Below, piece by piece: positions 1 to 64,000 of a DNA stretch of 64,000 nucleotides (within the stretch, counting starts at the first letter, position 1; each line of letters starts with the position of its first letter). Origin of the DNA: Dudresnaya verticillata (taxonomy: Eukaryota); assembly GCA_977862235.1 (NCBI GenBank), contig OZ374565.1, positions 2,542,001 to 2,606,000 on the forward strand, written 5' to 3'. A program made the translations under genes and the position numbers. The notes under the pieces are model-generated. The model made no database searches and had not been told where the DNA came from. It saw only the letters and a list, made by a program, of their open reading frames with translations.

Positions 1-911
1 GGGGTTGTTTAGGGTTAGGTCTAGGGTTAGTTTGGTTACTGTGGTACGCGAGGGGCATGATATTGGGAGGGTAAAGGGTCTAGTGTTGGTGCATGGAATG
101 AATCATGGTGGTGGAAGGAATGGATCAGTGTGGTGGATGAATTGGATTTAGGGACATAGAATTGGATTAGATTTAGTACCCAGAAGATTGGATCAAGGAT
201 CACCACAATCGGATCAAGTCTGGTGGCTGGGGTGAGGGTGGCTTGGACGTTTGTGCTCATAACTTTGGAACGGCTGGGGCTAGGGAGCTGCTCAGTAGCT
301 GAATCGAAGCGTCTCGTTGCTGCGCATTGCGTAGCGCTCTTACCCTCCTAAATCGACTTTTTGGCGCGTTTCTATGGTGCAAAACGTCCCCACGGGCCGT
401 CGGCAGCTTTTGAGCAGATCAAATAGGGGTTTGGGGCATGTATGGTTATGGGTGGGTTTAGGGGTGTTAGGGATGTGTCATTTTAACGCGTTTAGGAGTG
501 TAGGGAGTGGGAATGAAAGTAGTAAGGATGAGGAAATGGAAAGGGAAGGATGAGAAAGTATAGTACAATGCAGTAATACAAATCACGGAATGCATCAGGT
601 TGGGATCCAATAAGGGTGGATGGATTGGATCAACGGAAGTCAAGGCGTTATAGGATTGGATCTAGGGGCTCTGTAAATTAGATTGGGTGCTGGTTTCATT
701 GAACCAAGGGGTCAGAACGTCCATGAGCTGGTTGACTGTATTTATATTGAATCCTGCGTTTAGAGTAAATGGTATACGGTTATGGGTCATTACTTTAATG
801 CTCCACGTGTACACTACAGTCGGATGGACATTGGACGCAGGAGTCTTTAGTCGATGACGGGGAGTGCAGTTGATGGCGCATTTAAATAGGGGTACGGCGG
901 GAACAGCAAGC
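1..911. repeat. 5S rDNA intergenic spacer (partial copy of the ~1.09 kb spacer)
   Basis: Near-identical sequence recurs at 5679-6767, 20895-21983, 52436-53524 and 60550-61614, always directly upstream of a 5S 5' segment; G-rich + strand. Confidence 0.9.
881..888 (+). promoter_or_regulatory. TATA-like element (TTTAAATA) at -31..-24 of the 5S gene
   Basis: AT-rich octamer in GC-rich context at the position typical for TBP/TFIIIB contact upstream of 5S genes; present before all five 5S copies. Confidence 0.6.
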
Positions 912-1000
912 ACATTCGGCCATACTACGCAGACATGCTCCGTATCCCATCCCGAACTGCGAAGATAAGTCTCGTCAGGCTGGTTTAGTACTGAGGTGAG
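912..1000 (+). rRNA. 5S rRNA: 5S rRNA gene 1, 5' segment (nt 1-89), interrupted by retrotransposon
   Basis: ACATTCGGCCATAC…CCATCCCGAAC…AAGATAAG…TAGTACT motifs; joined to the 3' segment it gives ~120 nt whose ends ACATTCGGC/GCCGAATGT form a perfect 9-bp helix I. Confidence 0.93.
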
Positions 1001-1100
1001 TTCAACTTTATAACAGGTGATCATATTCTAATATTTGTCGACGTACAATCTACTGTAGTATCACAACAAAGTTAAACCCCAACTCAAACAACTTGCACAT

Positions 1101-4100
1101 CTACACCTCCTGTTGGATCCCTTCCATCAGGCACTTGACGTTGTTCTGCACCAGTCGCGCCGCGTGCCTGTGGAACAGAGCCGCTCGCGAAACACCGCGA
1201 GTTACCATGGCCCGAGAAGCCACGGTATCCGCCAACTCTTGCATATACTTGTGCGCCTCCGGGTGCCAGCCACCTAGTGTGGTCATCGGCACCGGCACAA
1301 GCCTTGCCCCCGGTCCGGCAGCCTGGATGAAGCCACGGTAAGTCCGCACCTTGTCAGCGTGGGCGTTCTTCAGCGTCCCTTGCGGGTTTGTTATGCAGCT
1401 GAGAATGCGTTGTTCTGACGACAGTGGATGACTGATTGTGACGTCCAGGTAGTCCGTTCCTCCTTCTGTTCCAAGCGCCTTGATGTCCGGCCGATCCAGG
1501 TGAGCCCCCACAGGGCGGGGCTCCACAATCGGGGTGCGTGTCGCACGTTTCAGATCCGAAGCCAGCAGACGAACCTGAGAGTCGTGGCGCCACGACCGAG
1601 GAGATCCGCTGTTCCGCATGCCGTTCGGACAAATCAGCAGATGGTCGCCGTGAACATCCATCATCTTCTTGCACCCGGCCCGAGGACACTCCGTGTCGGG
1701 TTCCAGCAGTGGAATCCGACAGTAGAATCGAAGCCATACGCGGTAGTCCCGATCCGCAATGTACGTCTTCATGCCTGGTGCCGGCTGGCACTTGAGCCAG
1801 TCCTTGGCGCCCGGCGCGCCAAGGGAAGCTCGGAAAGCTTGCGTCCGCCTGTCCCCGAGCGGCAGCTCGGCTTGCACTTTCTTCAGTACCAACCGCGTCA
1901 AGTCCCTCTGGCGTGGGCACTCGTCGCTGTCGATCTTCTCCAGGTCCAGAGCATCCTCACTATGGCACTTGGCGCTCCAGTCTTCGTGCGCTTCTACTGC
2001 AAAAGGATCGTCAGAAAGAGCAGTGTTCACAGAAGCGGGTAAGATAGAACGCAGTAAGTTGCGGGTCAGTGAAAGGGACGCCAGAAACGCGCTCGAGTTC
2101 ATGTCGCCAGCTCCCGAAATACCGATTCCGAAGCTGGGCTCTTTCGTGCGCAGGGGAAGCTGAAGTTCGCGGAAGGTGTCCCTCGGTAGGACTCCTCCCA
2201 CGAGCTTGCGCATGCAAACCTCAATCTTCTGGTCGAAGAGCTCGGCGCCCTTCGCCGTGGCGGATGATGGAACTACTCGCAGCAGGTAGTTCAGCCGGCA
2301 GACTCCGGCACAGTTGCGGAGTAGAGTGATGGCCACGTGTAGGTCTTCTAGTCCCGAAATTGCGTCCAGCAGGGGCTGGATGGACTCGACATGGCCATTC
2401 ACGCTCTCCTCCATGTAGTTCTGCGTTCCAATCGGAGCCTGAAGTACTGTAGTGCCTTCTCCGTAGCTCTGCCCAAGATCCGACGGGTAGGCAGCGCAGT
2501 CTTCTGGGTCGGGTGCAGTAGGCCACCAAACAGTACACTTGTCCATGCGCAGGTGGAAGCCATAGCCCTTAGCTTCCTCGGAGTCAAAGAAGGACAGAAC
2601 CTTCCTGAGTACGGCGTGTTTCGCCATGATGACGCCGTCGTCCAGGTAGAACAGTGACAGCAGCAAGTTGTTCGCCCCCTCCGCTTGCTGATTGCGGCCC
2701 GAGCGCCACAGGTCGGCGGTGAGTTCCTTCAACTGTTTGATCAGTGCCTGCAGCACCAAAGCAAACAGTAACGGCCCGAGCGGGTCACCTTGCTGTACAC
2801 CAGTGACACTCCGCAGTAGAGTGTCACCCATCCACAGGTGCGGGCCCTCAGAGTCATAACAGTATGTGACCCACGGTAGTAGTTCAGGCATATGTCGGCG
2901 GACCTCCTTTATGAATGCTTTGCGGCTGACAAGGTTGAAGGCATTCTTCAAGTCCACTTGTAGCAACCCGTAGGACTTGTCATGGCCGTGAGACTTCTGC
3001 AGCTTCCGGACCGCGTGTACAATCGCTTCTGTGCCGCCCGAGGTTGCGACCCCGAGCTGAAGCGGTTCGAGGTATGCCTTGGCCGTGGGAGCGACTCTGG
3101 TCATGAGCATAGAGCTCACGAGTCGTCGGATTGTCTCTCCTACAGCAATGGGGCGGACACCGCCGGTGCGCTTCTTCAGAGCCGTGAGAGGAGCGCTGGC
3201 AATCCAAGGCGACAGCTCCGCAGGTCCTGCGCCGCTGGCCAGCACGTTGACCATTTTGGTGAGCCCGCCAAGCAGGCCCGTGTGCTCGTGAGTGGTCGGG
3301 ACTGAGAGCAGTTCCTGCAGATGCGTCGGTGATAGTCCTGTGCCCCCCGAGGCCGAAGCCCGGGGGAACTTGGCCACTGCTTTTCGTACTTCGTCGGCTG
3401 TGAAAGGCACGAAGTCAGGGATGGTCGGCAGCGGTTCGGACTGGTCAAGCTCGTGGTCCGCGTCGGTTTGCGGTACGGACTGCGGGTGCTTGTCCTTCAT
3501 GGACTGTATCACCGAGTCTGTGGCTGGCGCGATTCCATCAGAGTCTAGAGCTGCTGCTGCCTTACTGTAGGCGCCCTCCTTTGCAAGGCGAAGGGCTCGT
3601 GAGGCATTGATACGGCGTTGCTCTTCTGCGGAAGGCGCAGTCTGCTCACGGAATGTCGAGCCTTTCAAGGCCTCCTGCCATAGGGCGTCGTAATCCTTGA
3701 GTCCCCAGCGTCGGATTCGATCGCGGAAGGTGCCGATCGAGGACGCAGAGGTTGACGCGCTGGCCCTTGCACTCGCCGCGGGAGGATTGGACAAGACGGC
3801 TGCTGGAAAGAGCAGGAATGCAGTGAGCTCTTTGGTGGCTTCCTGAGAGTTGGTTGCGTTCGTAAAAGCCCATACCGTCTTGGACAGTGCGTCGCGCACC
3901 TCGGCGCGGACGCGAGACGGTATATGTGTGACCATAGGGATATGCGAGCGACAGATATCTTCGACCGGCGGCAGAAGCTGCCCTCCTGGACCCCGCGCAA
4001 CGGGTGGGGTTTGCGCAGTTGGTACCTCTCGAGTAGCAGGTACCGGTGCAGGAGGCGGCTCCTGGCTGTCCGGGATTCGTCGCGGGGCTGGCAGGATATC

Positions 4101-4589
4101 GTCCGCTGGCTCGCCGTCCTCGGGTTGCGTCTCCGTGACCGCGACCAGAGCAGGAGTCTGTGATGGCGCGGCTACAGTTTCTTCACGGCTCGGTGTCGTC
4201 AATTGGTTGGACGGGACGTGGGAGAACGCCGGAGTGCGAGTGGCGGGACATGCGCTGCAATTCTTGTACCGCATACTGTACATGCCTTCACTGTTCATGC
4301 GGGAGCTACAGTGCGTAGGCATGTACTTGTTGTGAGTCACACAGTACCATACTCCATAGTCCAGGAGCTGCTGCTTGAGAGGCTCGATGTCGGTCCTCGT
4401 CGGTGGTCCTCGCCTGCCAGGAACATGCATCTTCCGCAGGTGCATGAGTAGCGCTTCTACAGTAGGCAGTGAGGACGACTGGCAGCCCAGAGGACAGCTG
4501 GTACTGTTTGTCGGGCGGTGTTTTGCCGAAGGCATAAAGCATGGAGAGAGCCATACCTTCGGCATGTCGGGGTGCTGCTGACCAATCAT
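1101..4589 (-). CDS. Non-LTR retrotransposon protein, 1162 aa: C2H2 zinc finger, reverse transcriptase, CCHC motif, restriction-like endonuclease (CRE-clade-like)
   Basis: CPLGC-x13-H-x4-H; RT motifs GVRPIAVGE, QLGV, QVDLKNAFN, GVQQGDPLGPLLF, YLDDG; CPRAGC-x9-H-x3-C followed by RHD, RPDI, DVTI. Confidence 0.95.
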   Translation of the reverse strand: MIGQQHPDMPKVWLSPCFMPSAKHRPTNSTSCPLGCQSSSLPTVEALLMHLRKMHVPGRRGPPTRTDIEPLKQQLLDYGVWYCVTHNKYMPTHCSSRMNSEGMYSMRYKNCSACPATRTPAFSHVPSNQLTTPSREETVAAPSQTPALVAVTETQPEDGEPADDILPAPRRIPDSQEPPPAPVPATREVPTAQTPPVARGPGGQLLPPVEDICRSHIPMVTHIPSRVRAEVRDALSKTVWAFTNATNSQEATKELTAFLLFPAAVLSNPPAASARASASTSASSIGTFRDRIRRWGLKDYDALWQEALKGSTFREQTAPSAEEQRRINASRALRLAKEGAYSKAAAALDSDGIAPATDSVIQSMKDKHPQSVPQTDADHELDQSEPLPTIPDFVPFTADEVRKAVAKFPRASASGGTGLSPTHLQELLSVPTTHEHTGLLGGLTKMVNVLASGAGPAELSPWIASAPLTALKKRTGGVRPIAVGETIRRLVSSMLMTRVAPTAKAYLEPLQLGVATSGGTEAIVHAVRKLQKSHGHDKSYGLLQVDLKNAFNLVSRKAFIKEVRRHMPELLPWVTYCYDSEGPHLWMGDTLLRSVTGVQQGDPLGPLLFALVLQALIKQLKELTADLWRSGRNQQAEGANNLLLSLFYLDDGVIMAKHAVLRKVLSFFDSEEAKGYGFHLRMDKCTVWWPTAPDPEDCAAYPSDLGQSYGEGTTVLQAPIGTQNYMEESVNGHVESIQPLLDAISGLEDLHVAITLLRNCAGVCRLNYLLRVVPSSATAKGAELFDQKIEVCMRKLVGGVLPRDTFRELQLPLRTKEPSFGIGISGAGDMNSSAFLASLSLTRNLLRSILPASVNTALSDDPFAVEAHEDWSAKCHSEDALDLEKIDSDECPRQRDLTRLVLKKVQAELPLGDRRTQAFRASLGAPGAKDWLKCQPAPGMKTYIADRDYRVWLRFYCRIPLLEPDTECPRAGCKKMMDVHGDHLLICPNGMRNSGSPRSWRHDSQVRLLASDLKRATRTPIVEPRPVGAHLDRPDIKALGTEGGTDYLDVTISHPLSSEQRILSCITNPQGTLKNAHADKVRTYRGFIQAAGPGARLVPVPMTTLGGWHPEAHKYMQELADTVASRAMVTRGVSRAALFHRHAARLVQNNVKCLMEGIQQEV

Positions 4590-5329
4590 GGTTACAGCGC
4601 TGGGTAAGGTACCTGTAAAGGTCCTCTACAGTAGGTTCCCACGGGGCACAGACCTCCTAACCGGGACGCAAGCCTGTCGTCCGTCGTCAGTCTGTTCGGG
4701 ACACCTCCAGAGGGTGCTACAGGTGGCCTTGCTGCGAGATGAAGGCCTCTTCGCAGCGTAGGGCGCGAGATCGCGCACTTTGCGCACGAGCTCGCGCAAA
4801 AGGGCGCGCGTGTTAGCGTTCGTGCGCGTAGACTTATCGGACGTTCCCTTCCCTGCCGCAGCTGAGAAGACTCTCTTCACTGCGGTCCTGTAACGCGCGG
4901 TACTTCTCGTTTGCACAAGCTCTCAATGGGGTCGCAGAACCACCGTTTACCTGTGAGTGCCCGCAGGATTTTTGGCCTCCCCCGAAGGTTCGCTGGCAGG
5001 ACGTTCGCTCGATCTTAGAAGGGGTGGTTTCAAAACAGGATCCACCAGGCTTAAGCCACGTTACCCCAACTTCGACGTTGCTTGGCACGTTTCTGCGATG
5101 AGCTTGTGGGTCACGAGCCGCCTACCACTCAAGGTCGAGGGTCTTTGGCGATTCCCACACTTGTAGGTCTCTCGGCACTTCCCGAAGGAAGATTTTACAG
5201 GACAAGCCTGGCCTTTACCAATCTGTCAGTTGAAGGGTGTGAAACCCCTCTGTCGACAGTCCACGGCAGCCTAGACAGAGTCTAGGCTGTGCCGGGTACA
5301 AGCAAAACGCGTACAGGGCCAGGGAAAGA

Positions 5330-5372
5330 AAGATAAGTCAGTGGGGCCCGGGCAAATTTCAAGGTGAGGGAT
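5330..5372 (+). promoter_or_regulatory. 5S internal-control-region mimic in the element 5' UTR (copy 1)
   Basis: AAGATAAGTC + 22 nt + AGGTGAGGGAT, same motifs and spacing as host 5S (962-971, then 994 onward); copy 1 reads GGGATAAC, the others GGGATCAC. Confidence 0.6.
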
Positions 5373-5413
5373 AACCTTAAAAGTAAGCGCAAAATAGGAA
5401 ACGCGTGACCGTC

Positions 5414-5452
5414 GGCGACGACGGCGGCGGCGACGGCGGCGACGACGACGGC
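5414..5452 (+). repeat. GGC/GAC trinucleotide tract in the CpG-rich 5' UTR of the element
   Basis: ggcgacgacggcggcggcgacggcggcgacgacgacggc; present in every copy that retains its 5' UTR. Confidence 0.85.
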
Positions 5453-5650
5453 GTCGCGGCGCAGATCGGCGGCGCGGAAAGAGACAAAAGTAGACCGCGC
5501 TCGCCCGCCCGCGAAGGTGAAGGGCTGAAAAACCCCGCACCGACGCGCCGTCGCGCGCTCGAACAGGCGGCACCGCCGCCGAAAAGATCGGTGCAGAACT
5601 TGTTGAGATATCCGCGAAACAAAAATTTCGGCAGATCGCTGAGGGAGTAC

Positions 5651-5678
5651 TCACTCTGGAATCGCCAGTGCCGAATGT
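5651..5678 (+). rRNA. 5S rRNA: 5S rRNA gene 1, 3' segment (first 3 nt replaced by junction filler)
   Basis: TCACTCTGGAATCGCCAGTGCCGAATGT pairs with the 5' segment (helices I, IV, V). Confidence 0.88.
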
Positions 5679-5690
5679 TTTTATTTTTTT
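5678..5690 (+). terminator. RNA polymerase III oligo(T) terminator of the 5S gene
   Basis: TTTTTATTTTTTT directly after the 5S 3' end; same at 20894-20906 and 52435-52447. Confidence 0.85.
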
Positions 5691-6767
5691 GCACCTCATT
5701 CCTTCCTCCCCGCCGCCCTCTGCGTACATTGCTGCCTTGCATACCTCTCCCACAGAATCCCCGACCCACTGCCTCTGTACAGCGTATTCTTTTCACTCGC
5801 ACTTTTCCCCTTTTCTTGTAAGTGGGAGGGAGTCTGAGAGTGTTTGCAGGTGTCTAGGGGTTGTTTAGGGTTAGGTCTAGGGTTAGTTTGGTTACTGTGG
5901 TACGCGAGGGGCATGATATTGGGAGGGTAAAGGGTCTAGTGTTGGTGCATGGAATGAATCATGGTGGTGGAAGGAATGGATCAGTGTGGTGGATGAATTG
6001 GATTTAGGGACATAGAATTGGATTAGATTTAGTACCCAGAAGATTGGATCAAGGATCACCACAATCGGATCAAGTCTGGTGGCTGGGGTGAGGGTGGCTT
6101 GGACGTTTGTGCTCATAACTTTGGAACGGCTGGGGCTAGGGAGCTGCTCAGTAGCTGAATCGAAGCGTCTCGTTGCTGCGCATTGCGTAGCGCTCTTACC
6201 CTCCTAAATCGACTTTTTGGCGCGTTTCTATGGTGCAAAACGTCCCCACGGGCCGTCGGCAGCTTTTGAGCAGATCAAATAGGGGTTTGGGGCATGTATG
6301 GTTATGGGTGGGTTTAGGGGTGTTAGGGATGTGTCATTTTAACGCGTTTAGGAGTGTAGGGAGTGGGAATGAAAGTAGTAAGGATGAGGAAATGGAAAGG
6401 GAAGGATGAGAAAGTATAGTACAATGCAGTAATACAAATCACGGAATGCATCAGGTTGGGATCCAATAAGGGTGGATGGATTGGATCAACGGAAGTCAAG
6501 GCGTTATAGGATTGGATCTAGGGGCTCTGTAAATTAGATTGGGTGCTGGTTTCATTGAACCAAGGGGTCAGAACGTCCATGAGCTGGTTGACTGTATTTA
6601 TATTGAATCCTGCGTTTAGAGTAAATGGTATACGGTTATGGGTCATTACTTTAATGCTCCACGTGTACACTACAGTCGGATGGACATTGGACGCAGGAGT
6701 CTTTAGTCGATGACGGGGAGTGCAGTTGATGGCGCATTTAAATAGGGGTACGGCGGGAACAGCAAGC
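5679..6767. repeat. 5S rDNA intergenic spacer
   Basis: Matches the other spacer copies. Confidence 0.9.
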
Positions 6768-6856
6768 ACATTCGGCCATACTACGCAGACATGCTCCGTA
6801 TCCCATCCCGAACTGCGAAGATAAGTCTCGTCAGGCTGGTTTAGTACTGAGGTGAG
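6768..6856 (+). rRNA. 5S rRNA: 5S rRNA gene 2, 5' segment (nt 1-89), interrupted by three stacked elements
   Basis: Same sequence as 912-1000. Confidence 0.93.
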
Positions 6857-6957
6857 TTCAACTTTATAACAGGTGACCATATTCTAATATTTGTCGACGT
6901 ACAATCTACTGTAGTATCACAACAAAGTTAAACCCCAACTCAAAACAACCTGCACAT

Positions 6958-9900
6958 CTACACCTCCTGTTGGATCCCTTCCATCAGGCACTTGACGTTG
7001 TTCTGCACCAGTCGCGCCGCGTGCCTGTGGAACAGAGCCGCTCGCGAAACACCGCGAGTTACCATGGCCCGAGAAGCCACGGTATCCGCCAACTCTTGCA
7101 TATACTTGTGCGCCTCCGGGTGCCAGCCACCTAGTGTGGTCATCGGCACCGGCACAAGCCTTGCCCCCGGTCCGGCAGCCTGGATGAAGCCACGGTAAGT
7201 CCGCACCTTGTCAGCGTGGGCGTTCTTCAGCGTCCCTTGCGGGTTTGTTATGCAGCTGAGAATGCGTTGTTCTGACGACAGTGGATGACTGATTGTGACG
7301 TCCAGGTAGTCCGTTCCTCCTTCTGTTCCAAGCGCCTTGATGTCCGGCCGATCCAAGTGAGCCCCCACAGGGCGGGGCTCCACAATCGGGGTGCGTGTCG
7401 CACGTTTCAGATCCGAAGCCAGCAGACGAACCTGAGAGTCGTGGCGCCACGACCGAGGAGATCCGCTGTTCCGCATGCCGTTCGGACAAATCAGCAGATG
7501 GTCGCCGTGAACATCCATCATCTTCTTGCACCCGGCCCGAGGACACTCCGTGTCGGGTTCCAGCAGTGGAATCCGACAGTAGAATCGAAGCCATACGCGG
7601 TAGTCCCGATCCGCAATGTACGTCTTCATGCCTGGTGCCGGCTGGCACTTGAGCCAGTCCTTGGCGCCCGGCACGCCAAGGGAAGCTCGGAAAGCTTGCG
7701 TCCGCCTGTCCCCGAGCGGCAGCTCGGCTTGCACTTTCTTCAGAACCAACCGCGTCAAGTCCCGCTGGCGCGGGCACTCGTCGCTGTCGATCTTCTCCAG
7801 GTCCAGGGCATCCTCACTATGGCACTTGGCGCTCCAGTCTTCGTGCGCTTCTACTGCAAAAGGATCGTCAGAAAGAGCAGTGTTCACAGAAGCGGGTAAG
7901 ATAGAACGCAGTAAGTTGCGGGTCAGTGAAAGGGACGCCAAAAACGCGCTCGAGTTCATGTCGCCAGCTCCCGAAATACCGATTCCGAAGCTGGGCTCTT
8001 TCGTGCGCAGGGGAAGCTGAAGTTCGCGGAAGGTGTCCCTCGGTAGGACTCCTCCCACGAGCTTGCGCATGCAAGCCTCAATCTTCTGGTCGAAGAGCTC
8101 GGCGCCCTTTGCCGTGGCGGATGATGGAACTACTCGCAGCAGGTAGTTCAGCCGGCAGACTCCGGCACAGTTGCGGAGTAGAGTGATGGCCACGTGTAGG
8201 TCTTCTAGTCCCGAAATTGCGTCCAGCAGGGGCTGGATGGACTCGACATGGCCATTCACGCTCTCCTCCATGTAGTTCTGCGTTCCAATCGGAGCCTGAA
8301 GTACTGTAGTGCCTTCTCCGTAGCTCTGCCCAAGATCCGACGGGTAGGCAGCGCAGTCTTCTGGGTCGGGTGCAGTAGGCCACCAAACAGTACACTTGTC
8401 CATGCGCAGGTGGAAGCCATAGCCCTTAGCTTCCTCGGAGTCAAAGAAGGACAGAACCTTCCTGAGTACGGCGTGTTTCGCCACGATGACGCCGTCGTCC
8501 AGGTAGAACAGTGACAGCAGCAAGTTGTTCGCCCCCTCCGCTTGCTGATTGCGGCCCGAGCGCCGCAGGTCGGCGGTGAGTTCCTTCAACTGTTTGATCA
8601 GTGCCTGCAGCACCAAAGCAAACAGTAACGGCCCGAGCGGGTCACCTTGCTGTACACCAGTGACACTCCGCAGTAGAGTGTCACCCATCCACAGGTGCGG
8701 GCCCTCAGAGTCATAACAGTATCTGACCCACGGTAGTAGTTCAGGCATATGTCGGCGGACCTCCTTCATGAATGCTTTGCGGCTGACAAGGTTGAAGGCA
8801 TTCTTCAAGTCCACTTGTAGCAACCCGTAGGACTTGTCATGGCCGTGAGACTTCTGCAGCTTCCGGACCGCGTGTACAATGGCTTCTGTGCCGCCCGAGG
8901 TTGCGACCCCGAGCTGAAGCGGTTCGAGGTATGCCTTGGCCTTGGGAGCGACTCTGGTCATGAGCATAGAGCTCACGAGTCGTCGGATTGTCTCTCCTAC
9001 AGCAATGGGGCGGACACCGCCGGTGCGCTTCTTCAGAGCCGTGAGAGGAGCGCTGGCAATCCAAGGCGACAGCTCCGCAGGTCCTGCGCCGCTGGCCAGC
9101 ACGTTGACCATTTTGGTGAGCCCGCCAAGCAGGCCCGTGTGCTCGTGAGTGGTCGGGACTGAGAGCAGTTCCTGCAGATGCGTCGGTGATAGTCCTGTTC
9201 CCCCCGAGGCCGAAGCCCGGGGGAACTTGGCCACTGCTTTTCGTACTTCGTCGGCTGTGAAAGGCACGAAGTCAGGCATGGTCGGCAGCGGTTCGGACTG
9301 GTCAAGCTCGTGGTCCGCGTCGGTTTGCGGTACGGACTGCGGGTGCTTGTCCTTCATGGACTGTATCACAGAGTCTGTGGCTGGGGCGATTCCATCAGAG
9401 TCTAGAGCTGCTGCTGCCTTACTGTAGGCGCCCTCCTTTGCAAGGCGAAGGGCTCGTGAGGCATTGATACGGCGTTGCTCTTCTGCGGAAGGCGCAGTCT
9501 GCTCACGGAATGTCGAGCCCTTCAAGGCCTCCTGCCATAGGGCGTCGTAATCCTTGAGTCCCCAGCGTCGGATTCGATCGCGGAAGGTGCCGATCGAGGA
9601 CGCAGAGGTTGACGCGCTGGCCCTTGCACTCGCGGCGGGAGGATTGGACAAGACGGCTGCTGGAAAAAGCAGGAATGCAGTGAGCTCTTTGGTGGCTTCC
9701 TGAGAGTTGGTTGTGTTCGTAAAAGCCCATACCGTCTTGGACAGTGCGTCGCGCACCTCGGCGCGGACGCGAGACGGTATATGTGTGACCATAGGGATAT
9801 GCGAGCGACAGATGTCTTCGACCGCCGGCAGAAGCTGCCCTCCTGGACCCCGCGCAACGGGTGGGGTTTGCGCAGTTGGTACCTCTCGAGTAGCAGGTAC

Positions 9901-10446
9901 CGGTGCAGGAGGCGGCTCCTGGCTGTCCGGGATTCGTCGCGGGGCTGGCAGGATATCGTCCGCTGGCTCGCCGTCCTCGGGTTGCGTCTCCGTGACCGCG
10001 TCCAGAGCAGGAGACTGTGATGGCGCGGCTACAGTTTCTTCACGGCTCGGTGTCGTCAATTGGTTGGACGGGACGTGGGAGAACGCCGGAGTGCGAGTAG
10101 CGGGACATGCGCTGCAATTCTTGTACCGCATACTGTACATGCCTTCACTGTTCATGCGGGAGCTACAGTGGGTGGGCATGTACTTGTTGTGAGTCACACA
10201 GTACCATACTCCATAGTCCAGGAGCTGCTGCTTGAGAGGCTCGATGTCGGTCCTCGTCGGTGGTCCTCGCCTGCCAGGAACATGCATCTTCCGCAGGTGC
10301 ATGAGTAGCGCTTCTACAGTAGGCAGTGAGGACGACTGGCAGCCCAGAGGACAGCTGGTACTGTTTGTCGGGCGGTGTTTTGCCGAAGGCATAAAGCATG
10401 GAGAGAGCCATACCTTCGGCATGTCGGGGTGCTGCTGACCAATCAT
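6958..10446 (-). CDS. RT-RLE retrotransposon protein, 1162 aa (copy 2)
   Basis: Same motifs as copy 1. Confidence 0.95.
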   Translation of the reverse strand: MIGQQHPDMPKVWLSPCFMPSAKHRPTNSTSCPLGCQSSSLPTVEALLMHLRKMHVPGRRGPPTRTDIEPLKQQLLDYGVWYCVTHNKYMPTHCSSRMNSEGMYSMRYKNCSACPATRTPAFSHVPSNQLTTPSREETVAAPSQSPALDAVTETQPEDGEPADDILPAPRRIPDSQEPPPAPVPATREVPTAQTPPVARGPGGQLLPAVEDICRSHIPMVTHIPSRVRAEVRDALSKTVWAFTNTTNSQEATKELTAFLLFPAAVLSNPPAASARASASTSASSIGTFRDRIRRWGLKDYDALWQEALKGSTFREQTAPSAEEQRRINASRALRLAKEGAYSKAAAALDSDGIAPATDSVIQSMKDKHPQSVPQTDADHELDQSEPLPTMPDFVPFTADEVRKAVAKFPRASASGGTGLSPTHLQELLSVPTTHEHTGLLGGLTKMVNVLASGAGPAELSPWIASAPLTALKKRTGGVRPIAVGETIRRLVSSMLMTRVAPKAKAYLEPLQLGVATSGGTEAIVHAVRKLQKSHGHDKSYGLLQVDLKNAFNLVSRKAFMKEVRRHMPELLPWVRYCYDSEGPHLWMGDTLLRSVTGVQQGDPLGPLLFALVLQALIKQLKELTADLRRSGRNQQAEGANNLLLSLFYLDDGVIVAKHAVLRKVLSFFDSEEAKGYGFHLRMDKCTVWWPTAPDPEDCAAYPSDLGQSYGEGTTVLQAPIGTQNYMEESVNGHVESIQPLLDAISGLEDLHVAITLLRNCAGVCRLNYLLRVVPSSATAKGAELFDQKIEACMRKLVGGVLPRDTFRELQLPLRTKEPSFGIGISGAGDMNSSAFLASLSLTRNLLRSILPASVNTALSDDPFAVEAHEDWSAKCHSEDALDLEKIDSDECPRQRDLTRLVLKKVQAELPLGDRRTQAFRASLGVPGAKDWLKCQPAPGMKTYIADRDYRVWLRFYCRIPLLEPDTECPRAGCKKMMDVHGDHLLICPNGMRNSGSPRSWRHDSQVRLLASDLKRATRTPIVEPRPVGAHLDRPDIKALGTEGGTDYLDVTISHPLSSEQRILSCITNPQGTLKNAHADKVRTYRGFIQAAGPGARLVPVPMTTLGGWHPEAHKYMQELADTVASRAMVTRGVSRAALFHRHAARLVQNNVKCLMEGIQQEV

Positions 10447-11186
10447 GGTTACAGCGCTGGGTAAGGTACCTGTAAAGGTCCTCTACAGTAGGTTCCCACG
10501 GGGCACAGGCCTCCTAACCGGGACGCAAGCCTGTCGTCCGTCGTCAGTCTGTTCGGGACACCTCCAGAGGGTGCTACAGGTGGCCTTGCTGCGAGATGAG
10601 GGCCTCTTCGCAGCGTAGGGCGCGAGATCGCGCACTTTGCGCACGAGCTCGCGCAAAAGGGCGCGCGTGTTAGCGTTCGTGCGCGCAGAGTTATCGGACG
10701 TTCCCTTCCCTGCCGCAGCTGAGAAGACTCTCTTCACTGCGGTCCTGTAACGCGCGGTACTTCTCGTTTGCACAAGCTCTCAATGGGGTCGCAGAACCAC
10801 CGTTTACCTGTGAGTGCCCACAGGATTTTTGGCCTCCCCCGAAGGTTCGCTGGCAGGACGTTCGCTCGATCTTAGAAGGGGTGGTTTCAAAACAGGATCC
10901 ACCAGGCTTAAGCCACGTTACCCCAACTTCGACGTTGCTTGGCACGTTTCTGCGATGAGCTTGTGGGTCACGAGCCGCCTACCACTCAAGGTCGAGGGTC
11001 TTTGGCGATTCCCACACTTGTAGGTCTCTCGGCACTTCCCGAAGGAAGATTTTACAGGACAAGCCTGGCCTTTACCAATCTGTCAGTTGAAGGGTGTGAA
11101 ACCCCTCTGTCGACAGTCCACGGCAGCCTAGACAGAGTCTAGGCTGTGCCGGGTACAAGCAAAACGCGTACAGGGCCAGGGAAAGA

Positions 11187-11232
11187 AAGATAAGTCAGTG
11201 GGGCCCGGGCAAATTTCAAGGTGAGGGATCAC
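11187..11232 (+). promoter_or_regulatory. 5S internal-control-region mimic in the element 5' UTR (copy 2, consensus form)
   Basis: AAGATAAGTC-N22-AGGTGAGGGATCAC; 10/10 and 14/14 identity to the reconstructed host 5S gene at identical spacing. Confidence 0.65.
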
Positions 11233-11543
11233 CTTAAAAGTAAGCGCAAAATAGGAAACGCGTGACCGTCGGCGACGACGGCGGCGGCGACGGCGGCGAC
11301 GACGACGGCGTCGCGGCGCAGATCGGCGGCGCGGAAAGAGACAAAAGTAGACCGCGCTCGCCCGCCCGCGAAGGTGAAGGGCTGAAAAACCCCGCACCGA
11401 CGCGCCGTCGCGCGCTCGAACAGGCGGCACCGCCGCCGAAAAGATCGGTGCAGAACTTGCTGAGAAATCTCCGAAACAAAAAATTCGGCAGATCGCGAGG
11501 GGTTCTCCAGTCTCAGTCTGAGGTGAGGGAGTACTCAGGTGAG

Positions 11544-14500
11544 TTCAACTTTATAACAGGTGATCATATTCTAATATTTGTCGACGTACAATCTACTGTA
11601 GTATCACAACAAAGTTAAACCCCAACTCAAACAACTTGCACATCTACACCTCCTGTTGGATCCCTTCCATCAGGCACTTGACGTTGTTCTGCACCAGTCG
11701 CGCCGCGTGCCTGTGGAACAGAGCCGCTCGCGAAACACCGCGAGTTACCATGGCCCGAGAAGCCACGGTATCCGCCAACTCTTGCATATACTTGTGCGCC
11801 TCCGGGTGCCAGCCACCTAGTGTGGTCATCGGCACCGGCACAAGCCTTGCCCCCGGTCCGGCAGCCTGGATGAAGCCACGGTAAGTCCGCACCTTGTCAG
11901 CGTGGGCGTTCTTCAGCGTCCCTTGCGGGTTTGTTATGCAGCTGAGAATGCGTTGTTCTGACGACAGTGGATGACTGATTGTGACGTCCAGGTAGTCCGT
12001 TCCTCCTTCTGTTCCAAGCGCCTTGATGTCCGGCCGATCCAGGTGAGCCCCCACAGGGCGGGGCTCCACAATCGGGGTGCGTGTCGCACGTTTCAGATCC
12101 GAAGCCAGCAGACGAACCTGAGAGTCGTGGCGCCACGACCGAGGAGATCCGCTGTTCCGCATGCCGTTCGGACAAATCAGCAGATGGTCGCCGTGAACAT
12201 CCATCATCTTCTTGCACCCGGCCCGAGGACACTCCGTGTCGGGTTCCAGCAGTGGAATCCGACAGTAGAATCGAAGCCATACGCGGTAGTCCCGATCCGC
12301 AATGTACGTCTTCATGCCTGGTGCCGGCTGGCACTTGAGCCAGTCCTTGGCGCCCGGCGCGCCAAGGGAAGCTCGGAAAGCTTGCGTCCGCCTGTCCCCG
12401 AGCGGCAGCTCGGCTTGCACTTTCTTCAGTACCAACCGCGTCAAGTCCCTCTGGCGTGGGCACTCGTCGCTGTCGATCTTCTCCAGGTCCAGAGCATCCT
12501 CACTATGGCACTTGGCGCTCCAGTCTTCGTGCGCTTCTACTGCAAAAGGATCGTCAGAAAGAGCAGTGTTCACAGAAGCGGGTAAGATAGAACGCAGTAA
12601 GTTGCGGGTCAGTGAAAGGGACGCCAGAAACGCGCTCGAGTTCATGTCGCCAGCTCCCGAAATACCGATTCCGAAGCTGGGCTCTTTCGTGCGCAGGGGA
12701 AGCTGAAGTTCGCGGAAGGTGTCCCTCGGTAGGACTCCTCCCACGAGCTTGCGCATGCAAACCTCAATCTTCTGGTCGAAGAGCTCGGCGCCCTTCGCCG
12801 TGGCGGATGATGGAACTACTCGCAGCAGGTAGTTCAGCCGGCAGACTCCGGCACAGTTGCGGAGTAGAGTGATGGCCACGTGTAGGTCTTCTAGTCCCGA
12901 AATTGCGTCCAGCAGGGGCTGGATGGACTCGACATGGCCATTCACGCTCTCCTCCATGTAGTTCTGCGTTCCAATCGGAGCCTGAAGTACTGTAGTGCCT
13001 TCTCCGTAGCTCTGCCCAAGATCCGACGGGTAGGCAGCGCAGTCTTCTGGGTCGGGTGCAGTAGGCCACCAAACAGTACACTTGTCCATGCGCAGGTGGA
13101 AGCCATAGCCCTTAGCTTCCTCGGAGTCAAAGAAGGACAGAACCTTCCTGAGTACGGCGTGTTTCGCCATGATGACGCCGTCGTCCAGGTAGAACAGTGA
13201 CAGCAGCAAGTTGTTCGCCCCCTCCGCTTGCTGATTGCGGCCCGAGCGCCACAGGTCGGCGGTGAGTTCCTTCAACTGTTTGATCAGTGCCTGCAGCACC
13301 AAAGCAAACAGTAACGGCCCGAGCGGGTCACCTTGCTGTACACCAGTGACACTCCGCAGTAGAGTGTCACCCATCCACAGGTGCGGGCCCTCAGAGTCAT
13401 AACAGTATGTGACCCACGGTAGTAGTTCAGGCATATGTCGGCGGACCTCCTTTATGAATGCTTTGCGGCTGACAAGGTTGAAGGCATTCTTCAAGTCCAC
13501 TTGTAGCAACCCGTAGGACTTGTCATGGCCGTGAGACTTCTGCAGCTTCCGGACCGCGTGTACAATCGCTTCTGTGCCGCCCGAGGTTGCGACCCCGAGC
13601 TGAAGCGGTTCGAGGTATGCCTTGGCCGTGGGAGCGACTCTGGTCATGAGCATAGAGCTCACGAGTCGTCGGATTGTCTCTCCTACAGCAATGGGGCGGA
13701 CACCGCCGGTGCGCTTCTTCAGAGCCGTGAGAGGAGCGCTGGCAATCCAAGGCGACAGCTCCGCAGGTCCTGCGCCGCTGGCCAGCACGTTGACCATTTT
13801 GGTGAGCCCGCCAAGCAGGCCCGTGTGCTCGTGAGTGGTCGGGACTGAGAGCAGTTCCTGCAGATGCGTCGGTGATAGTCCTGTTCCCCCCGAGGCCGAA
13901 GCCCGGGGGAACTTGGCCACTGCTTTTCGTACTTCGTCGGCTGTGAAAGGCACGAAGTCAGGGATGGTCGGCAGCGGTTCGGACTGGTCAAGCTCGTGGT
14001 CCGCGTCGGTTTGCGGTACGGACTGCGGGTGCTTGTCCTTCATGGACTGTATCACCGAGTCTGTGGCTGGCGCGATTCCATCAGAGTCTAGAGCTGCTGC
14101 TGCCTTACTGTAGGCGCCCTCCTTTGCAAGGCGAAGGGCTCGTGAGGCATTGATACGGCGTTGCTCTTCTGCGGAAGGCGCAGTCTGCTCACGGAATGTC
14201 GAGCCTTTCAAGGCCTGCTGCCATAGGGCGTCGTAATCCTTGAGTCCCCAGCGTCGGATTCGATCGCGGAAGGTGCCGATCGAGGACGCAGAGGTTGACG
14301 CGCTGGCCCTTGCACTCGCCGCGGGAGGATTGGACAAGACGGCTGCTGGAAAGAGCAGGAATGCAGTGAGCTCTTTGGTGGCTTCCTGAGAGTTGGTTGC
14401 GTTCGTAAAAGCCCATACCGTCTTGGACAGTGCGTCGCGCACCTCGGCGCGGACGCGAGACGGTATATGTGTGACCATAGGGATATGCGAGCGACAGATA

Positions 14501-16182
14501 TCTTCGACCGGCGGCAGAAGCTGCCCTCCTGGACCCCGCGCAACGGGTGGGGTTTGCGCAGTTGGTACCTCTCGAGTAGCAGGTACCGGTGCAGGAGGCG
14601 GCTCCTGGCTGTCCGGGATTCGTCGCGGGGCTGGCAGGATATCGTCCGCTGGCTCGCCGTCCTCGGGTTGCGTCTCCGTGACCGCGACCAGAGCAGGAGT
14701 CTGTGATGGCGCGGCTACAGTTTCTTCACGGCTCGGTGTCGTCAATTGGTTGGACGGGACGTGGGAGAACGCCGGAGTGCGAGTGGCGGGACATGCGCTG
14801 CAATTCTTGTACCGCATACTGTACATGCCTTCACTGTTCATGCGGGAGCTACAGTGCGTAGGCATGTACTTGTTGTGAGTCACACAGTACCATACTCCAT
14901 AGTCCAGGAGCTGCTGCTTGAGAGACTCGATGTCGGTCCTCGTCGGTGGTCCTCGCCTGCCAGGAACATGCATCTTCCGCAGGTGCATGAGTAGCGCTTC
15001 TACAGTAGGCAGTGAGGACGACTGGCAGCCCAGAGGACAGCTGGTACTGTTTGTCGGGCGGTGTTTTGCCAAAGGCATAAAGCATGGAGAGAGCCATACC
15101 TTCGGCATGTCGGGGTGCTGCTGACCAATCATGGTTACAGCGCTGGGTAAGGTACCTGTAAAGGTCCTCTACAGTAGGTTCCCACGGGGCACAGACCTCC
15201 TAACCGGGACGCAAGCCTGTCGTCCGTCGTCAGTCTGTTCGGGACACCTCCAGAGGGTGCTACAGGTGGCCTTGCTGCGAGATGAAGGCCTCTTCGCAGC
15301 GTAGGGCGCGAGATCGCGCAATTTGCGCACGAGCTCGCGCAAAAGGGCGCGCGTGTTAGCGTTCGTGCGCGTAGACTTATCGGACGTTCCCTTCCCTGCC
15401 GCAGCTGAGAAGACTCTCTTCACTGCGGTCCTGTAACGCGCGGTACTTCTCGTTTGCACAAGCTCTCAATGGGGTCGCAGAACCACCGTTTACCTGTGAG
15501 TGCCCGCAGGATTTTTGGCCTCCCCCGAAGGTTCGCTGGCAGGACGTTCGCTCGATCTTAGAAGGGGTGGTTTCAAAACAGGATCCACCAGGCTTAAGCC
15601 ACGTTACCCCAACTTCGACGTTGCTTGGCACGTTTCTGCGATGAGCTTGTGGGTCACGAGCCGCCTACCACTCAAGGTCGAGGGTCTTTGGCGATTCCCA
15701 CACTTGTAGGTCTCTCGGCACTTCCCGAAGGAAGATTTTACAGGACAAGCCTGGCCTTTACCAATCTGTCAGTTGAAGGGTGTGAAACCCCTCTGTCGAC
15801 AGTCCACGGCAGCCTAGACAGAGTCTAGGCTGTGCCGGGTACAAGCAAAACGCGTACAGGGCCAGGGAAAGAAAGACAAGTCAGTGGGGCCCGGGCAAAT
15901 TTCAAGGTGAGGGATCACCTTAAAAGTAAGCGCAAAATAGGAAACGCGTGACCGTCGGCGACGACGGCGGCGGCGACGGCGGCGACGACGACGGCGTCGC
16001 GGCGCAGATCGGCGGCGCGGAAAGAGACAAAAGTAGACCGCGCTCGCCCGCCCGCGAAGGTGAAGGGCTGAAAAACCCCGCACCGACGCGCCGTCGCGCG
16101 CTCGAACAGGCGGCACCGCCGCCGAAAAGATCGGTGCAGAACTTGTTGAGATATCCGCGAAACAAAAATTTCGGCAGATCGC
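11544..16182 (-). mobile_element. Retrotransposon copy 3 (full length, subtype A)
   Basis: Head-to-tail with copies 2 and 4, separated by target-derived sequence. Confidence 0.95.
11644..15132 (-). CDS. RT-RLE retrotransposon protein, 1162 aa (copy 3)
   Basis: Same motifs as copy 1. Confidence 0.95.
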   Translation of the reverse strand: MIGQQHPDMPKVWLSPCFMPLAKHRPTNSTSCPLGCQSSSLPTVEALLMHLRKMHVPGRRGPPTRTDIESLKQQLLDYGVWYCVTHNKYMPTHCSSRMNSEGMYSMRYKNCSACPATRTPAFSHVPSNQLTTPSREETVAAPSQTPALVAVTETQPEDGEPADDILPAPRRIPDSQEPPPAPVPATREVPTAQTPPVARGPGGQLLPPVEDICRSHIPMVTHIPSRVRAEVRDALSKTVWAFTNATNSQEATKELTAFLLFPAAVLSNPPAASARASASTSASSIGTFRDRIRRWGLKDYDALWQQALKGSTFREQTAPSAEEQRRINASRALRLAKEGAYSKAAAALDSDGIAPATDSVIQSMKDKHPQSVPQTDADHELDQSEPLPTIPDFVPFTADEVRKAVAKFPRASASGGTGLSPTHLQELLSVPTTHEHTGLLGGLTKMVNVLASGAGPAELSPWIASAPLTALKKRTGGVRPIAVGETIRRLVSSMLMTRVAPTAKAYLEPLQLGVATSGGTEAIVHAVRKLQKSHGHDKSYGLLQVDLKNAFNLVSRKAFIKEVRRHMPELLPWVTYCYDSEGPHLWMGDTLLRSVTGVQQGDPLGPLLFALVLQALIKQLKELTADLWRSGRNQQAEGANNLLLSLFYLDDGVIMAKHAVLRKVLSFFDSEEAKGYGFHLRMDKCTVWWPTAPDPEDCAAYPSDLGQSYGEGTTVLQAPIGTQNYMEESVNGHVESIQPLLDAISGLEDLHVAITLLRNCAGVCRLNYLLRVVPSSATAKGAELFDQKIEVCMRKLVGGVLPRDTFRELQLPLRTKEPSFGIGISGAGDMNSSAFLASLSLTRNLLRSILPASVNTALSDDPFAVEAHEDWSAKCHSEDALDLEKIDSDECPRQRDLTRLVLKKVQAELPLGDRRTQAFRASLGAPGAKDWLKCQPAPGMKTYIADRDYRVWLRFYCRIPLLEPDTECPRAGCKKMMDVHGDHLLICPNGMRNSGSPRSWRHDSQVRLLASDLKRATRTPIVEPRPVGAHLDRPDIKALGTEGGTDYLDVTISHPLSSEQRILSCITNPQGTLKNAHADKVRTYRGFIQAAGPGARLVPVPMTTLGGWHPEAHKYMQELADTVASRAMVTRGVSRAALFHRHAARLVQNNVKCLMEGIQQEV

Positions 16183-16197
16183 TCAGTCTGAGGTGAG

Positions 16198-19100
16198 TTC
16201 AACTTTATAACAGGTGACCATATTCTAATATTTGTCGACGTACAATCTACTGTAGTATCACAACAAAGTTAAACCCCAACTCAAAACAACCTGCACATCT
16301 ACACCTCCTGTTGGATCCCTTCCATCAGGCACTTGACGTTGTTCTGCACCAGTCGCGCCGCGTGCCTGTGGAACAGAGCCGCTCGCGAAACACCGCGAGT
16401 TACCATGGCCCGAGAAGCCACGGTATCCGCCAACTCTTGCATATACTTGTGCGCCTCCGGGTGCCAGCCACCTAGTGTGGTCATCGGCACCGGCACAAGC
16501 CTTGCCCCCGGTCCGGCAGCCTGGATGAAGCCACGGTAAGTCCGCACCTTGTCAGCGTGGGCGTTCTTCAGCGTCCCTTGCGGGTTTGTTATGCAGCTGA
16601 GAATGCGTTGTTCTGACGACAGTGGATGACTGATTGTGACGTCCAGGTAGTCCGTTCCTCCTTCTGTTCCAAGCGCCTTGATGTCCGGCCGATCCAAGTG
16701 AGCCCCCACAGGGCGGGGCTCCACAATCGGGGTGCGTGTCGCACGTTTCAGATCCGAAGCCAGCAGACGAACCTGAGAGTCGTGGCGCCACGACCGAGGA
16801 GATCCGCTGTTCCGCATGCCGTTCGGACAAATCAGCAGATGGTCGCCGTGAACATCCATCATCTTCTTGCACCCGGCCCGAGGACACTCCGTGTCGGGTT
16901 CCAGCAGTGGAATCCGACAGTAGAATCGAAGCCATACGCGGTAGTCCCGATCCGCAATGTACGTCTTCATGCCTGGTGCCGGCTGGCACTTGAGCCAGTC
17001 CTTGGCGCCCGGCACGCCAAGGGAAGCTCGGAAAGCTTGCGTCCGCCTGTCCCCGAGCGGCAGCTCGGCTTGCACTTTCTTCAGAACCAACCGCGTCAAG
17101 TCCCGCTGGCGCGGGCACTCGTCGCTGTCGATCTTCTCCAGGTCCAGGGCATCCTCACTATGGCACTTGGCGCTCCAGTCTTCGTGCGCTTCTACTGCAA
17201 AAGGATCGTCAGAAAGAGCAGTGTTCACAGAAGCGGGTAAGATAGAACGCAGTAAGTTGCGGGTCAGTGAAAGGGACGCCAAAAACGCGCTCGAGTTCAT
17301 GTCGCCAGCTCCCGAAATACCGATTCCGAAGCTGGGCTCTTTCGTGCGCAGGGGAAGCTGAAGTTCGCGGAAGGTGTCCCTCGGTAGGACTCCTCCCACG
17401 AGCTTGCGCATGCAAGCCTCAATCTTCTGGTCGAAGAGCTCGGCGCCCTTTGCCGTGGCGGATGATGGAACTACTCGCAGCAGGTAGTTCAGCCGGCAGA
17501 CTCCGGCACAGTTGCGGAGTAGAGTGATGGCCACGTGTAGGTCTTCTAGTCCCGAAATTGCGTCCAGCAGGGGCTGGATGGACTCGACATGGCCATTCAC
17601 GCTCTCCTCCATGTAGTTCTGCGTTCCAATCGGAGCCTGAAGTACTGTAGTGCCTTCTCCGTAGCTCTGCCCAAGATCCGACGGGTAGGCAGCGCAGTCT
17701 TCTGGGTCGGGTGCAGTAGGCCACCAAACAGTACACTTGTCCATGCGCAGGTGGAAGCCATAGCCCTTAGCTTCCTCGGAGTCAAAGAAGGACAGAACCT
17801 TCCTGAGTACGGCGTGTTTCGCCACGATGACGCCGTCGTCCAGGTAGAACAGTGACAGCAGCAAGTTGTTCGCCCCCTCCGCTTGCTGATTGCGGCCCGA
17901 GCGCCGCAGGTCGGCGGTGAGTTCCTTCAACTGTTTGATCAGTGCCTGCAGCACCAAAGCAAACAGTAACGGCCCGAGCGGGTCACCTTGCTGTACACCA
18001 GTGACACTCCGCAGTAGAGTGTCACCCATCCACAGGTGCGGGCCCTCAGAGTCATAACAGTATCTGACCCACGGTAGTAGTTCAGGCATATGTCGGCGGA
18101 CCTCCTTCATGAATGCTTTGCGGCTGACAAGGTTGAAGGCATTCTTCAAGTCCACTTGTAGCAACCCGTAGGACTTGTCATGGCCGTGAGACTTCTGCAG
18201 CTTCCGGACCGCGTGTACAATGGCTTCTGTGCCGCCCGAGGTTGCGACCCCGAGCTGAAGCGGTTCGAGGTATGCCTTGGCCTTGGGAGCGACTCTGGTC
18301 ATGAGCATAGAGCTCACGAGTCGTCGGATTGTCTCTCCTACAGCAATGGGGCGGACACCGCCGGTGCGCTTCTTCAGAGCCGTGAGAGGAGCGCTGGCAA
18401 TCCAAGGCGACAGCTCCGCAGGTCCTGCGCCGCTGGCCAGCACGTTGACCATTTTGGTGAGCCCGCCAAGCAGGCCCGTGTGCTCGTGAGTGGTCGGGAC
18501 TGAGAGCAGTTCCTGCAGATGGGTCGGTGATAGTCCTGTTCCCCCCGAGGCCGAAGCCCGGGGGAACTTGGCCACTGCTTTTCGTACTTCGTCGGCTGTG
18601 AAAGGCACGAAGTCAGGCATGGTCGGCAGCGGTTCGGACTGGTCAAGCTCGTGGTCCGCGTCGGTTTGCAGTACGGACTGCGGGTGCTTGTCCTTCATGG
18701 ACTGTATCACAGAGTCTGTGGCTGGGGCGATTCCATCAGAGTCTAGAGCTGCTGCTGCCTTACTGTAGGCGCCCTCCTTTGCAAGGCGAAGGGCTCGTGA
18801 GGCATTGATACGGCGTTGCTCTTCTGCGGAAGGCGCAGTCTGCTCACGGAATGTCGAGCCCTTCAAGGCCTCCTGCCATAGGGCGTCGTAATCCTTGAGT
18901 CCCCAGCGTCGGATTCGATCGCGGAAGGTGCCGATCGAGGACGCAGAGGTTGACGCGCTGGCCCTTGCACTCGCGGCGGGAGGATTGGACAAGACGGCTG
19001 CTGGAAAAAGCAGGAATGCAGTGAGCTCTTTGGTGGCTTCCTGAGAGTTGGTTGCGTTCGTAAAAGCCCATACCGTCTTGGACAGTGCGTCGCGCACCTC

Positions 19101-20837
19101 GGCGCGGACGCGAGACGGTATATGTGTGACCATAGGGATATGCGAGCGACAGATGTCTTCGACCGCCGGCAGAAGCTGCCCTCCTGGACCCCGCGCAACG
19201 GGTGGGGTTTGCGCAGTTGGTACCTCTCGAGTAGCAGGTACCGGTGCAGGAGGCGGCTCCTGGCTGTCCGGGATTCGTCGCGGGGCTGGCAGGATATCGT
19301 CCGCTGGCTCGCCGTCCTCGGGTTGCGTCTCCGTGACCGCGTCCAGAGCAGGAGACTGTGATGGCGCGGCTACAGTTTCTTCACGGCTCGGTGTCGTCAA
19401 TTGGTTGGACGGGACGTGGGAGAACGCCGGAGTGCGAGTAGCGGGACATGCGCTGCAATTCTTGTACCGCATACTGTACATGCCTTCACTGTTCATGCGG
19501 GAGCTACAGTGGGTGGGCATGTACTTGTTGTGAGTCACACAGTACCATACTCCATAGTCCAGGAGCTGCTGCTTGAGAGGCTCGATGTCGGTCCTCGTCG
19601 GTGGTCCTCGCCTGCCAGGAACATGCATCTTCCGCAGGTGCATGAGTAGCGCTTCTACAGTAGGCAGTGAGGACGACTGGCAGCCCAGAGGACAGCTGGT
19701 ACTGTTTGTCGGGCGGTGTTTTGCCGAAGGCATAAAGCATGGAGAGAGCCATACCTTCGGCATGTCGGGGTGCTGCTGACCAATCATGGTTACAGCGCTG
19801 GGTAAGGTACCTGTAAAGGTCCTCTACAGTAGGTTCCCACGGGGCACAGGCCTCCTAACCGGGACGCAAGCCTGTCGTCCGTCGTCAGTCTGTTCGGGAC
19901 ACCTCCAGAGGGTGCTACAGGTGGCCTTGCTGCGAGATGAGGGCCTCTTCGCAGCGTAGGGCGCGAGATCGCGCACTTTGCGCACGAGCTCGCGCAAAAG
20001 GGCGCGCGTGTTAGCGTTCGTGCGCGCAGAGTTATCGGACGTTCCCTTCCCTGCCGCAGCTGAGAAGACTCTCTTCACTGCGGTCCTGTAACGCGCGGTA
20101 CTTCTCGTTTGCACAAGCTCTCAATGGGGTCGCAGAACCACCGTTTACCTGTGAGTGCCCACAGGATTTTTGGCCTCCCCCGAAGGTTCGCTGGCAGGAC
20201 GTTCGCTCGATCTTAGAAGGGGTGGTTTCAAAACAGGATCCACCAGGCTTAAGCCACGTTACCCCAACTTCGACGTTGCTTGGCACGTTTCTGCGATGAG
20301 CTTGTGGGTCACGAGCCGCCTACCACTCAAGGTCGAGGGTCTTTGGCGATTCCCACACTTGTAGGTCTCTCGGCACTTCCCGAAGGAAGATTTTACAGGA
20401 CAAGCCTGGCCTTTACCAATCTGTCAGTTGAAGGGTGTGAAACCCCTCTGTCGACAGTCCACGGCAGCCTAGACAGAGTCTAGGCTGTGCCGGGTACAAG
20501 CAAAACGCGTACAGGGCCAGGGAAAGAAAGATAAGTCAGTGGGGCCCGGGCAAATTTCAAGGTGAGGGATCACCTTAAAAGTAAGCGCAAAATAGGAAAC
20601 GCGTGACCGTCGGCGACGACGGCGGCGGCGACGGCGGCGACGACGACGGCGTCGCGGCGCAGATCGGCGGCGCGGAAAGAGACAAAAGTAGACCGCGCTC
20701 GCCCGCCCGCGAAGGTGAAGGGCTGAAAAACCCCGCACCGACGCGCCGTCGCGCGCTCGAACAGGCGGCACCGCCGCCGAAAAGATCGGTGCAGAACTTG
20801 TTGAGATATCCGCGAAACAAAAATTTCGGCAGATCGC
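16198..20837 (-). mobile_element. Retrotransposon copy 4 (full length, subtype B)
   Basis: Followed by filler, the duplication CTGAGGTGAG (20854-20863) and the 5S 3' segment. Confidence 0.95.
16299..19787 (-). CDS. RT-RLE retrotransposon protein, 1162 aa (copy 4)
   Basis: Same motifs as copy 1. Confidence 0.95.
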   Translation of the reverse strand: MIGQQHPDMPKVWLSPCFMPSAKHRPTNSTSCPLGCQSSSLPTVEALLMHLRKMHVPGRRGPPTRTDIEPLKQQLLDYGVWYCVTHNKYMPTHCSSRMNSEGMYSMRYKNCSACPATRTPAFSHVPSNQLTTPSREETVAAPSQSPALDAVTETQPEDGEPADDILPAPRRIPDSQEPPPAPVPATREVPTAQTPPVARGPGGQLLPAVEDICRSHIPMVTHIPSRVRAEVRDALSKTVWAFTNATNSQEATKELTAFLLFPAAVLSNPPAASARASASTSASSIGTFRDRIRRWGLKDYDALWQEALKGSTFREQTAPSAEEQRRINASRALRLAKEGAYSKAAAALDSDGIAPATDSVIQSMKDKHPQSVLQTDADHELDQSEPLPTMPDFVPFTADEVRKAVAKFPRASASGGTGLSPTHLQELLSVPTTHEHTGLLGGLTKMVNVLASGAGPAELSPWIASAPLTALKKRTGGVRPIAVGETIRRLVSSMLMTRVAPKAKAYLEPLQLGVATSGGTEAIVHAVRKLQKSHGHDKSYGLLQVDLKNAFNLVSRKAFMKEVRRHMPELLPWVRYCYDSEGPHLWMGDTLLRSVTGVQQGDPLGPLLFALVLQALIKQLKELTADLRRSGRNQQAEGANNLLLSLFYLDDGVIVAKHAVLRKVLSFFDSEEAKGYGFHLRMDKCTVWWPTAPDPEDCAAYPSDLGQSYGEGTTVLQAPIGTQNYMEESVNGHVESIQPLLDAISGLEDLHVAITLLRNCAGVCRLNYLLRVVPSSATAKGAELFDQKIEACMRKLVGGVLPRDTFRELQLPLRTKEPSFGIGISGAGDMNSSAFLASLSLTRNLLRSILPASVNTALSDDPFAVEAHEDWSAKCHSEDALDLEKIDSDECPRQRDLTRLVLKKVQAELPLGDRRTQAFRASLGVPGAKDWLKCQPAPGMKTYIADRDYRVWLRFYCRIPLLEPDTECPRAGCKKMMDVHGDHLLICPNGMRNSGSPRSWRHDSQVRLLASDLKRATRTPIVEPRPVGAHLDRPDIKALGTEGGTDYLDVTISHPLSSEQRILSCITNPQGTLKNAHADKVRTYRGFIQAAGPGARLVPVPMTTLGGWHPEAHKYMQELADTVASRAMVTRGVSRAALFHRHAARLVQNNVKCLMEGIQQEV

Positions 20838-20863
20838 TGAGGGAGTACTCAGTCTGAGGTGAG

Positions 20864-20894
20864 GGATCACTCTGGAATCGCCAGTGCCGAATGT
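20864..20894 (+). rRNA. 5S rRNA: 5S rRNA gene 2, 3' segment (nt 90-120)
   Basis: GGATCACTCTGGAATCGCCAGTGCCGAATGT followed by oligo(T). Confidence 0.92.
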
Positions 20895-21983
20895 TTTTAT
20901 TTTTTTGCACCTCATTCCTTCCTCCCCGCCGCCCTCTGCGTACATTGCTGCCTTGCATACCTCTCCCACAGAATCCCCGACCCACTGCCTCTGTACAGCG
21001 TATTCTTTTCACTCGCACTTTTCCCCTTTTCTTGTAAGTGGGAGGGAGTCTGAGAGTGTTTGCAGGTGTCTAGGGGTTGTTTAGGGTTAGGTCTAGGGTT
21101 AGTTTGGTTACTGTGGTACGCGAGGGGCATGATATTGGGAGGGTAAAGGGTCTAGTGTTGGTGCATGGAATGAATCATGGTGGTGGAAGGAATGGATCAG
21201 TGTGGTGGATGAATTGGATTTAGGGACATAGAATTGGATTAGATTTAGTACCCAGAAGATTGGATCAAGGATCACCACAATCGGATCAAGTCTGGTGGCT
21301 GGGGTGAGGGTGGCTTGGACGTTTGTGCTCATAACTTTGGAACGGCTGGGGCTAGGGAGCTGCTCAGTAGCTGAATCGAAGCGTCTCGTTGCTGCGCATT
21401 GCGTAGCGCTCTTACCCTCCTAAATCGACTTTTTGGCGCGTTTCTATGGTGCAAAACGTCCCCACGGGCCGTCGGCAGCTTTTGAGCAGATCAAATAGGG
21501 GTTTGGGGCATGTATGGTTATGGGTGGGTTTAGGGGTGTTAGGGATGTGTCATTTTAACGCGTTTAGGAGTGTAGGGAGTGGGAATGAAAGTAGTAAGGA
21601 TGAGGAAATGGAAAGGGAAGGATGAGAAAGTATAGTACAATGCAGTAATACAAATCACGGAATGCATCAGGTTGGGATCCAATAAGGGTGGATGGATTGG
21701 ATCAACGGAAGTCAAGGCGTTATAGGATTGGATCTAGGGGCTCTGTAAATTAGATTGGGTGCTGGTTTCATTGAACCAAGGGGTCAGAACGTCCATGAGC
21801 TGGTTGACTGTATTTATATTGAATCCTGCGTTTAGAGTAAATGGTATACGGTTATGGGTCATTACTTTAATGCTCCACGTGTACACTACAGTCGGATGGA
21901 CATTGGACGCAGGAGTCTTTAGTCGATGACGGGGAGTGCAGTTGATGGCGCATTTAAATAGGGGTACGGCGGGAACAGCAAGC
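20895..21983. repeat. 5S rDNA intergenic spacer
   Basis: Matches other spacer copies; 20864-22072 defines the 1209-bp uninserted repeat unit. Confidence 0.9.
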
Positions 21984-22072
21984 ACATTCGGCCATACTAC
22001 GCAGACATGCTCCGTATCCCATCCCGAACTGCGAAGATAAGTCTCGTCAGGCTGGTTTAGTACTGAGGTGAG
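21984..22072 (+). rRNA. 5S rRNA: 5S rRNA gene 3, 5' segment (nt 1-89), interrupted by seven stacked elements
   Basis: Same sequence as 912-1000. Confidence 0.93.
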
Positions 22073-25000
22073 TTCAACTTTATAACAGGTGACCATATTC
22101 TAATATTTGTCGACGTACAATCTACTGTAGTATCACAACAAAGTTAAACCCCAACTCAAAACAACCTGCACATCTACACCTCCTGTTGGATCCCTTCCAT
22201 CAGGCACTTGACGTTGTTCTGCACCAGTCGCGCCGCGTGCCTGTGGAACAGAGCCGCTCGCGAAACACCGCGAGTTACCATGGCCCGAGAAGCCACGGTA
22301 TCCGCCAACTCTTGCATATACTTGTGCGCCTCCGGGTGCCAGCCACCTAGTGTGGTCATCGGCACCGGCACAAGCCTTGCCCCCGGTCCGGCAGCCTGGA
22401 TGAAGCCACGATAAGTCCGCACCTTGTCAGCGTGGGCGTTCTTCAGCGTCCCTTGCGGGTTTGTTATGCAGCTGAGAATGCGTTGTTCTGACGACAGTGG
22501 ATGACTGATTGTGACGTCCAGGTAGTCCGTTCCTCCTTCTGTTCCAAGCGCCTTGATGTCCGGCCGATCCAAGTGAGCCCCCACAGGGCGGGGCTCCACA
22601 ATCGGGGTGCGTGTCGCACGTTTCAGATCCGAAGCCAGCAGACGAACCTGAGAGTCGTGGCGCCACGACCGAGGAGATCCGCTGTTCCGCATGCCGTTCG
22701 GACAAATCAGCAGATGGTCGCCGTGAACATCCATCATCTTCTTGCACCCGGCCCGAGGACACTCCGTGTCGGGTTCCAGCAGTGGAATCCGACAGTAGAA
22801 TCGAAGCCATACGCGGTAGTCCCGATCCGCAATGTACGTCTTCATGCCTGGTGCCGGCTGGCACTTGAGCCAGTCCTTGGCGCCCGGCACGCCAAGGGAA
22901 GCTCGGAAAGCTTGCGTCCGCCTGTCCCCGAGCGGCAGCTCGGCTTGCACTTTCTTCAGAACCAACCGCGTCAAGTCCCGCTGGCGCGGGCACTCGTCGC
23001 TGTCGATCTTCTCCAGGTCCAGGGCATCCTCACTATGGCACTTGGCGCTCCAGTCTTCGTGCGCTTCTACTGCAAAAGGATCGTCAGAAAGAGCAGTGTT
23101 CACAGAAGCGGGTAAGATAGAACGCAGTAAGTTGCGGGTCAGTGAAAGGGACGCCAAAAACGCGCTCGAGTTCATGTCGCCAGCTCCCGAAATACCGATT
23201 CCGAAGCTGGGCTCTTTCGTGCGCAGGGGAAGCTGAAGTTCGCGGAAGGTGTCCCTCGGTAGGACTCCTCCCACGAGCTTGCGCATGCAAGCCTCAATCT
23301 TCTGGTCGAAGAGCTCGGCGCCCTTTGCCGTGGCGGATGATGGAACTACTCGCAGCAGGTAGTTCAGCCGGCAGACTCCGGCACAGTTGCGGAGTAGAGT
23401 GATGGCCACGTGTAGGTCTTCTAGTCCCGAAATTGCGTCCAGCAGGGGCTGGATGGACTCGACATGGCCATTCACGCTCTCCTCCATGTAGTTCTGCGTT
23501 CCAATCGGAGCCTGAAGTACTGTAGTGCCTTCTCCGTAGCTCTGCCCAAGATCCGACGGGTAGGCAGCGCAGTCTTCTGGGTCGGGTGCAGTAGGCCACC
23601 AAACAGTACACTTGTCCATGCGCAGGTGGAAGCCATAGCCCTTAGCTTCCTCGGAGTCAAAGAAGGACAGAACCTTCCTGAGTACGGCGTGTTTCGCCAC
23701 GATGACGCCGTCGTCCAGGTAGAACAGTGACAGCAGCAAGTTGTTCGCCCCCTCCGCTTGCTGATTGCGGCCCGAGCGCCGCAGGTCGGCGGTGAGTTCC
23801 TTCAACTGTTTGATCAGTGCCTGCAGCACCAAAGCAAACAGTAACGGCCCGAGCGGGTCACCTTGCTGTACACCAGTGACACTCCGCAGTAGAGTGTCAC
23901 CCATCCACAGGTGCGGGCCCTCAGAGTCATAACAGTATCTGACCCACGGTAGTAGTTCAGGCATATGTCGGCGGACCTCCTTCATGAATGCTTTGCGGCT
24001 GACAAGGTTGAAGGCATTCTTCAAGTCCACTTGTAGCAACCCGTAGGACTTGTCATGGCCGTGAGACTTCTGCAGCTTCCGGACCGCGTGTACAATGGCT
24101 TCTGTGCCGCCCGAGGTTGCGACCCCGAGCTGAAGCGGTTCGAGGTATGCCTTGGCCTTGGGAGCGACTCTGGTCATGAGCATAGAGCTCACGAGTCGTC
24201 GGATTGTCTCTCCTACAGCAATGGGGCGGACACCGCCGGTGCGCTTCTTCAGAGCCGTGAGAGGAGCGCTGGCAATCCAAGGCGACAGCTCCGCAGGTCC
24301 TGCGCCGCTGGCCAGCACGTTGACCATTTTGGTGAGCCCGCCAAGCAGGCCCGTGTGCTCGTGAGTGGTCGGGACTGAGAGCAGTTCCTGCAGATGCGTC
24401 GGTGATAGTCCTGTTCCCCCCGAGGCCGAAGCCCGGGGGAACTTGGCCACTGCTTTTCGTACTTCGTCGGCTGTGAAAGGCACGAAGTCAGGCATGGTCG
24501 GCAGCGGTTCGGACTGGTCAAGCTCGTGGTCCGCGTCGGTTTGCGGTACGGACTGCGGGTGCTTGTCCTTCATGGACTGTATCACAGAGTCTGTGGCTGG
24601 GGCGATTCCATCAGAGTCTAGAGCTGCTGCTGCCTTACTGTAGGCGCCCTCCTTTGCAAGGCGAAGGGCTCGTGAGGCATTGATACGGCGTTGCTCTTCT
24701 GCGGAAGGCGCAGTCTGCTCACGGAATGTCGAGCCCTTCAAGGCCTCCTGCCATAGGGCGTCGTAATCCTTGAGTCCCCAGCGTCGGATTCGATCGCGGA
24801 AGGTGCCGATCGAGGACGCAGAGGTTGACGCGCTGGCCCTTGCACTCGCGGCGGGAGGATTGGACAAGACGGCTGCTGGAAAAAGCAGGAATGCAGTGAG
24901 CTCTTTGGTGGCTTCCTGAGAGTTGGTTGCGTTCGTAAAAGCCCATACCGTCTTGGACAGTGCGTCGCGCACCTCGGCGCGGACGCGAGACGGTATATGT

Positions 25001-26724
25001 GTGACCATAGGGATATGCGAGCGACAGATGTCTTCGACCGCCGGCAGAAGCTGCCCTCCTGGACCCCGCGCAACGGGTGGGGTTTGCGCAGTTGGTACCT
25101 CTCGAGTAGCAGGTACCGGTGCAGGAGGCGGCTCCTGGCTGTCCGGGATTCGTCGCGGGGCTGGCAGGATATCGTCCGCTGGCTCGCCGTCCTCGGGTTG
25201 CGTCTCCGTGACCGCGTCCAGAGCAGGAGACTGTGATGGCGCGGCTACAGTTTCTTCACGGCTCGGTGTCGTCAATTGGTTGGACGGGACGTGGGAGAAC
25301 GCCGGAGTGCGAGTAGCGGGACATGCGCTGCAATTCTTGTACCGCATACTGTACATGCCTTCACTGTTCATGCGGGAGCTACAGTGGGTGGGCATGTACT
25401 TGTTGTGAGTCACACAGTACCATACTCCATAGTCCAGGAGCTGCTGCTTGAGAGGCTCGATGTCGGTCCTCGTCGGTGGTCCTCGCCTGCCAGGAACATG
25501 CATCTTCCGCAGGTGCATGAGTAGCGCTTCTACAGTAGGCAGTGAGGACGACTGGCAGCCCAGAGGACAGCTGGTACTGTTTGTCGGGCGGTGTTTTGCC
25601 GAAGGCATAAAGCATGGAGAGAGCCATACCTTCGGCATGTCGGGGTGCTGCTGACCAATCATGGTTACAGCGCTGGGTAAGGTACCTGTAAAGGTCCTCT
25701 ACAGTAGGTTCCCACGGGGCACAGACCTCCTAACCGGGACGCAAGCCTGTCGTCCGTCGTCAGTCTGTTCGGGACACCTCCAGAGGGTGCTACAGGTGGC
25801 CTTGCTGCGAGATGAGGGCCTCTTCGCAGCGTAGGGCGCGAGATCGCGCACTTTGCGCACGAGCTCGCGCAAAAGGGCGCGCGTGTTAGCGTTCGTGCGC
25901 GCAGAGTTATCGGACGTTCCCTTCCCTGCCGCAGCTGAGAAGACTCTCTTCACTGCGGTCCTGTAACGCGCGGTACTTCTCGTTTGCACAAGCTCTCAAT
26001 GGGGTCGCAGAACCACCGTTTACCTGTGAGTGCCCACAGGATTTTTGGCCTCCCCCGAAGGTTCGCTGGCAGGACGTTCGCTCGATCTTAGAAGGGGTGG
26101 TTTCAAAACAGGATCCACCAGGCTTAAGCCACGTTACCCCAACTTCGACGTTGCTTGGCACGTTTCTGCGATGAGCTTGTGGGTCACGAGCCGCCTACCA
26201 CTCAAGGTCGAGGGTCTTTGGCGATTCCCACACTTGTAGGTCTCTCGGCACTTCCCGAAGGAAGATTTTACAGGACAAGCCTGGCCTTTACCAATCTGTC
26301 AGTTGAAGGGTGTGAAACCCCTCTGTCGACAGTCCACGGCAGCCTAGACAGAGTCTAGGCTGTGCCGGGTACAAGCAAAACGCGTACAGGGCCAGGGAAA
26401 GAAAGATAAGTCAGTGGGGCCCGGGCAAATTTCAAGGTGAGGGATCACCTTAAAAGTAAGCGCAAAATAGGAAACGCGTGACCGTCGGCGACGACGGCGG
26501 CGGCGACGGCGGCGACGACGACGGCGTCGCGGCGCAGATCGGCGGCGCGGAAAGAGACAAAAGTAGACCGCGCTCGCCCGCCCGCGAAGGTGAAGGGCTG
26601 AAAAACCCCGCACCGACGCGCCGTCGCGCGCTCGAACAGGCGGCACCGCCGCCGAAAAGATCGGTGCAGAACTTGCTGAGAAATCTCCGAAACAAAAAAT
26701 TCGGCAGATCGCGAGGGGTTCTCC
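22073..26724 (-). mobile_element. Retrotransposon copy 5 (full length)
   Basis: Precise 3' junction, intact ORF. Confidence 0.95.
22174..25662 (-). CDS. RT-RLE retrotransposon protein, 1162 aa (copy 5)
   Basis: Same motifs as copy 1. Confidence 0.95.
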   Translation of the reverse strand: MIGQQHPDMPKVWLSPCFMPSAKHRPTNSTSCPLGCQSSSLPTVEALLMHLRKMHVPGRRGPPTRTDIEPLKQQLLDYGVWYCVTHNKYMPTHCSSRMNSEGMYSMRYKNCSACPATRTPAFSHVPSNQLTTPSREETVAAPSQSPALDAVTETQPEDGEPADDILPAPRRIPDSQEPPPAPVPATREVPTAQTPPVARGPGGQLLPAVEDICRSHIPMVTHIPSRVRAEVRDALSKTVWAFTNATNSQEATKELTAFLLFPAAVLSNPPAASARASASTSASSIGTFRDRIRRWGLKDYDALWQEALKGSTFREQTAPSAEEQRRINASRALRLAKEGAYSKAAAALDSDGIAPATDSVIQSMKDKHPQSVPQTDADHELDQSEPLPTMPDFVPFTADEVRKAVAKFPRASASGGTGLSPTHLQELLSVPTTHEHTGLLGGLTKMVNVLASGAGPAELSPWIASAPLTALKKRTGGVRPIAVGETIRRLVSSMLMTRVAPKAKAYLEPLQLGVATSGGTEAIVHAVRKLQKSHGHDKSYGLLQVDLKNAFNLVSRKAFMKEVRRHMPELLPWVRYCYDSEGPHLWMGDTLLRSVTGVQQGDPLGPLLFALVLQALIKQLKELTADLRRSGRNQQAEGANNLLLSLFYLDDGVIVAKHAVLRKVLSFFDSEEAKGYGFHLRMDKCTVWWPTAPDPEDCAAYPSDLGQSYGEGTTVLQAPIGTQNYMEESVNGHVESIQPLLDAISGLEDLHVAITLLRNCAGVCRLNYLLRVVPSSATAKGAELFDQKIEACMRKLVGGVLPRDTFRELQLPLRTKEPSFGIGISGAGDMNSSAFLASLSLTRNLLRSILPASVNTALSDDPFAVEAHEDWSAKCHSEDALDLEKIDSDECPRQRDLTRLVLKKVQAELPLGDRRTQAFRASLGVPGAKDWLKCQPAPGMKTYIADRDYRVWLRFYCRIPLLEPDTECPRAGCKKMMDVHGDHLLICPNGMRNSGSPRSWRHDSQVRLLASDLKRATRTPIVEPRPVGAHLDRPDIKALGTEGGTDYLDVTISHPLSSEQRILSCITNPQGTLKNAHADKVRTYRGFIQAAGPGARLVPVPMTTLGGWHPEAHKYMQELADTVASRAMVTRGVSRAALFHRHAARLVQNNVKCLMEGIQQEV

Positions 26725-26756
26725 GGGTACTGAGGTGAGGACTGAGGTCAGGTGAG

Positions 26757-29700
26757 TTCAACTTTATAACAGGTGACCATATTCTAATATTTGTCGACGT
26801 ACAATCTACTGTAGTATCACAACAAAGTTAAACCCCAACTCAAAACAACCTGCACATCTACACCTCCTGTTGGATCCCTTCCATCAGGCACTTGACGTTG
26901 TTCTGCACCAGTCGCGCCGCGTGCCTGTGGAACAGAGCCGCTCGCGAAACACCGCGAGTTACCATGGCCCGAGAAGCCACGGTATCCGCCAACTCTTGCA
27001 TATACTTGTGCGCCTCCGGGTGCCAGCCACCTAGTGTGGTCATCGGCACCGGCACAAGCCTTGCCCCCGGTCCGGCAGCCTGGATGAAGCCACGGTAAGT
27101 CCGCACCTTGTCAGCGTGGGCGTTCTTCAGCGTCCCTTGCGGGTTTGTTATGCAGCTGAGAATGCGTTGTTCTGACGACAGTGGATGACTGATTGTGACG
27201 TCCAGGTAGTCCGTTCCTCCTTCTGTTCCAAGCGCCTTGATGTCCGGCCGATCCAAGTGAGCCCCCACAGGGCGGGGCTCCACAATCGGGGTGCGTGTCG
27301 CACGTTTCAGATCCGAAGCCAGCAGACGAACCTGAGAGTCGTGGCGCCACGACCGAGGAGATCCGCTGTTCCGCATGCCGTTCGGACAAATCAGCAGATG
27401 GTCGCCGTGAACATCCATCATCTTCTTGCACCCGGCCCGAGGACACTCCGTGTCGGGTTCCAGCAGTGGAATCCGACAGTAGAATCGAAGCCATACGCGG
27501 TAGTCCCGATCCGCAATGTACGTCTTCATGCCTGGTGCCGGCTGGCACTTGAGCCAGTCCTTGGCGCCCGGCACGCCAAGGGAAGCTCGGAAAGCTTGCG
27601 TCCGCCTGTCCCCGAGCGGCAGCTCGGCTTGCACTTTCTTCAGAACCAACCGCGTCAAGTCCCGCTGGCGCGGGCACTCGTCGCTGTCGATCTTCTTCAG
27701 GTCCAGGGCATCCTCACTATGGCACTTGGCGCTCCAGTCTTCGTGCGCTTCTACTGCAAAAGGATCGTCAGAAAGAGCAGTGTTCACAGAAGCGGGTAAG
27801 ATAGAACGCAGTAAGTTGCGGGTCAGTGAAAGGGACGCCAAAAACGCGCTCGAGTTCATGTCGCCAGCTCCCGAAATACCGATTCCGAAGCTGGGCTCTT
27901 TCGTGCGCAGGGGAAGCTGAAGTTCGCGGAAGGTGTCCCTCGGTAGGACTCCTCCCACGAGCTTGCGCATGCAAGCCTCAATCTTCTGGTCGAAGAGCTC
28001 GGCGCCCTTTGCCGTGGCGGATGATGGAACTACTCGCAGCAGGTAGTTCAGCCGGCAGACTCCGGCACAGTTGCGGAGTAGAGTGATGGCCACGTGTAGG
28101 TCTTCTAGTCCCGAAATTGCGTCCAGCAGGGGCTGGATGGACTCGACATGGCCATTCACGCTCTCCTCCATGTAGTTCTGCGTTCCAATCGGAGCCTGAA
28201 GTACTGTAGTGCCTTCTCCGTAGCTCTGCCCAAGATCCGACGGGTAGGCAGCGCAGTCTTCTGGGTCGGGTGCAGTAGGCCACCAAACAGTACACTTGTC
28301 CATGCGCAGGTGGAAGCCATAGCCCTTAGCTTCCTCGGAGTCAAAGAAGGACAGAACCTTCCTGAGTACGGCGTGTTTCGCCACGATGACGCCGTCGTCC
28401 AGGTAGAACAGTGACAGCAGCAAGTTGTTCGCCCCCTCCGCTTGCTGATTGCGGCCCGAGCGCCGCAGGTCGGCGGTGAGTTCCTTCAACTGTTTGATCA
28501 GTGCCTGCAGCACCAAAGCAAACAGTAACGGCCCGAGCGGGTCACCTTGCTGTACACCAGTGACACTCCGCAGTAGAGTGTCACCCATCCACAGGTGCGG
28601 GCCCTCAGAGTCATAACAGTATCTGACCCACGGTAGTAGTTCAGGCATATGTCGGCGGACCTCCTTCATGAATGCTTTGCGGCTGACAAGGTTGAAGGCA
28701 TTCTTCAAGTCCACTTGTAGCAACCCGTAGGACTTGTCATGGCCGTGAGACTTCTGCAGCTTCCGGACCGCGTGTACAATGGCTTCTGTGCCGCCCGAGG
28801 TTGCGACCCCGAGCTGAAGCGGTTCGAGGTATGCCTTGGCCTTGGGAGCGACTCTGGTCATGAGCATAGAGCTCACGAGTCGTCGGATTGTCTCTCCTAC
28901 AGCAATGGGGCGGACACCGCCGGTGCGCTTCTTCAGAGCCGTGAGAGGAGCGCTGGCAATCCAAGGCGACAGCTCCGCAGGTCCTGCGCCGCTGGCCAGC
29001 ACGTTGACCATTTTGGTGAGCCCGCCAAGCAGGCCCGTGTGCTCGTGAGTGGTCGGGACTGAGAGCAGTTCCTGCAGATGCGTCGGTGATAGTCCTGTTC
29101 CCCCCGAGGCCGAAGCCCGGGGGAACTTGGCCACTGCTTTTCGTACTTCGTCGGCTGTGAAAGGCACGAAGTCAGGCATGGTCGGCAGCGGTTCGGACTG
29201 GTCAAGCTCGTGGTCCGCGTCGGTTTGCGGTACGGACTGCGGGTGCTTGTCCTTCATGGACTGTATCACAGAGTCTGTGGCTGGGGCGATTCCATCAGAG
29301 TCTAGAGCTGCTGCTGCCTTACTGTAGGCGCCCTCCTTTGCAAGGCGAAGGGCTCGTGAGGCATTGATACGGCGTTGCTCTTCTGCGGAAGGCGCAGTCT
29401 GCTCACGGAATGTCGAGCCCTTCAAGGCCTCCTGCCATAGGGCGTCGTAATCCTTGAGTCCCCAGCGTCGGATTCGATCGCGGAAGGTGCCGATCGAGGA
29501 CGCAGAGGTTGACGCGCTGGCCCTTGCACTCGCGGCGGGAGGATTGGACAAGACGGCTGCTGGAAAAAGCAGGAATGCAGTGAGCTCTTTGGTGGCTTCC
29601 TGAGAGTTGGTTGCGTTCGTAAAAGCCCATACCGTCTTGGACAGTGCGTCGCGCACCTCGGCGCGGACGCGAGACGGTATATGTGTGACCATAGGGATAT

Positions 29701-31408
29701 GCGAGCGACAGATGTCTTCGACCGCCGGCAGAAGCTGCCCTCCTGGACCCCGCGCAACGGGTGGGGTTTGCGCAGTTGGTACCTCTCGAGTAGCAGGTAC
29801 CGGTGCAGGAGGCGGCTCCTGGCTGTCCGGGATTCGTCGCGGGGCTGGCAGGATATCGTCCGCTGGCTCGCCGTCCTCGGGTTGCGTCTCCGTGACCGCG
29901 TCCAGAGCAGGAGACTGTGATGGCGCGGCTACAGTTTCTTCACGGCTCGGTGTCGTCAATTGGTTGGACGGGACGTGGGAGAACGCCGGAGTGCGAGTAG
30001 CGGGACATGCGCTGCAATTCTTGTACCGCATACTGTACATGCCTTCACTGTTCATGCGGGAGCTACAGTGGGTGGGCATGTACTTGTTGTGAGTCACACA
30101 GTACCATACTCCATAGTCCAGGAGCTGCTGCTTGAGAGGCTCGATGTCGGTCCTCGTCGGTGGTCCTCGCCTGCCAGGAACATGCATCTTCCGCAGGTGC
30201 ATGAGTAGCGCTTCTACAGTAGGCAGTGAGGACGACTGGCAGCCCAGAGGACAGCTGGTACTGTTTGTCGGGCGGTGTTTTGCCGAAGGCATAAAGCATG
30301 GAGAGAGCCATACCTTCGGCATGTCGGGGTGCTGCTGACCAATCATGGTTACAGCGCTGGGTAAGGTACCTGTAAAGGTCCTCTACAGTAGGTTCCCACG
30401 GGGCACAGACCTCCTAACCGGGACGCAAGCCTGTCGTCCGTCGTCAGTCTGTTCGGGACACCTCCAGAGGGTGCTACAGGTGGCCTTGCTGCGAGATGAG
30501 GGCCTCTTCGCAGCGTAGGGCGCGAGATCGCGCACTTTGCGCACGAGCTCGCGCAAAAGGGCGCGCGTGTTAGCGTTCGTGCGCGCAGAGTTATCGGACG
30601 TTCCCTTCCCTGCCGCAGCTGAGAAGACTCTCTTCACTGCGGTCCTGTAACGCGCGGTACTTCTCGTTTGCACAAGCTCTCAATGGGGTCGCAGAACCAC
30701 CGTTTACCTGTGAGTGCCCACAGGATTTTTGGCCTCCCCCGAAGGTTCGCTGGCAGGACGTTCGCTCGATCTTAGAAGGGGTGGTTTCAAAACAGGATCC
30801 ACCAGGCTTAAGCCACGTTACCCCAACTTCGACGTTGCTTGGCACGTTTCTGCGATGAGCTTGTGGGTCACGAGCCGCCTACCACTCAAGGTCGAGGGTC
30901 TTTGGCGATTCCCACACTTGTAGGTCTCTCGGCACTTCCCGAAGGAAGATTTTACAGGACAAGCCTGGCCTTTACCAATCTGTCAGTTGAAGGGTGTGAA
31001 ACCCCTCTGTCGACAGTCCACGGCAGCCTAGACAGAGTCTAGGCTGTGCCGGGTACAAGCAAAACGCGTACAGGGCCAGGGAAAGAAAGATAAGTCAGTG
31101 GGGCCCGGGCAAATTTCAAGGTGAGGGATCACCTTAAAAGTAAGCGCAAAATAGGAAACGCGTGACCGTCGGCGACGACGGCGGCGGCGACGGCGGCGAC
31201 GACGACGGCGTCGCGGCGCAGATCGGCGGCGCGGAAAGAGACAAAAGTAGACCGCGCTCGCCCGCCCGCGAAGGTGAAGGGCTGAAAAACCCCGCACCGA
31301 CGCGCCGTCGCGCGCTCGAACAGGCGGCACCGCCGCCGAAAAGATCGGTGCAGAACTTGCTGAGAAATCTCCGAAACAAAAAATTCGGCAGATCGCGAGG
31401 GGTTCTCC
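26757..31408 (-). mobile_element. Retrotransposon copy 6 (full length)
   Basis: Precise 3' junction, intact ORF. Confidence 0.95.
26858..30346 (-). CDS. RT-RLE retrotransposon protein, 1162 aa (copy 6)
   Basis: Same motifs; private LDLKKID variant. Confidence 0.95.
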   Translation of the reverse strand: MIGQQHPDMPKVWLSPCFMPSAKHRPTNSTSCPLGCQSSSLPTVEALLMHLRKMHVPGRRGPPTRTDIEPLKQQLLDYGVWYCVTHNKYMPTHCSSRMNSEGMYSMRYKNCSACPATRTPAFSHVPSNQLTTPSREETVAAPSQSPALDAVTETQPEDGEPADDILPAPRRIPDSQEPPPAPVPATREVPTAQTPPVARGPGGQLLPAVEDICRSHIPMVTHIPSRVRAEVRDALSKTVWAFTNATNSQEATKELTAFLLFPAAVLSNPPAASARASASTSASSIGTFRDRIRRWGLKDYDALWQEALKGSTFREQTAPSAEEQRRINASRALRLAKEGAYSKAAAALDSDGIAPATDSVIQSMKDKHPQSVPQTDADHELDQSEPLPTMPDFVPFTADEVRKAVAKFPRASASGGTGLSPTHLQELLSVPTTHEHTGLLGGLTKMVNVLASGAGPAELSPWIASAPLTALKKRTGGVRPIAVGETIRRLVSSMLMTRVAPKAKAYLEPLQLGVATSGGTEAIVHAVRKLQKSHGHDKSYGLLQVDLKNAFNLVSRKAFMKEVRRHMPELLPWVRYCYDSEGPHLWMGDTLLRSVTGVQQGDPLGPLLFALVLQALIKQLKELTADLRRSGRNQQAEGANNLLLSLFYLDDGVIVAKHAVLRKVLSFFDSEEAKGYGFHLRMDKCTVWWPTAPDPEDCAAYPSDLGQSYGEGTTVLQAPIGTQNYMEESVNGHVESIQPLLDAISGLEDLHVAITLLRNCAGVCRLNYLLRVVPSSATAKGAELFDQKIEACMRKLVGGVLPRDTFRELQLPLRTKEPSFGIGISGAGDMNSSAFLASLSLTRNLLRSILPASVNTALSDDPFAVEAHEDWSAKCHSEDALDLKKIDSDECPRQRDLTRLVLKKVQAELPLGDRRTQAFRASLGVPGAKDWLKCQPAPGMKTYIADRDYRVWLRFYCRIPLLEPDTECPRAGCKKMMDVHGDHLLICPNGMRNSGSPRSWRHDSQVRLLASDLKRATRTPIVEPRPVGAHLDRPDIKALGTEGGTDYLDVTISHPLSSEQRILSCITNPQGTLKNAHADKVRTYRGFIQAAGPGARLVPVPMTTLGGWHPEAHKYMQELADTVASRAMVTRGVSRAALFHRHAARLVQNNVKCLMEGIQQEV

Positions 31409-31440
31409 GGGTACTGAGGTGAGGACTGAGGTCAGGTGAG

Positions 31441-34400
31441 TTCAACTTTATAACAGGTGACCATATTCTAATATTTGTCGACGTACAATCTACTGTAGTA
31501 TCACAACAAAGTTAAACCCCAACTCAAAACAACCTGCACATCTACACCTCCTGTTGGATCCCTTCCATCAGGCACTTGACGTTGTTCTGCACCAGTCGCG
31601 CCGCGTGCCTGTGGAACAGAGCCGCTCGCGAAACACCGCGAGTTACCATGGCCCGAGAAGCCACGGTATCCGCCAACTCTTGCATATACTTGTGCGCCTC
31701 CGGGTGCCAGCCACCTAGTGTGGTCATCGGCACCGGCACAAGCCTTGCCCCCGGTCCGGCAGCCTGGATGAAGCCACGGTAAGTCCGCACCTTGTCAGCG
31801 TGGGCGTTCTTCAGCGTCCCTTGCGGGTTTGTTATGCAGCTGAGAATGCGTTGTTCTGACGACAGTGGATGACTGATTGTGACGTCCAGGTAGTCCGTTC
31901 CTCCTTCTGTTCCAAGCGCCTTGATGTCCGGCCGATCCAAGTGAGCCCCCACAGGGCGGGGCTCCACAATCGGGGTGCGTGTCGCACGTTTCAGATCCGA
32001 AGCCAGCAGACGAACCTGAGAGTCGTGGCGCCACGACCGAGGAGATCCGCTGTTCCGCATGCCGTTCGGACAAATCAGCAGATGGTCGCCGTGAACATCC
32101 ATCATCTTCTTGCACCCGGCCCGAGGACACTCCGTGTCGGGTTCCAGCAGTGGAATCCGACAGTAGAATCGAAGCCATACGCGGTAGTCCCGATCCGCAA
32201 TGTACGTCTTCATGCCTGGTGCCGGCTGGCACTTGAGCCAGTCCTTGGCGCCCGGCACGCCAAGGGAAGCTCGGAAAGCTTGCGTCCGCCTGTCCCCGAG
32301 CGGCAGCTCGGCTTGCACTTTCTTCAGAACCAACCGCGTCAAGTCCCGCTGGCGCGGGCACTCGTCGCTGTCGATCTTCTCCAGGTCCAGGGCATCCTCA
32401 CTATGGCACTTGGCGCTCCAGTCTTCGTGCGCTTCTACTGCAAAAGGATCGTCAGAAAGAGCAGTGTTCACAGAAGCGGGTAAGATAGAACGCAGTAAGT
32501 TGCGGGTCAGTGAAAGGGACGCCAAAAACGCGCTCGAGTTCATGTCGCCAGCTCCCGAAATACCGATTCCGAAGCTGGGCTCTTTCGTGCGCAGGGGAAG
32601 CTGAAGTTCGCGGAAGGTGTCCCTCGGTAGGACTCCTCCCACGAGCTTGCGCATGCAAGCCTCAATCTTCTGGTCGAAGAGCTCGGCGCCCTTTGCCGTG
32701 GCGGATGATGGAACTACTCGCAGCAGGTAGTTCAGCCGGCAGACTCCGGCACAGTTGCGGAGTAGAGTGATGGCCACGTGTAGGTCTTCTAGTCCCGAAA
32801 TTGCGTCCAGCAGGGGCTGGATGGACTCGACATGGCCATTCACGCTCTCCTCCATGTAGTTCTGCGTTCCAATCGGAGCCTGAAGTACTGTAGTGCCTTC
32901 TCCGTAGCTCTGCCCAAGATCCGACGGGTAGGCAGCGCAGTCTTCTGGGTCGGGTGCAGTAGGCCACCAAACAGTACACTTGTCCATGCGCAGGTGGAAG
33001 CCATAGCCCTTAGCTTCCTCGGAGTCAAAGAAGGACAGAACCTTCCTGAGTACGGCGTGTTTCGCCACGATGACGCCGTCGTCCAGGTAGAACAGTGACA
33101 GCAGCAAGTTGTTCGCCCCCTCCGCTTGCTGATTGCGGCCCGAGCGCCGCAGGTCGGCGGTGAGTTCCTTCAACTGTTTGATCAGTGCCTGCAGCACCAA
33201 AGCAAACAGTAACGGCCCGAGCGGGTCACCTTGCTGTACACCAGTGACACTCCGCAGTAGAGTGTCACCCATCCACAGGTGCGGGCCCTCAGAGTCATAA
33301 CAGTATCTGACCCACGGTAGTAGTTCAGGCATATGTCGGCGGACCTCCTTCATGAATGCTTTGCGGCTGACAAGGTTGAAGGCATTCTTCAAGTCCACTT
33401 GTAGCAACCCGTAGGACTTGTCATGGCCGTGAGACTTCTGCAGCTTCCGGACCGCGTGTACAATGGCTTCTGTGCCGCCCGAGGTTGCGACCCCGAGCTG
33501 AAGCGGTTCGAGGTATGCCTTGGCCTTGGGAGCGACTCTGGTCATGAGCATAGAGCTCACGAGTCGTCGGATTGTCTCTCCTACAGCAATGGGGCGGACA
33601 CCGCCGGTGCGCTTCTTCAGAGCCGTGAGAGGAGCGCTGGCAATCCAAGGCGACAGCTCCGCAGGTCCTGCGCCGCTGGCCAGCACGTTGACCATTTTGG
33701 TGAGCCCGCCAAGCAGGCCCGTGTGCTCGTGAGTGGTCGGGACTGAGAGCAGTTCCTGCAGATGCGTCGGTGATAGTCCTGTTCCCCCCGAGGCCGAAGC
33801 CCGGGGGAACTTGGCCACTGCTTTTCGTACTTCGTCGGCTGTGAAAGGCACGAAGTCAGGCATGGTCGGCAGCGGTTCGGACTGGTCAAGCTCGTGGTCC
33901 GCGTCGGTTTGCGGTACGGACTGCGGGTGCTTGTCCTTCATGGACTGTATCACAGAGTCTGTGGCTGGGGCGATTCCATCAGAGTCTAGAGCTGCTGCTG
34001 CCTTACTGTAGGCGCCCTCCTTTGCAAGGCGAAGGGCTCGTGAGGCATTGATACGGCGTTGCTCTTCTGCGGAAGGCGCAGTCTGCTCACGGAATGTCGA
34101 GCCCTTCAAGGCCTCCTGCCATAGGGCGTCGTAATCCTTGAGTCCCCAGCGTCGGATTCGATCGCGGAAGGTGCCGATCGAGGACGCAGAGGTTGACGCG
34201 CTGGCCCTTGCACTCGCCGCGGGAGGATTGGACAAGACGGCTGCTGGAAAAAGCAGGAATGCAGTGAGCTCTTTGGTGGCTTCCTGAGAGTTGGTTGCGT
34301 TCGTAAAAGCCCATACCGTCTTGGACAGTGCGTCGCGCACCTCGGCGCGGACGCGAGACGGTATATGTGTGACCATAGGGATATGCGAGCGACAGATGTC

Positions 34401-36080
34401 TTCGACCGCCGGCAGAAGCTGCCCTCCTGGACCCCGCGCAACGGGTGGGGTTTGCGCAGTTGGTACCTCTCGAGTAGCAGGTACCGGTGCAGGAGGCGGC
34501 TCCTGGCTGTCCGGGATTCGTCGCGGGGCTGGCAGGATATCGTCCGCTGGCTCGCCGTCCTCGGGTTGCGTCTCCGTGACCGCGTCCAGAGCAGGAGACT
34601 GTGATGGCGCGGCTACAGTTTCTTCACGGCTCGGTGTCGTCAATTGGTTGGACGGGACGTGGGAGAACGCCGGAGTGCGAGTAGCGGGACATGCGCTGCA
34701 ATTCTTGTACCGCATACTGTACATGCCTTCACTGTTCATGCGGGAGCTACAGTGGGTGGGCATGTACTTGTTGTGAGTCACACAGTACCATACTCCATAG
34801 TCCAGGAGCTGCTGCTTGAGAGGCTCGATGTCGGTCCTCGTCGGTGGTCCTCGCCTGCCAGGAACATGCATCTTCCGCAGGTGCATGAGTAGCGCTTCTA
34901 CAGTAGGCAGTGAGGACGACTGGCAGCCCAGAGGACAGCTGGTACTGTTTGTCGGGCGGTGTTTTGCCGAAGGCATAAAGCATGGAGAGAGCCATACCTT
35001 CGGCATGTCGGGGTGCTGCTGACCAATCATGGTTACAGCGCTGGGTAAGGTACCTGTAAAGGTCCTCTACAGTAGGTTCCCACGGGGCACAGACCTCCTA
35101 ACCGGGACGCAAGCCTGTCGTCCGTCGTCAGTCTGTTCGGGACACCTCCAGAGGGTGCTACAGGTGGCCTTGCTGCGAGATGAGGGCCTCTTCGCAGCGT
35201 AGGGCGCGAGATCGCGCACTTTGCGCACGAGCTCGCGCAAAAGGGCGCGCGTGTTAGCGTTCGTGCGCGCAGAGTTATCGGACGTTCCCTTCCCTGCCGC
35301 AGCTGAGAAGACTCTCTTCACTGCGGTCCTGTAACGCGCGGTACTTCTCGTTTGCACAAGCTCTCAATGGGGTCGCAGAACCACCGTTTACCTGTGAGTG
35401 CCCACAGGATTTTTGGCCTCCCCCGAAGGTTCGCTGGCAGGACGTTCGCTCGATCTTAGAAGGGGTGGTTTCAAAACAGGATCCACCAGGCTTAAGCCAC
35501 GTTACCCCAACTTCGACGTTGCTTGGCACGTTTCTGCGATGAGCTTGTGGGTCACGAGCCGCCTACCACTCAAGGTCGAGGGTCTTTGGCGATTCCCACA
35601 CTTGTAGGTCTCTCGGCACTTCCCGAAGGAAGATTTTACAGGACAAGCCTGGCCTTTACCAATCTGTCAGTTGAAGGGTGTGAAACCCCTCTGTCGACAG
35701 TCCACGGCAGCCTAGACAGAGTCTAGGCTGTGCCGGGTACAAGCAAAACGCGTACAGGGCCAGGGAAAGAAAGATAAGTCAGTGGGGCCCGGGCAAATTT
35801 CAAGGTGAGGGATCACCTTAAAAGTAAGCGCAAAATAGGAAACGCGTGACCGTCGGCGACGACGGCGGCGGCGACGGCGGCGACGACGACGGCGTCGCGG
35901 CGCAGATCGGCGGCGCGGAAAGAGACAAAAGTAGACCGCGCTCGCCCGCCCGCGAAGGTGAAGGGCTGAAAAACCCCGCACCGACGCGCCGTCGCGCGCT
36001 CGAACAGGCGGCACCGCCGCCGAAAAGATCGGTGCAGAACTTGTTGAGATATCCGCGAAACAAAAATTTCGGCAGATCGC
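31441..36080 (-). mobile_element. Retrotransposon copy 7 (full length)
   Basis: Precise 3' junction, intact ORF. Confidence 0.95.
31542..35030 (-). CDS. RT-RLE retrotransposon protein, 1162 aa (copy 7)
   Basis: Same motifs as copy 1. Confidence 0.95.
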   Translation of the reverse strand: MIGQQHPDMPKVWLSPCFMPSAKHRPTNSTSCPLGCQSSSLPTVEALLMHLRKMHVPGRRGPPTRTDIEPLKQQLLDYGVWYCVTHNKYMPTHCSSRMNSEGMYSMRYKNCSACPATRTPAFSHVPSNQLTTPSREETVAAPSQSPALDAVTETQPEDGEPADDILPAPRRIPDSQEPPPAPVPATREVPTAQTPPVARGPGGQLLPAVEDICRSHIPMVTHIPSRVRAEVRDALSKTVWAFTNATNSQEATKELTAFLLFPAAVLSNPPAASARASASTSASSIGTFRDRIRRWGLKDYDALWQEALKGSTFREQTAPSAEEQRRINASRALRLAKEGAYSKAAAALDSDGIAPATDSVIQSMKDKHPQSVPQTDADHELDQSEPLPTMPDFVPFTADEVRKAVAKFPRASASGGTGLSPTHLQELLSVPTTHEHTGLLGGLTKMVNVLASGAGPAELSPWIASAPLTALKKRTGGVRPIAVGETIRRLVSSMLMTRVAPKAKAYLEPLQLGVATSGGTEAIVHAVRKLQKSHGHDKSYGLLQVDLKNAFNLVSRKAFMKEVRRHMPELLPWVRYCYDSEGPHLWMGDTLLRSVTGVQQGDPLGPLLFALVLQALIKQLKELTADLRRSGRNQQAEGANNLLLSLFYLDDGVIVAKHAVLRKVLSFFDSEEAKGYGFHLRMDKCTVWWPTAPDPEDCAAYPSDLGQSYGEGTTVLQAPIGTQNYMEESVNGHVESIQPLLDAISGLEDLHVAITLLRNCAGVCRLNYLLRVVPSSATAKGAELFDQKIEACMRKLVGGVLPRDTFRELQLPLRTKEPSFGIGISGAGDMNSSAFLASLSLTRNLLRSILPASVNTALSDDPFAVEAHEDWSAKCHSEDALDLEKIDSDECPRQRDLTRLVLKKVQAELPLGDRRTQAFRASLGVPGAKDWLKCQPAPGMKTYIADRDYRVWLRFYCRIPLLEPDTECPRAGCKKMMDVHGDHLLICPNGMRNSGSPRSWRHDSQVRLLASDLKRATRTPIVEPRPVGAHLDRPDIKALGTEGGTDYLDVTISHPLSSEQRILSCITNPQGTLKNAHADKVRTYRGFIQAAGPGARLVPVPMTTLGGWHPEAHKYMQELADTVASRAMVTRGVSRAALFHRHAARLVQNNVKCLMEGIQQEV

Positions 36081-36096
36081 TGAGTACTGAGGTGAG

Positions 36097-39000
36097 TTCA
36101 ACTTTATAACAGGTGACCATATTCTAATATTTGTCGACGTACAATCTACTGTAGTATCACAACAAAGTTAAACCCCAACTCAAAACAACCTGCACATCTA
36201 CACCTCCTGTTGGATCCCTTCCATCAGGCACTTGACGTTGTTCTGCACCAGTCGCGCCGCGTGCCTGTGGAACAGAGCCGCTCGCGAAACACCGCGAGTT
36301 ACCATGGCCCGAGAAGCCACGGTATCCGCCAACTCTTGCATATACTTGTGCGCCTCCGGGTGCCAGCCACCTAGTGTGGTCATCGGCACCGGCACAAGCC
36401 TTGCCCCCGGTCCGGCAGCCTGGATGAAGCCACGGTAAGTCCGCACCTTGTCAGCGTGGGCGTTCTTCAGCGTCCCTTGCGGGTTTGTTATGCAGCTGAG
36501 AATGCGTTGTTCTGACGACAGTGGATGACTGATTGTGACGTCCAGGTAGTCCGTTCCTCCTTCTGTTCCAAGCGCCTTGATGTCCGGCCGATCCAAGTGA
36601 GCCCCCACCGGGCGGGGCTCCACAATCGGGGTGCGTGTCGCACGTTTCAGATCCGAAGCCAGCAGACGAACCTGAGAGTCGTGGCGCCACGACCGAGGAG
36701 ATCCGCTGTTCCGCATGCCGTTCGGACAAATCAGCAGATGGTCGCCGTGAACATCCATCATCTTCTTGCACCCGGCCCGAGGACACTCCGTGTCGGGTTC
36801 CAGCAGTGGAATCCGACAGTAGAATCGAAGCCATACGCGGTAGTCCCGATCCGCAATGTACGTCTTCATGCCTGGTGCCGGCTGGCACTTGAGCCAGTCC
36901 TTGGCGCCCGGCACGCCAAGGGAAGCTCGGAAAGCTTGCGTCCGCCTGTCCCCGAGCGGCAGCTCGGCTTGCACTTTCTTCAGAACCAACCGCGTCAAGT
37001 CCCGCTGGCGCGGGCACTCGTCGCTGTCGATCTTCTCCAGGTCCAGGGCATCCTCACTATGGCACTTGGCGCTCCAGTCTTCGTGCGCTTCTACTGCAAA
37101 AGGATCGTCAGAAAGAGCAGTGTTCACAGAAGCGGGTAAGATAGAACGCAGTAAGTTGCGGGTCAGTGAAAGGGACGCCAAAAACGCGCTCGAGTTCATG
37201 TCGCCAGCTCCCGAAATACCGATTCCGAAGCTGGGCTCTTTCGTGCGCAGGGGAAGCTGAAGTTCGCGGAAGGTGTCCCTCGGTAGGACTCCTCCCACGA
37301 GCTTGCGCATGCAAGCCTCAATCTTCTGGTCGAAGAGCTCGGCGCCCTTTGCCGTGGCGGATGATGGAACTACTCGCAGCAGGTAGTTCAGCCGGCAGAC
37401 TCCGGCACAGTTGCGGAGTAGAGTGATGGCCACGTGTAGGTCTTCTAGTCCCGAAATTGCGTCCAGCAGGGGCTGGATGGACTCGACATGGCCATTCACG
37501 CTCTCCTCCATGTAGTTCTGCGTTCCAATCGGAGCCTGAAGTACTGTAGTGCCTTCTCCGTAGCTCTGCCCAAGATCCGACGGGTAGGCAGCGCAGTCTT
37601 CTGGGTCGGGTGCAGTAGGCCACCAAACAGTACACTTGTCCATGCGCAGGTGGAAGCCATAGCCCTTAGCTTCCTCGGAGTCAAAGAAGGACAGAACCTT
37701 CCTGAGTACGGCGTGTTTCGCCACGATGACGCCGTCGTCCAGGTAGAACAGTGACAGCAGCAAGTTGTTCGCCCCCTCCGCTTGCTGATTGCGGCCCGAG
37801 CGCCGCAGGTCGGCGGTGAGTTCCTTCAACTGTTTGATCAGTGCCTGCAGCACCAAAGCAAACAGTAACGGCCCGAGCGGGTCACCTTGCTGTACACCAG
37901 TGACACTCCGCAGTAGAGTGTCACCCATCCACAGGTGCGGGCCCTCAGAGTCATAACAGTATCTGACCCACGGTAGTAGTTCAGGCATATGTCGGCGGAC
38001 CTCCTTCATGAATGCTTTGCGGCTGACAAGGTTGAAGGCATTCTTCAAGTCCACTTGTAGCAACCCGTAGGACTTGTCATGGCCGTGAGACTTCTGCAGC
38101 TTCCGGACCGCGTGTACAATGGCTTCTGTGCCGCCCGAGGTTGCGACCCCGAGCTGAAGCGGTTCGAGGTATGCCTTGGCCTTGGGAGCGACTCTGGTCA
38201 TGAGCATAGAGCTCACGAGTCGTCGGATTGTCTCTCCTACAGCAATGGGGCGGACACCGCCGGTGCGCTTCTTCAGAGCCGTGAGAGGAGCGCTGGCAAT
38301 CCAAGGCGACAGCTCCGCAGGTCCTGCGCCGCTGGCCAGCACGTTGACCATTTTGGTGAGCCCGCCAAGCAGGCCCGTGTGCTCGTGAGTGGTCGGGACT
38401 GAGAGCAGTTCCTGCAGATGCGTCGGTGATAGTCCTGTTCCCCCCGAGGCCGAAGCCCGGGGGAACTTGGCCACTGCTTTTCGTACTTCGTCGGCTGTGA
38501 AAGGCACGAAGTCAGGCATGGTCGGCAGCGGTTCGGACTGGTCAAGCTCGTGGTCCGCGTCGGTTTGCGGTACGGACTGCGGGTGCTTGTCCTTCATGGA
38601 CTGTATCACAGAGTCTGTGGCTGGGGCGATTCCATCAGAGTCTAGAGCTGCTGCTGCCTTACTGTAGGCGCCCTCCTTTGCAAGGCGAAGGGCTCGTGAG
38701 GCATTGATACGGCGTTGCTCTTCTGCGGAAGGCGCAGTCTGCTCACGGAATGTCGAGCCCTTCAAGGCCTCCTGCCATAGGGCGTCGTAATCCTTGAGTC
38801 CCCAGCGTCGGATTCGATCGCGGAAGGTGCCGATCGAGGACGCAGAGGTTGACGCGCTGGCCCTTGCACTCGCCGCGGGAGGATTGGACAAGACGGCTGC
38901 TGGAAAAAGCAGGAATGCAGTGAGCTCTTTGGTGGCTTCCTGAGAGTTGGTTGCGTTCGTAAAAGCCCATACCGTCTTGGACAGTGCGTCGCGCACCTCG

Positions 39001-40735
39001 GCGCGGACGCGAGACGGTATATGTGTGACCATAGGGATATGCGAGCGACAGATGTCTTCGACCGCCGGCAGAAGCTGCCCTCCTGGACCCCGCGCAACGG
39101 GTGGGGTTTGCGCAGTTGGTACCTCTCGAGTAGCAGGTACCGGTGCAGGAGGCGGCTCCTGGCTGTCCGGGATTCGTCGCGGGGCTGGCAGGATATCGTC
39201 CGCTGGCTCGCCGTCCTCGGGTTGCGTCTCCGTGACCGCGTCCAGAGCAGGAGACTGTGATGGCGCGGCTACAGTTTCTTCACGGCTCGGTGTCGTCAAT
39301 TGGTTGGACGGGACGTGGGAGAACGCCGGAGTGCGAGTAGCGGGACATGCGCTGCAATTCTTGTACCGCATACTGTACATGCCTTCACTGTTCATGCGGG
39401 AGCTACAGTGGGTGGGCATGTACTTGTTGTGAGTCACACAGTACCATACTCCATAGTCCAGGAGCTGCTGCTTGAGAGGCTCGATGTCGGTCCTCGTCGG
39501 TGGTCCTCGCCTGCCAGGAACATGCATCTTCCGCAGGTGCATGAGTAGCGCTTCTACAGTAGGCAGTGAGGACGACTGGCAGCCCAGAGGACAGCTGGTA
39601 CTGTTTGTCGGGCGGTGTTTTGCCGAAGGCATAAAGCATGGAGAGAGCCATACCTTCGGCATGTCGGGGTGCTGCTGACCAATCATGGTTACAGCGCTGG
39701 GTAAGGTACCTGTAAAGGTCCTCTACAGTAGGTTCCCACGGGGCACAGACCTCCTAACCGGGACGCAAGCCTGTCGTCCGTCGTCAGTCTGTTCGGGACA
39801 CCTCCAGAGGGTGCTACAGGTGGCCTTGCTGCGAGATGAGGGCCTCTTCGCAGCGTAGGGCGCGAGATCGCGCACTTTGCGCACGAGCTCGCGCAAAAGG
39901 GCGCGCGTGTTAGCGTTCGTGCGCGCAGAGTTATCGGACGTTCCCTTCCCTGCCGCAGCTGAGAAGACTCTCTTCACTGCGGTCCTGTAACGCGCGGTAC
40001 TTCTCGTTTGCACAAGCTCTCAATGGGGTCGCAGAACCACCGTTTACCTGTGAGTGCCCACAGGATTTTTGGCCTCCCCCGAAGGTTCGCTGGCAGGACG
40101 TTCGCTCGATCTTAGAAGGGGTGGTTTCAAAACAGGATCCACCAGGCTTAAGCCACGTTACCCCAACTTCGACGTTGCTTGGCACGTTTCTGCGATGAGC
40201 TTGTGGGTCACGAGCCGCCTACCACTCAAGGTCGAGGGTCTTTGGCGATTCCCACACTTGTAGGTCTCTCGGCACTTCCCGAAGGAAGATTTTACAGGAC
40301 AAGCCTGGCCTTTACCAATCTGTCAGTTGAAGGGTGTGAAACCCCTCTGTCGACAGTCCACGGCAGCCTAGACAGAGTCTAGGCTGTGCCGGGTACAAGC
40401 AAAACGCGTACAGGGCCAGGGAAAGAAAGATAAGTCAGTGGGGCCCGGGCAAATTTCAAGGTGAGGGATCACCTTAAAAGTAAGCGCAAAATAGGAAACG
40501 CGTGACCGTCGGCGACGACGGCGGCGGCGACGGCGGCGACGACGACGGCGTCGCGGCGCAGATCGGCGGCGCGGAAAGAGACAAAAGTAGACCGCGCTCG
40601 CCCGCCCGCGAAGGTGAAGGGCTGAAAAACCCCGCACCGACGCGCCGTCGCGCGCTCGAACAGGCGGCACCGCCGCCGAAAAGATCGGTGCAGAACTTGC
40701 TGAGAAATCTCCGAAACAAAAAATTCGGCAGATCG
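36097..40735 (-). mobile_element. Retrotransposon copy 8 (full length)
   Basis: Precise 3' junction, intact ORF. Confidence 0.95.
36198..39686 (-). CDS. RT-RLE retrotransposon protein, 1162 aa (copy 8)
   Basis: Same motifs as copy 1. Confidence 0.95.
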   Translation of the reverse strand: MIGQQHPDMPKVWLSPCFMPSAKHRPTNSTSCPLGCQSSSLPTVEALLMHLRKMHVPGRRGPPTRTDIEPLKQQLLDYGVWYCVTHNKYMPTHCSSRMNSEGMYSMRYKNCSACPATRTPAFSHVPSNQLTTPSREETVAAPSQSPALDAVTETQPEDGEPADDILPAPRRIPDSQEPPPAPVPATREVPTAQTPPVARGPGGQLLPAVEDICRSHIPMVTHIPSRVRAEVRDALSKTVWAFTNATNSQEATKELTAFLLFPAAVLSNPPAASARASASTSASSIGTFRDRIRRWGLKDYDALWQEALKGSTFREQTAPSAEEQRRINASRALRLAKEGAYSKAAAALDSDGIAPATDSVIQSMKDKHPQSVPQTDADHELDQSEPLPTMPDFVPFTADEVRKAVAKFPRASASGGTGLSPTHLQELLSVPTTHEHTGLLGGLTKMVNVLASGAGPAELSPWIASAPLTALKKRTGGVRPIAVGETIRRLVSSMLMTRVAPKAKAYLEPLQLGVATSGGTEAIVHAVRKLQKSHGHDKSYGLLQVDLKNAFNLVSRKAFMKEVRRHMPELLPWVRYCYDSEGPHLWMGDTLLRSVTGVQQGDPLGPLLFALVLQALIKQLKELTADLRRSGRNQQAEGANNLLLSLFYLDDGVIVAKHAVLRKVLSFFDSEEAKGYGFHLRMDKCTVWWPTAPDPEDCAAYPSDLGQSYGEGTTVLQAPIGTQNYMEESVNGHVESIQPLLDAISGLEDLHVAITLLRNCAGVCRLNYLLRVVPSSATAKGAELFDQKIEACMRKLVGGVLPRDTFRELQLPLRTKEPSFGIGISGAGDMNSSAFLASLSLTRNLLRSILPASVNTALSDDPFAVEAHEDWSAKCHSEDALDLEKIDSDECPRQRDLTRLVLKKVQAELPLGDRRTQAFRASLGVPGAKDWLKCQPAPGMKTYIADRDYRVWLRFYCRIPLLEPDTECPRAGCKKMMDVHGDHLLICPNGMRNSGSPRSWRHDSQVRLLASDLKRATRTPIVEPRPVGAHLDRPDIKALGTEGGTDYLDVTISHPLSSEQRILSCITNPQGTLKNAHADKVRTYRGFIQAAGPGARLVPVPMTTLGGWHPEAHKYMQELADTVASRAMVTRGVSRAALFHRHAARLVQNNVKCLMEGIQQEV

Positions 40736-40755
40736 GTACTGAGTACTGAGGTGAG

Positions 40756-43700
40756 TTCAACTTTATAACAGGTGACCATATTCTAATATTTGTCGACGTA
40801 CAATCTACTGTAGTATCACAACAAAGTTAAACCCCAACTCAAAACAACTTGCACATCTACACCTCCTGTTGGATCCCTTCCATCAGGCACTTGACGTTGT
40901 TCTGCACCAGTCGCGCCGCGTGCCTGTGGAACAGAGCCGCTCGCGAAACACCGCGAGTTACCATGGCCCGAGAAGCCACGGTATCCGCCAACTCTTGCAT
41001 ATACTTGTGCGCCTCCGGGTGCCAGCCACCTAGTGTGGTCATCGGCACCGGCACAAGCCTTGCCCCCGGTCCGGCAGCCTGGATGAAGCCACGGTAAGTC
41101 CGCACCTTGTCAGCGTGGGCGTTCTTCAGCGTCCCTTGCGGGTTTGTTATGCAGCTGAGAATGCGTTGTTCTGACGACAGTGGATGACTGATTGTGACGT
41201 CCAGGTAGTCCGTTCCTCCTTCTGTTCCAAGCGCCTTGATGTCCGGCCGATCCAAGTGAGCCCCCACCGGGCGGGGCTCCACAATCGGGGTGCGTGTCGC
41301 ACGTTTCAGATCCGAAGCCAGCAGACGAACCTGAGAGTCGTGGCGCCACGACCGAGGAGATCCGCTGTTCCGCATGCCGTTCGGACAAATCAGCAGATGG
41401 TCGCCGTGAACATCCATCATCTTCTTGCACCCGGCCCGAGGACACTCCGTGTCGGGTTCCAGCAGTGGAATCCGACAGTAGAATCGAAGCCATACGCGGT
41501 AGTCCCGATCCGCAATGTACGTCTTCATGCCTGGTGCCGGCTGGCACTTGAGCCAGTCCTTGGCGCCCGGCACGCCAAGGGAAGCTCGGAAAGCTTGCGT
41601 CCGCCTGTCCCCGAGCGGCAGCTCGGCTTGCACTTTCTTCAGAACCAACCGCGTCAAGTCCCGCTGGCGCGGGCACTCGTCGCTGTCGATCTTCTCCAGG
41701 TCCAGGGCATCCTCACTATGGCACTTGGCGCTCCAGTCTTCGTGCGCTTCTACTGCAAAAGGATCGTCAGAAAGAGCAGTGTTCACAGAAGCGGGTAAGA
41801 TAGAACGCAGTAAGTTGCGGGTCAGTGAAAGGGACGCCAAAAACGCGCTCGAGTTCATGTCGCCAGCTCCCGAAATACCGATTCCGAAGCTGGGCTCTTT
41901 CGTGCGCAGGGGAAGCTGAAGTTCGCGGAAGGTGTCCCTCGGTAGGACTCCTCCCACGAGCTTGCGCATGCAAGCCTCAATCTTCTGGTCGAAGAGCTCG
42001 GCGCCCTTTGCCGTGGCGGATGATGGAACTACTCGCAGCAGGTAGTTCAGCCGGCAGACTCCGGCACAGTTGCGGAGTAGAGTGATGGCCACGTGTAGGT
42101 CTTCTAGTCCCGAAATTGCGTCCAGCAGGGGCTGGATGGACTCGACATGGCCATTCACGCTCTCCTCCATGTAGTTCTGCGTTCCAATCGGAGCCTGAAG
42201 TACTGTAGTGCCTTCTCCGTAGCTCTGCCCAAGATCCGACGGGTAGGCAGCGCAGTCTTCTGGGTCGGGTGCAGTAGGCCACCAAACAGTACACTTGTCC
42301 ATGCGCAGGTGGAAGCCATAGCCCTTAGCTTCCTCGGAGTCAAAGAAGGACAGAACCTTCCTGAGTACGGCGTGTTTCGCCACGATGACGCCGTCGTCCA
42401 GGTAGAACAGTGACAGCAGCAAGTTGTTCGCCCCCTCCGCTTGCTGATTGCGGCCCGAGCGCCGCAGGTCGGCGGTGAGTTCCTTCAACTGTTTGATCAG
42501 TGCCTGCAGCACCAAAGCAAACAGTAACGGCCCGAGCGGGTCACCTTGCTGTACACCAGTGACACTCCGCAGTAGAGTGTCACCCATCCACAGGTGCGGG
42601 CCCTCAGAGTCATAACAGTATCTGACCCACGGTAGTAGTTCAGGCATATGTCGGCGGACCTCCTTCATGAATGCTTTGCGGCTGACAAGGTTGAAGGCAT
42701 TCTTCAAGTCCACTTGTAGCAACCCGTAGGACTTGTCATGGCCGTGAGACTTCTGCAGCTTCCGGACCGCGTGTACAATGGCTTCTGTGCCGCCCGAGGT
42801 TGCGACCCCGAGCTGAAGCGGTTCGAGGTATGCCTTGGCCTTGGGAGCGACTCTGGTCATGAGCATAGAGCTCACGAGTCGTCGGATTGTCTCTCCTACA
42901 GCAATGGGGCGGACACCGCCGGTGCGCTTCTTCAGAGCCGTGAGAGGAGCGCTGGCAATCCAAGGCGACAGCTCCGCAGGTCCTGCGCCGCTGGCCAGCA
43001 CGTTGACCATTTTGGTGAGCCCGCCAAGCAGGCCCGTGTGCTCGTGAGTGGTCGGGACTGAGAGCAGTTCCTGCAGATGGGTCGGTGATAGTCCTGTTCC
43101 CCCCGAGGCCGAAGCCCGGGGGAACTTGGCCACTGCTTTTCGTACTTCGTCGGCTGTGAAAGGCACGAAGTCAGGCATGGTCGGCAGCGGTTCGGACTGG
43201 TCAAGCTCGTGGTCCGCGTCGGTTTGCGGTACGGACTGCGGGTGCTTGTCCTTCATGGACTGTATCACAGAGTCTGTGGCTGGGGCGATTCCATCAGAGT
43301 CTAGAGCTGCTGCTGCCTTACTGTAGGCGCCCTCCTTTGCAAGGCGAAGGGCTCGTGAGGCATTGATACGGCGTTGCTCTTCTGCGGAAGGCGCAGTCTG
43401 CTCACGGAATGTCGAGCCCTTCAAGGCCTCCTGCCATAGGGCGTCGTAATCCTTGAGTCCCCAGCGTCGGATTCGATCGCGGAAGGTGCCGATCGAGGAC
43501 GCAGAGGTTGACGCGCTGGCCCTTGCACTCGCGGCGGGAGGATTGGACAAGACGGCTGCTGGAAAAAGCAGGAATGCAGTGAGCTCTTTGGTGGCTTCCT
43601 GAGAGTTGGTTGCGTTCGTAAAAGCCCATACCGTCTTGGACAGTGCGTCGCGCACCTCGGCGCGGACGCGAGACGGTATATGTGTGACCATAGGGATATG

Positions 43701-45406
43701 CGAGCGACAGATGTCTTCGACCGCCGGCAGAAGCTGCCCTCCTGGACCCCGCGCAACGGGTGGGGTTTGCGCAGTTGGTACCTCTCGAGTAGCAGGTACC
43801 GGTGCAGGAGGCGGCTCCTGGCTGTCCGGGATTCGTCGCGGGGCTGGCAGGATATCGTCCGCTGGCTCGCCGTCCTCGGGTTGCGTCTCCGTGACCGCGT
43901 CCAGAGCAGGAGACTGTGATGGCGCGGCTACAGTTTCTTCACGGCTCGGTGTCGTCAATTGGTTGGACGGGACGTGGGAGAACGCCGGAGTGCGAGTAGC
44001 GGGACATGCGCTGCAATTCTTGTACCGCATACTGTACATGCCTTCACTGTTCATGCGGGAGCTACAGTGGGTGGGCATGTACTTGTTGTGAGTCACACAG
44101 TACCATACTCCATAGTCCAGGAGCTGCTGCTTGAGAGGCTCGATGTCGGTCCTCGTCGGTGGTCCTCGCCTGCCAGGAACATGCATCTTCCGCAGGTGCA
44201 TGAGTAGCGCTTCTACAGTAGGCAGTGAGGACGACTGGCAGCCCAGAGGACAGCTGGTACTGTTTGTCGGGCGGTGTTTTGCCGAAGGCATAAAGCATGG
44301 AGAGAGCCATACCTTCGGCATGTCGGGGTGCTGCTGACCAATCATGGTTACAGCGCTGGGTAAGGTACCTGTAAAGGTCCTCTACAGTAGGTTCCCACGG
44401 GGCACAGACCTCCTAACCGGGACGCAAGCCTGTCGTCCGTCGTCAGTCTGTTCGGGACACCTCCAGAGGGTGCTACAGGTGGCCTTGCTGCGAGATGAGG
44501 GCCTCTTCGCAGCGTAGGGCGCGAGATCGCGCACTTTGCGCACGAGCTCGCGCAAAAGGGCGCGCGTGTTAGCGTTCGTGCGCGCAGAGTTATCGGACGT
44601 TCCCTTCCCTGCCGCAGCTGAGAAGACTCTCTTCACTGCGGTCCTGTAACGCGCGGTACTTCTCGTTTGCACAAGCTCTCAATGGGGTCGCAGAACCACC
44701 GTTTACCTGTGAGTGCCCACAGGATTTTTGGCCTCCCCCGAAGGTTCGCTGGCAGGACGTTCGCTCGATCTTAGAAGGGGTGGTTTCAAAACAGGATCCA
44801 CCAGGCTTAAGCCACGTTACCCCAACTTCGACGTTGCTTGGCACGTTTCTGCGATGAGCTTGTGGGTCACGAGCCGCCTACCACTCAAGGTCGAGGGTCT
44901 TTGGCGATTCCCACACTTGTAGGTCTCTCGGCACTTCCCGAAGGAAGATTTTACAGGACAAGCCTGGCCTTTACCAATCTGTCAGTTGAAGGGTGTGAAA
45001 CCCCTCTGTCGACAGTCCACGGCAGCCTAGACAGAGTCTAGGCTGTGCCGGGTACAAGCAAAACGCGTACAGGGCCAGGGAAAGAAAGATAAGTCAGTGG
45101 GGCCCGGGCAAATTTCAAGGTGAGGGATCACCTTAAAAGTAAGCGCAAAATAGGAAACGCGTGACCGTCGGCGACGACGGCGGCGGCGACGGCGGCGACG
45201 ACGACGGCGTCGCGGCGCAGATCGGCGGCGCGGAAAGAGACAAAAGTAGACCGCGCTCGCCCGCCCGCGAAGGTGAAGGGCTGAAAAACCCCGCACCGAC
45301 GCGCCGTCGCGCGCTCGAACAGGCGGCACCGCCGCCGAAAAGATCGGTGCAGAACTTGCTGAGAAATCTCCGAAACAAAAAATTCGGCAGATCGCGAGGG
45401 GTTCTC
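40756..45406 (-). mobile_element. Retrotransposon copy 9 (full length)
   Basis: Precise 3' junction, intact ORF. Confidence 0.95.
40857..44345 (-). CDS. RT-RLE retrotransposon protein, 1162 aa (copy 9)
   Basis: Same motifs as copy 1. Confidence 0.95.
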   Translation of the reverse strand: MIGQQHPDMPKVWLSPCFMPSAKHRPTNSTSCPLGCQSSSLPTVEALLMHLRKMHVPGRRGPPTRTDIEPLKQQLLDYGVWYCVTHNKYMPTHCSSRMNSEGMYSMRYKNCSACPATRTPAFSHVPSNQLTTPSREETVAAPSQSPALDAVTETQPEDGEPADDILPAPRRIPDSQEPPPAPVPATREVPTAQTPPVARGPGGQLLPAVEDICRSHIPMVTHIPSRVRAEVRDALSKTVWAFTNATNSQEATKELTAFLLFPAAVLSNPPAASARASASTSASSIGTFRDRIRRWGLKDYDALWQEALKGSTFREQTAPSAEEQRRINASRALRLAKEGAYSKAAAALDSDGIAPATDSVIQSMKDKHPQSVPQTDADHELDQSEPLPTMPDFVPFTADEVRKAVAKFPRASASGGTGLSPTHLQELLSVPTTHEHTGLLGGLTKMVNVLASGAGPAELSPWIASAPLTALKKRTGGVRPIAVGETIRRLVSSMLMTRVAPKAKAYLEPLQLGVATSGGTEAIVHAVRKLQKSHGHDKSYGLLQVDLKNAFNLVSRKAFMKEVRRHMPELLPWVRYCYDSEGPHLWMGDTLLRSVTGVQQGDPLGPLLFALVLQALIKQLKELTADLRRSGRNQQAEGANNLLLSLFYLDDGVIVAKHAVLRKVLSFFDSEEAKGYGFHLRMDKCTVWWPTAPDPEDCAAYPSDLGQSYGEGTTVLQAPIGTQNYMEESVNGHVESIQPLLDAISGLEDLHVAITLLRNCAGVCRLNYLLRVVPSSATAKGAELFDQKIEACMRKLVGGVLPRDTFRELQLPLRTKEPSFGIGISGAGDMNSSAFLASLSLTRNLLRSILPASVNTALSDDPFAVEAHEDWSAKCHSEDALDLEKIDSDECPRQRDLTRLVLKKVQAELPLGDRRTQAFRASLGVPGAKDWLKCQPAPGMKTYIADRDYRVWLRFYCRIPLLEPDTECPRAGCKKMMDVHGDHLLICPNGMRNSGSPRSWRHDSQVRLLASDLKRATRTPIVEPRPVGAHLDRPDIKALGTEGGTDYLDVTISHPLSSEQRILSCITNPQGTLKNAHADKVRTYRGFIQAAGPGARLVPVPMTTLGGWHPEAHKYMQELADTVASRAMVTRGVSRAALFHRHAARLVQNNVKCLMEGIQQEV

Positions 45407-45420
45407 AGTACTGAGGTGAG

Positions 45421-48400
45421 TTCAACTTTATAACAGGTGACCATATTCTAATATTTGTCGACGTACAATCTACTGTAGTATCACAACAAAGTTAAACCCC
45501 AACTCAAAACAACCTGCACATCTACACCTCCTGTTGGATCCCTTCCATCAGGCACTTGACGTTGTTCTGCACCAGTCGCGCCGCGTGCCTGTGGAACAGA
45601 GCCGCTCGCGAAACACCGCGAGTTACCATGGCCCGAGAAGCCACGGTATCCGCCAACTCTTGCATATACTTGTGCGCCTCCGGGTGCCAGCCACCTAGTG
45701 TGGTCATCGGCACCGGCACAAGCCTTGCCCCCGGTCCGGCAGCCTGGATGAAGCCACGGTAAGTCCGCACCTTGTCAGCGTGGGCGTTCTTCAGCGTCCC
45801 TTGCGGGTTTGTTATGCAGCTGAGAATGCGTTGTTCTGACGACAGTGGATGACTGATTGTGACGTCCAGGTAGTCCGTTCCTCCTTCTGTTCCAAGCGCC
45901 TTGATGTCCGGCCGATCCAAGTGAGCCCCCACAGGGCGGGGCTCCACAATCGGGGTGCGTGTCGCACGTTTCAGATCCGAAGCCAGCAGACGAACCTGAG
46001 AGTCGTGGCGCCACGACCGAGGAGATCCGCTGTTCCGCATGCCGTTCGGACAAATCAGCAGATGGTCGCCGTGAACATCCATCATCTTCTTGCACCCGGC
46101 CCGAGGACACTCCGTGTCGGGTTCCAGCAGTGGAATCCGACAGTAGAATCGAAGCCATACGCGGTAGTCCCGATCCGCAATGTACGTCTTCATGCCTGGT
46201 GCCGGCTGGCACTTGAGCCAGTCCTTGGCGCCCGGCACGCCAAGGGAAGCTCGGAAAGCTTGCGTCCGCCTGTCCCCGAGCGGCAGCTCGGCTTGCACTT
46301 TCTTCAGTACCAACCGCGTCAAGTCCCGCTGGCGCGGGCACTCGTCGCTGTCGATCTTCTCCAGGTCCAGGGCATCCTCACTATGGCACTTGGCGCTCCA
46401 GTCTTCGTGCGCTTCTACTGCAAAAGGATCGTCAGAAAGAGCAGTGTTCACAGAAGCGGGTAAGATAGAACGCAGTAAGTTGCGGGTCAGTGAAAGGGAC
46501 GCCAAAAACGCGCTCGAGTTCATGTCGCCAGCTCCCGAAATACCGATTCCGAAGCTGGGCTCTTTCGTGCGCAGGGGAAGCTGAAGTTCGCGGAAGGTGT
46601 CCCTCGGTAGGACTCCTCCCACGAGCTTGCGCATGCAAGCCTCAATCTTCTGGTCGAAGAGCTCGGCGCCCTTTGCCGTGGCGGATGATGGAACTACTCG
46701 CAGCAGGTAGTTCAGCCGGCAGACTCCGGCACAGTTGCGGAGTAGAGTGATGGCCACGTGTAGGTCTTCTAGTCCCGAAATTGCGTCCAGCAGGGGCTGG
46801 ATGGACTCGACATGGCCATTCACGCTCTCCTCCATGTAGTTCTGCGTTCCAATCGGAGCCTGAAGTACTGTAGTGCCTTCTCCGTAGCTCTGCCCAAGAT
46901 CCGACGGGTAGGCAGCGCAGTCTTCTGGGTCGGGTGCAGTAGGCCACCAAACAGTACACTTGTCCATTCGCAGGTGGAAGCCATAGCCCTTAGCTTCCTC
47001 GGAGTCAAAGAAGGACAGAACCTTCCTGAGTACGGCGTGTTTCGCCACGATGACGCCGTCGTCCAGGTAGAACAGTGACAGCAGCAAGTTGTTCGCCCCC
47101 TCCGCTTGCTGATTGCGGCCCGAGCGCCGCAGGTCGGCGGTGAGTTCCTTCAACTGTTTGATCAGTGCCTGCAGCACCAAAGCAAACAGTAACGGCCCGA
47201 GCGGGTCACCTTGCTGTACACCAGTGACACTCCGCAGTAGAGTGTCACCCATCCACAGGTGCGGGCCCTCAGAGTCATAACAGTATCTGACCCACGGTAG
47301 TAGTTCAGGCATATGTCGGCGGACCTCCTTCATGAATGCTTTGCGGCTGACAAGGTTGAAGGCATTCTTCAAGTCCACTTGTAGCAACCCGTAGGACTTG
47401 TCATGGCCGTGAGACTTCTGCAGCTTCCGGACCGCGTGTACAATGGCTTCTGTGCCGCCCGAGGTTGCGACCCCGAGCTGAAGCGGTTCGAGGTATGCCT
47501 TGGCCTTGGGAGCGACTCTGGTCATGAGCATAGAGCTCACGAGTCGTCGGATTGTCTCTCCTACAGCAATGGGGCGGACACCGCCGGTGCGCTTCTTCAG
47601 AGCCGTGAGAGGAGCGCTGGCAATCCAAGGCGACAGCTCCGCAGGTCCTGCGCCGCTGGCCAGCACGTTGACCATTTTGGTGAGCCCGCCAAGCAGGCCC
47701 GTGTGCTCGTGAGTGGTCGGGACTGAGAGCAGTTCCTGCAGATGGGTCGGTGATAGTCCTGTTCCCCCCGAGGCCGAAGCCCGGGGGAACTTGGCCACTG
47801 CTTTTCGTACTTCGTCGGCTGTGAAAGGCACGAAGTCAGGCATGGTCGGCAGCGGTTCGGACTGGTCAAGCTCGTGGTCCGCGTCGGTTTGCGGTACGGA
47901 CTGCGGGTGCTTGTCCTTCATGGACTGTATCACAGAGTCTGTGGCTGGGGCGATTCCATCAGAGTCTAGAGCTGCTGCTGCCTTACTGTAGGCGCCCTCC
48001 TTTGCAAGGCGAAGGGCTCGTGAGGCATTGATACGGCGTTGCTCTTCTGCGGAAGGCGCAGTCTGCTCACGGAATGTCGAGCCCTTCAAGGCCTCCTGCC
48101 ATAGGGCGTCGTAATCCTTGAGTCCCCAGCGTCGGATTCGATCGCGGAAGGTGCCGATCGAGGACGCAGAGGTTGACGCGCTGGCCCTTGCACTCGCGGC
48201 GGGAGGATTGGACAAGACGGCTGCTGGAAAAAGCAGGAATGCAGTGAGCTCTTTGGTGGCTTCCTGAGAGTTGGTTGCGTTCGTAAAAGCCCATACCGTC
48301 TTGGACAGTGCGTCGCGCACCTCGGCGCGGACGCGAGACGGTATATGTGTGACCATAGGGATATGCGAGCGACAGATGTCTTCGACCGCCGGCAGAAGCT

Positions 48401-50060
48401 GCCCTCCTGGACCCCGCGCAACGGGTGGGGTTTGCGCAGTTGGTACCTCTCGAGTAGCAGGTACCGGTGCAGGAGGCGGCTCCTGGCTGTCCGGGATTCG
48501 TCGCGGGGCTGGCAGGATATCGTCCGCTGGCTCGCCGTCCTCGGGTTGCGTCTCCGTGACCGCGTCCAGAGCAGGAGACTGTGATGGCGCGGCTACAGTT
48601 TCTTCACGGCTCGGTGTCGTCAATTGGTTGGACGGGACGTGGGAGAACGCCGGAGTGCGAGTAGCGGGACATGCGCTGCAATTCTTGTACCGCATACTGT
48701 ACATGCCTTCACTGTTCATGCGGGAGCTACAGTGGGTGGGCATGTACTTGTTGTGAGTCACATAGTACCATACTCCATAGTCCAGGAGCTGCTGCTTGAG
48801 AGGCTCGATGTCGGTCCTCGTCGGTGGTCCTCGCCTGCCAGGAACATGCATCTTCCGCAGGTGCATGAGTAGCGCTTCTACAGTAGGCAGTGAGGACGAC
48901 TGGCAGCCCAGAGGACAGCTGGTACTGTTTGTCGGGCGGTGTTTTGCCGAAGGCATAAAGCATGGAGAGAGCCATACCTTCGGCATGTCGGGGTGCTGCT
49001 GACCAATCATGGTTACAGCGCTGGGTAAGGTACCTGTAAAGGTCCTCTACAGTAGGTTCCCACGGGGCACAGGCCTCCTAACCGGGACGCAAGCCTGTCG
49101 TCCGTCGTCAGTCTGTTCGGGACACCTCCAGAGGGTGCTACAGGTGGCCTTGCTGCGAGATGAGGGCCTCTTCGCAGCGTAGGGCGCGAGATCGCGCACT
49201 TTGCGCACGAGCTCGCGCAAAAGGGCGCGCGTGTTAGCGTTCGTGCGCGCAGAGTTATCGGACGTTCCCTTCCCTGCCGCAGCTGAGAAGACTCTCTTCA
49301 CTGCGGTCCTGTAACGCGCGGTACTTCTCGTTTGCACAAGCTCTCAATGGGGTCGCAGAACCACCGTTTACCTGTGAGTGCCCACAGGATTTTTGGCCTC
49401 CCCCGAAGGTTCGCTGGCAGGACGTTCGCTCGATCTTAGAAGGGGTGGTTTCAAAACAGGATCCACCAGGCTTAAGCCACGTTACCCCAACTTCGACGTT
49501 GCTTGGCACGTTTCTGCGATGAGCTTGTGGGTCACGAGCCGCCTACCACTCAAGGTCGAGGGTCTTTGGCGATTCCCACACTTGTAGGTCTCTCGGCACT
49601 TCCCGAAGGAAGATTTTACAGGACAAGCCTGGCCTTTACCAATCTGTCAGTTGAAGGGTGTGAAACCCCTCTGTCGACAGTCCACGGCAGCCTAGACAGA
49701 GTCTAGGCTGTGCCGGGTACAAGCAAAACGCGTACAGGGCCAGGGAAAGAAAGATAAGTCAGTGGGGCCCGGGCAAATTTCAAGGTGAGGGATCACCTTA
49801 AAAGTAAGCGCAAAATAGGAAACGCGTGACCGTCGGCGACGACGGCGGCGGCGACGGCGGCGACGACGACGGCGTCGCGGCGCAGATCGGCGGCGCGGAA
49901 AGAGACAAAAGTAGACCGCGCTCGCCCGCCCGCGAAGGTGAAGGGCTGAAAAACCCCGCACCGACGCGCCGTCGCGCGCTCGAACAGGCGGCACCGCCGC
50001 CGAAAAGATCGGTGCAGAACTTGTTGAGATATCCGCGAAACAAAAATTTCGGCAGATCGC
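45421..50060 (-). mobile_element. Retrotransposon copy 10 (full length)
   Basis: Clean junction GCAGATCG-CTGAGGTGAG-TTCAAC to copy 11. Confidence 0.95.
45522..49010 (-). CDS. RT-RLE retrotransposon protein, 1162 aa (copy 10)
   Basis: Same motifs; WYCVTH changed to WYYVTH in the second Cys/His cluster. Confidence 0.95.
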   Translation of the reverse strand: MIGQQHPDMPKVWLSPCFMPSAKHRPTNSTSCPLGCQSSSLPTVEALLMHLRKMHVPGRRGPPTRTDIEPLKQQLLDYGVWYYVTHNKYMPTHCSSRMNSEGMYSMRYKNCSACPATRTPAFSHVPSNQLTTPSREETVAAPSQSPALDAVTETQPEDGEPADDILPAPRRIPDSQEPPPAPVPATREVPTAQTPPVARGPGGQLLPAVEDICRSHIPMVTHIPSRVRAEVRDALSKTVWAFTNATNSQEATKELTAFLLFPAAVLSNPPAASARASASTSASSIGTFRDRIRRWGLKDYDALWQEALKGSTFREQTAPSAEEQRRINASRALRLAKEGAYSKAAAALDSDGIAPATDSVIQSMKDKHPQSVPQTDADHELDQSEPLPTMPDFVPFTADEVRKAVAKFPRASASGGTGLSPTHLQELLSVPTTHEHTGLLGGLTKMVNVLASGAGPAELSPWIASAPLTALKKRTGGVRPIAVGETIRRLVSSMLMTRVAPKAKAYLEPLQLGVATSGGTEAIVHAVRKLQKSHGHDKSYGLLQVDLKNAFNLVSRKAFMKEVRRHMPELLPWVRYCYDSEGPHLWMGDTLLRSVTGVQQGDPLGPLLFALVLQALIKQLKELTADLRRSGRNQQAEGANNLLLSLFYLDDGVIVAKHAVLRKVLSFFDSEEAKGYGFHLRMDKCTVWWPTAPDPEDCAAYPSDLGQSYGEGTTVLQAPIGTQNYMEESVNGHVESIQPLLDAISGLEDLHVAITLLRNCAGVCRLNYLLRVVPSSATAKGAELFDQKIEACMRKLVGGVLPRDTFRELQLPLRTKEPSFGIGISGAGDMNSSAFLASLSLTRNLLRSILPASVNTALSDDPFAVEAHEDWSAKCHSEDALDLEKIDSDECPRQRDLTRLVLKKVQAELPLGDRRTQAFRASLGVPGAKDWLKCQPAPGMKTYIADRDYRVWLRFYCRIPLLEPDTECPRAGCKKMMDVHGDHLLICPNGMRNSGSPRSWRHDSQVRLLASDLKRATRTPIVEPRPVGAHLDRPDIKALGTEGGTDYLDVTISHPLSSEQRILSCITNPQGTLKNAHADKVRTYRGFIQAAGPGARLVPVPMTTLGGWHPEAHKYMQELADTVASRAMVTRGVSRAALFHRHAARLVQNNVKCLMEGIQQEV

Positions 50061-50069
50061 TGAGGTGAG

Positions 50070-52395
50070 TTCAACTTTATAACAGGTGACCATATTCTAA
50101 TATTTGTCGACGTACAATCTACTGTAGTATCACAACAAAGTTAAACCCCAACTCAAAACAACCTGCACATCTACACCTCCTGTTGGATCCCTTCCATCAG
50201 GCACTTGACGTTGTTCTGCACCAGTCGCGCCGCGTGCCTGTGGAACAGAGCCGCTCGCGAAACACCGCGAGTTACCATGGCCCGAGAAGCCACGGTATCC
50301 GCCAACTCTTGCATATACTTGTGCGCCTCCGGGTGCCAGCCACCTAGTGTGGTCATCGGCACCGGCACAAGCCTTGCCCCCGGTCCGGCAGCCTGGATGA
50401 AGCCACGGTAAGTCCGCACCTTGTCAGCGTGGGCGTTCTTCAGCGTCCCTTGCGGGTTTGTTATGCAGCTGAGAATGCGTTGTTCTGACGACAGTGGATG
50501 ACTGATTGTGACGTCCAGGTAGTCCGTTCCTCCTTCTGTTCCAAGCGCCTTGATGTCCGGCCGATCCAAGTGAGCCCCCACAGGGCGGGGCTCCACAATC
50601 GGGGTGCGTGTCGCACGTTTCAGATCCGAAGCCAGCAGACGAACCTGAGAGTCGTGGCGCCACGACCGAGGAGATCCGCTGTTCCGCATGCCGTTCGGAC
50701 AAATCAGCAGATGGTCGCCGTGAACATCCATCATCTTCTTGCACCCGGCCCGAGGACACTCCGTGTCGGGTTCCAGCAGTGGAATCCGACAGTAGAATCG
50801 AAGCCATACGCGGTAGTCCCGATCCGCAATGTACGTCTTCATGCCTGGTGCCGGCTGGCACTTGAGCCAGTCCTTGGCGCCCGGCACGCCAAGGGAAGCT
50901 CGGAAAGCTTGCGTCCGCCTGTCCCCGAGCGGCAGCTCGGCTTGCACTTTCTTCAGAACCAACCGCGTCAAGTCCCGCTGGCGCGGGCACTCGTCGCTGT
51001 CGATCTTCTCCAGGTCCAGGGCATCCTCACTATGGCACTTGGCGCTCCAGTCTTCGTGCGCTTCTACTGCAAAAGGATCGTCAGAAAGAGCAGTGTTCAC
51101 AGAAGCGGGTAAGATAGAACGCAGTAAGTTGCGGGTCAGTGAAAGGGACGCCAAAAACGCGCTCGAGTTCATGTCGCCAGCTCCCGAAATACCGATTCCG
51201 AAGCTGGGCTCTTTCGTGCGCAGGGGAAGCTGAAGTTCGCGGAAGGTGTCCCTCGGTAGGACTCCTCCCACGAGCTTGCGCATGCAAGCCTCAATCTTCT
51301 GGTCGAAGAGCTCGGCGCCCTTTGCCGTGGCGGATGATGGAACTACTCGCAGCAGGTAGTTCAGCCGGCAGACTCCGGCACAGTTGCGGAGTAGAGTGAT
51401 GGCCACGTGTAGGTCTTCTAGTCCCGAAATTGCGTCCAGCAGGGGCTGGATGGACTCGACATGGCCATTCACGCTCTCCTCCATGTAGTTCTGCGTTCCA
51501 ATCGGAGCCTGAAGTACTGTAGTGCCTTCTCCGTAGCTCTGCCCAAGATCCGACGGGTAGGCAGCGCAGTCTTCTGGGTCGGGTGCAGTAGGCCACCAAA
51601 CAGTACACTTGTCCATTCGCAGGTGGAAGCCATAGCCCTTAGCTTCCTCGGAGTCAAAGAAGGACAGAACCTTCCTGAGTACGGCGTGTTTCGCCACGAT
51701 GACGCCGTCGTCCAGGTAGAACAGTGACAGCAGCAAGTTGTTCGCCCCCTCCGCTTGCTGATTGCGGCCCGGGCGCCGCAGGTCGGCGGTGAGTTCCTTC
51801 AACTGTTTGATCAGTGCCTGCAGCACCAAAGCAAACAGTAACGGCCCGAGCGGGTCACCTTGCTGTACACCAGTGACACTCCGCAGTAGAGTGTCACCCA
51901 TCCACAGGTGCGGGCCCTCAGAGTCATAACAGTATCTGACCCACGGTAGTAGTTCAGGCATATGTCGGCGGACCTCCTTCATGAATGCTTTGCGGCTGAC
52001 AAGGTTGAAGGCATTCTTCAAGTCCACTTGTAGCAACCCGTAGGACTTGTCATGGCCGTGAGACTTCTGCAGCTTCCGGACCGCGTGTACAATGGCTTCT
52101 GTGCCGCCCGAGGTTGCGACCCCGAGCTGAAGCGGTTCGAGGTATGCCTTGGCCTTGGGATCGACTCTGGTCATGAGCATAGAGCTCACGAGTCGTCGGA
52201 TTGTCTCTCCTACAGCAATGGGGCGGACACCGCCGGTGCGCTTCTTCAGAGCCGTGAGAGGAGCGCTGGCAATCCAAGGCGACAGCTCCGCAGGTCCTGC
52301 GCCGCTGGCCAGCACGTTGACCATTTTGGTGAGCCCGCCAAGCAGGCCCGTGTGCTCGTGAGTGGTCGGGACTGAGAGCAGTTCCTGCAGATCGC
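50070..52395 (-). mobile_element. Retrotransposon copy 11, lacking its 5' half
   Basis: Element sequence stops at …TTCCTGCAGAT and continues CG-CTGAGGTGAG-GGATCAC (5S 3' segment). Confidence 0.93.
50171..52392 (-). pseudogene. 5'-truncated RT-RLE ORF (no zinc finger or native start)
   Basis: Matches the full protein from LQELLSVP onward; the ORF-track N-terminus is antisense 5S/spacer sequence. Confidence 0.9.
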
Positions 52396-52404
52396 TGAGG
52401 TGAG

Positions 52405-52435
52405 GGATCACTCTGGAATCGCCAGTGCCGAATGT
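52405..52435 (+). rRNA. 5S rRNA: 5S rRNA gene 3, 3' segment (nt 90-120)
   Basis: GGATCACTCTGGAATCGCCAGTGCCGAATGT + oligo(T), preceded by the 10-bp duplication CTGAGGTGAG. Confidence 0.92.
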
Positions 52436-53524
52436 TTTTATTTTTTTGCACCTCATTCCTTCCTCCCCGCCGCCCTCTGCGTACATTGCTGCCTTGCATA
52501 CCTCTCCCACAGAATCCCCGACCCACTGCCTCTGTACAGCGTATTCTTTTCACTCGCACTTTTCCCCTTTTCTTGTAAGTGGGAGGGAGTCTGAGAGTGT
52601 TTGCAGGTGTCTAGGGGTTGTTTAGGGTTAGGTCTAGGGTTAGTTTGGTTACTGTGGTACGCGAGGGGCATGATATTGGGAGGGTAAAGGGTCTAGTGTT
52701 GGTGCATGGAATGAATCATGGTGGTGGAAGGAATGGATCAGTGTGGTGGATGAATTGGATTTAGGGACATAGAATTGGATTAGATTTAGTACCCAGAAGA
52801 TTGGATCAAGGATCACCACAATCGGATCAAGTCTGGTGGCTGGGGTGAGGGTGGCTTGGACGTTTGTGCTCATAACTTTGGAACGGCTGGGGCTAGGGAG
52901 CTGCTCAGTAGCTGAATCGAAGCGTCTCGTTGCTGCGCATTGCGTAGCGCTCTTACCCTCCTAAATCGACTTTTTGGCGCGTTTCTATGGTGCAAAACGT
53001 CCCCACGGGCCGTCGGCAGCTTTTGAGCAGATCAAATAGGGGTTTGGGGCATGTATGGTTATGGGTGGGTTTAGGGGTGTTAGGGATGTGTCATTTTAAC
53101 GCGTTTAGGAGTGTAGGGAGTGGGAATGAAAGTAGTAAGGATGAGGAAATGGAAAGGGAAGGATGAGAAAGTATAGTACAATGCAGTAATACAAATCACG
53201 GAATGCATCAGGTTGGGATCCAATAAGGGTGGATGGATTGGATCAACGGAAGTCAAGGCGTTATAGGATTGGATCTAGGGGCTCTGTAAATTAGATTGGG
53301 TGCTGGTTTCATTGAACCAAGGGGTCAGAACGTCCATGAGCTGGTTGACTGTATTTATATTGAATCCTGCGTTTAGAGTAAATGGTATACGGTTATGGGT
53401 CATTACTTTAATGCTCCACGTGTACACTACAGTCGGATGGACATTGGACGCAGGAGTCTTTAGTCGATGACGGGGAGTGCAGTTGATGGCGCATTTAAAT
53501 AGGGGTACGGCGGGAACAGCAAGC
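52436..53524. repeat. 5S rDNA intergenic spacer
   Basis: Matches other spacer copies. Confidence 0.9.
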
Positions 53525-53613
53525 ACATTCGGCCATACTACGCAGACATGCTCCGTATCCCATCCCGAACTGCGAAGATAAGTCTCGTCAGGCTGGTTTA
53601 GTACTGAGGTGAG
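53525..53613 (+). rRNA. 5S rRNA: 5S rRNA gene 4, 5' segment (nt 1-89); 3' segment deleted
   Basis: Same sequence as 912-1000; no 3' segment after copy 13. Confidence 0.92.
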
Positions 53614-56600
53614 TTCAACTTTATAACAGGTGACCATATTCTAATATTTGTCGACGTACAATCTACTGTAGTATCACAACAAAGTTAAACCCCAACTCAA
53701 AACAACCTGCACATCTACACCTCCTGTTGGATCCCTTCCATCAGGCACTTGACGTTGTTCTGCACCAGTCGCGCCGCGTGCCTGTGGAACAGAGCCGCTC
53801 GCGAAACACCGCGAGTTACCATGGCCCGAGAAGCCACGGTATCCGCCAACTCTTGCATATACTTGTGCGCCTCCGGGTGCCAGCCACCTAGTGTGGTCAT
53901 CGGCACCGGCACAAGCCTTGCCCCCGGTCCGGCAGCCTGGATGAAGCCACGATAAGTCCGCACCTTGTCAGCGTGGGCGTTCTTCAGCGTCCCTTGCGGG
54001 TTTGTTATGCAGCTGAGAATGCGTTGTTCTGACGACAGTGGATGACTGATTGTGACGTCCAGGTAGTCCGTTCCTCCTTCTGTTCCAAGCGCCTTGATGT
54101 CCGGCCGATCCAAGTGAGCCCCCACCGGGCGGGGCTCCACAATCGGGGTGCGTGTCGCACGTTTCAGATCCGAAGCCAGCAGACGAACCTGAGAGTCGTG
54201 GCGCCACGACCGAGGAGATCCGCTGTTCCGCATGCCGTTCGGACAAATCAGCAGATGGTCGCCGTGAACATCCATCATCTTCTTGCACCCGGCCCGAGGA
54301 CACTCCGTGTCGGGTTCCAGCAGTGGAATCCGACAGTAGAATCGAAGCCATACGCGGTAGTCCCGATCCGCAATGTACGTCTTCATGCCTGGTGCCGGCT
54401 GGCACTTGAGCCAGTCCTTGGCGCCCGGCACGCCAAGGGAAGCTCGGAAAGCTTGCGTCCGCCTGTCCCCGAGCGGCAGCTCGGCTTGCACTTTCTTCAG
54501 AACCAACCGCGTCAAGTCCCGCTGGCGCGGGCACTCGTCGCTGTCGATCTTCTCCAGGTCCAGGGCATCCTCACTATGGCACTTGGCGCTCCAGTCTTCG
54601 TGCGCTTCTACTGCAAAAGGATCGTCAGAAAGAGCAGTGTTCACAGAAGCGGGTAAGATAGAACGCAGTAAGTTGCGGGTCAGTGAAAGGGACGCCAAAA
54701 ACGCGCTCGAGTTCATGTCGCCAGCTCCCGAAATACCGATTCCGAAGCTGGGCTCTTTCGTGCGCAGGGGAAGCTGAAGTTCGCGGAAGGTGTCCCTCGG
54801 TAGGACTCCTCCCACGAGCTTGCGCATGCAAGCCTCAATCTTCTGGTCTCGTGAGGCGTTGATACGGCGTTGCTCTTCTGCGGAAGGCGCAGTCTGCTCA
54901 CGGAATGTCGAGCCCTTCAAGGCCTCCTGCCATAGGGCGTCGTAATCCTTGAGTCCCCAGCGGCGGATTCGATCGCGGAAGGTGCCGATCGAGGACGCAG
55001 AGGTTGACGCGCCGGCCCTTGCACTCGCCGCGGGAGGATTGGACAAGACGGCTGCTGGAAAAAGCAGGAATGCAGTGAGCTCTTTGGTGGCTTCCTGAGA
55101 GTTGTTTGCGTTCGTAAAAGCCCATACCGTCTTGGACAGTGCGTCGCGCACCTCTGCGCGCACGCGAGACGGTATATGTGTGACCATAGGGATATGCGAG
55201 CGACAGATATCTTCGACCGCCGGCAGAAGCTGCCCTCCTGGACCCCGCGCAGCGTGTCGGGTTTGCGCAGTTGGTACCACTTGAGTAGCTGGTACCGGTG
55301 CAGGAGGCGGCTCCTGGCTGTCCGGGATTCGTCGCGGGGCTGGCAGGATATCGTCCGCCGGCTCGCCGTCCTCGGGTTGCGTCTCCGTGACCGCGTCCAG
55401 AGCAGGAGTCTGTGATGGCGCGGCTACAGTTTCTTCACGGCTCGGTGTCGTCAATTGGTTGGACGGGACGTGGGAGAACGCCGGAGTGCGAGTGGCGGGA
55501 CATGCGCTGCAATTCTTGTACCGCATACTGTACATGCCTTCACTGTTCATGCGGGAGCTACAGTGGGTAGGCATGTACTTGTTGTGAGTCACACAGTACC
55601 ATACTCCATAGTCCAGGAGCTGCTGCTTGAGAGGCTCGATGTCGGTCCTCGTCGGTGGTCCTCGCCTGCCAGGAACATGCATCTTCCGCAGGTGCATGAG
55701 TAGCGCTTCTACAGTAGGCAGTGAGGACGACTGGCAGCCCAGAGGACAGCTGGTACTGTTTGTCGGGCGGTGTTTTGCCGAAGGCATAAAGCATGGAGAG
55801 AGCCATACCTTCGGCATGTCGGGGTGCTGCTGACCAATCATGGTTACAGCGCTGGGTAAGGTACCTGTAAAGGTCCTCTACAGTAGGTTCCCTCGGGGCA
55901 CAGACCTCCTAACCGGGACGCAAGCCTGTCGTCCGTCGTCAGTCTGTTCGGGACACCTCCAGAGGGTGCTACAGGTGGCCTTGCTGCGAGATGAAGGCCT
56001 CTTCGCAGCGTAGGGCGTGAGATTGCGCAATTTGCGCACGAGCTCGCGCAAAAGGGCGCACGTGTTAGCGTTCGCGCGTAGACTTATCGGACGTTCCCTT
56101 CCCTGCCGCAGCTGAGAAGAGTCTCTTCACTGCGGTCCTGTAACGCGCGGTACTTCTCGTTTGCACAAGCTCTCAATGGGGTCGCAGAACCACCGTTTAC
56201 CTGTGAGTGCCCACAGGATTTTTGGCCTCCCCCGAAGGTTCGCTGGCAGGACGTTCGCTCGATCTTAGAAGGGGTGGTTTCAAAACAGGATCCACCAGGC
56301 TTAAGCCACGTTACCCCAACTTCGACGTTGCTTGGCACGTTTCTGCGATGAGCTTGTGGGTCACGAGCCGCCTACCACTCAAGGTCGAGGGTCTTTGGCG
56401 ATTCCCACACTTGTAGGTCTCTCGGCACTTCCCGAAGGAAGATTTTACAGGACAAGCCTGGCCTTTACCAATCTGTCAGTTGAAGGGTGTGAAACCCCTC
56501 TGTCGACAGTCCACGGCAGCCTAGACAGAGTCTAGGCTGTGCCGGGTACAAGCAAAACGCGTACAGGGCCAGGGAAAGAAAGATAAGTCAGTGGGGCCCG

Positions 56601-56895
56601 GGCAAATTTCAAGGTGAGGGATCACCTTAAAAGTAAGCGCAAAATAGGAAACGCGTGACCGTCGGCGACGACGGCGGCGGCGACGGCGGCGACGACGACG
56701 GCGTCGCGGCGCAGATCGACGGCGCAAAAAGAGACAAAAGTAGACCGCGCTCGCCCGCCGTCAAAGGTGAAGGGCTGAAAAACCCCGCACCGACGCGCCG
56801 TCGCGCGCTCGAACAGGCGGCACCGCCGCCGAAAAGATCGGTGCAGAACTTGTTGAGATATCCGCGAAACAAAATTTTCGGCAGATCGCGAGGGG
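53614..56895 (-). mobile_element. Retrotransposon copy 12 with internal in-frame deletion of the RT domain
   Basis: Both ends intact; junction TCTTCTGGTC|TCGTGAGGC near 54848. Confidence 0.93.
53715..55841 (-). CDS. 708-aa RT-less derivative (zinc finger region fused in frame to thumb/CCHC/RLE region)
   Basis: …RRINASR|DQKIEAC…; 454 codons missing relative to the 1162-aa protein. Confidence 0.8.
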   Translation of the reverse strand: MIGQQHPDMPKVWLSPCFMPSAKHRPTNSTSCPLGCQSSSLPTVEALLMHLRKMHVPGRRGPPTRTDIEPLKQQLLDYGVWYCVTHNKYMPTHCSSRMNSEGMYSMRYKNCSACPATRTPAFSHVPSNQLTTPSREETVAAPSQTPALDAVTETQPEDGEPADDILPAPRRIPDSQEPPPAPVPATQVVPTAQTRHAARGPGGQLLPAVEDICRSHIPMVTHIPSRVRAEVRDALSKTVWAFTNANNSQEATKELTAFLLFPAAVLSNPPAASARAGASTSASSIGTFRDRIRRWGLKDYDALWQEALKGSTFREQTAPSAEEQRRINASRDQKIEACMRKLVGGVLPRDTFRELQLPLRTKEPSFGIGISGAGDMNSSAFLASLSLTRNLLRSILPASVNTALSDDPFAVEAHEDWSAKCHSEDALDLEKIDSDECPRQRDLTRLVLKKVQAELPLGDRRTQAFRASLGVPGAKDWLKCQPAPGMKTYIADRDYRVWLRFYCRIPLLEPDTECPRAGCKKMMDVHGDHLLICPNGMRNSGSPRSWRHDSQVRLLASDLKRATRTPIVEPRPVGAHLDRPDIKALGTEGGTDYLDVTISHPLSSEQRILSCITNPQGTLKNAHADKVRTYRGFIQAAGPGARLVPVPMTTLGGWHPEAHKYMQELADTVASRAMVTRGVSRAALFHRHAARLVQNNVKCLMEGIQQEV

Positions 56896-56908
56896 GTACT
56901 GAGGTGAG

Positions 56909-59900
56909 TTCAACTTTATAACAGGGGACCATATTCTAATATTTGTCGACGTACAATCTACTGTAGTATCACAACAAAGTTAAACCCCCAACTCAAAACA
57001 ACTTGCACATCTACACCTCCTGTTGGATCCCTTCCATCAGGCACTTGACGTTGTTCTGTACCAGTCGCGCCGCGTGCCTGTGGAATAGAGCCGCTCGCGA
57101 AACACCGCGAGTTACCATGGCCCGAGAAGCCACGGTATCCGCCAACTCTTGCATATACTTGTGCGCCTCCGGGTGCCAGCCACCTAGTGTGGTCATCGGC
57201 ACCGGCACAAGCCTTGCCCCCGGTCCGGCAGCCTGGATGAAGCCACGGTAAGTCCGCACCTTGTCAGCGTGGGCGTTCTTCAGCGTCCCTTGCGGGTTTG
57301 TTATGCAGCTGAGAATGCGTTGTTCTGACGACAGTGGATGACTTATTGTGACGTCCAGGTAGTCCGTTCCTCCTTCTGTTCCAAGCGCCTTGATGTCTGG
57401 CCGATCCAGGTGAGCCCCCACCGGGCGGGGCTCCACAATCGGGGTGCGTGTCGCACGTTTCAGATCCGAAGCCAGCAGACGAACCTGAGAGTCGTGGCGC
57501 CACGACCGAGGAGAACCGCTGTTCCGCATGCCGTTCGGACAAATCAGCAGATGGTCGCCGTGAACATCCATCTTCTTCTTGCACCCGGCCCGAGGACACT
57601 CCGTGTCGGGTTCCAGCAGTGGGATCTGACAGTAGAATCGAAGCCATACGCGGTAGTCCCGATCCGCAATGTACGTCTTCATGCCTGGTGCCGGCTGGCA
57701 CTTGAGCCAGTCCTTGGCGCCCGGCACGCCAAGGGAAGCTCGGAAAGCTTGAGTCCGCCTGTCCCCGAGCGGCAGCTCGGCTTGCACTTTCTTCAGTACC
57801 AACCGCGTCAAGTCCCGCTGGCGCGGGCACTCGTCGCTGTCGATCTTCTCCAGGTCCAGGGCATCCTCACTATGGCACTTGGCGCTCCAGGCTTCGTGCG
57901 CTTCTACTGCAAAAGGATCGTCAGAAAGAGCAGTGTTCACAGAAGCGGGTAAGATAGAACGCAGTAAGTTGCGGGTCAGTGAAAGGGATGCCAAAAACGC
58001 GCTCGAGTTCATGTCTCCAGCTCCCGAAATACCGATTCCGAAGCTGGGCTCTTTCGTGCGCAGGGGAAGCTGAAGTTCGCGGAAGGTGTCCCTCGGTAGG
58101 ACTCCTCCCACGAGCTTGCGCGTGCAAGCCTCAATCTTCTGGTCGAAGAGCTCGGCGCCCTTTGCCGTGGCGGATGATGGAACTACTCGCAGCAGGTAGT
58201 TCAGCCGGCAGACTCCGGCACAGTTGCGGAGTAGAGTGATGGCCACGTGTAGGTCTTCTAGTCCCGAAATTGCGTCCAGCAGGGGCTGGATGGACTCGAC
58301 ATGGCCATTCACGCTCTCCTCCATGTAGTTCTGCGTTCCAATCGGAGCCTGAAGTACTGTAGTGCCTTCTCCGTAGCTCTGCCCAAGATCCGACGGGTAG
58401 GCAGCGCAGTCTTCTGGGTCGGGTGCAGTAGGCCACCAAACAGTACACTTGTCCATGCGCAGGTGGAAGCCATAGCCCTTAGCTTCCTCGGAGTCAAAGA
58501 AGGACAGAACCTTCCTGAGTACGGCGTGTTTCGCCACGATGACGCCGTCGTCCAGGTAGAACAGTGACAGCAGCAAGTTGTTCGCCCCCTCCGCTTGCTG
58601 ATTGCGGCCCGAGCGCCGCAGGTCGGCGGTGAGTTCCTTCAACTGTTTGATCAGTGCCTGCAGCACCAAAGCAAACAGTAACGGCCCGAGCGGGTCACCT
58701 TGCTGTACACCAGTGACACTCCGCAGTAGAGTGTCACCCATCCACAGGTGCGGGCCCTCAGAGTCATAACAGTATCTGACCCACGGTAGTAGTTCAGGCA
58801 TATGTCGGCGGACCTCCTTCATGAATGCTTTGCGGCTGACAAGGTTGAAGGCATTCTTCAAGTCCACTTGTAGCAACCCGTAGGACTTGTCATGGCCGTG
58901 AGACTTCTGCAGCTTCCGGACCGCGTGTACAATGGCTTCTGTGCCGCCCGAGGTTGCGACCCCGAGCTGAAGCGGTTCGAGGTATGCCTTGGCCTTGGGA
59001 GCGACTCTGGTCATGAGCATAGAGCTCACGAGTCGTCGGATTGTCTCTCCTACAGCAATGGGGCGGACACCGCCGGTGCGCTTCTTCAGAGCCGTGAGAG
59101 GAGCGCTGGCAATCCAAGGCGACAGCTCCGCAGGTCCTGCGCCGCTGGCCAGCACGTTGACCATTTTGGTGAGCCCGCCAAGCAGGCCCGTGTGCTCGTG
59201 AGTGGTCGGGACTGAGAGCAGTTCCTGCAGATGCGTCGGTGATAGTCCTGTTCCCCCCGAGGCCGAAGCCCGGGGGAACTTGGCCACTGCTTTTCGTACT
59301 TCGTCGGCTGTGAAAGGCACAAAGTCAGGCATGGTCGGCAGCGGTTCGGACTGGTCAAGCTCGTGGTCCGCGTCGGTTTCCGGTACGGACTGCGGGTGCT
59401 TGTCCTTCATGGACTGTATCACAGAGTCTGTGGCTGGGGCGATTCCATCAGAGTCTAGAGCTGCTGCTGCCTTACTGTAGGCGCCCTCCTTTGCAAGGCG
59501 AAGGGCTCGTGAGGCATTGATACGGCGTTGCTCTTCTGCGGAAGGCGCAGTCTGCTCACGGAATGTCGAGCCCTTCAAGGCCTCCTGCCATAGGGCGTCG
59601 TAATCCTTGAGTCCCCAGCGTCGGATTCGATCGCGGAAGGTGCCGATCGAGGACGCAGAGGTTGACGCGCTGGCCCTTGCACTCGCCGCGGGAGGATTGG
59701 ACAAGACGGCTGCTGGAAAAAGCAGGAATGCAGTGAGCTCTTTGGTGGCTTCCTGAGAGTTGGTTGCGTTCGTAAAAGCCCATACCGTCTTGGACAGTGC
59801 GTCGCGCACCTCGGCGCGGACGCGAGACGGTATATGTGTGACCATAGGGATATGCGAGCGACAGATGTCTTCGACCGCCGGCAGAAGCTGCCCTCCTGGA

Positions 59901-60549
59901 CCCCGCGCAACGGGTGGGGTTTGCGCAGTTGGTACCTCTCGAGTAGCAGGTACCGGTGCAGGAGGCGGCTCCTGGCTGTCCGGGATTCGTCGCGGGGCTG
60001 GCAGGATATCGTCCGCTGGCTCGCCGTCCTCGGGTTGCGTCTCCGTGACCGCGTCCAGAGCAGGAGTCTGTGATGGCGCGGCTACAGTTTCTTCACGGCT
60101 CGGTGTCGTCAATTGGTTGGACGGGACGTGGGAGAACGCCGGAGTGCGAGTAGCGGGACATGCGCTGCAATTCTTGTACCGCATACTGTACATGCCTTCA
60201 CTGTTCATGCGGGAGCTACAGTGGGTAGGCATGTACTTGTTGTGAGTCACACAGTACCATACTCCATAGTCCAGGAGCTGCTGCTTGAGAGGCTCGATGT
60301 CGGTCCTCGTCGGTGGTCCTCGCCTGCCAGGAACATGCATCTTCCGCAGGTGCATGAGTAGCGCTTCTACAGTAGGCAGTGAGGACGACTGGCAGCCCAG
60401 AGGACAGCTGGTACTGTTTGTCGGGCGGTGTTTTGCCGAAGGCATAAAGCATGGAGAGAGCCATACCTTCGGCATGTCGGGGTGCTGCTGACCAATCATG
60501 GTTACAGCGCTGGGTAAGGTACCTGTAAAGGTCCTCTACAGTAGGTTCC
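56909..60549 (-). mobile_element. Retrotransposon copy 13, intact ORF but most of the 5' UTR deleted
   Basis: Element GTAGGTTCC joins spacer TTCCTCCCCGCC directly. Confidence 0.93.
57011..60499 (-). CDS. RT-RLE retrotransposon protein, 1162 aa (copy 13, several private substitutions)
   Basis: Same motifs; variants such as ACTRK, HEAWS, YCQIP, CKKKM. Confidence 0.93.
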   Translation of the reverse strand: MIGQQHPDMPKVWLSPCFMPSAKHRPTNSTSCPLGCQSSSLPTVEALLMHLRKMHVPGRRGPPTRTDIEPLKQQLLDYGVWYCVTHNKYMPTHCSSRMNSEGMYSMRYKNCSACPATRTPAFSHVPSNQLTTPSREETVAAPSQTPALDAVTETQPEDGEPADDILPAPRRIPDSQEPPPAPVPATREVPTAQTPPVARGPGGQLLPAVEDICRSHIPMVTHIPSRVRAEVRDALSKTVWAFTNATNSQEATKELTAFLLFPAAVLSNPPAASARASASTSASSIGTFRDRIRRWGLKDYDALWQEALKGSTFREQTAPSAEEQRRINASRALRLAKEGAYSKAAAALDSDGIAPATDSVIQSMKDKHPQSVPETDADHELDQSEPLPTMPDFVPFTADEVRKAVAKFPRASASGGTGLSPTHLQELLSVPTTHEHTGLLGGLTKMVNVLASGAGPAELSPWIASAPLTALKKRTGGVRPIAVGETIRRLVSSMLMTRVAPKAKAYLEPLQLGVATSGGTEAIVHAVRKLQKSHGHDKSYGLLQVDLKNAFNLVSRKAFMKEVRRHMPELLPWVRYCYDSEGPHLWMGDTLLRSVTGVQQGDPLGPLLFALVLQALIKQLKELTADLRRSGRNQQAEGANNLLLSLFYLDDGVIVAKHAVLRKVLSFFDSEEAKGYGFHLRMDKCTVWWPTAPDPEDCAAYPSDLGQSYGEGTTVLQAPIGTQNYMEESVNGHVESIQPLLDAISGLEDLHVAITLLRNCAGVCRLNYLLRVVPSSATAKGAELFDQKIEACTRKLVGGVLPRDTFRELQLPLRTKEPSFGIGISGAGDMNSSAFLASLSLTRNLLRSILPASVNTALSDDPFAVEAHEAWSAKCHSEDALDLEKIDSDECPRQRDLTRLVLKKVQAELPLGDRRTQAFRASLGVPGAKDWLKCQPAPGMKTYIADRDYRVWLRFYCQIPLLEPDTECPRAGCKKKMDVHGDHLLICPNGMRNSGSPRSWRHDSQVRLLASDLKRATRTPIVEPRPVGAHLDRPDIKALGTEGGTDYLDVTISHPLSSEQRILSCITNPQGTLKNAHADKVRTYRGFIQAAGPGARLVPVPMTTLGGWHPEAHKYMQELADTVASRAMVTRGVSRAALFHRHAARLVQNNVKCLMEGIQQEV

Positions 60550-61614
60550 TTCCTCCCCGCCGCCCTCTGCGTACATTGCTGCCTTGCATACCTCTCCCAC
60601 AGAATCCCCGACCCACTGCCTCTGTACAGCGTATTCTTTTCACTCGCACTTTTCCCCTTTTCTTGTAAGTGGGAGGGAGTCTGAGAGTGTTTGCAGGTGT
60701 CTAGGGGTTGTTTAGGGTTAGGTCTAGGGTTAGTTTGGTTACTGTGGTACGCGAGGGGCATGATATTGGGAGGGTAAAGGGTCTAGTGTTGGTGCATGGA
60801 ATGAATCATGGTGGTGGAAGGAATGGATCAGTGTGGTGGATGAATTGGATTTAGGGACATAGAATTGGATTAGATTTAGTACCCAGAAGATTGGATCAAG
60901 GATCACCACAATCGGATCAAGTCTGGTGGCTGGGGTGAGGGTGGCTTGGACGTTTGTGCTCATAACTTTGGAACGGCTGGGGCTAGGGAGCTGCTCAGTA
61001 GCTGAATCGAAGCGTCTCGTTGCTGCGCATTGCGTAGCGCTCTTACCCTCCTAAATCGACTTTTTGGCGCGTTTCTATGGTGCAAAACGTCCCCACGGGC
61101 CGTCGGCAGCTTTTGAGCAGATCAAATAGGGGTTTGGGGCATGTATGGTTATGGGTGGGTTTAGGGGTGTTAGGGATGTGTCATTTTAACGCGTTTAGGA
61201 GTGTAGGGAGTGGGAATGAAAGTAGTAAGGATGAGGAAATGGAAAGGGAAGGATGAGAAAGTATAGTACAATGCAGTAATACAAATCACGGAATGCATCA
61301 GGTTGGGATCCAATAAGGGTGGATGGATTGGATCAACGGAAGTCAAGGCGTTATAGGATTGGATCTAGGGGCTCTGTAAATTAGATTGGGTGCTGGTTTC
61401 ATTGAACCAAGGGGTCAGAACGTCCATGAGCTGGTTGACTGTATTTATATTGAATCCTGCGTTTAGAGTAAATGGTATACGGTTATGGGTCATTACTTTA
61501 ATGCTCCACGTGTACACTACAGTCGGATGGACATTGGACGCAGGAGTCTTTAGTCGATGACGGGGAGTGCAGTTGATGGCGCATTTAAATAGGGGTACGG
61601 CGGGAACAGCAAGC
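60550..61614. repeat. 5S rDNA intergenic spacer (left end deleted)
   Basis: Matches other spacers but lacks the terminator-proximal ~25 bp. Confidence 0.9.
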
Positions 61615-61703
61615 ACATTCGGCCATACTACGCAGACATGCTCCGTATCCCATCCCGAACTGCGAAGATAAGTCTCGTCAGGCTGGTTTAGTACTGAGGT
61701 GAG
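61615..61703 (+). rRNA. 5S rRNA: 5S rRNA gene 5, 5' segment (nt 1-89), interrupted
   Basis: Same sequence as 912-1000. Confidence 0.93.
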
Positions 61704-64000
61704 TTCAACTTTATAACAGGTGACCATATTCTAATATTTGTCGACGTACAATCTACTGTAGTATCACAACAAAGTTAAACCCCAACTCAAAACAACCTGC
61801 ACATCTACACCTCCTGTTGGATCCCTTCCATCAGGCACTTGACGTTGTTCTGCACCAGTCGCGCCGCGTGCCTGTGGAACAGAGCCGCTCGCGAAACACC
61901 GCGAGTTACCATGGCCCGAGAAGCCACGGTATCCGCCAACTCTTGCATATACTTGTGCGCCTCCGGGTGCCAGCCACCTAGTGTGGTCATCGGCACCGGC
62001 ACAAGCCTTGCCCCCGGTCCGGCAGCCTGGATGAAGCCACGATAAGTCCGCACCTTGTCAGCGTGGGCGTTCTTCAGCGTCCCTTGCGGGTTTGTTATGC
62101 AGCTGAGAATGCGTTGTTCTGACGACAGTGGATGACTGATTGTGACGTCCAGGTAGTCCGTTCCTCCTTCTGTTCCAAGCGCCTTGATGTCCGGCCGATC
62201 CAAGTGAGCCCCCACCGGGCGGGGCTCCACAATCGGGGTGCGTGTCGCACGTTTCAGATCCGAAGCCAGCAGACGAACCTGAGAGTCGTGGCGCCACGAC
62301 CGAGGAGATCCGCTGTTCCGCATGCCGTTCGGACAAATCAGCAGATGGTCGCCGTGAACATCCATCATCTTCTTGCACCCGGCCCGAGGACACTCCGTGT
62401 CGGGTTCCAGCAGTGGAATCCGACAGTAGAATCGAAGCCATACGCGGTAGTCCCGATCCGCAATGTACGTCTTCATGCCTGGTGCCGGCTGGCACTTGAG
62501 CCAGTCCTTGGCGCCCGGCACGCCAAGGGAAGCTCGGAAAGCTTGCGTCCGCCTGTCCCCGAGCGGCAGCTCGGCTTGCACTTTCTTCAGAACCAACCGC
62601 GTCAAGTCCCGCTGGCGCGGGCACTCGTCGCTGTCGATCTTCTCCAGGTCCAGGGCATCCTCACTATGGCACTTGGCGCTCCAGTCTTCGTGCGCTTCTA
62701 CTGCAAAAGGATCGTCAGAAAGAGCAGTGTTCACAGAAGCGGGTAAGATAGAACGCAGTAAGTTGCGGGTCAGTGAAAGGGACGCCAAAAACGCGCTCGA
62801 GTTCATGTCGCCAGCTCCCGAAATACCGATTCCGAAGCTGGGCTCTTTCGTGCGCAGGGGAAGCTGAAGTTCGCGGAAGGTGTCCCTCGGTAGGACTCCT
62901 CCCACGAGCTTGCGCATGCAAGCCTCAATCTTCTGGTCGAAGAGCTCGGCGCCCTTCGCCGTGGCGGATGATGGAACTACTCGCAGCAGGTAGTTCAGCC
63001 GGCAGACTCCGGCACAGTTGCGGAGTAGAGTGATGGCCACGTGTAGGTCTTCTAGTCCCGAAATTGCGTCCAGCAGGGGCTGGATGGACTCGACATGGCC
63101 ATTCACGCTCTCCTCCATGTAGTTCTGCGTTCCAATCGGAGCCTGAAGTGCTGTAGTGCCTTCTCCGTAGCTCTGCCCAAGATCCGACGGGTAGGCAGCG
63201 CAGTCTTCTGGGTCGGGTGCAGTAGGCCACCAAACAGTACACTTGTCCATGCGCAGGTGGAAGCCATAGCCCTTAGCTTCCTCGGAGTCAAAGAAGGACA
63301 GAACCTTCCTGAGTACGGCGTGTTTCGCCACGATGACGCCGTCGTCCAGGTAGAACAGTGACAGCAGCAAGTTGTTCGCCCCCTCCGCTTGCTGATTGCG
63401 GCCCGAGCGCCGCAGGTCGGCGGTGAGTTCCTTCAACTGTTTGATCAGTGCCTGCAGCACCAAAGCAAACAGTAACGGCCCGAGCGGGTCACCTTGCTGT
63501 ACACCAGTGACACTCCGCAGTAGAGTGTCACCCATCCACAGGTGCGGGCCCTCAGAGTCATAACAGTATCTGACCCACGGTAGTAGTTCAGGCATATGTC
63601 GGCGGACCTCCTTCATGAATGCTTTGCGGCTGACAAGGTTGAAGGCATTCTTCAAGTCCACTTGTAGCAACCCGTAGGACTTGTCATGGCCGTGAGACTT
63701 CTGCAGCTTCCGGACCGCGTGTACAATGGCTTCTGTGCCGCCCGAGGTTGCGACCCCGAGCTGAAGCGGTTCGAGGTATGCCTTGGCCTTGGGAGCGACT
63801 CTGGTCATGAGCATAGAGCTCACGAGTCGTCGGATTGTCTCTCCTACAGCAATGGGGCGGACACCGCCGGTGCGCTTCTTCAGAGCCGTGAGAGGAGCGC
63901 TGGCAATCCAAGGCGACAGCTCCGCAGGTCCTGCGCCGCTGGCCAGCACGTTGACCATTTTGGTGAGCCCGCCAAGCAGGCCCGTGTGCTCGTGAGTGGT
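61704..64000 (-). mobile_element. Retrotransposon copy 14 (runs off the window edge)
   Basis: Precise 3' junction, RT-RLE coding sequence open to the window end. Confidence 0.93.
61805..64000 (-). CDS. RT-RLE retrotransposon protein, partial (copy 14)
   Basis: C-terminal ~730 codons visible. Confidence 0.9.
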   Translation of the reverse strand, partial: TTHEHTGLLGGLTKMVNVLASGAGPAELSPWIASAPLTALKKRTGGVRPIAVGETIRRLVSSMLMTRVAPKAKAYLEPLQLGVATSGGTEAIVHAVRKLQKSHGHDKSYGLLQVDLKNAFNLVSRKAFMKEVRRHMPELLPWVRYCYDSEGPHLWMGDTLLRSVTGVQQGDPLGPLLFALVLQALIKQLKELTADLRRSGRNQQAEGANNLLLSLFYLDDGVIVAKHAVLRKVLSFFDSEEAKGYGFHLRMDKCTVWWPTAPDPEDCAAYPSDLGQSYGEGTTALQAPIGTQNYMEESVNGHVESIQPLLDAISGLEDLHVAITLLRNCAGVCRLNYLLRVVPSSATAKGAELFDQKIEACMRKLVGGVLPRDTFRELQLPLRTKEPSFGIGISGAGDMNSSAFLASLSLTRNLLRSILPASVNTALSDDPFAVEAHEDWSAKCHSEDALDLEKIDSDECPRQRDLTRLVLKKVQAELPLGDRRTQAFRASLGVPGAKDWLKCQPAPGMKTYIADRDYRVWLRFYCRIPLLEPDTECPRAGCKKMMDVHGDHLLICPNGMRNSGSPRSWRHDSQVRLLASDLKRATRTPIVEPRPVGAHLDRPDIKALGTEGGTDYLDVTISHPLSSEQRILSCITNPQGTLKNAHADKVRTYRGFIQAAGPGARLVPVPMTTLGGWHPEAHKYMQELADTVASRAMVTRGVSRAALFHRHAARLVQNNVKCLMEGIQQEV

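Follow-up and report, generated by a model that had tools for sequence, protein, structure and literature searches.

Why every 5S rRNA gene at this locus is broken at one and the same base, and by what, is the question raised here. The window, which is the whole 64-kb stretch of Dudresnaya verticillata DNA that was analysed and to which all element and 5S copy counts refer, is a 5S rDNA array with a unit of 1,209 bp, and 90% of it is occupied by one 4.64-kb non-LTR retrotransposon. Each of the five 5S genes in the window is interrupted; they hold 1, 3, 7, 2 and at least 1 copies respectively, and no intact gene was seen. Our data point to a single-ORF element with a restriction-like endonuclease (RLE), which lies antisense after 5S nt 89 in box C at all 14 junctions and likely arrived by repeated target-primed reverse transcription; we give this reading a probability of roughly 0.85.

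The interrupted 5S gene and its element

The features of the locus, with the first element copy described in full, are:

881..888, plus strand: TATA-like box TTTAAATA, at -31 to -24 from the 5S start, from sequence, with a putative function
912..1000, plus strand: 5S rRNA gene nt 1-89 (RF00001); identical parts at 6768-6856, 21984-22072, 53525-53613 and 61615-61703
1001..1100, minus strand: element 3' UTR, 100 nt, 33% GC, no poly(A), 3' end at 1001
1101..4589, minus strand: single ORF of 1162 aa (P0001), from the ORF list
1335..1688, minus strand: CCHC knuckle and restriction-like endonuclease (C968..C987, R1001-H-D, E1023, R1033-P-D, D1049, K1080), from motif spacing and alignment to the R2 C-terminus; conserved in A1
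2526..3176, minus strand: reverse transcriptase (PF00078, aa 472-688, YLDD at 648; Pfam, E 6e-17)
4230..4517, minus strand: N-terminal module, aa 25-120, with a C2H2-like finger and a second Cys/His cluster, predicted to bind DNA
4590..5638, minus strand: 5' UTR, 1049 nt, with a fixed 5' end and a terminal hairpin in two sequence variants (copy comparison)
5330..5375, plus strand: copy of 5S internal promoter boxes (5S nt 51-60, GG at 71-72, nt 83-96, in exact register), antisense to the element and 309 nt inside its 5' end
5639..5650, no strand: 5' junction linker of the first copy, with target-derived pieces; the duplication and 5S nt 90-92 are missing
5651..5690, plus strand: 5S nt 93-120 and oligo(T) terminator, from sequence
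5679..6767, plus strand: 5S spacer, 1089 bp, from identity across the three complete copies compared
6857..20863, minus strand: three full-length copies stacked in one 5S gene, with a 10-nt target duplication at the end of the stack
20864..20894, plus strand: 5S nt 90-120, complete; second complete part at 52405-52435
22073..52404, minus strand: stack of seven copies in one 5S gene, six full-length and one of 2.3 kb at 50070-52392
53614..60549, minus strand: stack of two copies, one with a 1.36-kb internal deletion; one intact ORF, with 5' UTR, junction and 5S 3' part deleted
61704..64000, minus strand: element copy cut by the window end, from its 3' end sequence

The 5' part of the target gene lies above the RF00001 gathering score of 38, with matches of 51.8-54.3 bits at 912, 6768, 21984, 53525 and 61615 in which element sequence is scored as the 3' part. 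Taking these "full-length" Rfam matches as intact genes was rejected, since they are chimeras of 5S nt 1-89 and an element 3' end. Joining 21984-22072 to 20864-20894 gives 120 nt, in which helix I has 9 of 9 pairs, versus 2 of 9 in the unjoined chimera, and helix IV (GUGA/UCAC) has 4 of 4 around a GGGA loop. The cut falls after the first base of this loop, within loop D/box C. As a whole, the rejoined RNA reaches a global MFE z-score of just -1.5. The initial annotation held that removal of the elements restores a 5S sequence of about 120 nt; this stands for the pair joined here, in which helices I and IV are restored, but not for the copy at 912..5690, which is without 5S nt 90-92. The upstream TATA-like box and the oligo(T) terminator (T5-A-T7) that it named are both present. 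Related uninterrupted 5S contigs in run X1 run on past the cut base, the next nine letters being identical. No empty-allele joint was found in one DNA sequencing run (share 0.07), and of a related element only 30-letter loose ends of the 3' region were recovered in the DNA run.

The element has a reverse transcriptase followed by a CCHC knuckle and a PD-(D/E)xK nuclease in one ORF, which is the organisation of the RLE type. At E<=1 the only Pfam match is RVT_1; there is no N-terminal APE domain, and the element ends are unlike each other, with no LTRs. The AlphaFold model of the protein (pLDDT 81) has its best PDB matches all in R2 (E 6e-23, 16-17% identity), and its RLE residues align with those of R2. 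The earlier claim of an RLE-type element with a 1162-aa ORF is thus borne out by the reverse transcriptase match (E 6e-17), the R2-like fold and the RLE alignment. Eleven intact 1162-aa ORFs are found in the window, and the RLE residues are invariant in all of them. Variable codons are synonymous in 32 cases and non-synonymous in 23 (p 2e-7), and pN/pS is 0.16-0.22 in six of the seven ORF pairs tested, the remaining pair having 1.0 on 4 changes. These patterns show that the ORFs are under purifying selection, and with eight distinct proteins among the 11 intact ORFs the element is apparently active as well as compact.

The N-terminal module is common to 7 of 202 other compared proteins at E<=1e-4 and has no match among 9 candidates. 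A fold search with a model of aa 1-125 (pLDDT 65) for an R2-like zinc finger and Myb returned nothing at E<=0.001 (best Z 3.1). For an HDV-like 5' ribozyme there was no Rfam match, and none was found by a home-made descriptor lacking positive-control validation. An antisense 204-aa ORF was set aside as a shadow, as were ORFs of 152/158 aa across the 5' junction, which occur in two copies only.

Insertion site and stacking

The element 3' ends lie at 1001, 6857, 11544, 16198, 22073, 26757, 31441, 36097, 40756, 45421, 50070, 53614, 56909 and 61704. AGGTGAG, a 7-mer that occurs just three times in one 5.86-kb unit, precedes all 14 of them as had been claimed, and the proposed cut between 5S nt 89 and 90, with the element antisense, was confirmed at all junctions. 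Upstream of the 3' end stands 5S nt 1-89 in five cases and another element with a short linker in nine. The target duplication measures 7-14 nt at nine element-element junctions and 10 nt at two of the three junctions with the 5S 3' part. The 5' linkers are distinct in 10 of 11, the sole identical pair being 26712/31396, and the group of this pair shows 2-4 differences among four copies. Over the elements as a whole the divergence reaches at most 52 of 4645 columns, while the 5S spacers are identical.

A fixed 3' end (14/14), a variable 5' junction (10/11) and a target duplication (7-14 nt) are together characteristic of RLE-type insertion. The distinct 5' junctions with their duplicated target point to repeated target-primed insertion, and the identical linker pair, together with the ORF pair with pN/pS of 1.0, indicates that part of the array arose by duplication. 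The seven invariant bases could belong to the 3' end of the element RNA, and the common 10-nt duplication could come from donor RNA by inheritance.

In the mechanism that we propose, the element protein would bind the 5S internal promoter region and nick the 5S sense strand after nt 89, and the element RNA would be copied from that 3'-OH without poly(A). A second nick 7-14 nt away would give a target duplication of the same length. The duplication and 5S nt 90-120 would restore a usable site at the new 5' junction, so that further copies could stack in an already dead 5S gene, and unequal exchange would later duplicate some array units. Stacking at the 5' junction is slightly favoured over stacking at the 3' junction. 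The target site was lost at the 5' junction of the only 5S gene that holds a single copy. The 2.3-kb copy has on both sides an 18-nt repeat in which the preceding copy's 5' end is contained, and R2, by analogy, reads the DNA lying on this side of the site it nicks (PMC12203849). A later deletion at a microhomology, of the sort seen elsewhere in the window, would explain the 18-nt repeat equally well.

The element might instead prefer a short motif around AGGTGAG, 5S being one site among many genome-wide. Just 7 nt are invariant at all junctions and the loci of relatives described below are without 5S, both in line with such a preference. In 10 of 11 copies, however, 5S nt 83-96 are available across the cut within the element's own 5' UTR, and the 7-mer stands at ORF position 1498, yet none of the 14 insertions used either; more than the core motif is therefore needed, and we hold this explanation to be unlikely. 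Alternatively, gene conversion and unequal crossing-over in the 5S array might have multiplied one or two old insertions, the shared site then being due to common descent and not to targeting. The 100% identical spacers, the single pair of identical linkers (2-4 differences separate four copies) and the single locus that supplies all data would agree with this, but it is very improbable and already largely refuted: the copies follow one another head to tail at the same base, the junction of each is its own and derives from the target (10/11 distinct), there are two 5' end variants, and the divergence of about 1% under purifying selection needs copying through the ORF's own activity.

A copy of the 5S promoter boxes

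All 11 full 5' UTRs contain the promoter-box copy; it is perfect in nine, while the first copy and the one at 15873 each carry a single change. None of 2,000 dinucleotide shuffles gave two 9-mers on one diagonal with 5S, and no such match is present in the ORF or the spacer. Two runs hold the matches, a clustering reached in 7 of 200,000 permutations, and agreement is 28/39 at box positions versus 2/9 between them, the box limits being Xenopus coordinates and the register being set by the matches. Mismatches make up 16 of the 46 nt, all between the two boxes, with no indel. By the Xenopus box coordinates, an A-box, IE and C-box at fixed spacing with divergent sequence between them are thus present, as in Cassandra-type elements. 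The 103 loci of relatives gave no match to the promoter-box copy.

Binding of TFIIIA/TFIIIC is the most likely role predicted from the sequence for this copy of box A and box C, and we give it about an even chance. The bound boxes would stand in for the destroyed promoter and keep the element's own start region open. They point away from the ORF, and would thus not be an ordinary sense Pol III promoter. An antisense Pol III RNA made from them would start near 5280, with the first T4 run 399 nt on.

We are more doubtful, but take seriously, that the motif acts as an operator or decoy for the element protein, bound and not cut, or through RNA pairing with the target or 5S rRNA. It spans the cut symmetrically with 7 nt per side, none of the insertions lies in it, and its 11-bp hairpin exceeds that of 5S in length. 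A further stretch of 10 nt, at 5146-5155 on the opposite strand, is the third match and corresponds to 5S nt 100-109, and R2 also reads two motifs at fixed spacing (PMC12203849). Against such a role, the patch of nt 51-60 is on the primer side of the nick and not on the side that R2 reads, and the retained bases begin at the start of the C-box motif and include the intermediate-element GG (by Xenopus box positions). A likening of the two-patch motif to the R2 upstream motif was dropped, as it would require the second patch to lie on the opposite side of the nick. That 5S DNA was picked up at an old 5' junction and persists as a motif without function seems distinctly unlikely: the motif's orientation is as junction capture would give, linkers often carry copied target pieces, and two private mutations fall among the 24 nt that make up the promoter copy, but the confinement of all 16 mismatches to the stretch between the boxes, with no indel and with 7/200,000 permutations, speaks against it.

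Relatives, known systems and meaning

The protein falls in an unnamed tree clade of 19 proteins (support 1.0) that includes red-algal IDg10506t1, an ID format used for Calliarthron tuberculosum (PMC3734836); from this clade, a florideophyte red alga is the likely host. The relatives in the tree are unnamed, plant, sponge and dinoflagellate proteins, with no named CRE-clade reference among them. The label "CRE-like" is plausible. Among 103 loci of relatives, only 40 hold the ORF end and at least 250 nt beyond, the close relatives there being only L002 and L030. No 5S was found in the 80 of 103 loci scanned with Rfam, which gave one weak tRNA, in L048. The 5S parts gave just two 17-nt matches (E 0.34) against the first 80 loci by blastn/nhmmer, ARAGORN found nothing on 60 loci, and viral contigs gave no match. 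Among close relatives, long flanks are available only for L002 (39%), a decayed copy that has no 5S next to it. The lack of 5S in these loci and beside L002 suggests that the target may be particular to the element family of the window.

With the CRE group (CRE1/2, SLACS, CZAR; MoTeR1, FoTeR, Cnl1), as presented in PMC12278014 and PMC12857005, the element shares a fixed site in a multicopy repeat, variable target duplications and one ORF of some 1,160 aa that carries a zinc finger at the N-terminus, an RT, and an RLE at the C-terminus. Its catalytic spacing RHD-X19-E-X9-RPD-X13-D (19, 9, 13) fits the REL spacing published in PMC12857005, and its CCHC spacing of 4/9/3/13 is slightly outside the 1-3/7-8/3-4/9-10 given there. 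Unlike the CRE group, it targets 5S and not spliced-leader genes or telomeres, has no poly(A) and carries 5S promoter boxes; the spliced-leader target and poly(A) of trypanosomatid CRE elements are absent, with no SL family match at E<=1.

R2 of 28S rDNA is the best match in fold and sequence among solved structures, also targets an rRNA gene and presumably shares the same RLE chemistry. The differences are an identity of only 16-17%, insertion in 5S instead of the conserved site of 28S, evident duplications with deep tandem stacking, and an HDV-like ribozyme that was not found. The antisense insertion means that there is no co-transcription with the 5S gene, unlike in R2.

Mutsu, the 5S-specific LINE of zebrafish, has an APE nuclease. 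It is likewise a non-LTR element that disrupts 5S genes at fixed sites. According to PMC5340908 it is about 5.5 kb long, carries two ORFs and a poly(A), goes by L1 names in Repbase, and has its insertion site some 20 nt from where 5S begins; an APE nuclease is stated for the Tx1 clade (PMC4640811). The present element differs, being a single-ORF RLE element without poly(A) at nt 89/90, and the origin of its 5S targeting is independent of that of Mutsu. The NeSL-related RLE element Utopia is also found in a small-RNA gene, sometimes in tandem and with family-dependent specificity (PMC4640811), but its target is U2 snRNA. Cassandra keeps A-box, IE and C-box with spacers free in sequence and fixed in length (PMC10853983), and Dada-5S inserts in 5S genes (PMC8869645). 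Cassandra, Ajax and SINE3 are non-autonomous, with a promoter that drives their own transcription, and Dada-5S is a DNA transposon; the boxes found here are not a Cassandra-type LTR promoter but lie antisense to the ORF of an autonomous LINE, which both targets 5S and carries the boxes.

The element is likely of a new kind among those that target 5S. The main risk to this novelty comes from Fell et al. 2025, the largest survey of RLE elements, which reportedly includes an RLE family found in association with 5S and spliced-leader loci, perhaps a reflection of 5S/SL linkage; that survey and Repbase lie outside the literature searched, in which no 5S-specific RLE element was found. Only tentatively do we suggest that this would be the first 5S-specific RLE lineage and the first red-algal site-specific LINE, one that would cut a TFIIIA-bound promoter, rebuild its landing site, stack, and bring working boxes that would serve either as an operator bound by the element protein or as a platform for TFIIIA/TFIIIC.

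R2 is nearly the sole RLE system in development for RNA-templated gene insertion, and reviews want relatives with other targets (PMC13586686). A base-exact site in a Pol III gene array and a fixed 100-nt 3' UTR without poly(A) make the element suited to in vitro study of how CRE-like proteins read DNA. Its use as an insertion tool is a possibility only. For the RLE elements, 5S targeting evolved separately, Mutsu having another site and another host group, and the embedded boxes raise the testable question of how an insert antisense in a Pol III gene is expressed and how it may coexist with TFIIIA.

The 5S array and the insertion site

The window is filled by a tandem 5S rDNA array (unit 1,209 bp, a 120-nt gene plus a 1,089-bp spacer) of which one element family takes up 90.5%, and no intact 5S gene is present within the 64 kb. 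The Rfam search of the whole window (E ≤ 1) gave five 5S matches and no other family, all five being 5S nt 1-89 followed by the element 3' end. The initial annotation had stated that the element 3' ends abut AGGTGAG, and this motif directly precedes them in 14/14 cases in the whole window. The upstream neighbour is a 5S 5' part in five of these and another element in nine, which gives 1, 3, 7 and 2 copies in the first four 5S genes and at least one in the fifth.

The further claims, that removing the elements restores a 5S fold of about 120 nt with a TATA-like box and an oligo(T) terminator, and that the cut lies between nt 89 and 90 in loop D, agree with the gene rejoined by script (21984-22072 plus 20864-20894). 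This gene is 120 nt long, pairs 9/9 in helix I (2/9 in the chimera) and 4/4 in helix IV, enclosing a GGGA loop, is flanked by a TATA-like box (position -31) and a T-run terminator, and has the cut after the first loop D base; the MFE z-score of its RNA is modest (-1.5). The sequence presumably resembles red-algal 5S. In sequencing run X1, contigs of other, related 5S genes pass through the cut site with the next nine letters identical, which confirms the 5S register there, though not an empty allele of D. verticillata. Loose ends in X1 at 1123 and 22196-22198 (depth 10-29) come from a related element whose ORF end is similar and whose 3' UTR is different.

Short G-rich repeats, degenerate TTAGGG-like ones among them, lie on the plus strand of each 5S spacer (e.g. 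5853-5890). In the 3' UTR, an AGGTGA motif at 1014-1024, 14-21 nt from the junction, resembles the target core, and the region was aligned by cmscan with the 3' strand of 5S.

The element protein and its relatives

The minus-strand ORF encodes 1162 aa (P0001), and the RLE-type protein annotated initially is borne out by a reverse transcriptase at aa 472-688 (E 6e-17, the sole Pfam match), a CCHC knuckle and the motif RHD-X19-E-X9-RPD-X13-D. A 16-sequence profile matched R2 proteins best in PDB, with a second, weak domain spanning the nuclease, and seven R2 structures rank first against the AlphaFold model (pLDDT 81), at 15-17% identity. The N-terminal Cys/His module (aa 25-120), for which the fold search gave no match, is common to 7/202 other stored proteins and present twice in P0124 (2541 aa). 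Ulp1 protease domains occur in RLE elements of the NeSL/Utopia type, and one (PF02902) likewise lies between the N-terminal module and RT in P0005 and P0124, relatives of the same clade as P0001.

Nineteen relatives have 36-57% identity to P0001, the next ones falling to about 31%, and at E ≤ 1e-30 the profile search gave 3,591 proteins. A FastTree tree built on the RT core, with relatives that are unnamed or from plants, sponge and dinoflagellates (midpoint root; 62/121 proteins kept, each with at least 330 aa covered and ranking in the first 50 or bearing a source name), groups P0001 and 18 of the nineteen in a clade with support 1.0. Its sole labelled member is IDg10506t1, an ID format of the red alga Calliarthron tuberculosum (excerpt of PMC3734836); more distant relatives are from sponge, plants and dinoflagellates. 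No 5S was found beside relatives in the 80 of 103 loci scanned, most of them distant and many without 3' flank, nor in the long flanks of L002, a decayed relative (39% identity). The stretch 3120-3720 of L002 resembles the Ulp1 region by eye, and a weak tRNA match at 407-510 (minus strand), about 2 kb upstream of the relative, is apparently an intron-containing tRNA-Leu gene. CRE-like eukaryotic retrotransposon ORFs on 23 prokaryotic MAG contigs (L081-L103) are likely binning contamination.

A 5S promoter-box copy in the 5' UTR

Three stretches of 10-11 nt in the element match 5S exactly, all of them in the 5' UTR (0/500 shuffles), and no such match lies in the ORF, 3' UTR or spacer. Two are in register on the 5S strand (nt 51-60 and 83-96) and form a promoter copy that was absent from the first reading and is added here.

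5330..5375, plus strand: promoter copy, 309 nt inside the element 5' end
5146-5155, strand opposite the promoter copy: third match, 10-nt exact reverse complement of 5S nt 100-109, which may be chance
5410-5456: GC-rich tract of triplet-like repeats, also within the 5' UTR

The copy is found in 11/11 full 5' UTRs (nine perfect, two with one private change each) and matches 5S at 30/46 positions with runs of 14 and 10 (7 of 200,000 permutations); two 9-mers on one diagonal occurred in 0/2,000 dinucleotide shuffles and two 7-mers in 37/2,000. Box positions match at 28/39 against 2/9 between the boxes (p 0.009, with box limits at Xenopus coordinates and the register set by the matches themselves). 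Cassandra elements share these kept boxes over divergent between-box sequence (excerpt of PMC10853983), and we put the probability that the copy is a TFIIIA/TFIIIC platform at about 0.5. It is antisense to the ORF, spans the cut site and has a longer hairpin than 5S, with 0/14 insertions into it; a role as operator, decoy or pairing RNA is conceivable at rather lower probability, and a mere relic is improbable. When the entire 5S gene was aligned locally with gaps, the result was not significant (41/300 shuffles), which makes the copy a two-patch motif and not a decayed whole gene. A general pattern for the copy gave 0 matches in the 103 relatives' loci, few of which hold the 5' UTR of a close relative.

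Insertion, stacking and novelty

The window holds 11 intact ORFs encoding 8 distinct proteins, with 32 synonymous variable codons against 876 sites and 23 non-synonymous ones against 2,610 (p 2e-7). Six of seven ORF pairs have a pN/pS of 0.16-0.22, and the remaining pair, which is near-identical, has 1.0. In an alignment of ten full-length copies, up to 52 of 4,645 columns differ between copies, in contrast to three complete 5S spacers, which are identical. The element 5' end is constant to within one base, in two variants both with a terminal hairpin. One variant bears a short extension (11484-11510, 26700-26726, 45383-45410) that is complementary to element sequence about 30 nt further in; it resembles a snap-back product retained by several copies.

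The 5' linkers, 10 of 11 distinct, are made up for the most part of pieces of the target, taken from both strands. The cut is preceded by 7-14 nt of target at all nine junctions between elements; at 2/3 junctions with the 5S 3' part the length is 10 nt. Repeated target-primed insertion would be expected to leave such a signature, and some duplication of copies (one identical linker pair) and microhomology deletions came later. The element is a genuine and young RLE retrotransposon with site specificity for 5S genes.

Site, orientation, domains and duplications are established. By analogy with R2 (excerpt of PMC12203849), the first nick would cut the sense strand of 5S after nt 89 and prime copying of the element RNA, and a second nick would follow 7-14 nt away. 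The 3' end of this RNA may include the seven invariant bases. Stacking would require a target site that outlasts insertion. We lean modestly towards the 5' junction (duplication plus 5S nt 90-120), because R2 reads the equivalent side of its nick (same excerpt), because the sole single-copy gene has lost this site, and because an 18-nt repeat that includes the previous copy's 5' end brackets a 2.3-kb copy, although a later deletion accounts for the repeat equally well.

No 5S-specific RLE element was found in the portions of the literature searched. In the sections seen, a 2024 review lists Mutsu and Rex3 for 5S, its authors knowing of no insertion within the 5S gene (PMC10946416). Mutsu inserts about 20 nt from the 5S 5' end (excerpt of PMC5340908), whereas our element lies after nt 89. 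Other excerpts concern Dada-5S (PMC8869645), RLE targets in U2, tRNA, 28S and microsatellites (PMC4640811), features of CRE and FoTeR (PMC12278014, PMC12857005), and R2 and STITCHR (PMC13580325, PMC13586686, PMC13708176, PMC13188248). Tandem 5S arrays in Porphyra are the one relevant point in the parts available of PMC9940879 and the Porphyra preprint 10.64898/2026.05.14.725108. We estimate somewhat less than an even chance that an RLE family inserting into 5S has been recorded before. The class and chemistry of the element are already known, while target and host group are new as far as searched, and two of its traits are unusual: the deep stacking at one base and the copy of the 5S promoter boxes that it carries.

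Follow-up and report, generated by a model that had tools for sequence, protein, structure and literature searches.

A spacing-exact copy of two 5S promoter boxes in the 5' UTR of a 5S-inserted retrotransposon of Dudresnaya verticillata: a candidate TFIIIA platform

An element that breaks the 5S genes of Dudresnaya verticillata within box C carries in its own 5' UTR a copy of the host box A and box C at exactly the host spacing, and we tentatively propose, with a probability of about 0.4, that this mimic is a non-transcribed TFIIIA/TFIIIC platform that would hold the start region of the element open. Whatever its effect, the mimic is probably bound by TFIIIA, to judge from its sequence. The window throughout is the whole stretch of DNA that was analysed (64,000 nucleotides, or 64 kb; contig OZ374565.1, positions 2,542,001 to 2,606,000), numbered from its first letter; feature coordinates are collected in Table 1.

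Five 5S genes were detected in the window with Rfam, all on the + strand, and all five are split within box C by an antisense element: each gene is truncated after AGGTGAG, where the element 3' end begins, and 5S sequence picks up again with GGATCAC beyond the element. Fourteen element copies, antisense to 5S, occupy roughly 90% of the window: one stands alone, others form head-to-tail runs of three, seven and two, and the last (copy 14) extends past the window end. The element is 4.64 kb long, and the full 1,174-codon open frame is present in 11 of the 14 copies. Copy 11 (50070-52395) lacks the 5' half, with the break at a 6-nt microhomology, copy 12 (53614-56889) has lost about 1.4 kb from within its ORF, and in copy 13 (56909-60549) a deletion removed the UTR together with the 5S right half. 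There are two element subfamilies about 1% apart, and they are therefore too close for testing box conservation.

Further features of the array were recorded. Two 5'-terminal haplotypes, distinguished by five linked sites at 11460-11483 and represented by five copies each (n = 10), are independent of the ORF subfamilies, and a terminal hairpin is predicted in both. Copies 5 and 6 differ at 2 sites, and junctions 5/6 and 6/7 are identical across 45 nt; the stretch 22073-36096 is a segmental duplication inside the array. The first bases of the mRNA strand (11474-11490 in copy 2, and likewise at all full-length 5' ends) resemble the 5S 3' end and terminator at 16 of 18 positions, and in a read-through RNA these element bases would pair with the right-hand flank, closing a 16-bp stem round the junction. 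This predicted stem is weak (z of -2.8 in copy 4 and -1.7 in copy 1), with other element tiles scoring nearly the same.

The host reference sequence was assembled from the left and right halves of broken 5S genes, as the window contains no unbroken junction with the intact host box string and no whole 5S gene within its 64 kb; right halves are clean in two cases (20864, 52405) and damaged in one (5652). The rebuilt gene is 120 nt long, and both its terminal helix and its loop-D hairpin close; its ends appear to be of red-algal type. In the one DNA sequencing run used (X1, share 0.08, the mimic lying outside its coverage), two low-depth 5S-like contigs with 5 and 6 differences in 39 nt read past the nick with GGATCACTC. 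Since these contigs cross the site in the same way and the rebuilt gene folds, the reconstruction is sound. The host string quoted in the preliminary description agrees with the host gene, although it is nowhere contiguous in the window and has to be rebuilt from the halves. The TATA-like run at -30 of the host gene reads TTTAAATA.

On the + strand at 11187-11232, the mimic reads AAGATAAGTC, 22 nt, AGGTGAGGGATCAC. In register with the host gene and with no indel, identity runs 9/50 before the mimic, 10/10 in the first block, 6/22 in the linker, 14/14 in the second block and 6/23 after it; the likeness is one of boxes only (30/46 overall), the 3' part of box A and the last box C bases differing from the host. 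This bears out the earlier account of two identical blocks on box A and box C with equal 22-nt gaps and unrelated gap and flanks, in the orientation of the host 5S and antisense to the ORF (+ strand mimic, - strand element). The mimic starts at 5330, 11187, 15873, 20528, 26403, 31087, 35771, 40427, 45086, 49751 and 56580, that is, in 11 of 14 copies and, as had been described, in every copy that retains the UTR; nine of these match at 24/24, and in the other two a single base is altered, in the 14-mer of copy 1 and in the 10-mer of copy 3. The span had been drawn to 11235, and the match extends to 11232 only; 11233-11235 (CTT) are not host-like and complete the hairpin. A chance origin was rejected, as none of 1,500 Markov-shuffled elements reached the observed 24 nt (maximum 17; best single-diagonal cover by exact words of at least 8), confirming that the two-box match is genuine. 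The mimic keeps box A, box C and, between them, the intermediate-element C.GG at 5S spacing, which by sequence is the layout of a type 1 Pol III promoter. Two features absent from the preliminary description are that the box C 14-mer has the insertion site at its very middle (7|7) and that it falls in a predicted mRNA-strand hairpin.

Table 1 Features of the element, the mimic and the flanking host 5S halves (window coordinates).
Feature	Position	Strand	Remarks
Host 5S left half: box A, intermediate element, first 7 nt of box C 14-mer	6768..6856	+	TATA-like run about 30 nt upstream
Whole element, copy 2 of 14	6857..11496	-	4,640 bp
ORF from first ATG, copy 2	6958..10446	-	1,162 aa; 1,174 stop to stop
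5' UTR, copy 2	10447..11496	-	1,050 nt
Perfect 10-bp inverted repeat	11124..11146	.	First base of right arm is 11137, analogous to 5S +1
Box A mimic	11187..11196	+	10/10 identical to rebuilt host 5S; presumably about +49 to +58 in usual 5S numbering
Linker	11197..11218	+	22 nt as in host; 6/22 identical; C.GG of intermediate element in register at 11205-11208
Inverted repeat round 14-mer	11214..11239	-	Predicted 11-bp hairpin on mRNA strand (one G.U); 7 bp on other strand
Box C mimic	11219..11232	+	14/14 identical; also the target core, 7 nt each side of nick
Filler between copies 2 and 3	11497..11543	+	Patchwork of target-site fragments
Right half of the same host 5S gene, after copy 4	20854..20899	+	Duplicated target, remaining box C, 3' end, T-run terminator

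The first 397 nt of the 5' UTR in copy 2 are predicted to be strongly folded (z -4.1); a search of the UTR for RNA families returned no known ribozyme or other family, with a single match at chance level, and over the mimic itself we found only short stop-to-stop frames and could demonstrate no conserved ATG-led ORF. The word ACGCGT, which we take to be a MluI site resembling a cell-cycle box, occurs at only two sites in the 4.6-kb element (11164 and 11258), as an 8-nt direct repeat either side of the mimic; the host spacer has one ACGCGT and one E2F-like word.

We characterized the element protein by domain, structure and sequence comparison. The reverse transcriptase (RT) domain was recognized as Pfam RVT_1 (E 1e-16, residues 484-700), the N-terminus has C2H2-like and Cys/His motifs (the latter common to proteins P0003-P0005), and the C-terminus has a CCHC-like knuckle and a putative PD-D endonuclease, with C-x2-4-C, H-x3-C, R-H, R-x-D and D motifs kept in 14 proteins. 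Profile alignment with the R2 endonuclease region was weak; the predicted structure (pLDDT 80) best matches R2 proteins (about 1,000 columns, E 8e-21). Within this window alone, all 14 element 3' ends adjoin AGGTGAG. With its single ORF encoding an RT, a knuckle and a putative PD-(D/E)xK endonuclease, the element has the predicted make-up of an RLE-type site-specific non-LTR retrotransposon. Thirteen database proteins at 35-56% identity group with it (14-protein group, support 100) in a rapidly built tree of 34 of the 121 proteins, rooted at its midpoint. Named sequence matches were SLACS-like (27-29%), and the only CRE-clade names in the tree are those of two SLACS-named database matches, which fall outside the 14-protein group; we provisionally call the element CRE-like on these names, the sole relevant ones among its matches.

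Among relatives, 97 loci were compared—the best 80 of 486 metagenome loci and 17 genome loci—and no related loci were found in viral contigs. The 17 genome loci (L081-L097) come from bacterial genome assemblies and encode eukaryote-type retrotransposon proteins; they are likely host contamination. One close relative (P0005, P0124) has an N-terminal Ulp1-like protease domain (PF02902), as in NeSL elements, and a similar stretch apparently lies upstream of the RT frame at 5100-5750 of L003 (by eye). Rfam detected no 5S in the 47 of 97 loci scanned and only two tRNAs, both in L090 and far from the ORF. The best two-box match across all 97 loci was 16/24, equal to background, and no locus had both a UTR and a 5S flank; the closest four loci among the matches listed (L001, L003, L010, L039) are short or degraded and lie outside 5S.

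Junction fillers were compared with the target site. In all 12, host words reach a maximum length of 7-14 nt, the longest being found no more than 14 nt from the nick, on its left side, and words from further left are 6 nt long (by inspection); being short and nick-proximal, such words make junction noise a poor source of the mimic. At junctions 5640, 11497, 20838, 26713, 45396 and 56890, filler is partly common to different copies, and the true transcript start is therefore likely to be 10-14 nt outside the apparent 5' end. Fold-back palindromes centred on host AGTACT occur within several fillers. Copies 4, 8 and 11 are flanked by identical stretches of 16, 17 and 18 nt, including 6, 3 and 8 non-host bases, and the position of box A at these right junctions matches at only 4, 4 and 1 of 10 bases. 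These results suggest that the three copies inserted at regenerated right junctions without box A, although each duplication has another reading (inherited filler, slippage, or internal deletion at a 6-nt microhomology). Insertion thus seems to do without box A, and that the mimic nevertheless includes box A points to a host factor. No insertion was found in any of the 11 mimics, against nine tandem junctions; CTG precedes 11 of 14 nicks, and the mimic is without CTG.

The preferred reading, a non-transcribed platform, would run as follows. The element would have captured a 5S fragment, with selection afterwards at factor-contact positions only. During insertion, the + strand would be nicked after AGGTGAG and target-primed reverse transcription would follow, as the junctions and the R2-like fold suggest, splitting box C of the target 5S gene. 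The element mRNA would have its start 260-310 bp right of the mimic and, because its strand has 14 runs of at least 4 T, would be made by Pol II. Host TFIIIA and TFIIIC would then bind the two boxes, with no transcription from the mimic, and the bound complex would keep the element's start region open in the manner of the barrier sites known as extra-TFIIIC (ETC) sites. The preliminary description held that the element destroys box C and brings a replacement: the cut is confirmed, and the copy could serve as a replacement for factor binding only, no 5S RNA being possible from it.

Both blocks of the mimic fall on the boxes of the control region. In TFIIIA, the C-box is read by fingers 1-3 and the intermediate element by finger 5; fingers 4 and 6 do no more than cross the minor groove (PMC12409998). 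Box A is bound weakly, and the linkers are simply crossed (PMC12409998, PMC10245719). Where TFIIIC is present without TFIIIB or Pol III, its sites function as barriers and insulators (PMC12409998). The in-register C.GG agrees with such binding and is weak evidence alone. Because even decay of a captured piece is rejected (see below), selection for a reader of both boxes is likely, and TFIIIA is the best candidate. The 264 bp of UTR to the right of the mimic have no clear likeness to the host spacer (best E 0.13), which speaks against captured spacer there, and the capture is therefore old with the boxes still exact, which argues for selection. Benefit to the copy that carries the mimic is the simplest source of this exact tracking, and for that reason we favour an open start region as the effect. 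Against the platform, the mimic retains no more of box A than its 5' part, a complex inside the transcription unit could equally hinder Pol II, and neither the 7|7 centring nor the mRNA-strand hairpin is predicted by a DNA-binding model.

The boxes also carry more new mutations than their length would predict, which counts against the platform reading. Substitutions confined to one copy number 14 in an alignment of 10 full-length copies, and 2 of them fall within these 24 of 4,640 bp; copies 1 and 3 differ at seven sites, two of them within the 24 bp of boxes (P about 0.002 and 0.0006, respectively, both post hoc and resting on two bases); in copy 12, compared apart, the boxes are unchanged. 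Within the window, the boxes are less conserved, not more. This excess could be due to a hotspot, to escape from repression, to host selection or to error.

Escape is what would be expected if the same site served as a TFIIIA brake, sensor or decoy, blocking the element mRNA or soaking up TFIIIA. As a brake, TFIIIA would also cover the nick in intact genes, so that the element is expressed when TFIIIA is scarce and its targets are bare. The nick does lie within the footprint of fingers 1-3, the mimic would sit about 260-310 bp inside the transcription unit, and 5S RNA itself also holds TFIIIA in the 7S particle (PMC5340908). We nevertheless consider this, the nearest rival, unlikely: the mutation excess amounts to two bases, and exact tracking of the host boxes needs steady selection, whereas self-restraint would gain only via host survival.

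The hairpin round the 14-mer raises a role in RNA. On the mRNA strand it scores z -4.4, versus -2.0 on the other strand, and only 51 of 100,000 flank shuffles reached its 11 bp; together with the nick-centred 14-mer, this makes an RNA-level role possible. The mRNA-strand blocks, complementary to the nicked target strand, could act as a guide that helps find or open the site, as do the exon-binding sites of group II introns. From the nick, the 14-mer extends over exactly 7 nt on each side, and the G.U pair of the hairpin works on the mRNA strand only. However, fingers 1-3 have their footprint on almost the same bases, and the centring may thus be coincidental; the stem buries 10 of those 14 bases; elements of this kind have structured 5' UTRs in any case; no target would match better than the element's own DNA, yet none of the 11 mimics was invaded; and insertions apparently occur without box A. 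A guide is decidedly unlikely on this evidence. Very doubtful, too, is a combined form in which an early-branching non-LTR retrotransposon would have its UTR as a base-pairing guide, with the hairpin-caged 14-mer and spaced 10-mer selecting 5S, and in which this DNA would double as a TFIIIA site and tie expression to target availability.

The mimic could instead be an operator for the element's own protein, a non-cleavable target copy in the UTR that allows autoregulation. It is indeed the target core without the preceding CTG and was never invaded, the element adds a palindrome round the 14-mer, and the shared N-terminal Cys/His motifs could be of use here. A single C2H2-like finger reads few bases, and the second block on box A goes unexplained if insertion needs no box A; we therefore think an operator very unlikely.

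A working Pol III promoter, giving an antisense RNA that starts near 11137, is improbable as well. In type 1 promoters, transcription begins about 50 bp ahead of box A (PMC12409998), and 11137 is a purine in the position analogous to +1; three of 11 copies have a T4 run after 345-416 nt, and Cassandra elements are transcribed from such boxes (PMC10853983). The preliminary description allowed for a + strand Pol III RNA, and this is now doubtful: the TATA-like run present in the host is absent at -30 in the element, eight of the 11 copies continue for about 2.6 kb without a T4 terminator, and an antisense RNA would tend to silence the element. Nor would the mimic be the Pol III promoter of the mRNA, since the boxes face away from it and its strand carries the T-runs. 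A TFIIIA/TFIIIC platform is more likely than a promoter because the mimic points away from the mRNA and has no TATA-like element.

Least probable is a functionless relic—an old junction, a captured 5S piece, or two filler fragments in register by chance—despite junction fillers here being patchworks of target fragments and new mutations falling freely in the boxes. Even decay of a captured 46-nt piece to 30 matches left two runs totalling 24 in only 91 of 2,000,000 permutations, which rejects the uniform-decay version of the alternative named in the preliminary description and supports the platform; moreover, box A is absent from every filler, and the capture appears old with exact boxes.

The closest parallels are Cassandra (plant TRIMs) and Ajax (nemerteans; TRIMp3), which likewise carry 5S boxes mirroring the host, with variable linkers and kept spacing (PMC10853983, PMC10886601); in Cassandra, the boxes are kept and the linkers free, with no large indels (PMC10853983). 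SINE3 likewise has 5S promoter sequence inside a retroelement (PMC10946416, PMC10886601), but its 5S heads are terminal, sense and drive the SINE RNA, whereas the mimic is internal and antisense in a coding element. ETC sites are likewise Pol III factor sites without transcription and with barrier function, the mode proposed here, although their B boxes are bound directly by TFIIIC (PMC12409998) and binding to this mobile element would go via TFIIIA. Cassandra and Ajax are non-autonomous LTR elements with a 5S-like core of about 70 bp as their own promoter, whereas the present element is an autonomous non-LTR one with boxes only, which point away from its mRNA, and inserts into the very box copied; the hallmarks of Cassandra and TRIMp3 (LTRs, PBS, PPT, no protein) are not found in it.

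Among elements that use 5S or comparable genes as targets, zebrafish Mutsu belongs to the Tx1 clade and has an AP endonuclease. Mutsu is also a sequence-specific non-LTR retrotransposon in 5S genes, but it has two ORFs, about 5.5 kb and sites in the 5S 5' half, as against one ORF and a site in box C here, and the excerpts of the paper describe no internal box mimic (PMC5340908). CRE/SLACS, R2, NeSL and Utopia likewise have one ORF (zinc motif, RT, knuckle, PD-D) and a strict multicopy-RNA-gene target (PMC4640811); the present element differs from CRE-clade and other RLE elements in its own 14-protein group, its 5S target and its antisense insertion. TRE5, Ty1 and Tj1 target sites upstream of 5S (PMC5911963, PMC3159450). 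The excerpts of PMC3747384 and PMC4455052 hold nothing on this element. In the literature searched, whose scope leaves out Repbase Reports and most subscription journals, where the element may be catalogued, we found no RLE element in 5S and no antisense, boxes-only 5S mimic in an autonomous element.

The intact, young, site-specific RT-endonuclease with a 5S target (full ORF in 11 of 14 copies) is a candidate for targeted insertion work, and if the guide reading were true, the target would be reprogrammable by RNA and this value far greater. The mimic also offers a short, naturally occurring sequence on which to ask what 5S positions are required by TFIIIA, and whether a Pol II unit can be insulated or regulated by this factor. 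Promoter mimicry of 5S is known in non-autonomous elements, which use the boxes for their own transcription; new here is an autonomous element that destroys box C in its target while bearing a boxes-only copy in the opposite orientation. This suggests a parasite that borrows a host factor, believed to be dedicated to a single gene family, for a purpose other than RNA synthesis.

Follow-up and report, generated by a model that had tools for sequence, protein, structure and literature searches.

Site-specific RLE retrotransposons are now mined as a source of gene insertion tools, and a survey of RLE elements, CRE included, is attributed to Fell et al. 2025 (both from excerpts of PMC13580325). 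Utopia elements are NeSL-related RLE elements that reside in U2 snRNA genes. Disrupted U2 genes outnumber intact ones, and in Nasonia vitripennis tandem insertion is evident at 20 of 94 Utopia 3' junctions, which abut another Utopia copy (PMC4640811, in the sections drawn on here). Variable 5' junctions with target remnants are described for both Utopia and R2 (section 6 of the same paper), and the RLE elements that it lists as targeting tRNA genes include NeSL-1_TV, LIN15 and LIN25.

Ribosomal 5S genes serve as targets for other mobile elements. Mutsu is a 5S-specific zebrafish LINE of ~5.5 kb with two ORFs, a poly(A) end and L1 names in Repbase, and it inserts ~20 nt from the 5S 5' end (excerpts of PMC5340908). 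Dada DNA transposons also target 5S (excerpts of PMC8869645). In addition, the non-autonomous elements Ajax, Cassandra and SINE3 carry 5S-derived promoters that are thought to be used for synthesis of their own RNA (excerpts of PMC10886601).

The 64-kb stretch of DNA analysed here (the window) is a 5S rDNA array with five Rfam 5S matches, and self-comparison reveals a repeat of ~4.66 kb that fills most of it. All five genes are broken after nt 89, between AGGTGAG and GGATCAC in box C, and the 3' end of an element directly abuts each 5' half (Table 1). Fourteen element copies account for 57,926 of the 64,000 bases. The initial annotation had assigned 1, 3, 7, 2 and at least 1 copies to genes 1 to 5, and the same grouping is recovered from the 14 copies. 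As it had also proposed, gene 3 holds seven elements head-to-tail, six of them full-length (4639 bp) and the last, 3g, reduced to 2325 bp, and its two halves are ~30 kb apart. Its further statements that internal junctions end in AGGTGAG and that most of them differ agree with our count of nine in nine for the motif and eight distinct strings among the nine, the 3a/3b and 3b/3c junctions being the same. Finally, no uninterrupted 5S core is found within the 64-kb window, in line with its claim that intact genes are absent.

Table 1. Coordinates of 5S gene parts, element copies and junctions in the window.
Feature	Coordinates	Strand	Details
5S gene 1 with one element	912..5678	+	element 1001-5638, haplotype H1
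5S gene 2 with three elements	6768..20894	+	elements 6857-11495 (H2), 11544-16181 (H1), 16198-20836 (H2)
5S intergenic spacer	20895..21983	.	1089 bp
Gene 3, 5' half	21984..22072	+	nt 1-89, ends AGGTGAG
Element 3a	22073..26711	-	full-length, 4639 bp; 3' end abuts 5S nt 89 without poly(A)
Single element ORF, P0001 (copy 3a)	22174..25662	-	1162 aa
5S internal-promoter look-alike (copy 3a)	26403..26448	+	antisense to ORF
Junction 3a/3b	26712..26756	+	45 nt, composite target remnants, same as 3b/3c
Element 3b	26757..31395	-	full-length
Junction 3b/3c	31396..31440	+	45 nt
Element 3c	31441..36079	-	full-length
Junction 3c/3d	36080..36096	+	17 nt, of which 14 match 5S
Element 3d	36097..40735	-	full-length
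Junction 3d/3e	40736..40755	+	20 nt, of which 17 are in common with the junction on its left
Element 3e	40756..45394	-	full-length
Junction 3e/3f	45395..45420	+	26 nt
Element 3f	45421..50059	-	full-length
Junction 3f/3g	50060..50069	+	10 nt
Element 3g	50070..52394	-	3' 2325 bp only; break at GCAGAT microhomology
Gene 3, terminal target remnant	52395..52404	+	
Gene 3, 3' half	52405..52435	+	nt 90-120, then T-rich terminator
5S gene 4 with two elements	53525..60549	+	elements 53614-56888 (4a) and 56909-60549 (4b)
5S gene 5, 5' half and element 5a	61615..64000	+	element cut by window end

The element 3' junction is constant in 14 of 14 copies. At the other side of the insertions, genes 1-3 retain the 5S 3' half, gene 4 has lost it by deletion, and that of gene 5 lies past the window end. 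The terminal remnant and 3' half of gene 3 rebuild CTGAGGTGAG followed directly by GGATCACTC, and the right junction of gene 1 carries no AGGTGAG remnant. In gene 4, element 4a is internally deleted, and 4b has lost its 5' end together with the 5S 3' half at a TTCC microhomology. Both are mosaics (53614-60549) with blocks of many private substitutions in the 5' part of 4a and the 3' 1.2 kb of 4b, pointing to further haplotypes elsewhere in the genome. The 5S spacers show zero substitutions in 10 of 10 pairwise comparisons; the one at 20895-21983 has a strong + strand G skew, telomere-like TTAGGG-type words and GGAT repeats. On biological grounds, functional 5S genes would have to lie outside the window; the array as a whole can hardly be characterized from five genes. 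The 5S sequence suggests that the host may be a florideophyte red alga.

Rfam places its five 5S calls at 912-1029, 6768-6885, 21984-22101, 53525-53642 and 61615-61732, each starting at the first base of a 5' half (nt 1-89). These calls exceed the gathering score and span model positions 1-120. They were nonetheless rejected as intact genes, being 5' halves that run on into the element, and they score as full models because element sequence fills positions 90-120. Automatic annotation would therefore deem such arrays intact. Rescue of the 5S by the element 3' end was also considered and rejected, as the Rfam alignment has many broken terminal-helix pairs. A deep intact 5S in contigs from one read run differs at 8 of 52 nt and in its 3' half; it was taken to be that of another organism and set aside.

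The element is 4638-4639 bp long, has no LTRs and lies on the minus strand, opposite to 5S. Its insertions have a precise 3' junction, a variable 5' junction and a target duplication. The ORF is free of stop codons in 11 of 11 full-length cases; of the remaining three copies, 3g is truncated, 4a has an internal deletion and 5a runs off the window. Its product, P0001, contains a C2H2 finger at residues 32-55, an RT at residues 472-688 (Pfam RVT_1, E 1.2e-16) and, from residue 968, a CCHC and RHD-E-RPD-D endonuclease with the motif C-x4-C-x9-H-x3-C-x13-RHD-x19-E-x9-RPD-D. The order of the RLE residues is unchanged in 10 of 10 close relatives (alignment A1). Among PDB sequences the best matches are R2 and next L1 ORF2. 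An AlphaFold model from a 64-sequence alignment has a mean pLDDT of 86.4, and its top seven Foldseek matches are all R2 chains (E 6e-23 to 4e-20). Because of its RT, its CCHC and RHD/E/RPD/D residues and its R2-like predicted fold, the element is an RLE-type non-LTR retrotransposon. It resembles R2 in being an rDNA-specific RLE element and finds its closest solved structures there by sequence and fold, but R2 resides in a different gene (28S rDNA), and P0001 matches the R2 structures at 15-17% identity with a TM-score of ~0.5.

Full-length copies are 99-99.9% identical and differ pairwise by 1-44 substitutions, with no two the same; the element is young. It may be called CRE-like on the strength of its architecture and of RT motifs that presumably resemble those of CRE. 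Members of the CRE clade (CRE1/2, SLACS and CZAR, with MoTeR, FoTeR and Cnl1) share with it a single ORF encoding an N-terminal zinc finger, an RT and a CCHC and RHD-E-RPD-D endonuclease, as well as variable target duplication and a fixed position in a repeated small-RNA gene (excerpts of PMC12278014 and PMC12857005). The single ORF with one or two zinc-finger-like motifs that characterizes the clade is present, and the size of the element is near that of FoTeR (4.3-7.3 kb, with an ORF of ~3.5 kb; same excerpts). The strict SLACS/CRE spacing printed in the excerpt of PMC12857005 occurs in 0 of 10 proteins, all 10 of which have the residues in the order given there for SLACS/CRE and MoTeR, with wider zinc-knuckle spacings that fall just outside the printed pattern. 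Unlike the CRE clade, the element targets 5S box C and not spliced-leader genes or telomeres, and unlike the trypanosomatid members, which occupy spliced-leader genes, it has no 3' poly(A).

Utopia provides a close parallel as an RLE element in a small-RNA gene with precise 3' junctions, variable 5' junctions and tandem insertion. However, Utopia has the same orientation as U2, its 3' end being followed by U2 from nt 39, whereas the element described here is antisense to 5S (PMC4640811, in the sections cited above). Mutsu, another non-LTR retrotransposon, likewise has tandemly arrayed 5S genes as its specific target, but our element differs from it by having one ORF with an RLE and by inserting backwards between nt 89 and 90 (excerpts of PMC5340908). 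Stack depth alone is not new, because stacking and an excess of disrupted genes have been published for Utopia (PMC4640811, same sections); the seven-deep stack is a strong example of known behaviour. An antisense RLE element in 5S box C was not found in the literature searched, and Repbase or the tables of Fell et al. 2025 may list such a target. The array probably represents a new target and orientation for site-specific RLE retrotransposons, and it supplies 11 intact copies as well as a precisely delimited site.

We favor a model, with a probability of roughly 75%, in which an RLE element inserted after 5S nt 89 stacks through a target duplication that rebuilds a cuttable right-hand site. 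The nick and reverse-transcription scheme of this model comes from R2 biochemistry. By analogy and from the geometry of the insertions, the element protein would nick the 5S sense strand after AGGTGAG, and element RNA would be reverse-transcribed from the nicked 3' end. The second strand would then be cut or joined a variable distance upstream, leaving a target remnant, such that each insertion would duplicate 7-18 bases of target. This duplication would recreate, where the last copy meets the 3' half of the gene, a site that can be cut again. Such rebuilding of the landing site by each insertion would probably account for the stacking. As judged from the junctions, most new copies would enter at the right-hand site, unequal exchange would have duplicated at least one unit (3a/3b), and microhomology deletions would trim the stack (4a, 4b and possibly 3g).

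Element 5' junctions are 10-48 nt mixes of target remnants, and a single insertion leaves two candidate sites. The left site consists of 5S nt 1-89 and the element, and the right site consists of the remnant and 5S nt 90-120. Eight stacked copies that have both a readable right junction and a left neighbor were scored. Three of them repeat the junction of the left neighbor beyond its match to pristine 5S, with 16 versus 10 nt for 2c, 17 versus 14 nt for 3d and 18 versus 10 nt for 3g, whose repeat is of the end of 3f. These copies reproduce non-5S letters of their neighbors, as is expected if right-hand entry duplicates the letters present there. The extra letters of 2c are also present in one of the two 5'-end types of the element (see below), the extra 3 nt of 3d may be stutter, and 3g, which has a private SNP in common with 3f, may be a partly deleted duplicate of it. 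Two copies (3e and 3f) are neutral between models, and 3b is a whole-unit duplicate of 3a. The other two, 2b and 3c, match pristine 5S beyond the junction of the left neighbor (10 versus 7 nt and 14 versus 7 nt). They do not fit simple right-hand insertion beside their present neighbors and need either later changes or left-hand insertion. Both neighbors end in long composite junctions that may have been altered later.

Gene 2 supplies the strongest single clue for right-hand re-insertion. Its three right junctions (11515, 16185 and 20851) all carry AGTCTGAGGTGAG, which is pristine AGTACTGAGGTGAG minus one A and occurs nowhere else in the window, and the 5' half of the gene is pristine. The copies alternate H2-H1-H2, and the two haplotypes are 41-42 substitutions apart. 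A private remnant shared across haplotypes is most simply read as the product of successive right-hand insertions, an interpretation that is suggestive and short of proof. The initial annotation had held that the duplication regenerates a usable site and that unequal exchange contributed some of the expansion. The former idea is supported by the repeats in 2c, 3d and 3g and by the gene 2 variant that crosses haplotypes, and the latter is consistent with the 3a/3b pair.

Stacks might instead have grown mainly by unequal crossing-over and gene conversion with little re-insertion, which we consider improbable. The 3a/3b pair fits unequal exchange: its 45-nt junctions are the same, 3743 flanking bases agree throughout and the two copies differ by 2 substitutions. 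Differences among the six full-length copies in gene 3 amount to only 1-7 substitutions, and neighbors share SNPs in a chain that could reflect exchange, conversion or polishing cross-talk no less than separate insertions. The identical spacers also indicate strong homogenisation. However, exchange copies junctions unchanged, and yet eight of the nine strings are distinct. Moreover, the gene 2 copies hold one private remnant in common despite the divergence of their haplotypes, and even the first two-copy stack still requires a second insertion. Deletions with 3-6 nt of microhomology are found in 4a, 4b and perhaps 3g; therefore, stacks also erode.

It is very unlikely that errors of assembly or polishing created part of the seven-copy stack. 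High identity among the copies and the near duplication of 3a and 3b could favor such errors, and one read run, which covers 8% of the words in the window at a depth of ~2-3, gave no joints across junctions. However, distinct junctions, interleaved haplotypes and copy-specific deletions are unlike the results of collapse or duplication errors, and at most 3a/3b is suspect as a duplication error. A wholesale assembly artefact is unlikely given the eight distinct junctions among nine, the interleaving of haplotypes and the lack of identical full-length copies. Under the favored model of repeated right-hand insertion, the junction series offers a natural record of the target side that the protein reads and of how far the second cut wanders.

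Protein searches recover 62 relatives, nine of them at 35-56% identity; the nearest are P0002, P0003 and P0006, at 51-56%. In an RT tree of 93 rows that includes no named CRE members, the element falls in a 25-row group with an SH-aLRT value of 100, computed without bootstrap. Eight loci within this group were fetched, and both element ends are visible in three of them (L007, L014 and L009). Decayed relatives lie antisense to the 5' end of a tRNA-Arg in L007 (3829-8800) and of a tRNA-Ala in L014 (5694-10260), in both cases attached after about tRNA nt 8-9. The L014 duplication of ~32 bp restores the tRNA. In L007, duplication of tRNA nt 1-8 together with ~205 bp at ~73% identity restores the tRNA, and the ~205 bp are either left over from an old stacked copy or part of a long duplication. 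Near the L009 element there is neither a tRNA nor 5S, and no duplication is seen. Two of the three informative relatives, a small sample, therefore share the geometry of our element at another Pol III gene. A family with tRNA- and 5S-targeting members would provide a test of how specificity shifts among Pol III genes.

Searches of 85 of 85 loci with blastn and nhmmer gave no 5S beside the relatives except for four short matches at E 0.63, and Rfam on 20 of the 85 loci and ARAGORN on 50 of the 85 yielded two tRNAs only. Some relatives have additional features. L007 and L014 have a coding-like stretch in common upstream of the RT ORF (71% over 65 nt), and L014 carries a second, partial element of the same family (11460-12223) 1.2 kb downstream of the first. 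The relative P0005 has an extra N-terminal domain with a match to Pfam PF02902, which we take to be a Ulp1-type protease, and the upstream region of L009 (6700-7450) appears by eye to be similar to this domain.

The element also carries a look-alike of the 5S internal promoter. About 260-310 bp inside its 5' end, AAGATAAGTC (26403-26412 in copy 3a) and AGGTGAGGGATCAC (26435-26448) are separated by 22 nt, the same spacing as in 5S nt 51-60 and 83-96, which we take to be box A and box C in 5S numbering. Identity to the host 5S is 10/10 in box A and 14/14 in box C. The block is found in 11 of 11 copies that have the region, and both boxes are exact in nine. Together, two exact runs that share a diagonal total 24 matched bases, compared with a best of 18 (mean 13.7) among 1000 shuffles, a statistic that was chosen after the match was seen. 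A count over the 46-nt window is weaker, being reached by 6 of 1000 shuffles, and the 14-mer by itself is unremarkable (41 of 500 shuffles). The flanks and gap match 5S at chance level (9/50, 6/22 and 6/24). The second block forms part of a hairpin, and no 5S-like fold is seen for the UTR block. We put at about even odds that the 5S transcription factors of the host, TFIIIA and TFIIIC, would bind the block.

It is less probable that the block is a decoy for the element's own protein, an uncut copy of a bipartite target through which the element regulates itself. Bipartite target recognition is known for R2 and adds to the case for a decoy, as do the position of the second block, which spans the insertion point exactly (-7 to +7, with the first block at -39 to -30), and the lack of insertions in the block in 11 of 11 copies. 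However, the blocks coincide with box A and box C, and the intermediate-element GG matches too. Ajax and SINE3 have kept the same box pattern in their 5S-derived promoters (PMC10886601, section 3.7). Furthermore, the predicted start lies near the position equivalent to 26353, and on the + strand of the last-in-stack copies 1a and 2c the first T4 run past it is the 5S terminator itself, at a distance of 398 and 416 nt, respectively. For an internal copy the corresponding distance to the first T4 run is 2.66 kb.

That the block arose by chance, or persists without function from a 5S capture long ago, is about as unlikely as a decoy. Such an origin would suit the lack of significance of the 14-mer, the post hoc choice of statistic and the substitutions that 2 of 11 copies carry in a box, and the block is partly self-determined because it lies in a hairpin. 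Against this, none of the 1000 shuffles exceeds a diagonal run sum of 18, and chance-level flanks and gap are the pattern expected if only the boxes were kept. Searches for a tRNA-box mimic in L007 or L014 gave nothing convincing.

The block resembles the promoters of Ajax, Cassandra and SINE3, in which only box A, the intermediate element and box C are left of the 5S stretch and the 5S fold is absent (excerpts of PMC10886601). It differs from them in belonging to an autonomous RLE element, in facing away from the ORF and in reproducing sequence of the gene into which that element inserts. The literature searched showed no antisense 5S promoter block in any autonomous element. Tentatively, a CRE-like lineage specialized on Pol III genes may have moved from harmless sites at tRNA 5' ends to 5S box C, its 5S-targeting member bearing a functional copy of the promoter that it disrupts. 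This copy would recruit TFIIIA and yield an antisense Pol III RNA of ~400 nt. Such an RNA would cross the element's own 5' end into the host gene terminator, and the block would then be a self-regulating or chromatin-opening device in an autonomous retrotransposon. The target, the orientation, the tRNA-adjacent relatives and the promoter look-alike are points for specialist follow-up.

Other characteristics of the element 5' region can be described. A search with Rfam for a ribozyme at the element 5' end gave one weak, unrelated match, and no hammerhead core was found in the element copies. An HDV-like descriptor, run with no control, gave one minus-strand and three plus-strand loose matches per copy, none of them at the 5' end. 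The last 35 bp on the 5' side (for example, 26675-26722 versus 20800-20850) exist as two linked types. Where the two types differ, the changes leave a small element-strand hairpin intact, and the terminal letters of both look like a degenerate version of the target. The 1-kb 5' UTR (25663-26711) has a high GC content, strong hairpins and a short repeat, GACGGCGGC. Its T4+ runs number nine on the element strand against three on the + strand, where the stretch to the right of the promoter-like block has none.
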